Part shown: piece by piece, positions 1 to 35,009 of the stretch
How positions within the stretch are numbered: the first letter of the stretch is position 1
Layout of the letters: each line of letters starts with the position of its first letter
Source of the DNA: Octopus sinensis
Lineage: Eukaryota
Length of the DNA: 35,009 bases
Assembly: GCF_006345805.1 (NCBI RefSeq)
Contig: NW_021829924.1
Coordinates: forward strand, 1 to 35,009
Reading direction: 5' to 3'
Made by a program: the position numbers and the translations under genes
The notes under the pieces: generated by a model
What the model was told of the DNA's origin: nothing
Database searches by the model: none
What the model saw: only the letters and a program-made list of their open reading frames with translations

Positions 1-99
1 TCAACCCTATTATCAACCCTATTATCTCCCCTTATTTCGCTCTCGCGTCTCATGTTTGATCTTTGACCTCTGGCTGAAATCAGATCGCCATGTTGATTG

Positions 100-290
100 T
101 TAGTTATGCACGCATTTTTTTCTCTCCTTCTTTCTGTGTTTTTTTTCTCTCTGTGTATCTTTCGGTTGAAGAGCGTAGGCTCGAAACGTTAAAGACTTGT
201 TTTATTTATATTTCCTGAGCGCCATACTAATACAATTGTTTGTTTGTTTCCCACCTGCCTTCGTCTTTTGTCTATTTTCATAAGCTTCCT

Positions 291-293
<3 letters not shown>
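100..293 (+). repeat. Short dispersed repeat (core gaagagcgtaggctcgaaacgttaaagac) ending at (TA)n
   Basis: Reverse-complement copies at about 3440-3585 and 21709-21830, and a more distant relative at about 25040-25250. Confidence 0.7.
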
Positions 294-340
<47 letters not shown>

Positions 341-374
341 TAATATATATACACATATATACACACACACACCA

Positions 375-550
375 CCTCCTGCTGTGTGAGGTTCCAGCTG
401 AACCTACAGCACAGCAAGAAACTCAAAAGAGGCTAGCTACATTGATCTTCCTCCTTCACTGATAGCCAATCACATAAGAATGGTCATTGAAAAGGTGAAA
501 ACAATGGTGGTGCTCCTGCATAACCATAGCCTTTGTGCTGAAATACGTAA
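375..550 (+). mobile_element. Diverged 3' end fragment of a CR1-group LINE
   Basis: EVPAEPTAQQETQKR resembles GVPDEPTSRQETRMR at 7348-7400, and the tail ggtggtgctcc..ca...gcctt is similar. Confidence 0.55.
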
Positions 551-719
551 TAGAATAAAAGAGTAGGAACACTTTCAAATGAGATGAGAGGATTTTGTAT
601 GACAGAATGAGGAAAGATTTTAAATGGGGTTCATTATTAAAATGAGATTAAACAGAAAGTGAAACCTCCATGATTGTTAATGGCCAACATAATTATTGTG
701 TTATGCTTTTTCTGTCCAG

Positions 720-778
720 GATCACAGCTAAAAATATTGCAAACAGAAAGACCGAAAGGATTAATATCAATGTACCAA
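720..778 (+). CDS. GCLC: GCLC-like exon A (ITAKNIANRKTERININVP)
   Basis: Acceptor ttttctgtccag, donor gtaagt. Matches the GCLC segment TLTRNIRHRRGEKVVINVP and joins in phase to exon B. Confidence 0.85.
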
Positions 779-861
779 GTAAGTTTACTGAACATATATC
801 TAATTACCATTTTAATAAATGAAAAAAACAAATTGTATACAATTATACAAGCTTGAATATG

Positions 862-1030
862 TGCAGGCATGGCTGTGTTGTTTAGAAGCTAATTTTCCAA
901 TCATAAGATTTGGTGCTCAATCCCACTGCACAGCACTTTCGGCAAATGTCTTCTACCATAATCCTGAGCTGACTAAAGCCTTGTGAGTGGATTTTGTGGA
1001 TGGAAACTGAAAAAATCTCGTCATATATAT
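862..1030 (+). mobile_element. tRNA-derived SINE head
   Basis: A-box-like tggctgtgttg and a degenerate B-box, then aaatgtcttctac...aaagccttgtgagtggattt...ggaaactgaaa. Homologous to copies at 1236-1315, 25258-25340 and 27259-27580. Confidence 0.75.
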
Positions 1031-1046
1031 TCTTCAATTCTTCTAC

Positions 1047-1315
1047 ATGTTTCAGTCAGTTGACTGGCCATGCTGGAGCACTGCTTTAAAGGGTTTATTC
1101 TTTTCTAAACCTAGTATTTACTCTATTGGTCACTTTTGCTGAACTGCTAGGTAACAGGGACATAATTACACCAGCAGTGGTTGTCAAGCAATGGTAGGGG
1201 GGAAAACATGGAGACACATACATAAATATATACATGATGGGCTTCTTTCAGTTTCCCTCTACCAAATACACTCACAAGGCTTTCGTAAGCCCAAGGTTAT
1301 AGTAGAAGACACTTG
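1047..1315 (-). mobile_element. SINE (tail + microsatellite linker + partial head), inverted relative to 862-1030
   Basis: Tail tgtttcagtc...gccatgctggagcac matches 26990-27170. 1236-1315 is the reverse complement of 943-1022. Confidence 0.75.
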
Positions 1316-1520
1316 TGTTCTTGAGCATGTCATTTTATTTCACATTGCTCTCGTCCACTCAAGTGGCAAAAAGGAATACAACCCGCATTTCAAAGGGCCG
1401 TCTTTGCTACATTCTGTGTCATGCTGAATCTCCCTGAGAACTATGTTGAGGGTACACATACTTGTGGAGTGGTCAATCACTTGCAGTTAATTTATGTTGA
1501 ACAGATCAATTGGTACACTT
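1316..1520 (+). mobile_element. Second SINE-like repeat family
   Basis: Reverse-complement homolog at 21228-21450 (ttgagca...ttttatttca..ttgct; attctgtgtca...tctccctgagaacta). Confidence 0.65.
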
Positions 1521-1560
1521 TTCTTTGTAATTGGTGGAGAGTGCCAGATGCGTATGTGCA

Positions 1561-1592
<32 letters not shown>

Positions 1593-2121
1593 TTTGAGTG
1601 TATGGACCTATGTCTTGACTTCACATGATGAGGAGGATGAGGATATGAGAATGTGAGTGTATGTGTGCATGCATTTATGTATGTATGTATGTATGTATGA
1701 ATGAATGTATGTATGTATGAAAGTATGTATGTATGTATGAATGAATGTATGTATGTATGCATGTATGAATGTACATATCGTATGTGTTTATGTATGTATA
1801 TTGGTTTATTTTTGTCAAGGTGCAAACCAAAGTAAAGAAAGATAATATTTCTGTCAGAAAACATCCAAAGCAGCAATTTTAGAACAAAATTACTTTGCAG
1901 AATTTACTCTGCAACAATTTCTACAGACAATCCTTCTTGTGCAGTCACATTTGCTGTTAGAGACACAGTAAATCAGCAAAGCAGTGATTGATTCATTGGA
2001 AAACTAAAAATCAATTGCATTATTATCTTCAATATAGATATTAAAATAAAAAAAAAATTGTTAATGAAATGAATTTCTTTCTTATAAGAAAATTGGTAGG
2101 AATTGGGGCATAGTGCTGAAT

Positions 2122-2384
2122 AATTTAAGCCTATATTTTACTGATCAGCGAAGCAATTTAAGCTTAATTTTACTAGTTAATAAAGTGATTTGAGCTAGGT
2201 TTTATTGGTTAATGAATTATTTTGAGCCTGGTTTTAGTGATTAATAAAGTAATTTGAGTCTAATTTTATTGGTTAACGGAAAAAATCGAGGCATGTTTTA
2301 CTGGTTAAGGAAATGATCCGAGTCTAGCTTTATTCATTAAAGAAGTAATTTGAGCCTGGTTTTATTGGTAAATCAAGTGATTTG
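2122..2384. repeat. Minisatellite, about 8 copies of a 32 bp unit (atttgagcctggttttattggttaataaagta)
   Basis: Unit starts recur at about 2123, 2156, 2188 and 2220 with 31-33 bp spacing. Confidence 0.85.
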
Positions 2385-2447
2385 TTTGTGATTTCAATGA
2401 TTACCAAAAAACTGATTTTGTCTCAAACATAAAACTTTTTGTTTCAG

Positions 2448-2665
2448 TTTATAAAGATAAAAATACCATGATGCCATATGGAGAAGATTTCTCTGAATAT
2501 GAAGACAATAAAGTGATGAAGAAACATTTGAAACCAGGACACATTTACATGGACTCGCCAACATTCGGAGTAGGATGTTGTGCTTTACAAGTAACATTTC
2601 AAGCTGCTGATATAAAAGAAGCTACTTATCTCTATGACAGTTTGATACCTCTTACTCCAATTATG
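2448..2665 (+). CDS. GCLC: GCLC-like exon B (IYKDKNT...HIYMDSPTFGVGCCALQVTFQAADIKEATYLYDSLIPLTPIM)
   Basis: Acceptor tttgtttcag, donor gtacgt. Overlaps ORF 2468..2809 and carries the HIYMD..G.G...LQVTFQ signature. Confidence 0.95.
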
Positions 2666-2789
2666 GTACGTATTGTTTTAATGTTTGTTAAGTTATCAAC
2701 AGAGATTATATTGTCAATCAAAATTAACCATTCTCACACCAACCCACCTAAAACGAAAACCATAACCCACACCACCCAATATTTTAAGC

Positions 2790-3392
2790 ATCTCAGCACT
2801 GATTCCTGATGGACCAGGCACTTTAAGTCTTCATATCCTTAATTGCTCTATCTACCAAGGTACTGTCAATTTGGGTAGCTGGTCATTCAATTGTGTTAAC
2901 ATTTGGCAGATTATCCTCCTCCCATTCATTCTCCACATTCAGCAGTCTTTCATAATGGCATTTCCAAGCCTATTTCTTTGCAGACTCATTAAATGCTACT
3001 GCACCGTCATCCATGCGGACACATGTCTCTCTTATGGCATCGTTATTTTCTCTCACACACTGTCTTGCAGTCCAAAATACTTCAGTTCTTTGGTCTTCAT
3101 GTCATTAAACATAGGAAAACTTCTTCTCTGCTTCTCCCTTGGTTAAATATACCTGTCTCCTAGCTCCTCTTCTGGCTATCTGATACAGTTCCCAGCTACT
3201 CCAACTCTTCCAGTCCGTCCAGGCCCATTTCTTTGCTCTAGTAGCTCTGTCTACCACATCATTTCACCACCACATTACCCTAGATCTTTTTGGAACTTCA
3301 CATCACACACAGATTTGGTCTGTGGCACTAAGCAAGCTGTCCCTCAGGAATTCCCAGCTCTCTATGTCACAAGTTTGTAGTTCCTCCTCCCC

Positions 3393-3395
<3 letters not shown>
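2790..3395 (-). mobile_element. RTE-clade LINE internal fragment (linker between endonuclease and RT)
   Basis: Interrupted minus-strand translation WEFLRDSLLSATDQIC..WW*NDVVDRA..AWKCHYERLLNVENEW..AIKDMK. Confidence 0.7.
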
Positions 3396-3439
<44 letters not shown>

Positions 3440-3443
<4 letters not shown>

Positions 3444-3585
3444 AGAATTCACCAAAAAAAAGAAAAATTGAAAGCAGGTGGTGTAGACAACAAACAGATG
3501 TATTAGTATAACACTCATGAAGTGAAAAAGTCTTTAACATTCGAGCCTACACTCTTCGAAAGAAACAAGGAGAGAAAATAAAAAA
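3440..3585 (-). repeat. Copy of the 100-293 repeat
   Basis: gtctttaacattcgagcctacactcttc is the reverse complement of the core, and flanking sequence also aligns. Confidence 0.7.
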
Positions 3586-3768
3586 ATATATATGTGTGTG
3601 TATGTATATATATATATATATATAGATATATATATACACATACATAAATGCATATATCTATCTATCTATCTATATATATATACATACATAAATATACATA
3701 CATATATCTATCTATGTATCTATATATATATATACATACATACATAAATATACATATATATATATATC

Positions 3769-3815
<47 letters not shown>

Positions 3816-3838
3816 CATACATAAATATACATACATAC

Positions 3839-3869
<31 letters not shown>

Positions 3870-3985
3870 TATATATATATATACATAAATATACATACAT
3901 ACATCTATCTATCTATATATATAATATATATACATACATAAATATACATATATATATATATATATATATACTATATATATATATA
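3586..3985. repeat. Compound (TA)n/(TACA)n/(TATC)n microsatellite
   Basis: Direct reading. A further (TA)n block at 4191-4410 lies on the other side of the hammerhead cassette. Confidence 0.95.
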
Positions 3986-4015
3986 CGCGAGAAAGAAGCA
4001 ACAAGAATGGATAGG

Positions 4016-4107
4016 TTTTTAGTACGATCGTTTCATACAAGGACAGGTTTTATTAAAAGTTGCAAAGATTACAGCATATAAACGAGTCCCGTACTCATCA
4101 GCTAAAA
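4016..4107 (-). ncRNA. Type I hammerhead ribozyme motif
   Basis: Minus strand reads ttttag-CTGATGA-gtacgggac-(41 nt loop)-gtccttgtat-GAAA-cgatc-GTA-ctaaaa. It has a 6 bp stem I, a 9 bp stem II with one bulge, a palindromic stem III (ACGATCGT) and a GUA cleavage triplet. Confidence 0.8.
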
Positions 4108-4221
4108 TACATGTAAGTTCTCTAGACATCCTAGTGTTTGAGGCTATACTCATGAAGTAATGTAGATAATTAAACAGATTTCTAAAGTTCACATATATAT
4201 ATACATATATATATACATATA

Positions 4222-4312
<91 letters not shown>

Positions 4313-4317
4313 CTATA

Positions 4318-4373
<56 letters not shown>

Positions 4374-4849
4374 ATATAATATATATATATATAATATATA
4401 TATATATACACATATTCTGTTGTGTCTGGGGAGTGTCATTTTCTTTTTGTGCCTTATAATTAACATCCTCACAGGTAAAATTTCCACTTATTTCTTAATT
4501 TTATTTTTGTAAAATGTTCGTTGCGTCTTGCAACCTTTTCACTAGTCTTGAATCTGTCTATTATTTACACTGTGTTTGTCTTTGTTTGTTTGTGCGCATG
4601 CGTGTGTGTGTGCCTATGCATGCATGTATGTATGTATGTATGTATGTGTGTGTGTGCATTTCTATTTATGTATTCTGCATATTCATGTGCTTGCATGTCC
4701 GAGTTTGTGTATTTTCTATGTATGTGTGTGTGTGAGTGTATGTTTGTATATGTATGCACATCTGTCTCCTTGTGTGTACTTGTCTGTGTGTGTGTATGTT
4801 ATTTCATGTAATGTTGTCTTTGATTTGATGCATTTTATATATTTTCCAG

Positions 4850-4966
4850 TTGGCACTGACTGCTGCTGCTCCTATATATCGAGGATTTTTATCTGATACT
4901 GACTGTCGGTGGTGTTCCCTTTCTCAATCTTGTGATGATCGTACCATGCAAGAACAGGGTTTAGAA
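4850..4966 (+). CDS. GCLC: GCLC-like exon C (LALTAAAPIYRGFLSDTDCRWCSLSQSCDDRTMQEQGLE)
   Basis: Acceptor attttccag, donor gtgagt, 117 nt, phase 0/0. DCRW and DDRT motifs. Confidence 0.95.
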
Positions 4967-5002
4967 GTGAGTAAAAGGACTGTATGTAAATATACTTTTT
5001 GA

Positions 5003-5095
5003 CTTAATCCCTTCACTTCCTATGGAACACAGACCATCAACGACTATCTTTCCATTGTTCTCGATTTGAGGGTATGTTTTCGGCTATGTTTCCGG
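5003..5095 (-). mobile_element. Probable short 3' end of an RTE LINE
   Basis: Minus strand reads NREQWK..VDGLCSIGSEGIK, like RTE ORF C-termini. Confidence 0.4.
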
Positions 5096-5117
5096 CTTCT
5101 TATCATTCAGCTCTTTC

Positions 5118-5807
5118 TTAATCCTTTAACATTTAATCCGGATATATACATCCCAAATATACTACCTATTTTATGCCAAAACTAACCAGATATGACCCTA
5201 CAATGTCATTCTAAAAATAAAGAATGACATCTTTGAAATCCCTAAGCTGTCAGATAATGCATGATTAATTCAAAAAATGTGAATAAATCACTTTTACAAT
5301 TGACAGAATAATCTGAATATTGAGGGTTTAACCCCGTGATGCTGGTATTACCTGAAGCATGTGAGATACTGCTCCTGTATTTTTATCTAATGAGGCCACA
5401 CAAGCACAGAAGTGCCAATGAGCTCGTGTCTATTTATGTTCACCGTTACAATAACATTGACTCGTACATTTATATCTACTTGTTTATGAAAACAAAGCTA
5501 TTTATCATAATATGATAAGCACAAGTTATTCTGCTTAAGTTTAAAAAATAGCTTGCGTGTGGTACAACTCAAAATATGGCTAGTTTCATTACTTGAACGT
5601 AACCTGAAATAGCTAAGATAATGCACAGGACGGCGAGCGTGTACACTTAAAGAGATGAAGTACACAATAGCGAATGTAAACATACGTCAGCCACTAAAAA
5701 GTCCGTGATAGATGTAGGGCAGCTCTACATTGTATATTTACATTCACCGTGGGTAGGCAAGCAAAAGTGTGATCGCATATTTGCGTCAACTGTTGTAGAG
5801 GGGTTAA
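5118..5807. mobile_element. Two adjacent TTAA-bounded non-autonomous (piggyBac-type) elements, 5122-5327 and 5332-5803
   Basis: TTAA at 5118-5121, 5328-5331 and 5804-5807. Termini are tcctttaacatt / aatattgaggg and cccc / gggg. Confidence 0.55.
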
Positions 5808-6641
5808 GGCTTGGGTCAAGTACCAACATGTAATGAAGGATGTTGCTTTCTAGCTATTTTTAGAGTAACCTCTCTTCCATCATACTTGTGGGTTCCAGAT
5901 GGCCATCCCCAATTGCAAATGCCTTCTCTTCCCTGGTCTTGTTTGTTTTATATTGTCATCCATGCTTCTATAACTTTACTTTTGCTTTATTTTATGCAAA
6001 CCAACTTTTACCTCCATGAGTTAGTAGTCCATATTAGTTCAGCCTCTATCCTGTGTACCCAGAAAATAATTATGTTTAAAAGCTTCCTTCACTGGCAAAA
6101 AAACCAAATTGCAGGAGTAAAATTTCCCACTTGTGCCAACATGAGAAAAGATACATGACTGCTTATCTATGGGGTCCACTATGATTATAGACCCACCATC
6201 TGTCTTTCCCTAATTAGAAATTGAGAACCCAATAAAATTTTGACCAACCCATACAAATACACATAGATATATGCACTCACACATGAGATTAAACAGTTGG
6301 ACACCCACCAAATCCTTCCCAAAAAACCTTATACACATTTCAAACATGCACACATATCTATGCATCACATTTTGTTAGCATCACAACTTACTAAGGTTTT
6401 GGGAGGGGAAGGCACATAACTCTTGATGAATCCCATCCTTCTCTTAAATGTCCTTCATGACTTCATTTCATCTTTCTCTCAACACCCAAAAACTAGATGT
6501 GACACTTCATCACCTCCTTTTCTGATACTTGGTATCTGTGATGAGCACAGTTATTAAATAACCTCCTGATTATCTAATATTCAGAGTAAAAATGAATGTT
6601 GAGATCTACTATAATGGGTTTATAACACTACACACACACAC

Positions 6642-6680
<39 letters not shown>

Positions 6681-6912
6681 AGAAGAAAATGCACTAATCC
6701 TTTTGCATTGAAGTTAACTAATTTTAAATATATTATAATAGTCAAATTATTTCAAAATATATTATTGCATCTTCCAAAATATCATGCCACACCTAAAGTA
6801 CATTGCTACAATTAAATCATTTCAGTATTAAATGACGTTAGTTAATGAATAAATATTATAAAATTAATTGCTTTGTTGTTTCATTTATTCTATTCTATCT
6901 TCTCTTTTTCAG

Positions 6913-7051
6913 CCTTTGACAAATGGTAACATTTTGGTGAAGAAAACTCGTTTTGATTCAGTAGGTAGTTACCTTTCCATGAGCGACCAATTTTATAATG
7001 ATTATGATTACAGTTATGATGCTGAACAGTATGAATTACTAAAAGCAGAAG
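6913..7051 (+). CDS. GCLC: GCLC-like exon D (PLTNGNILVKKTRFDSVGSYLS...YELLKAEG)
   Basis: Acceptor tctttttcag, donor gtattt, 139 nt. Aligns with the KSRYDSIDSYLS...YND region. Confidence 0.93.
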
Positions 7052-7320
7052 GTATTTAGAAATTCTCTAAAAACATATAAAAATAAGTTTTGAATTATAT
7101 TTTGAGAAAAAAAAATTGACATTGACCGTTGACAGAATTAATTATCTCTTGTCTTAATTTCACTTAATTTTTTATTACTTAGTTCCAAATTTTTGTCCAT
7201 TTGTCTGTCTGTCTGCCTGCCTGCATACATGCATGCTTACCTACCTATCAATCTACCAATCTATCACTATTTATCAATTATTTATTGTCTTTCCCTTTTC
7301 TCTATCTTTATATAATATAT

Positions 7321-7531
7321 AAAACTAAACTGGATCTCTTCTTGTTGGGAGTCCCAGATGAACCTACCTCACGACAGGAGACACGGATGCGGGCAGCAGC
7401 ATCGAACTCCCTTGTTGATCAAGTGCCACGTATCAGAGGTGGATTCACAAACTAGTGTAGCTCATTCAGCGGTGGTGCCCCAGCATGGCCGCGGCCTTCG
7501 GGCTAAAACATTTTTAAGGATTTTAAGGATT

Positions 7532-7532
<1 letters not shown>
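7321..7532 (+). mobile_element. 3' end of a CR1-group LINE with a (tttaaggat)n tail
   Basis: KTKLDLFLLGVPDEPTSRQETRMRAAASNSLVDQ, then a short UTR and a tandem tail. Homologous to 8555-8830. Confidence 0.75.
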
Positions 7533-7562
<30 letters not shown>

Positions 7563-8554
7563 ACATGTATATATATCTATCTATATATATATAATAGAAA
7601 TATTAAAATTACTAAGTCTCTATAAAAGAGATTACTGCAGCGTTACTGGAAATTAATTGTTATCGCCATATTAATATGGCATTCTTATAGATATAAGAAT
7701 AAACGCTGCCGCTGATTAGCTCCATGAGGCCATCGCCTTAAGATAGCTATTGATACACAATCTGTATCCATTATAACCTTCGAACAAGGGAGGTCAGCCG
7801 TTTCACACTGCCAGTCCGACAGCTACAGGCGCGTTTCAGGCTACAATCCAGCCTACCTCTACTTCTGGAGGGGGGGGGGCATTAAAAAGTTTTTAATGCG
7901 ACGTCCTACGTTACAGATATAAAGGTAAAATTAAATTATTTCCACTTTGCAAGTTCAAGTTGAGTACTCCCTTGCACACTCCGTTGACTCAAACCTTGCT
8001 TCTATTGTGGTGAATTTACCACCTCTGATTAGATATCCATGTGTTCAAATCTTCTTTTTTCTCAACATTGTATACTTTATAGACAATAGTCTTCCCTTTA
8101 ATTTAATTTTTTATTATCCATCTGGACTATTCCATTTCTGCACACTAATTTCATTTTTAATTTATTCCCATTCATGTGAAACCACTTATTCAAGTTCAAG
8201 TCATTGATGTTATGTTACGATTATATTATACTTTAGTTTGATTTTAATTATTACTTACTTCATATATTTCAATAATTATTATTATTTTTATTGTTAAAGT
8301 AAAAGTATCTGACATAAAATAGAAAAATGTTTTTGTTTCCCTTTTAACACGTAATACTGAAATAGTGGAGACGATATGATATTGCTATGGGCTCGCTCTA
8401 GGCAAGAAGTTGAACATTTTTTTTGCCCATGAAACTACATGGACCCTAAGTAAGGCATGTGTAAAATTAGAATGAAATTTGTTGTGTAGTTCTCAAGTTT
8501 TAGGGAAACACACAGACAGACATACAGACAGACACACATTTGAAGTTTTATATG

Positions 8555-8830
8555 TGAGGTAGGTTGATCTGGGACTCTCGACAGGCAGATGTCCAGCTTT
8601 GATTTAAAAACCGCTACATCTACTTTGTGCAAGTTCCTCAGACTCTTTGGGAGAATAATAAAAAGCTGTGAGCCCTTGAAACCCAGGCTGTTGCAGAAGC
8701 TGGTCCTGAAGCGTGATCGCATTGCTGGGATCTTTGGCACTGTGCAGTGTCGTCCCATTCTAGCATTGGTGTAGCTTACAATGCCAAAATTTGGCACAAT
8801 TCCTTCCAGGATCTTCCAGATATATATTAC
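8555..8830 (-). mobile_element. CR1-group LINE ORF2 C-terminal fragment
   Basis: YIWKILEGIVPNFGI..GSQLFIILPKSLRN..FKSKLDICLSRVPDQP (ORF 8435..8797). Confidence 0.75.
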
Positions 8831-8834
8831 GAGG

Positions 8835-11080
8835 CTCTAGCACATGGAAAAGGAAGTGACACAGAAATGTGCAACCTTTATTCAGTATTGCTTTTTCAGA
8901 GTTTTCTAGATGTCATCTAATTACATTAATTAGAGACTCAAAGTTAATACCACCTGGTTTGAATATAATGACACCAGTGAATTCATATAAAGCTAGAAGA
9001 GTAGTGGAAAGGGCAGGACAAGCTGTTGTCCGTGAGAGGATCCATTACAACCGTTGCAAAAAACAACTAAATAACGAAATCAAGGAGAAGTTATCTTCAT
9101 TACTTAGGAAATTAACCAGAGATGATGATAGAAAGAGAATCCAATAAGATCTAGAAAAGCCATACATGAAAGAATTTGAAATGGTGAACATACGTCAGAT
9201 TACGAATTTTATGAAACTCAAAGGTCAGAGAATGAAGACTGAAGTCCGTCACCCGCCTGTGAAAGCAGTACTTAATGTAAAAAGCCGACATCTAGAAAGC
9301 TATGAAGAAGTAGTACTGAACAAAGGTCTCAACTTTGCGGCAACTATCAAGCACATTCCATAATTGGACATAATAACCCCTATTCAAGAGATAGCTATAA
9401 AGATACCAAAAGCTCAGGGAGATGAACTACAGTGGAAAGTGAGACAGGTACTAGAAAAAGCAAGACTTTCCAAACCAAACATCACTAAGGAAGAAAAGAC
9501 TATAGAGTGAGAATTCCATCATAATACTTCCAATAGACAAGGGAAATACTACAGTGGTGATGAACAAGTCTGACTACTCTGAAAAATTGGCAAGTCTTAT
9601 AAGTGATGGTAGCTACAGCAAACAAAAGAAAGACCCAACTCTGAAAACAGAGAGGAAGTTGTCATAGATCTTGATCAAGAACAAGGATCATTTTACACCA
9701 ATGAAGTACAGACAACTGACTAAACACTACAGTAATCTACCACACATGTACAGTCTCTCTAAGATTCACAAGGATGGTATTCCATTAATAACCATAGTGA
9801 GTTGTCGAGGTTCAGCATGTCATCCACTGAGCCACTTCCATGTGGATATAATCAATCCATTAGCAGGAAAGTAAACACTGTATGTGAATAATTCCACCCA
9901 CTTCAGAGAATTGACCAATGATACCCACATTGAATTCAACCAGATGGTGAGTCAAAATGTGATAAGTCTGTTAACCAAAATCCCAACTGGTGAAGCACTA
10001 TCATTGATTCAAGAAAAACTAGTGACAGAATGCACTGGTATACAAATAAGAAACTTGATGGAAATGTTGACCTTCTGTGTAGAAACTATCTACTTCAGTA
10101 TGGACACTGATATATATCGACAAGAAGAGGTTTAGCTATGGGCTCACCATTATTACTGATAATAGCTAATATATACATGGAATGCTTTGAGAATTTGGTT
10201 TTATTATCAACACCACTAAAACCAACCCTATGGTTGCGATATGTTGATGAGACCTTTCTACTTTGGCCCCACCAGGAAGATGTCCAAGTGCTGTTAGATG
10301 ATGTGAACTTAAAAAAGACATCCATACCATTCGCAATTGAAAAGTAAAAAGACAATCAGCAAGCATTTCTGGACATAGTAATAACACACACCAAGTATAG
10401 ATTCAGGACATCTGTATACCGCAAGCCAACCTTCACTGGACGATACTTAAACTTCAATTCCCACCATCCATACAGTGTAAAGAAAGGGATTGCTCAGTGC
10501 CTAAAACATTGTGCAACAAATATAAGTAGTGATTGTGATACACACCACAAAGAAATGATCAAGCTCAATAACAACCTATTAAGCAACAACTACCCAAAAA
10601 ACATTCTTTCCACTCCAATTATGAACAAACGAGAGGATGAAACAAATAAACTGTCCACACTTTTTATACCCTATGTGAAAGGCTTCTCCAAAAAGATATG
10701 TGGCCCATATGACATCAGGTCAGTATTCAAGAGTAATACAATACTTTGCAAATATCCCCTTTGAGTAAAACCACCAATAGAAGAGAATATGACCAAAGAT
10801 TGTGTGTACTCCATCCCATGCAGCTGTGGTGGTTATACAAAGGTGAAACCTGCTTAACCCTCTAAATAAGGGTAGACGAACATCACAAAGCTGTGATGTG
10901 AGGAGATATTGATAAATTGAGTATAGCTGACATTGTATGTAAAAATGGAGACCACCTCCCCCTATGGGATGAAGTTAAAATAATCGACAGAGAACACCAC
11001 CGGAAAATACAAAAACTGAAAGAAGCAGCACATATGCTAGGTCACAACAACCTCCTAAGCAAACTGAGTGCAGATATGAG
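8835..11080 (+). mobile_element. Decayed Penelope-like retroelement (RT + GIY-YIG endonuclease)
   Basis: Fragmented ORFs with VLNKGLNFA, YSLSKIHKDGIPL..IVS, AMGSPL..IIANIYME, WLRYVDETF, VYRKPTFTGRYLNFNSHHP and the GIY-YIG signature CVYSIPCSCG..YKGET...RVDEH (10800-10885). Many stops and frameshifts. Confidence 0.92.
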
Positions 11081-11772
11081 TATATATATATATATAATAT
11101 ATATATATATATATTATATATATATATATGTAAGAATTAGCACTTCCTTCTCTAAGCTTGGATTCGAAATCAAACCCAAGAATCATTGGTCGTCAAATAC
11201 CAATGCATAAAAAGGCGCGAAATCAGAATTTCTTTGTTCTGACAAAAAGTGATGGATCGTCTCCCTTCGACCTCTGACCTGAGCCAGGTCAGGCGAAGTT
11301 TAACTGAACGACCAGTGACCTACTTTAACGATAACTCTCTTGCGGTATATCTATTTTTCTGGCTATTTGAGATTTTATAAATAGAACGGAAAAATCGGTA
11401 TCTGAAGAGAACCAGAAACCGACGCCTAAATGAACGTCACGCATTTCAGGAGACAACGAGAGAATATTCATAAAGGTGACTGTCCTGCATGATTTACTCA
11501 CACACACACACCATCAAACATATTCTTCTTTAATATGTATCATGTATTATGCATTTCTTTAACATGTATTCTTTGCAAGCATTATTTAATATGCATTTTG
11601 TACAAGCAATGTGTAGCATTGCTTACAAATTGATGTAGTGAAAATAAATCTTTAATTTATTACAAAACAACTTATGTATTTATTAATACATCCACGCATC
11701 CACTACATATATATATATATATATATATTTATATACACACATATATATATATTTATATACACACACACACAC

Positions 11773-11828
<56 letters not shown>

Positions 11829-12073
11829 AAAGAATGAGTAGAGAATGGCTTTTTGAGGGGATAATTTTTATTTCAAACTTAATAATAATAATGTTTACAG
11901 TGAGTTACTCTGATATGCTTTTAAAGCTTCAAGTGGCTGTTTTATTCTATCTATCTTCCTCTGAACTGTCCATCTATTTAGCTATGTATCTATCTGTTTC
12001 GCCACCTATACAGCAATCTAACTAATGACAATGCTATCAATTGAGATAATTAAAATATTTGTTAATTAATCAG

Positions 12074-12186
12074 GTGTTGATGAAATGATGTCCAGATTTG
12101 TTGCCCAACTTCTTGTAAGAGATCCCATCACTTTATACAAAGAAAAAATCGATCAAGACATTATAAATGATACTGATCACATTCAG
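12074..12186 (+). CDS. GCLC: GCLC-like exon E (GVDEMMSRFVAQLLVRDPITLYKEKIDQDIINDTDHIQ)
   Basis: Acceptor aatcag, donor gtaaaa, 113 nt. Aligns with AHLFIRDPLTLFEEKI...DHFE. Confidence 0.92.
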
Positions 12187-12899
12187 GTAAAATATATCTG
12201 TTGAATACTTTTAATAATTTACAAATAAATCTATGGGAGCCACTAAGTTATAAATCAATTCCATAATCAACACATTTCTTCCTTCCTTTGGCCTTCAATG
12301 CCTGATGGAGTCGTAGATGTGCTTTTGTGTCCTATGTTGTTTCTTGGGTGTTTTATAATTGGAATGTTTTCTTATTTAGGTCTGAATGTTACTGATTTCT
12401 TCCAGAGAGACAGAGTGACAGATAGACAGACAGATTGACAGGCTGACCAACTAACAGACAGATAGGCAAGCAGATAGTGTTGCAAGGAATGAAAGTGAAA
12501 GTAAAATTATATGTAGAGAAAGCCAAAAAGTATTAAATGCAATAACAGAGTGGTTGGGGGTAATGTTGAAGAACCAGAAAGATAAGAACGAGAGAAAAAG
12601 TTATGAGAATAAAGAAAAGTTAATTGTAATAAAGTAAGCAAAGAAGAGATGGACAACAAGAGAAAAGAAAGGTGTTAAAGAATGCCAACTATTTTGCAAT
12701 GTATTAAAAAATGCTGACTGCCTTGAAATGAAATAAAATTAGTTTTATGATTTGAATAATGCAGTTAAATTTAAAAATTGAACTTTTCAAGAATTTTTTG
12801 CACAGTGTAAACTTCAATAATTGCTCTCTTCTTGTAAAAGTTACATACTCATATGTAATTCCATATTCATGACTGAGATTGTTTAACATTTTGTTTCAG

Positions 12900-12986
12900 A
12901 CCATTATAGCAAGTAACTGGCACAGCATAAAACTGAAGCTTCCTGATGAGAAATCCGGATGGAAAGTGGAATTCAGAACAATGGAG
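12900..12986 (+). CDS. GCLC: GCLC-like exon F (TIIASNWHSIKLKLPDEKSGWKVEFRTME)
   Basis: Acceptor ttttgtttcag, donor gtaaca, 87 nt. Aligns with NIQSTNWQTMRFKPP...GWRVEFRPME. Confidence 0.92.
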
Positions 12987-14660
12987 GTAACACCATACCA
13001 GAAACTGTCTATGTAACAGAGACTTCTGTGTTTCATCATGCACAGGTTCAGGTGTAGTCATGAGAAGAGATTTTCTCCTCTATGACCAAATCTGCCCACA
13101 AATGCTAATGTTTCAGCCTTTATATTAATAGGATCACATACGGTCGTATCGTATAAGAGACACAGTCGCACGCGATCCCATTCTTAATGATTTATTTACT
13201 GACCATATAATACATGCAGCGGCAAAACACATAAGTGGAATGACAACAAGATTTCTTTTTAAGATATATACATTATTTATTTTACATATTTTACAATCAT
13301 GCTTGATGTTGGAAGTTTGTAAGTGTTAGCATGTTTTTGTGTCTGTGTGTTCGTGAGGCGTAAAAGGTACTGACCAGTGAAATGACGATGGAATTTAGTT
13401 CACAGTTCATGTTGTTGGTATAAGCCTGGCAACAGGTAGTAACAGATGGCTTAAGGTGGTTCTTAGAAGAACTAGAACCCAAGAACAGATAATTGATTTA
13501 CCGTTTATGAGGTACAGTGTAAGAGTTTCATATCAAGATGTTGCGTCTCGTAGTTGAGATTAATTGAATCATTCGTTGTGTTTATCTTTCTCTTGATATG
13601 AATATACTTCCAGATGTGTTAACTGTAGCCGTTTTTTCCATGGTGAGATTTTCACCTAACCGCTATAGCTGAATCTGTAGTTGTCTTGTGTACAAATTAA
13701 ATCTTCGATGTTTGGCGATGATTTGTGTCTGTCGCTTGGTTTTCGCTGCGTCTTCATTATATAGTCTGCTTGGTTATTTTTCTCTAGTTATAGATATCCT
13801 GTAACCGTTCTTTTCGTGGTGATATTTTCACACTAACAGTATGAGAGGTATCTGTAACATCTTGTATTAATGGTAGTCGCCTGCCTTTCGAAACTGGAAC
13901 ATGGTCGAGTATGCTCTGTGTGGTCAGAGGTTAGCCCTGAGAATGACTTGAAACCTAAGACGAATACTTGTCTGAGAACCCTTGTTTTATAAGCTTTTTG
14001 TGGCTCCCAATGAACTTTAGAAATGGAAAGCTGTGATTGGCTGCATGGAACTATGGCACGGAAATAAGCGGAGGCAAATCGCGTCACGTGATAACCAGCG
14101 GTGCGAACGTAGTAGAGACCACCTGTCAGCCAATCGAATTAGTGTTTACAACAATGTTGAACTAGCCGAAGATGTTTGTAATCTCGAATGAGATTATTCT
14201 TAATACTCTTCTCAAACAGTGAAGATAGCAATGCGAGAACGATATTGCTACACTGCCAATATAAATGTACTGTCAGCCTATACATTAAATTCTCTGCATA
14301 TATACTTATATTATCACCTATGAATGTATGTATGTATGTATGTATGTTTGTGTGTGTTTGTGTATGTATATATGTATGCCTCTGAGCTGTATGACTTCTA
14401 TTTTGTTTGAATATTTACATTCATACCAACTACCTGTGTCGAGTTTGTGTTTGTCACTGTTCTCTAAGTTCCCTCATTATTCTTTGCAATCTTTTGCTGT
14501 TGGCACCACTAAAATAAACAATATTATAGTTAAAGATGTGAAACTGTCATGATGTATTTGAAGATAAATGACAAAAAAAATGCATGTCCCACATCTAGAA
14601 CATAGATTTTCTGTTTTTCCCTTTGGTATTCTTCTGCATCATTTTTTAAATCATAAATAC

Positions 14661-14740
<80 letters not shown>

Positions 14741-14741
14741 T

Positions 14742-16265
14742 AGGAACCAGAGTCCTAATATGTAGAAGGGAGACAAACCACAAATCCCTTCAGGTAGATG
14801 GCCCTGCTCAATCTGTAGTAGAGGCTTAGGTAGAAACTCTATAAGATGTACCCAGTGTAAGCTATGGACACATAAGAAGTGCAGTAATATCAAAGGAAGG
14901 CTAAATGGGAAGATAGTTTTTTTATGTGGGAGATGCTCAGGAGTAATAAACACTGAAAATGCGCAGAAACCAACTTCTACCACATTCCAGGGAGAAAAAC
15001 TAGAAGTAGTTGATGGCTTCCGTTACCTAGGTGACCAAGTCAGTAGCGGAGGTGGGTGCACTGAAAGTGTAGCTGCTAGAATAAGAAGAGCTTGGGCAAA
15101 GTTCAAAGAGCTCTTACCTCTGCTGGCGACAAAGGGCCTTTCGCTCATAGTAAAAGGTAGACTGTATGACACTTGTGTACGAACAGCCATGCTATATGGC
15201 AGTGAAACATGGGCTGTGACTGCTGAGGACATGCGTAAGCTCGCAAGGAATGAAGCCAGTATGATCCGATGGATGTGTAATGTCAGTGTGCATACTCAAC
15301 TGAGTGTAAGTACCTTGAGAGAAAAGTTGGACTAAGAAGCATCAGATGTGGTGTGCAAGAGAGACGATTGCGCTGGTATAGTCATGTGGCAAGAATGGAT
15401 GAGGACACCTGTGTGAAAAATTGCCATACCCTAGCGGTTGAGGGAACCTGTGGAAGAGGTAGACCCAGGAAGACCTGGGATGAAGTGGTGAAGCATGACC
15501 TTCAAACTTAAGGCCTCACCAAGGAAATGACTAGTGACTGAGACCTTTGGAAATATGCCGTGCATAAGAAGACCAGGCAAGCCAAATGAAACCATAATCT
15601 TATGGCCTATGCTAGGGGCGTAACCAACCCACTTGTATGTAACCTATTGCTTCTTTGGTCACTAAAACTCTGCTTGCGAAGACCTGTTAAGGCAAGTGAA
15701 ATCAAATTAAATCAATCAAAATTAAATTCGATTACTGGCGTCCACGCTGGCAGGGTGCAAATAGCACTATACAAGCGTGATCATTGACAGAGCGGTTAAC
15801 CAGCTTCTGTGCCAGTGGCATTTAAATGGCAGCAATCGAGTGTGATCGTTACCAGCATCGCCTTACTGGCACTTGTGCCCGTGCTAGTAGAGTGCCAAGA
15901 GCACCATCCGAGTGTGATCATTGCCAGAGCAGCCAACTGGCTTCCATGCTACCAGCAGCACGTAAAAGACACCATTCGAGCGTGATCGTTACCAACGTCG
16001 CCTTACTGGCACCTGTGCTGGTGGCATGTGTAAAAGGATTTGAGCGAGGTCTTTGTCAGTACCGCCTGACTGGCCCCCGTGCCGGTGGCATGTAAAAAGC
16101 ACCCACTACACTCTCGGAGTGGTTGGCATTAGGAAGGGCATCCAGCTGTAGAAACTCTGCCAAATCAAGATTGGAGACTGGTGCAACCATCTGGTTCCCC
16201 ATCCCTCAGTCCAAATCGTCCAACCAATGCTAGCATGGAAAGCGGACGTTTAAACGATGATTATG
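14742..16265 (+). mobile_element. 5'-truncated RTE-clade LINE (RT C-terminus with PHD-type finger, repeat-containing 3' UTR, gat-type tail)
   Basis: Frame reads WPCSIC..RCTQCKLWTHKKC..CGRC..LEVVDGFRYLGD..LYGSETW..RLRWYSHVARM..GRGRPRKTW. The element ends ...ggacgtttaaacgatgattatga. Confidence 0.9.
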
Positions 16266-16389
16266 AATTATATTATATATAATATATATATTATATATAT
16301 TTGGTAAAAATGGTAAGATACAAAAGAAGAAAGAGACCTCAATATTATGTAAATAGAGGAGATTTATCTGTAAAATAATATGTGACAAT

Positions 16390-16436
<47 letters not shown>

Positions 16437-16694
16437 ATATATATATATGTATATGCATACAAATGAGTAAATATTCAATTGATTATTCATACAGATATTA
16501 TCTTCTTTCAGTTCGTTTTCCATTTCTTGATAGTGACTTCCTGACACCTAGGGCAGAAAATCGTACTGCATATGTTGGTAGGCCATTAAAATAAACACAC
16601 CAAATTATCCATTTATAAAGTCATGTGATAGAGAAATGGAAAAGAAAGAGAGCAAAAATAAAAAGTTAAAAAGTGAACAAAGAAAATTCGCAGC

Positions 16695-17790
16695 AACAAT
16701 GCTCTTTTTAGCATGTGACGTACCAGTTATGGCAATCATTTGCATTTCCTACATGGATGGTATGCCAGACACCATTCTTAAATAATTTTCAGTTTCTTTT
16801 TTGATCATTCCAAGTGCTCCTACAATTACTGGTATTGTAACCATTTTGAGGTGCCACATTTTTTGTCGATTTCAATTAGCAAATCTTTATATTTTCTGAG
16901 CTTAGCAAATTCTTTTTCCGAGATATTATGGTCACAAGGTATGCTCATATCAATCAATAAACAGGCTTTATTGTATTGGTCTTTCACAACAATATCTGGT
17001 TTGTTTGTTTTGATGGTCCGGTCTGTACACACTGATAATTCCCAATGAATACTTACATTTTCTCCCTCAGTTACAGCCTCAGGGTGGTGCTTGTACCATT
17101 TGTCAGCAGTTTTCATTCTATAATGCCGACATATCATCCAATGTAGATATTGGCTAACTCTGTCATGTCTTGATTTGTACTCTACAGGTGCTAAAAACCT
17201 TACATGTGGAGATTAGGTGGTCAACTTTTTCAATCTCATCGTTGCATTAACAGCACTTTGGCTCTACACCATTTTTCATCCCATTGCCTTAGTAGTTCCG
17301 GGTCAATAAGCTCTGTTCTTGGGCAACCAAGATAAATCCTTCACTCTCTGCCTTTAGCCCTGAGCTCCATAGTCACTGATGGGTGTGCTTCTGGTCTACA
17401 TTAGCTTGTTGCTTCGAGTCATATATTTGCCATGCAGGGATTTTTGTTTCCATCTATCAGCCAATTGTTCAAATGCATTTTGTTTTGATATTGATTTCAC
17501 CTTCTTTGCAACTACAGTTGCTGCACTTCCATCATGCTTAATCATAAACTCACTTGAAAATATTTTGCTCTCCTTCATAACAGAATGAAGCTTATGTCTT
17601 TCATGGTTTTCAACAAGCTTTAGCATCCAGTCGTTAGATGTTTCAAGCTATTTAGCCAGTCCAATTATTGTGGTTTTGTAGAAGATTTCAGATTAGATCA
17701 AACCTCAACCTCCTTGAGCTCTGGGTAGGTAAAGATGATATACGTCTGCCTTTTGTTGGTGCATCTTATTGCAAGTCAGTATGTTATGAA
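16695..17790 (-). mobile_element. R4/Dong-like non-LTR retrotransposon 3' fragment with restriction-like endonuclease
   Basis: LYLPRAQGG, SLHGKY, GLKAESEGFILVAQEQSL, RHDRVSQYLHW, NKPDIVVKD...LLIDMSIP...KYKDL and VGALG in interrupted frames. Confidence 0.85.
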
Positions 17791-18137
17791 TGTACCGGTC
17801 AATCTGCCTTATTTCACTCATATTCCAGTTCAACACATTGAAACTGTTAATAAAAACCAGAACTGCTTATTATTATTATTACTATTATTATTATTATCAT
17901 TATTAGTAGTAGTAAATATATAAATAAATAAAAATTAAAATAATAATATTAGTGGCCAGCAAGCAATAATTCTGTTATATGGCTAATCACTAAAATTTTA
18001 TAATTATAATTATAATAGAGAGTACACGAAGTACCAGCTTGCTAGAAATAAGAGTTAAAATCCTCAAACAAGCCACTATCTCACTGAAAAACGTAGTAGA
18101 CCAACATAAATCAGGCAAACAAGCCGAATAATTTGTG

Positions 18138-18500
18138 TAAATGCTGTTTGTGTAACTTTCAATGCCAAAGCTTGGTAAAAGGCCTTCCAGGACTTTCCAT
18201 AAATTTATCGCCTTTGTTCTAGGGAGAAGAATTTTAATTCTTTCAGTCTTTCCTAGTAGCTGATGTGGCACATTGAGATGATTTTCTTTGTGTAGCTTCA
18301 TTGGATAGCTTCGAGTTTCACCATTAATTTTGTGTTGATCATAGTTGGGAGTATTGTGTGCTGAGTGTATTAGGGAGCACATTACCAAATTGGTAATATG
18401 CACTTGAAAAGAAGCCTCACTGCTCACGTCAATGCCCAGGTTACGCACTGATGTTGATTCAGGGATTACAGTTCTTCTTTGACCAGTCAATCCTGTTTGC
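18138..18500 (-). mobile_element. Internally deleted CR1-group LINE fragment
   Basis: VRNLGIDVS..FQVHI and LWKVLEGLLPSFGIESYTN, homologous to WKILEGIVPNFGIVSYTN at 8765-8825. Confidence 0.75.
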
Positions 18501-18503
18501 ATG

Positions 18504-20330
18504 TCATTCAGACGATTCATTCCAAACTTGAGTTATCAGGCTATGGATTTCAGATGAAATATGATCCCCGCCTGCTTTCAGAATTTCAACTAGAATACCA
18601 TCCAATCCATGAGCTACAACTGATCTTAATATACATAATGCCAAATTTACTTCTCCAGTGGAAGGTGTATCATTCATGTGTTGCATTATCTCTCTTTGTG
18701 GCATGTTTATGATATCCATGTTCACTATAGACATATTGTGGAAAAGATCTGCAAAGTGTTCTCTCCATCTATTCATTATTCCAGGAGGATCATTTCCATC
18801 TTCTGACTTCAAGGGAACATCTGATGAAAATTGGAGTCCAAAAGCTTGCCACAATAAACTATAGAAACTTTTAATGTCCTTCCTATCATAGGCTGCCTGT
18901 ACTTCCTCTGACAATTTTCTCCAAGTGTCTTTAAGCCTCCTGAGTTATTTTTGAAATTCTTCTTTTTGAGACTTGTACAACTTTTCTAGCTGTACTGTGT
19001 TCTTAACATTTGGGTTAAGAAGCTTTTCATGAGTGGACTTCTTTGTTGCTAAAAGTTCATTTATCACTGTATCATCTTAAAACTTAACACTTCTGAACCC
19101 ATTTTATATATTTCATTCTGGAAAGATTGTCATGAACCTTCAAAATGAATATTGGTACATCTCTTTTAAAATAACTGCAAAACTTGTGGCCGTTTTAGCT
19201 GCTCTACATCAATTTTCTTTGGTACTTGTATACCTACAAAATGAATTTTCTTGCAGACACTGAACTTGAACTTTGCCCTAACCATTTGGTGTTTAGTATC
19301 ACAATCAGCACCTCGCACTATTCTGCGTCTGCACAAATCTTGTAAGTCACCTTTCCAAGTTAATACAAACTCAATCATGTGACCTTGCTTTGATCTTGGG
19401 GGAATCCATGTTTCATTTTATGATGAGAGCATTCCCAACAATCAACTCTATCTCAGAGAACATTTATAGCAGATGCAACCCATTGTTGTTCACCTTTCCT
19501 ATTCTGTAATGCCCAAGTATATCACAGGCACCTTAGTCTCTATCAACATATGCATGAAAGTCACCCAGTACAACCAGCTTCTCAAAGGCATTGACGGAAT
19601 ACATTTTGTAAGCTCCTCATAAAATGCATGGATATTTTTCTCATTAGCTGAAAGTGTAGGGGCATAAATAGAGAAACAGTTACAAAATGTCCACAAGAAA
19701 GAGGGATCTGGAGTTTCATTATGTGCTTATTTATGTTTTGGTGGTCGTTCTAAGTCTTTTAGCAAATCACTTCTAATTTCAAACCCAACACCACCTTCCC
19801 TTTTCTCTCCCTTTGGCTTCCCAATTCAGCACAATGTAAAACCTGCCACTCTTTCGACAGGATGATCTTCATCTGAAAATCCTTTTTCAGAAAGAGCTGC
19901 TATATCAACATTAAGAAGCCTTAGTTCTTTAGTTACTAGAGCTTTTCTTCTTTCAGACCTACTTGCTCGATCTAAAAGGGTTTTCACATTTCAACAGGCC
20001 AGGTTAAGAGAAACCTTATTGCTTGTATACTTGTTATCGTTGTTTATACCAATTCATTGTTCATTCCTGCTAAATTGAACCACTGTTAGCTGCAGTAAAC
20101 TACCCAGCAGAGAAAGGACAGACAATTTTTATTGCACCTTTTCTAGCACTTTCCCAGTATATCCAGGTGAACGTTGTTCTCTTTATAAGGGCTCCTCAGA
20201 CACAGGATTCTCCACCAAAAACAGTTCCTGTCCATGAAAACATGTTAGTGATGTCAAGATAAGAATCCTGCTACATTATGTGCAGATTTGTAACTGTATG
20301 CCTCCAACCATGCCTCTATAACCATAGGAC
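18504..20330 (-). mobile_element. RTE-clade LINE 5' half (APE endonuclease to start of RT), 3'-truncated
   Basis: LAC*NVKTLLDR..ERRKALVTKEL..NVDIAALSE, GVGF, SIYAPT, PRSKQGHMIEFV, RGADCDTKH, RWREHF and GLDGILVEILKAGG. Confidence 0.88.
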
Positions 20331-20390
20331 TTTAGAAAAATTGATGATTGTATGACGATGCCATTACTAATTATTTTAATATACTTACAG

Positions 20391-20495
20391 GTTCAGCTGA
20401 CTGATTTTGAAAATGCTGCCTTTGTTGTATTTATGCTTCTTCTTACACGTACTATAGTTACTTTCAAACTGAACCTTTTGATCCCGATAACAAAG
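20391..20495 (+). CDS. GCLC: GCLC-like exon G (VQLTDFENAAFVVFMLLLTRTIVTFKLNLLIPITK)
   Basis: Acceptor atacttacag, donor gtaaat, 105 nt. QLTDFEN motif. Confidence 0.95.
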
Positions 20496-20892
20496 GTAAA
20501 TATTGACTTCTCTAAAATAAACATTAAACTCTTTGATCTAACTATAGATATGAGAGCTGTGATAGATATTCTGTCATTAGGTCTCAACTCATTGGATTTT
20601 ATTCACCCTAAAATGTGTATGTTCTTTTACAACAAACTATACTGTGGTAATTATCATAAGAGAAACACTCATTGACATTTTGGTGCCAAATGCACTTTTG
20701 TTAATATTGGTAGCAGGAAGATAAATCCCCACTACATCTAGTGCTGTGATCTCAGATCATGTGATTTCAACTTTGGTCTTGTCACTGATGGATACTTAAA
20801 CACTAGAGACAGCAGTGATTCATCTCCCCACCAGTGATATATAGACTGACAATGCCAGAGCAGACACTTGTGTCATGATTAGCCAGCTACCT

Positions 20893-20931
<39 letters not shown>

Positions 20932-21227
20932 ATGACAGGTGCAGAATTAATACCAAGAGGTGGACAGCTCCAAGCATCATCTTTAATTACAAAACATAAA
21001 TGAAATTAATTTTAAAGTCAACACTGTTTCAATTAATTTAAATTCCTGTTGGGAACACTTATTTTTTTGCTCCTATACAAGTCCCAGCCAATCATAGGTG
21101 CCCATGCTGGGGCACTGTCATCAAAGGATTTTTAAAATGTGTATTAAAACCATTATGTGTTTTGTTAATCATTACATTAAATTATTAAGTTGGCCAAGAT
21201 GTTTCTGTCGCTCAGTCTATTATAACA

Positions 21228-21450
21228 AGTGTTCCAGTCGATCTGATCAATGAGACCCCCTACTCATGAAATTAACATGCAAGTGGCTGAGCATTCCAGA
21301 GAAATACCTTAATGTAGTTCTCAGGGAGATCTAGTGTGACACAGAATGTGGCAACAATGGCCATTTGAAATACAGATACAATGTACTTTTTCCAGTTGAG
21401 TGCACTCAAGCAACATGAAATAAAATGTCTTGCTCAAGAACTCAACACAC
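21228..21450 (-). mobile_element. SINE-like repeat, inverted homolog of 1316-1520
   Basis: Direct reverse-complement similarity. Confidence 0.65.
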
Positions 21451-21511
21451 CATTAGGTAATTATCAATCCCATTTTATACATATTTACCATATCATTTCA
21501 CCCTCTGTAAG

Positions 21512-21593
21512 GTTGATGAAAACTTCCTACCAGCACAAAAGCCAGATGCCATTAATAAAGAGAAATTTCATTTCAGAAAAGATGTTCAAAAAG
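21512..21593 (+). CDS. GCLC: GCLC-like exon H (VDENFLPAQKPDAINKEKFHFRKDVQK)
   Basis: Acceptor ctctgtaag, donor gtaaga. Aligns with VDENM..AQKRDA...FYFRKD. Confidence 0.9.
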
Positions 21594-21708
21594 GTAAGAG
21601 CTATATTTATTGGAAATTTTCAGAATTACAATAAATAAAATTTTACTTTAATTAAATATTGATTGGAATGCAAACTTCCCTATCACAAAGCCATGCATGT
21701 GTATATAT

Positions 21709-21830
21709 AGGGAAAAATTCACAAAATATATGTATTAGTTTAATGCTCGGAAAGTGAAAAACTCTTTAATGTTTTGAGCCTATACTCTTCCACAGAAAGG
21801 AACACAGAAAGAGACAAGGAGAGAAAATGT
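21709..21830 (-). repeat. Copy of the 100-293 repeat
   Basis: ctctttaatgttttgagcctatactcttc core. Begins at (TA)n-gggaaaaattcac, like 3440. Confidence 0.65.
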
Positions 21831-22825
21831 AGTGGCTAGTAATCTATCATGGCAAATGCCAGACAGAGGGGTCACATAGGAGAGCTTGTAAGAAATGGAG
21901 ATAATAAAGTAGTGGTGATCCCAAACCGAAGGTGTGCGTGCATTTGTATAACAGAGCATGTATGTGCATTTGGAAGAGGGGTGGGGGCACTGACATGTAC
22001 GTGTGTGTATGTGCAGGTCTGTGGATAATGGTGTGGGTCTGGGAAGTTTTAAGTGCTAGTGTGTGCATTGTGATGTGATGTGGTGGTGTGTGGTGTGGTG
22101 TGGTGTGATGGTGTTGGGATGTGGGGAAGGTAAGAGTGGGGAAAGCAAGTGTGGGGTATGGTTTAGGCTGAGGGTGGTGGTATAGGTAGGGTGTGTGGGA
22201 GTGATTGTAATTTAAGAAATTAAAAAAAATTAAATTCTAAATTTTAGATTTTATATATATATTATATATTATATATTAATTATATTTATATTTTTTGTTA
22301 TTTATGTATTGGTTTATGTCTACCACTGCTTCAGTTGCCTAATAGTAGTTTTATCTCTAATTTAATTTATATATATATATATATAATGGAATAATTACTA
22401 TGAATCATTATTGTATAAAGGATCGTGATTAAGGCCAGAACAATGCGACGTAAACGCAAGGCAAATTACAAGAAAACAAATATATGAATTAATGCAAACT
22501 TACCTTGCATTCAATATTTTGGGCTTCTCTGTCACACCCTGTTTAAAAATTTTAAATTATGATTAATGACTTGTAGGCACACAGTATTTTGTAATGCAAC
22601 CATAATATGCTATGAAGAATAACCGTTTTTATAAGTCAGTACCATGTACTACTGTGTTAGCAGTGTACTTAAATTGTGTGTTAAAATCTGTAGAGATGAA
22701 ATTAATACATGATCTAAGTTATGAGTTTTTGCATCATAATCATAGCAAGCAGTTTGCCTGTCACACTATATAGCACATATATTTATTGTACTAAATCTAT
22801 AATTGTTTTATTTCCTGTCACTTAG

Positions 22826-22890
22826 AATCTTCTGAACTAACTCAGGATATTTACAGTTTGATGACTTTAAATGAAATCATGAATGGAAAG
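22826..22890 (+). CDS. GCLC: GCLC-like exon I (ESSELTQDIYSLMTLNEIMNGK)
   Basis: Acceptor cctgtcacttag, donor gtaaaa, phase 1/0 fits both neighbours. Aligns with EYTLMSIDTIINGK. Confidence 0.87.
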
Positions 22891-23397
22891 GTAAAATATA
22901 TTTTTTTAAAAATTGAAAACAATTTTTATTAATTTAGAATACAAACATAAATAACGTTATTCAGAAACAAAAATTATCTGGAACAATATTTAAAAAACAA
23001 AATTGTGGTTCTAATTACTCCTGCATAGATACTGAACAAAGTCAAACTTAAAATCATTTAACCTGTTTGTGCATTAAAATAGTACATATCTGCTAATTCA
23101 GTTTATGTGTGTGTGTATTTATATATAGTATTGAATTATGCTGCCTCTATATACATTGACTACTGATGTTTAGTTTGTCTATGTTCATACTTTTGTGTAT
23201 GAATAGTGTCATGTCATATGAGCATACATATATATGATTTTTATTATAAGAAGGATATTGAAATTCTTTTCATATCTTTCTCCATTCTTTTACCACTAAA
23301 ATATCAATAACTATTTGGTCAATACCTCAATCAATTTCTAATCTATGGGATAGAAATCTGAAACTATTTTCAATTATTTTGATTCTATTATCAACAG

Positions 23398-23515
23398 GAT
23401 GATTTCCCTGGTTTAATTCCTCTCATACACAAATATCTTGATTATATTGACTACGATTTCAGCAAAAGACCTAAAATAATGCAATACCTGAAATACATCT
23501 CAGACAAAGCTGCAG
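23398..23515 (+). CDS. GCLC: GCLC-like exon J (DDFPGLIPLIHKYLDYIDYDFSKRPKIMQYLKYISDKAAG)
   Basis: Acceptor tatcaacag, donor gtgaga. FPGLIP motif. Confidence 0.93.
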
Positions 23516-23897
23516 GTGAGATTATTCATTTTCCTCAAGAGTAATGTTATTTTAAATATACAACATTTATCTGTTAGTTACTTTTTCAATTATAAAATAC
23601 AATGTGAATCTGTATTTTATCCCTGTAACCCCTATTATTAATAAATCATCACACTCTAAACACTTATATGAAAGACCATGTGTGAATAGTATTCCTTCCA
23701 AATTATGTCCTGCGGTTAAATCATTCTACCATAGTTTGGTTTTAAACAAGATTTTCAAAACAATTATCACGGCTAACATTAATGAAGAAAAGAAACAGAT
23801 AAGTGTTTTTCTATTTGTGCCATAGATCATGGGGATAGGATATTGTTACAAAATACAGCGGAAAATAAGCCAATTTTTATTTTCATTTATTTTATAG

Positions 23898-24064
23898 GAA
23901 AGATAATGACAATGGCCCAATGGACAAGGCAATTTGTTACAAATCATGAAGAGTACAAGAATGATTCTTTTGTCAGTGACAGAATCACATACGATTTTAT
24001 TATGGAATGTGAAAAGATTGTCAACAATGAAGAAGGACTTCCACAACCATTTATCAAGTGTTAA
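23898..24064 (+). CDS. GCLC: GCLC-like terminal exon K (GKIMTMAQWTRQFVTNHEEYKNDSFVSDRITYDFIMEC...FIKC*)
   Basis: Acceptor ttattttatag, stop TAA. Aligns with [26 protein letters not shown]. Confidence 0.93.
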
Positions 24065-24110
24065 CAAAATTCTGACAACTTCATCTGTTACGAGCTACAA
24101 TCAGCCTAAA

Positions 24111-24790
24111 CTACAAAACTGTGTCCCCTCCCACAACTTTGTCTCCTGATAACTTATAGAACAATGGATATTCTTTTAACCACATTTTCAGCAAATACAC
24201 TTCAGATGCTTTAGATTATCATTATATCAGAATTTGATGTGAAAAAAATTATTTCTGAAGGTGAGGAGAGGAGTTTCGTAAAATTCACACAAGACAATAT
24301 TCCTCATAACTTTCAGAAAAATGAGTATTGTTGAATGAAATTTTCTACAAATTTCCTTCCACATAGTGTAGATTACAATTAACTATTATATAAGAATTTA
24401 AAATGAAAAGGTGGACTCGCATGCAATCATATTGACACACATTACACATCTACAAAATGTAACTTGAAATTTCTAACAAATATTCGAATGTATGTGTACT
24501 TGCCCAGCAATTTTATTTTTCACATTAAAATTTGATGTAAGCATAATCTACACCATCTGAAATGTATTTGTATAATTTTTCATTAAAAACACCCATTTTT
24601 CTGTAAGTTATGAGGAAGAAAAGCTGACTCATGTGAATTTTCCAAAACTTCTCACCCTTGGAAAAAATAGTTTTTATAACAAAATCCAATCAAACAGCCT
24701 GAAGCATATTTGTTGAAAATTTCAATGACAAATATCGATTTTATTGGAAGCTATGAGGAAAGAAAGTTGGTGGTGGGCACAGTTTTGTAG
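24111..24790. mobile_element. Fold-back / MITE-like element with long imperfect inverted arms (24111-24378 and 24545-24790)
   Basis: Termini ctacaaaactgtg / cacagttttgtag. Internal pairs aaaattcaca / tgtgaatttt, ttcctcataactttcagaaaaatg / catttttctgtaagttatgaggaa and gtgtagatta / taatctacac. Confidence 0.8.
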
Positions 24791-24837
24791 GTATGCCCTA
24801 CACATAATATATAACCTACATAACTATAATACAACTT

Positions 24838-25340
24838 TTATCTTACTTGTTTCACTCCATTAGACTGTAGCCTTGTTGGAACAGCACCTTGAGGAATTTT
24901 TGTCAAACTAATCAACGGCAGGACTTATTTTCTTTTTAAGGCACTTTGCCAAACTATTAAGCTAAGGGGATATAAACACACCAACACTAGTTGTCAGGTG
25001 ATGGTGGGGGGGCACACACAGACACACAAATAGTTAATCAAAAAAAAAAAAGAAACGGAGGAAAAATGCAATAAGAAAAAAACAACAATGCAATGACGTG
25101 GTACAGGCGAGGTTTTAACAAGGTGCTTAGAGAAGGAAAGAGTGGTTGTTTTGCGTTTCGAGTAAAGCTCTTCTTGGGAAACAAGGGACATGGGAAAGTC
25201 CAAAAGAAAAAGGCGGAAGAATACAAAAAAACAAATGGCCAATAGTCAACGTCTAGGCTCCTTTTAGTTTTCATCTACCAAATTCACTCACAAGGCTTTG
25301 GTAAGCATTAGGATATAGAAAACATAAGCCCAAGGTTTTT
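24838..25340 (-). mobile_element. SINE interrupted by a roughly 220 bp insert (25035-25255)
   Basis: The tail 24838-25030 and head part 25258-25340 match the SINE copies at 1047-1315 and 26965-27410. Confidence 0.65.
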
Positions 25341-25404
25341 GTGTGTATATGTATATATTATACACACATATATATATATATATATCCATATATATATATA
25401 TTAT

Positions 25405-25446
<42 letters not shown>

Positions 25447-25639
25447 ATATATATATATATATATCCATATATATATATATATATATATATATCCTATATA
25501 TATATTCCATATATTATATATCCATATATATATATATATATAATATCCATATAATAATATCCATATATATATATATATATATATATATCCATTATATATA
25601 TATATATCCATATATATATATATATATTATATAATATAT

Positions 25640-25690
<51 letters not shown>
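25341..25690. repeat. (TA)n array with periodic CC interruptions
   Basis: Direct reading. Confidence 0.95.
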
Positions 25691-26550
25691 CCTGTAACTC
25701 AACAGTTTGATAAACAGAAATAAATATACGTACCAAACAAATAAATACTGCAGTTGATAACTAAAAACCTTTAATCCTATCAGTGTATTCTTCAGTTGTT
25801 TTGTTTCAAGTGATATTTATCAATTAATCTTTGTTGTTAACTGTTCCCGCCTACCTCATGTGCGTATACAAAAAGATACAATTATATATATATAATCCAG
25901 AGATTTAAGGAGTCAATGGTTGTTGTGTTTATAATGTGAGCACAATACGTAATTTTGCTACAAAATTCCTTTGATCATATGTCTGTTTGGTTAAATTTTA
26001 GTTCATTAGGAAAGAATGTTATGAATTATAATATCCTATCAATAGTTTATTTCTACAATAGAGAATAATACATAAAAATATATAAATCATATTTTGTATA
26101 GGGTACGAAAATGACGTTCATATATGTATTCTGCCTAATACGAAACAACGACTCTACAATTAAGACAGTAATGATTAGCGGATTACACAGCGAATATAAT
26201 TCAAGTTTCAATAAAGTTTAATAAAAAACATTTTAAAGTATTTTCTGCTGATTTTATTCCCTATTGATTAATCTTAATTCAGTTATTTCGTATGATACGA
26301 ATGCGAAAGTAATGTGACGTAGCAAATTGCAATCAATAATTAATCGAAGCGCCATGTTTGAAGACGCCGGAAATTTATTTAACGGAAAAGAAAATTAATT
26401 TCTTCAATCATATACGAAGGTAAGTTAATTACTTTTCGATTTATTTACTTTGACATGGCGAAAATTACCCCAGTGATATTTCGTAACTTGTGTAAGTATA
26501 GATGGAAAGACTGATAGGATATTCCCTTCCTCCCTCTCTTTACACACACG

Positions 26551-26616
<66 letters not shown>

Positions 26617-26964
26617 CAGATATACGTGTATATACACACACACGCATATATATTACATAAAACAAAAAAGAAACTTGATTATTTCCGAAGAGTAGTACTA
26701 GATAACATTATTACTTTATATATTTGTGGGGTTTAATGAAATGTAAGTGATGAGTTAGTCAATGCTTATTTGTTAAAGGTACCAGCAGATTACTTTGATG
26801 TGTCTGTTGGTGTGCGCTTGTTCGTGTCCCCTTTCGCAGGCGTAAAACGAACACACCTATTACAGAAATTACAATATGAAAGGTATTATATGATGTTAGG
26901 GAAGTAAGTGTAGGAGATATTTTCTGCTATCTCCCAACTGAACAGGTCATAGACTTTTGTCGCT

Positions 26965-27168
26965 ATTTACTCTTTTACTCTCATTTAATTGTTTCAGTCA
27001 TTTGACTGTGGCCATGCTGGAGCACCACATTTAGTCGAGCATATCGACCCCAGGACCTATTCTTTGTAGGCCTAGTACTTATTCTATCGGTCTCTTTCGC
27101 TGAACCTCTAAGTTACGGGGACGTAAACAGACTAGCATTAGTTGTGAAGTGATGTTTGGGGACAAACA

Positions 27169-27245
<77 letters not shown>

Positions 27246-27580
27246 TCAACATATATACGATTGGATTATTTTAGTTTCCTTCCACCAAATCCAATGATAA
27301 GGCTTTGGTCGACCGGGGGGCTATAGTCGTAGACAATTGCACAAGATGCCAGGCAGTTGGAATGAACCCGACAATATGTGGTTCGTAAGCAAACTACTTT
27401 CCTGCGCCTATATTCATATATGCGACGGAGTTCTTTCATTTTCCGTCTACCAACTCCACTCAGAAGTCTTTGGTCGGCTCGAGGGTATAGTTGAATACAC
27501 TTGCCGAATGTGCCATGCTGTAGGACTGAACCCAGCACATTGCGGTTCGTAAGCAAACTGCTTATTACACGGCCATACAT
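26965..27580 (-). mobile_element. Full SINE (tail 26965-27170, CA/TA linker, head 27259-27410) plus a second tandem head (27424-27580)
   Basis: Both heads contain gaaccc (B-box-like on the minus strand), ggttcgtaagcaaact and ctttggtcg. Confidence 0.8.
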
Positions 27581-27706
27581 GTATATAAAAGACAATATAT
27601 TGTCTTCTCAAGCATGACATGTCACCAAAGGTGTCAGTTATTAGTCGTTGCGTCCGTGAATTTCAACAGTCAAAGATCATGCTTTACCACCTTGTCTAAT
27701 GCCTTC

Positions 27707-30326
27707 TTAACCCTTTCGTTATCAAACCGCCCGAAAAAAATTTTGGTTAATGTGACCAAACCGCCCAAACCCGCCCGAATTGACCTAGTCATATTTAAAT
27801 AAAAATATCAGAGCAAATCTCGTTAGTACATTCTCGAAAACACGTAATTATACTTCGTAAACATTCATCTACAGTTTTGTACAACGATCGACGTGTTATT
27901 TTGATTCCGTGAATTTTTTGAGATTTTTTTCCAAATTTTTTCCTGTTATATTTTTAAAATTTGTAATTCTGACAAAAAATGGATACAAATTTCGTTCTGT
28001 GAAGCAGCGATTCAGTATTCGAAGTATTTTCTACTGAAGACCTTAATAAATCTCACGCTATGACTGAAAAAGAAAAGCACTTGGTATTTGAAAATGAATC
28101 CGATGTTTCATTTTCCGATAGTGAGACCAGTGATTCCGAGAACTCCAACAGCGATGAAGATGTATTGGCTCCTGAATGGAGTGAAAATTTAAAAACTGTT
28201 TCTTCTATTGATTTTTCTGAAGAAACTGGACCAAGCCACAGTCTTTCTCAGGAGAGTAAAGCGATAGACTATTTTTTTTTATTATTTCCAGTGAGTCTGT
28301 TTGAACTCATTACGGCGGAAACGAACCATTACGCAAAATGTAAACAAAGTGAAAGAAAAGATAGTTTGTGGTTTCCCACAACATTAAATGAAATGGACTA
28401 TTTTGCCATTAATATTATTATGGGTATCAGGAAGTTACCCAGAATAACAAATTACTGGAGTAGCGATGAGCCCTTTGGAGACAAGTATGTCTTAAGTATA
28501 ATGGCGAGGACACGATTTCTAAAATTGACCCAATATTTGCATGTAAGAGACACGAGCAGTACACCAGTACGTGGAGAACCAGGCTTTGATCCCTTATTTA
28601 AAATAAGACCCATTATCGACTGTGTTCTAAACACATATAAAACTGTTTATAAACCGGGGAGATGGTTATCAATTGATGAGGGCATGGTGGGCTATAAAGG
28701 CTGGGTACGTTTCCGAAAGTACATGCCCGGAAAACCCCACAAATGGTGGATCAAAGTCTGGAAGAATTGCGAATCAAATACTGGGTACTGCTCAGGATTT
28801 GAATTTTATACATGCAAAAGAGACAATCATGTAAGTCAGCATGGCCTAGGGTACGATGTGGTCTTGAATTTATCACTTCCATACCATAACCAGGGCCGTA
28901 TATTATTTTTTAACCGATTTTTCAGTTCGGTCAAACTTGCGGAGAATTTAGATACTGTGGCAACACATACATGTGCTACAGTGATCGCTTGTAGAATAGG
29001 ACTGCCGTTGGATATAAAAAAAGCAAAATTAAAAAAAAAGAGGTGAATAATTCAACGGCAGAAAGGAAATTTGCTAGCAACCGCATACAGAGATAAGAGG
29101 CAGATCAATTTTCTGTCTACCTGTGCACGGCCACATGTGGATGAAAATGGCATGCCGTTTGTGAACCTCGATTATAACAGGTACATAGGTGGTGTAGATC
29201 AGCTGAATCAGATGATGTCTTACTATCCAGTTGGCAGACCGGGGAATAAATGGTGGCGATACCTGGTTTGGTATATAGTAAACATGAGTATTACTAATGT
29301 GTTTATACTATATACCAAATCGTGACCGGCTCGGAAGCGATGCGACCATCTGCGGTTCCAAGCAGATGTAGCAATGCAACTAAGAGCTGGTTATTCCTCA
29401 AAAAAAATAACTGTAGGGAGAAAAAGCAAAGCCTGCCAGAGGGATATCCCTCTGAATTCAGCCAATATCCATAAATTAGAAAAAATCGAGGGTTGCAAAA
29501 AGCAGTGTCGCGAATGCCTGCATCTAAAAAGGAAAGCTCCTAGTGGATGGGCTGTTGAAACAACTTTCCAATGTGCATTCTGCAAGGTTGCATTATGTCG
29601 AGTAGGGTGCGTTAGAAGTTTTCACGATAGGAATATTGTTTGATTTGTATCTATGTGTGATATGATTTTAGAAATATTTTCAGATTTACTTCGTTTTTAT
29701 TTTTCTTTCTGTAATTTTAATTTACTTGTTATTTTAATTTACCTGTAAGGTGGGTGACGAATTTTGATTAATTTCTTTTGTAAATCATTATTGTATTTAT
29801 GTATGTATCTATGCATTATTGTATCTGTGTATCTATGTATGTGGGAGAGCTTATTTAATCTAGTTGATGGTGTCTGTCTATTTTTTTTCTAGTTTTCTTC
29901 TTCAGAGACAAATTCCAGTCTTTTTGATTTACTTATACCTTCATGGTACACCTGTCTTGTGTGTGTTTAAATTCACCTGATGAATCCAGTAATGTGCACA
30001 ACTCTTCTATAGTAAAATTTTGTTGTATACCTAATTGAATATTAGCTAATAACCCATTTTCTATAGCGATGTTTGAACAAAAATTTTAATAATTTTATAT
30101 TTTGTTAAATGTACCTGTATCTACCTGCAATTAGAGTCACTTTGTGACCAAAGTTATTGTATAGAATTGGTTGAGAACCTTTCATTAAATTATCTTCCAA
30201 AATCAGATTAATATATTGATAAATAAAAAAGTTATAGTTGTTTAATTAAACCAGACTAAATTTATGATTATGTTAGAAATTAATTGAAACACATAAGGAG
30301 TGTAATTTGGTCAGAAATATAGTAAC
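27707..30326 (+). mobile_element. piggyBac-superfamily DNA transposon; left end intact, right end truncated
   Basis: TTAA|CCCTTTCGTTA left end, subterminal aaaccgccc repeats and a transposase. The right end stops at ...aaatatagtaac without GAAAGGG|TTAA. Confidence 0.85.
28060..29643 (+). pseudogene. piggyBac transposase (PGBD4-like) pseudogene
   Basis: ORFs 28060, 29071 and 29374 share one frame, split by TGA at 29044-29046 and 29323-29325. Motifs DPLFKIRP, SIDEGM, YMPGKPHKW, FFNRFF, YNRYIGGVD, KWWR and a C-terminal Cys-rich domain. Confidence 0.92.
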
Positions 30327-31120
30327 TACTTCTTCCACAGCTTCTCTCAACTGTTAGAGATCAGAACTTCTCCAGACAGCTGTCCTCATCTACATGCATC
30401 ACATGACCACACCAGCTCAGTCGTCTCTCTTGCACACTATACCTGATGATTCTTATGCCTAAATTTTCTCTCAAAACATTTAGATTTTGTTGTACATGCA
30501 CACTGATATTGCACATCCAGTGAAGCATGCTAGCTTAATTTTCTCCAATCCTATACATGTTCTCTGCAGTCACAGCCCATGTTTAACTGCCATGTAGCAT
30601 AGCTGTCTGCACAGGCATCATAAATCTGCCTTTCACTCTGAAGGAGAGTCCCTTAGTTACCAAACAAAGGAACGAGCTCCCTGAATTTGCTCAGCCTATC
30701 TTTATTTTTGCAGCCACACTCTTGATTCATCCACCTCTGCTACTGACTTTTTTACTCAACGATCTCTATCGTACACCTCTGGCATTTGATGAAGTCCATT
30801 TTCTGTACATTTTTAGTGTTTATTGTACATGTGCACCTTCCACATACAAAATGTATTTTCCCAGTTTACCTTCCTCTGATATTTCAACACCTATTATGTG
30901 TTACACTGAGTACATCTACCTACCCGTTTCCTTCAAATTGAGTAGGGCCATCTACCTGAAGGGCTTTACGATTTTTCTGCTTTCCTTCCTACTAAGACTT
31001 TGATTTTGGGTAGGTTAATTCTATGGCCTCTTGATTCTAGACATTGCTTACATAAGAGAAATTTGTTATCTAGTTCTGTTAGTGATTTAGTTATAAGAAG
31101 AAACTCATCAGTAAATAAGT
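30327..31120 (-). mobile_element. Diverged RTE LINE fragment of the same family as 14742-15600
   Basis: Reverse complement aligns with 15050-15420. LFTDEFLLI..LESRGHRINLPKIKVL corresponds to the LYADD region. Confidence 0.8.
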
Positions 31121-31519
31121 TTGAAAACTGTTTGCTTTCACAAACACTTTATGTACACAGATTGAAGCAATGAAAAAACTCCTTAGTATACCTGAAACGT
31201 GAAGGAAAACATGGTGGATAATGAAACGAATAAGGTATGGCTAATTGAATGTAATGTAATAATGATAATATATGTATGTTTAGTTGTAATCCTCTATTCC
31301 CTCCCCAAGAGGGAAGCAAAGAAGACTGATAATATGTATTAAATGGTTAACGAAAATACGATAATTAGTGTTAGAGACAATTAATCAATATTGATGATGT
31401 GACGATAAAGGGGCAATGTGACATTTGTGCGTCATGCTTTTGTGACAGTCTTTGCGAGTCTGGCAGAGCGACAAACAGGATACTTGCTGGATGGGGAATA
31501 AACTGCATCCGGCAAGGGT

Positions 31520-31930
31520 CTAACGCCCATCCCTTCGTCACTGCCTCTATTCATGCCGAGGCAAGCATCGGGTTTCGCCAGTTCCCATTCACGACCGACC
31601 CAAGCTATCCGTTACAACGCTATGGCAGACACTGAATGCCAGTCGTGTCTCTCTGGGAAAAGTCTCCTATCTAAAGCGGGCCTGGATTAGCGTGAACTTA
31701 AAGTGGTCAACATAACAATGAGTGCTGCTCATAGCAGTTCCATAGATATCGTCAGTGTCCTGACTCGAAGTGCACGACCCGTGAATATGCGTACATCACT
31801 CCTTCAACTGACAAACTGTTCCTCTCCAACCAAGCGTGTGCCACTGTCGTGCTATTCATCCCCAATTCTCCAGAATTGGAGAAAAGTGTGGCTATGTAGT
31901 CGCCCCGACCTAGATATCTGGAACCGATGT
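31520..31930 (+). mobile_element. Ty3/gypsy-type protease remnant (copy 1)
   Basis: HPFVTASIH...AMADTECQSCL...VNITMSAAHSSSIDIV. Homologous to 34175-34350. Confidence 0.65.
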
Positions 31931-34617
31931 TATCTGCTTCATATTGACATCGATTGGAAAAAGTGAAAACAGCCCATACTATTGCGTTGTGTCGTCTAGA
32001 AAGGAAACGATTTAATGTATCTTTGATAGAAGGGTAGATTCTTAACCCATTTAACTGGTTATAAAGATGTTTATAATTATGTCCATCGTTTTCAAAGGGA
32101 GGTAATTTTAAAATACGTCTTGGTATTTTAACAAATCTTAGTTGTTACTTCCCTTACAAAGGGAAATATATATATATTTTTGAATATTTAAGTGAGATTT
32201 TTGCCTTCAAATATCTTAAATTTTGCAGGCACAATGTATGGAACCACTGGTATGAAGGTGAAATCGATTCAGACGGAATCTGAACTCGGAACATAAATTT
32301 TGACAAAATATAAAACTGTCTCGTTTATTTTTCTTTAATACACGCACACACGTGTGTTTGGATATATCTATATATCTGCATGCATGTGTGTGTGTGTAGT
32401 GTTACCGTGAAAGTGTTTGTATGCGTGTACGTGTTGCGCGTTTGTATGTGTGTGTGCGTGTGTATCTATATGTATGTATGTGTGTGTGCGTGTGTATCTA
32501 TATGTATGTATGTGTGTGTGTTATAGTGAGGTTTAGGCTTAGGGCTATATGGTTAGTTTTTGTTTTCTCGTACACAATGACTTCGACATGGTGTCACTTT
32601 GCTCGTCTTACAGCTGTTGCTCGTCATTCACCTTGTCGCCTCCATCTCTGTACATTACTCCTTTCTTTCCTAATAAGTCTTGTTCCTTTCGTGAAGTAGA
32701 AGACATCTTGTTATATTTCACGTCCCTTGGTAACAAATATTCAACAATGCCCCATTGCCTACTATAATAGGAGAAAGGAAACCAAGGATGGAAACATGTA
32801 ATTCTTCTACTGTTTTCCACAGGATATAGTAATTTGTTGTTAAACATATTCGTAAAGGTAATGCGTTTCCGAATATGTAATGACTAGTGGTTACTTGATA
32901 ATATACGTTGACGCATAAGAAAATATTTCTGATATCTCCTATTATTTATGTGTAGATCACAGTTTTTTTCGACCTCGTTTGTGAGATTAGGAAGTAAAGA
33001 AATGGTGGTTAAAGAAGCAGACAATAGAACTCTGTCTACTGTCTGTCAGTGAATTTGATACCGTAATGTTCGCGAATTAGAGAATCCTCCTTCCAGTAGC
33101 AGTTACAATTTTATTTATTGATCCTCTTTTGCTTGTAATCGTTGCCTTGCTTTGTAGACGTCAGTGCCCATCGGACAGCGTGGCAACAGTCCCATTCAAT
33201 GAAAATCTCACCCGACAAGGTCCGTCATCGCCGCAGCTGTAAGTAACGAGGAGTGACCTTACTTTGAGCTGAGATGTTCAGACTACACACAAGCCATTGG
33301 ATTTAGGTGTAATGACATAGTCTTCCATTTTCTCGAATGCTGCAATAAGACCTTCAGAAAAGATCTCACATGGACGTTTGGTGCACTGGCCTCCAGCGAT
33401 GAAAGAAGAGTCCTCACTCACATTAAGTCCATGGCTGTCCGCCAAGAAAATGTGATGGGCGTTCGTGTGCAGGTATGGCAAATACGCCTGGATCGAGACG
33501 AACCTGTCGGGAGATTTGCTGCATATCTTCGATGGCAGTCATGTGTCTGTAACTTTGAAGTTGAATGCCGCTGGGAGGCCTTTGTATGCCACGATTGATT
33601 ACAGCGACGTCATAGTTCGCGATGCTCATGTACGTGTGTTGGAGGACGAGGAGATACGCCTTGACACCATCGGTGAATCGAAGTAAGAGATGACCTTGGA
33701 AGAAGCCTCGATGTACGTCGAGAAAAAAGTGCAAAACGCTCAGCCAGCCGCTTCTTGGGCCACAGCACTTCCTCGATCACCGTGGCCTCAAGTTCAAATA
33801 GGCAGCACTTTCAGCGTTTGGTCAATAAATGCGGCAAACCCATGATACACCCAGCGCAAATCCTTGCAGTCACTGCAGAAAGCACGATTATAGACGTCAT
33901 GTACAGGAAGGCATGAAGAAATTCTCCGCCTACAACCACAACTAGGCTACGTGTGGCATCCTGTATCACCATGAGAATGTCTTCCACCGATAACGCCGTC
34001 CTTATCGGCAGGTTCCAATCAACGCAGCTGACATGGAAGACCACGCATCTGCAATATTCAACAGCCTATGGCTTCTAGTCGACCTCCCAAACGGATTATC
34101 TACCCTACTAATAATTGTTGACAACATGTGTATAATGAACCCTGCAATTCCTTGATAAAATTCTCTTCAGACCTTCATCCCTTTGTCACTACCTTCATTC
34201 ATACCGATGCAGCTGCCACGAAGAAATCGGGCTTCGCCACTCCCCTTTCACGACCGACCGAAGCTCTCCGTCGCAACGCTATAACAGACACTGGATGCCA
34301 GTCGTGCCTGGCTGGACGAGGTCTATGGAAACAGGGCCTGGACCAGCGTTGATGTAAACGATTTTATCTGCTTTGTATTGACATCGTTTTCAAAGGGAAA
34401 TTATATTTAAACGCTTCCCTACATCCCTTAGGAGGTATTTGAAAAGATGTGAGATTTTTGCCTTACAATATCGTAAATGTGTCTTAAATGTGGCAGGCAT
34501 AATGTATGAATCCAAGGGTGTGGAAGTGAAGTCGACTCTGACAGAAAGGAAACTCCAACATAAAGTCTGACAAAGTACAACTAGCTCGTGCACCTTTCTT
34601 TAAACACTCTCTCTCAC

Positions 34618-34648
<31 letters not shown>

Positions 34649-35009
34649 TGTATGTGTGTGTATGTATGCATCTGCACGTGTGTGTAGTGTTTGATTGAAG
34701 GTGTATGTATGCATGTTCGTATGTGTGCTAGGAGTTTGTATGTGTGTATAGTGCGTGTATATGTATATGTATGTTGTGTGTTTATAGTGAGGTTTAGGGT
34801 TATGGCTATAGGGTTAGTTGTCTCTTTGACTCTCGTACACGATTACTTTGACATACGTCCACCTTGTTCATCTTACAGCTGTTGCTCGTCATTCACTTTG
34901 TTGCCTCCATCTCTGTACTTAACTCTTTTCTTCCCTAATAAATCTTGTTCCTTTCGTGAAGTAGAAGACATCTTATTACATTTCACACCCCCTGTTAACA
35001 AATATTCAA
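31527..35009 (+). repeat. Diverged tandem duplication: 31527-32744 versus 34175-35009 (continues beyond the window)
   Basis: Collinear matches 31527/34175, 31925/34359, 32192/34448 and 32522/34783, through aacaaatattcaa at 32744/35009. Confidence 0.9.
33150..34350 (+). mobile_element. Ty3/gypsy-type gag-protease remnant (copy 2)
   Basis: MAVRQENVMGVRVQ..DRDEPV..FAAYLR, DYSDVIVRD..LEDEEIRLD..MTLEE, decayed CCHC knuckles (CSHCRKH; TCGILYH) and the aspartic protease motif DTGCQSCL. Confidence 0.75.

What the first reader, a model, noticed from the sequence alone, without database searches (positions are those of the whole stretch)
720..24064. Intact but active-site-rewritten GCLC: candidate neofunctionalised gamma-glutamyl ligase or pseudo-enzyme
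Seen: 11 exons splice into an unbroken frame despite heavy TE invasion, so the gene looks maintained. Known: eukaryotic GCLC motifs are very strongly conserved (canonical forms recalled from memory). Here DAMGFGMG(N/C)CCLQ becomes DSPTFGVGCCALQ, so the Cys before LQVTFQ is Ala (codon 2582-2584). KSRYDS becomes KTRFDS (Tyr to Phe, 6952-6954). HFENIQSTNWQTMRFKPP becomes HIQTIIASNWHSIKLKLP, and GWRVEFRP becomes GWKVEFRT. DCRW, LQVTFQ, NW, the Lys of the RFK motif and EFR are kept. Inference: changes around substrate/glutathione-binding motifs with a retained ligase core suggest a paralog with altered substrate or feedback properties. It could also be an enzyme recruited to a structural role, as with GST-derived S-crystallins in cephalopods.
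Basis: partly seen in the sequence, partly recalled or inferred. Interest (0 to 1): 0.8.

Follow-up and report, generated by a model that had tools for sequence, protein, structure and literature searches.

The report
Octopus family of rewired glutathione-ligase copies
This octopus gene is one of seven conserved extra copies of the enzyme that starts glutathione synthesis, is itself spliced into RNA, and keeps the metal- and ATP-handling residues while the predicted cysteine-binding side differs from copy to copy, so these copies likely join glutamate to other, still unknown partners.

Summary
Observation confirmed, with one correction: the 11 exons are exons 6-16 of a 16-exon gene. Exons 1-5 most likely lie on contig C28 beside an assembly gap, giving 605 aa. 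The genome holds one canonical GCLC (C4) and seven divergent paralogs, 66-81% alike to each other and 50-54% to the canonical copy; the clade also occurs in two other Octopus species and in Argonauta. The window's gene is spliced with 0 mismatches in 4 of 4 runs laid and is under purifying selection (branch dN/dS 0.19). All eight paralogs scored keep E50, E52, E96, E103, Q268, Q272, K451, E470 and R472 (yeast numbers). H194, R196, L200, M258 and M262, near-invariant in 177 canonical proteins, are hypervariable. Best reading (0.55): ATP-dependent gamma-glutamyl ligases with changed acceptors. No activity was tested and the tissue is unknown. Similar copies seem to have arisen separately in a clam, a horseshoe crab and a sea cucumber. 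This scan noted the same pattern before in an arthropod and a fungus. My paper searches found no description.

The parts
720..778 (+). Exon 6 of 16 (59 nt); begins with the last base of a split codon
   Evidence: AG/GT ends; same size as exon 6 of all paralogs and of canonical GCLC; phase fits exon 5 on C28
2448..2665 (+). Exon 7 (218 nt): M258P, M262V, C266A; Q268 and Q272 kept
   Evidence: 7 copies of this exon found in the assembly at 83-100% identity
4850..4966 (+). Exon 8 (117 nt): R313 kept
6913..7051 (+). Exon 9 (139 nt): Y362F
   Evidence: its 3' end is the loose end ahead of exon 10 in 3 of 4 runs
12074..12186 (+). Exon 10 (113 nt): E438Q
   Evidence: joined to exon 11 across a GT..AG skip of 713 nt in 4 of 4 runs
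12900..12986 (+). Exon 11 (87 nt): N444, W445, K451, E470, R472 kept; Q441I, T443S, R449K, R468K; 2-residue deletion
20391..20495 (+). Exon 12 (105 nt)
   Evidence: its 5' end is the loose end behind exon 11 in 4 of 4 runs
21512..21593 (+). Exon 13 (82 nt)
22826..22890 (+). Exon 14 (65 nt; 98 nt in canonical GCLC)
23398..23515 (+). Exon 15 (118 nt): the cysteine equal to mammalian Cys553 is Pro
23898..24064 (+). Exon 16 coding part (167 nt) to TAA; 26 codons shorter than the canonical last exon (245 nt)
16739..25400 (+). Block (exons 12-16 and flanks) present again at 95-96% identity on contigs C8846, C9159 and C10460 without exons 6-11; the C10460 copy has a stop, the C9159 copy a 1-base deletion

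Best explanation
The window holds the 3' two-thirds of a transcribed, conserved member (here called G) of a seven-gene octopod family derived from GCLC, whose members likely still activate glutamate with ATP and Mg2+ but likely pass it to acceptors other than cysteine, probably a different one for each paralog. Shown: gene structure, paralogy, splicing, purifying selection, kept and changed residues. Inferred from the yeast enzyme: E50/E52/E96/E103/E470/Q268 would hold the Mg2+ ions, K451/R472/Q272 the ATP, and R472/R313 the glutamate, so a gamma-glutamyl phosphate would form; an incoming amine would be steered by E96. G keeps E96 and W445 (the contacts to the amino and carboxyl groups of cysteine), so its acceptor is probably still an alpha-amino acid with another side chain; A and E have lost W445 and may take amines of another kind. 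C266A, Y362F, loss of the Cys553 equivalent and of the C-terminal tail would weaken glutathione feedback and redox or modifier-subunit control (inferred, untested). The canonical C4 gene would continue to supply glutathione.
For: Canonical copy kept on C4 with 189 of 195 near-invariant sites; each paralog keeps 127-139. Nine catalytic-core residues kept in 8 of 8 (seven paralogs plus Argonauta); their roles are from Table 3 of PMC5613772 (section read), numbered through the 3IG5 alignment. H194, R196, L200, M258, M262 are kept in 176-177 of 177 canonical proteins but show four or more states among the eight. Family dN/dS 0.28; branch to G 0.19, window exons alone 0.16, both far from 1 (p about 1e-14 and 1e-11). 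M8 beats M8a (p=0.005) with 8% of sites at omega 1.7; 5 of 7 top sites lie in the four active-site segments. AlphaFold model of paralog D: pLDDT 89, TM 0.89 to 3IG5. Only one host-type glutathione synthetase locus was found, so the second step of the pathway shows no matching expansion. Stem branch about 1.0 change per site against 0.12-0.14 for octopus canonical GCLC.
Against: No activity, product or tissue is known. R449 and R468, kept in 176 of 176 canonical and 145 of 147-148 distant proteins, are Lys in G (R468K in 8 of 8, R449K in 7 of 8), and T105 is Lys in 6 of 8; by spacing these match ribose contacts in the Leishmania model, so the nucleotide site has changed too and turnover may be low or nil. 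E has lost R313 and W445, A has lost W445. M1a versus M2a is not significant (p=0.07); the site test uses seven sequences, empirical-Bayes without error on parameters, and gene conversion could inflate it (exon 15 of G is 94% like C and D against 74-89% for their other exons). The assignment of 194-200, 258 and 262 to the cysteine pocket is recalled, because the structure papers were not held, and the four segments were drawn after seeing the alignment. The join of exons 1-5 to the window is inferred, not read through.
Confidence: 0.55

Rival explanations
1. The paralogs still make gamma-glutamylcysteine but have escaped glutathione feedback and modifier-subunit control, giving tissue-specific high output for detoxification or metal handling.
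For: Core and the E96/W445 anchors are kept in G. Ala at C266 is compatible with activity in Leishmania. The Cys553 equivalent, a regulatory modification site in mammals (PMC6875399, one passage), is lost in 8 of 8.
Against: One shared product does not explain why five near-invariant positions differ among paralogs or carry the top omega values. Glutathione synthetase shows no matching expansion.
Confidence: 0.2
2. The paralogs are pseudo-enzymes: they keep the fold and perhaps metal and nucleotide binding but act as ligand-binding, scaffold or bulk structural proteins, as S-crystallins do.
For: Long stem branch; 25 near-invariant sites lost in all eight, among them R468; E lacks R313 and W445, A lacks W445. 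Cephalopods have co-opted glutathione S-transferases as lens proteins (PMC13218726, passages).
Against: All five metal-binding glutamates, Q268, Q272, K451 and R472 are kept in eight proteins that are only about 56-81% alike; a non-catalytic protein would be expected to lose some. No lens or tissue data support it.
Confidence: 0.2
3. It is a decaying duplicate or an assembly artefact.
For: The contig is unplaced and 5'-truncated; three broken or partial copies of its 3' part exist, so the family does shed dead copies.
Against: Open 605-codon frame with canonical splice sites, spliced contigs with 0 mismatches in four studies, branch dN/dS 0.19.
Confidence: 0.03

Closest known systems
Eukaryotic glutamate-cysteine ligase catalytic subunit (GCLC, yeast Gsh1; Pfam PF03074; PDB 3IG5, 3IG8, 3LVV, 3LVW)
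   Same: Same fold (TM 0.89 for paralog D), same 16-exon layout as octopus GCLC, same metal, ATP and glutamate-activating residues.
   Different: Seven extra copies; positions 194, 196, 200, 258, 262 hypervariable; C266, Y362, Q441, T443, R449, R468, T105 changed in most or all; Cys553 equivalent and C-terminal tail lost.
GS-like effectors of cyst and reniform nematodes (PMC5919673; abstract and passages read)
   Same: A single-copy glutathione-pathway ligase expanded into a family with ATP site and catalytic residue conserved and one half of the substrate pocket hypervariable; canonical activity was lost there.
   Different: That family derives from the second enzyme (glutathione synthetase) and gained signal peptides for secretion. 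The octopod proteins derive from the first enzyme and show no hydrophobic N-terminal stretch typical of a signal peptide (crude hydropathy scan only).
Bacterial carboxylate-amine ligases of the glutamine synthetase/GCL superfamily (YbdK, PafA/Dop, naphthylamine GS; structural neighbours)
   Same: Show that this fold can join a glutamyl group to acceptors other than cysteine (functions recalled; one search gives only titles and scores).
   Different: 7-12% identity; separate families, not GCLC paralogs.
Cephalopod S-crystallins (glutathione S-transferase derived)
   Same: Cephalopod expansion of a glutathione-related enzyme.
   Different: Another fold and gene family; here the catalytic core is kept and nothing points to the lens.

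Membership tests
Eukaryotic GCLC (protein family) | PF03074 match and GCL fold | tested here: met
   Window exons score over the PF03074 cut-off; model of paralog D matches 3IG5 at E 4e-50, TM 0.89
Eukaryotic GCLC (protein family) | Descent from the animal GCLC gene | tested here: met
   Same intron positions; sister to octopus GCLC under a mixture model (SH-aLRT 99, 92); shares 16 of 62 octopus-private residues against 0-4 of 43-60 for 16 other molluscs. FastTree with many long branches placed it elsewhere
Canonical GCL enzyme (EC 6.3.2.2) | Metal ligands E50, E52, E96, E103, E470, Q268 | tested here: met
   Kept in 8 of 8; for G the first four come from the C28 exons whose join to the window is inferred
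Canonical GCL enzyme (EC 6.3.2.2) | Nucleotide contacts K451, R472, Q272, D49, R449, R468, T105 | tested here: inconclusive
   First four kept; R449K, R468K, T105K in G
Canonical GCL enzyme (EC 6.3.2.2) | Glutamate contacts R472, E52, Y362, R313, C266 | tested here: inconclusive
   R472, E52, R313 kept in G; Y362F and C266A changed. R313 and C266 roles partly recalled
Canonical GCL enzyme (EC 6.3.2.2) | Near-invariant acceptor-side residues H194, R196, L200, M258, M262 | tested here: not met
   G has I, Y, T, P, V; four or more states each among eight paralogs. Pocket assignment recalled
Canonical GCL enzyme (EC 6.3.2.2) | Forms gamma-glutamylcysteine, is inhibited by glutathione and BSO, binds GCLM | not testable with these tools
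   Needs enzyme assays; no GCLM sequence was at hand for a complex prediction
Pseudogene | Broken frame, no transcript, or dN/dS near 1 | tested here: not met
Enzyme-crystallin / structural pseudo-enzyme | Very high lens-specific expression with loss of catalytic residues | tested here: inconclusive
   Catalytic core kept; tissue not available because run labels are coded

The most novel reading that the evidence does not exclude
Animals have repeatedly turned GCLC into new gamma-glutamyl amide or peptide synthetases, and octopods expanded one such copy into a panel of at least seven enzymes with different acceptors, making an undescribed set of gamma-glutamyl metabolites (for example amine conjugates, pigment or metal-binding peptides, or secreted-gland compounds).
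Probability: 0.4. Interest if true: 0.8.

Novelty: new variant of a known kind. Interest (0 to 1): 0.58.

Why it matters
GCLC is usually treated as a single-copy housekeeping enzyme with a nearly frozen active site. A maintained seven-member family with a fixed catalytic core and a variable acceptor side gives a ready test set: seven soluble enzymes, one canonical control from the same genome, and clear residues to swap. It could reveal new small-molecule chemistry in octopus and show which residues set acceptor choice in this fold. It also warns that databases label these genes as glutamate-cysteine ligase or ligase-like, so octopus stress studies may read their expression as glutathione synthesis.

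Tried and rejected
Ten paper-search calls were answered (one search failed on syntax): octopus with glutamate-cysteine ligase, GCLC, gene family expansion, gamma-glutamyl synthetase or O. vulgaris transcriptome terms, and GCL with neofunctionalisation or residue names. I saw listings only, except for the papers cited; none describes this family. The library lacks most subscription papers and the searches do not cover supplements, where differential-expression tables may list these genes. The yeast and E. coli structure papers and one review were not held. PMC13218726 (cuttlefish genome; passages) does not mention the family; PMC7261830 (passages) gave no pocket list; PMC7545470 (passages) mentions the octopus pigment adenochrome but gives no link to a ligase, so that idea stays a guess. 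No run was on record as RNA ('no RNA holder listed'); the evidence for transcription is the intron-skipping joints. No squid or cuttlefish protein appeared among the rows listed, not even a canonical one, so this says nothing on whether they have the clade. No DNA overlap links the window to the C28 gap edges. The idea of one ancient 'GCLC2' clade was considered: FastTree grouped the long branches, but the mixture model put each beside canonical proteins of its own lineage or left it unresolved, so I read the FastTree result as long-branch attraction. The compact GCLC copies on C9530 and C8391 were first taken for retrocopies and rejected: they have many tiny introns. A Pfam check of intron repeats failed on a wrong frame and was not repeated. 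No complex prediction was run.
Full report
Observation. The cited codons and motifs are as stated. The window is a whole unplaced contig, C6395, of a 2.72-Gb assembly. Proteins that databases label Octopus sinensis translate exactly or nearly exactly from exons of this assembly, so it is an octopus genome.

The gene is longer than the window. The window protein aligns from about residue 187 of its relatives. A search with the N-terminal 202 residues of a paralog found five orphan exons at C28:12161831-12148530 (minus strand) with no 3' exons behind them and a 100-N gap 1.5 kb downstream. Their sizes (150, 107, 108, 66, 117 nt) match exons 1-5 of all paralogs, exon 5 ends in the phase that window exon 720-778 needs, and together they give one open frame of 605 codons. 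They are the only orphan exons 1-5 and the window has the only orphan exons 6-16 found. One run's contig reaches about 670 nt beyond the window's first exon by length, which fits. The join is inferred; no DNA overlap or spanning read was seen.

It is one of seven. PF03074 gave 60 exon-level matches. Resolved, they are one canonical GCLC on C4 and seven divergent genes: A-D in a tandem block at C28:15.83-16.08 Mb, E at 12.18-12.22 Mb, F split by gaps at 2.10 and 2.30 Mb, and the window's gene G, which would sit right behind E. A DNA search with exon 7 found 7 copies (a lower bound). All share the 16-exon layout of the canonical gene. A-G are 66-81% identical to each other and 50-54% to the canonical protein. 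Orthologs of A-F are annotated in O. vulgaris, of C-F in O. bimaculoides, and one member in Argonauta hians; no annotated ortholog of G appeared in the listed rows.

Origin. In a 64-protein tree (IQ-TREE, C20 mixture, short search, SH-aLRT only) the divergent genes form one clade (100) that is sister to octopus canonical GCLC (99), on a stem of about 1.05 changes per site against 0.14 for the canonical copy. Adding 26 other long-branch proteins under FastTree pulled the clade away from the molluscs. On 24 rows with the mixture model it returned to octopus GCLC (92, below the 95 mark). Independently, the paralogs share 16 of 62 residues private to octopus GCLC, against 0-4 of 43-60 for each of 16 other mollusc proteins. 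So the duplication happened within cephalopods, before Argonauta and Octopus split. Squid and cuttlefish were not represented in the hits.

It is maintained and transcribed. Four runs from four studies, under two organism codes, each hold a contig that skips the 713-nt intron between exons 10 and 11 with 0 mismatches; loose ends match the end of exon 9 (3 of 4 runs) and the start of exon 12, 7.4 kb further on (4 of 4 runs). The runs are guessed, not recorded, to be RNA, and tissues are not given. My own GY94 codon models on the seven paralogs (601 codons) give omega 0.28 overall and 0.19 on the branch to G (0.16 for window exons alone; omega=1 rejected at p about 1e-14 and 1e-11).

What is kept and what is changed. 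Yeast numbers come from the 3IG5 alignment, and contacts from Table 3 and nearby text of PMC5613772 (one section and passages). I compared seven paralogs plus Argonauta with 177 non-octopod GCLCs over 550 aa (shorter rows and octopod rows dropped) and 149 representatives at 50% identity. Kept in 8 of 8: D49, E50, E52, E96, E103, C264, Q268, Q272, N444, K451, E470, R472. G also keeps Y97, F197, R313 and W445. Changed in all or most: T105, C266, Y362, E438, Q441, T443, R449, R468, the Cys553 equivalent and the C-terminal tail. Of 195 near-invariant sites, 100 are kept in all eight, 25 are lost in all with few states, and 12 are hypervariable; these 12 include H194, R196, L200, M258, M262, N439 and S442. 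M8 fits better than M7 (p=2e-5) and M8a (p=0.005), M2a not clearly better than M1a (p=0.07); of seven sites with posterior over 0.9, five lie at yeast 98, 194, 198, 201 and 258. In four active-site segments 8 of 24 near-invariant sites have four or more states against 7 of 171 elsewhere, and 5 of 38 codons against 2 of 563 pass 0.9; these segments were drawn after seeing the data and from recall of the yeast pocket, so the p-values are optimistic. The fold is intact: AlphaFold on paralog D (not G) gives pLDDT 89 and TM 0.89 to 3IG5.

Mechanism. The residues that bind Mg2+ and ATP and form gamma-glutamyl phosphate are fixed across proteins that have drifted 20-45% apart, while the side where the second substrate is expected to sit differs between paralogs and shows signs of positive selection. 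The simplest reading is a set of gamma-glutamyl ligases with different acceptors (0.55). G keeps E96 and W445, which contact the amino and carboxyl groups of cysteine in yeast, so an alpha-amino acid acceptor is likely for G; A and E lack W445 and E lacks R313. Against this, three probable ribose contacts (T105, R449, R468) have changed together, which could mean re-tuning or loss of turnover. Only one host-type glutathione synthetase locus (C1) was found besides two compact copies, which argues against a plain dosage increase of the glutathione pathway. Rivals are a feedback-free cysteine ligase (0.2) and a pseudo-enzyme (0.2). No step of catalysis was shown.

Wider pattern. 28 of 149 distant representatives differ at 4 or more of 10 chosen pocket-side positions, most with the core intact. 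Ten of the 28 were looked up: Mytilus, Mercenaria, Tachypleus, Apostichopus, Lingula, Oppiella, two fungi and two unnamed. Under the mixture model Mercenaria joins Mactra (82), Tachypleus joins a spider (95) and Apostichopus joins a group with the deuterostomes (90); Mytilus and Lingula are unresolved; none joins the octopod clade. This suggests repeated independent origins. I did not check that these species also keep a canonical copy. Two earlier notes of this scan describe the same pattern in an arthropod and a fungus; I reached my reading before seeing them and did not test those loci.

Comparison and verdict. By descent and fold these are GCLC-family proteins; as enzymes they fail the acceptor-side test for canonical GCL and cannot be filed as such. 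The closest worked case is the nematode GS-like family (PMC5919673; abstract and passages), which rewired the second enzyme of the same pathway. My searches of the open library found no account of the octopod family (listings). Verdict: real, a new variant of a known kind, interest 0.58.

Noticed in passing
G000:C9530:17304-19481 (L030) and C8391 (L031); also C9082 and C8595: A compact, canonical-type GCLC whose reading frame is interrupted every few dozen codons by gaps of about 20-30 nt, with GT..AG candidates of 19-36 nt; two glutathione synthetase copies look similarly compact. Likely DNA of a co-sequenced small-intron organism, such as a dicyemid kidney parasite (tiny dicyemid introns are recalled, not tested).
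   Followed up: partly
window 16739-25400 versus C8846, C9159, C10460: Three contigs carry 95-96% copies of the 3' part of gene G; all three alignments start at window 16739 and no copy of exons 6-11 was found in the stretches fetched (98% of C9159, 35 of 54 kb of C10460, 70 of 338 kb of C8846). One has a stop, one a frameshift: partial segmental duplicates.
   Followed up: partly
P0023 (O. vulgaris QHX41528.1): This record is paralog F for most of its length but ends in a last exon identical in protein to G's: a chimeric transcript assembly or gene conversion.
   Followed up: no
G000:C28:15937981 (B), 16029704 (D), 12183179 (E): B's intron 15 donor reads AT and D's exon 13 acceptor reads AA in the assembly (errors or real lesions); E has a duplicated exon 15 used in an alternative annotated isoform; E's first donor is GC.
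   Followed up: no
window 28003-29643 (+): A 347-codon frame followed by a Cys-rich frame that look like a broken piggyBac-type transposase (by eye).
   Followed up: no
window about 9000-11050, 14766-15400, 16800-17900, 18500-20100: Intron remnants that look like Penelope-like and LINE reverse-transcriptase elements (by eye, not confirmed by a family search).
   Followed up: no
P0218, P0235, P0219, P0221, P0236, P0224, P0342, P0348: GCLC-like proteins of mussel, clam, horseshoe crab, sea cucumber, brachiopod, mite and two fungi with core kept and pocket-side motifs changed.
   Followed up: partly
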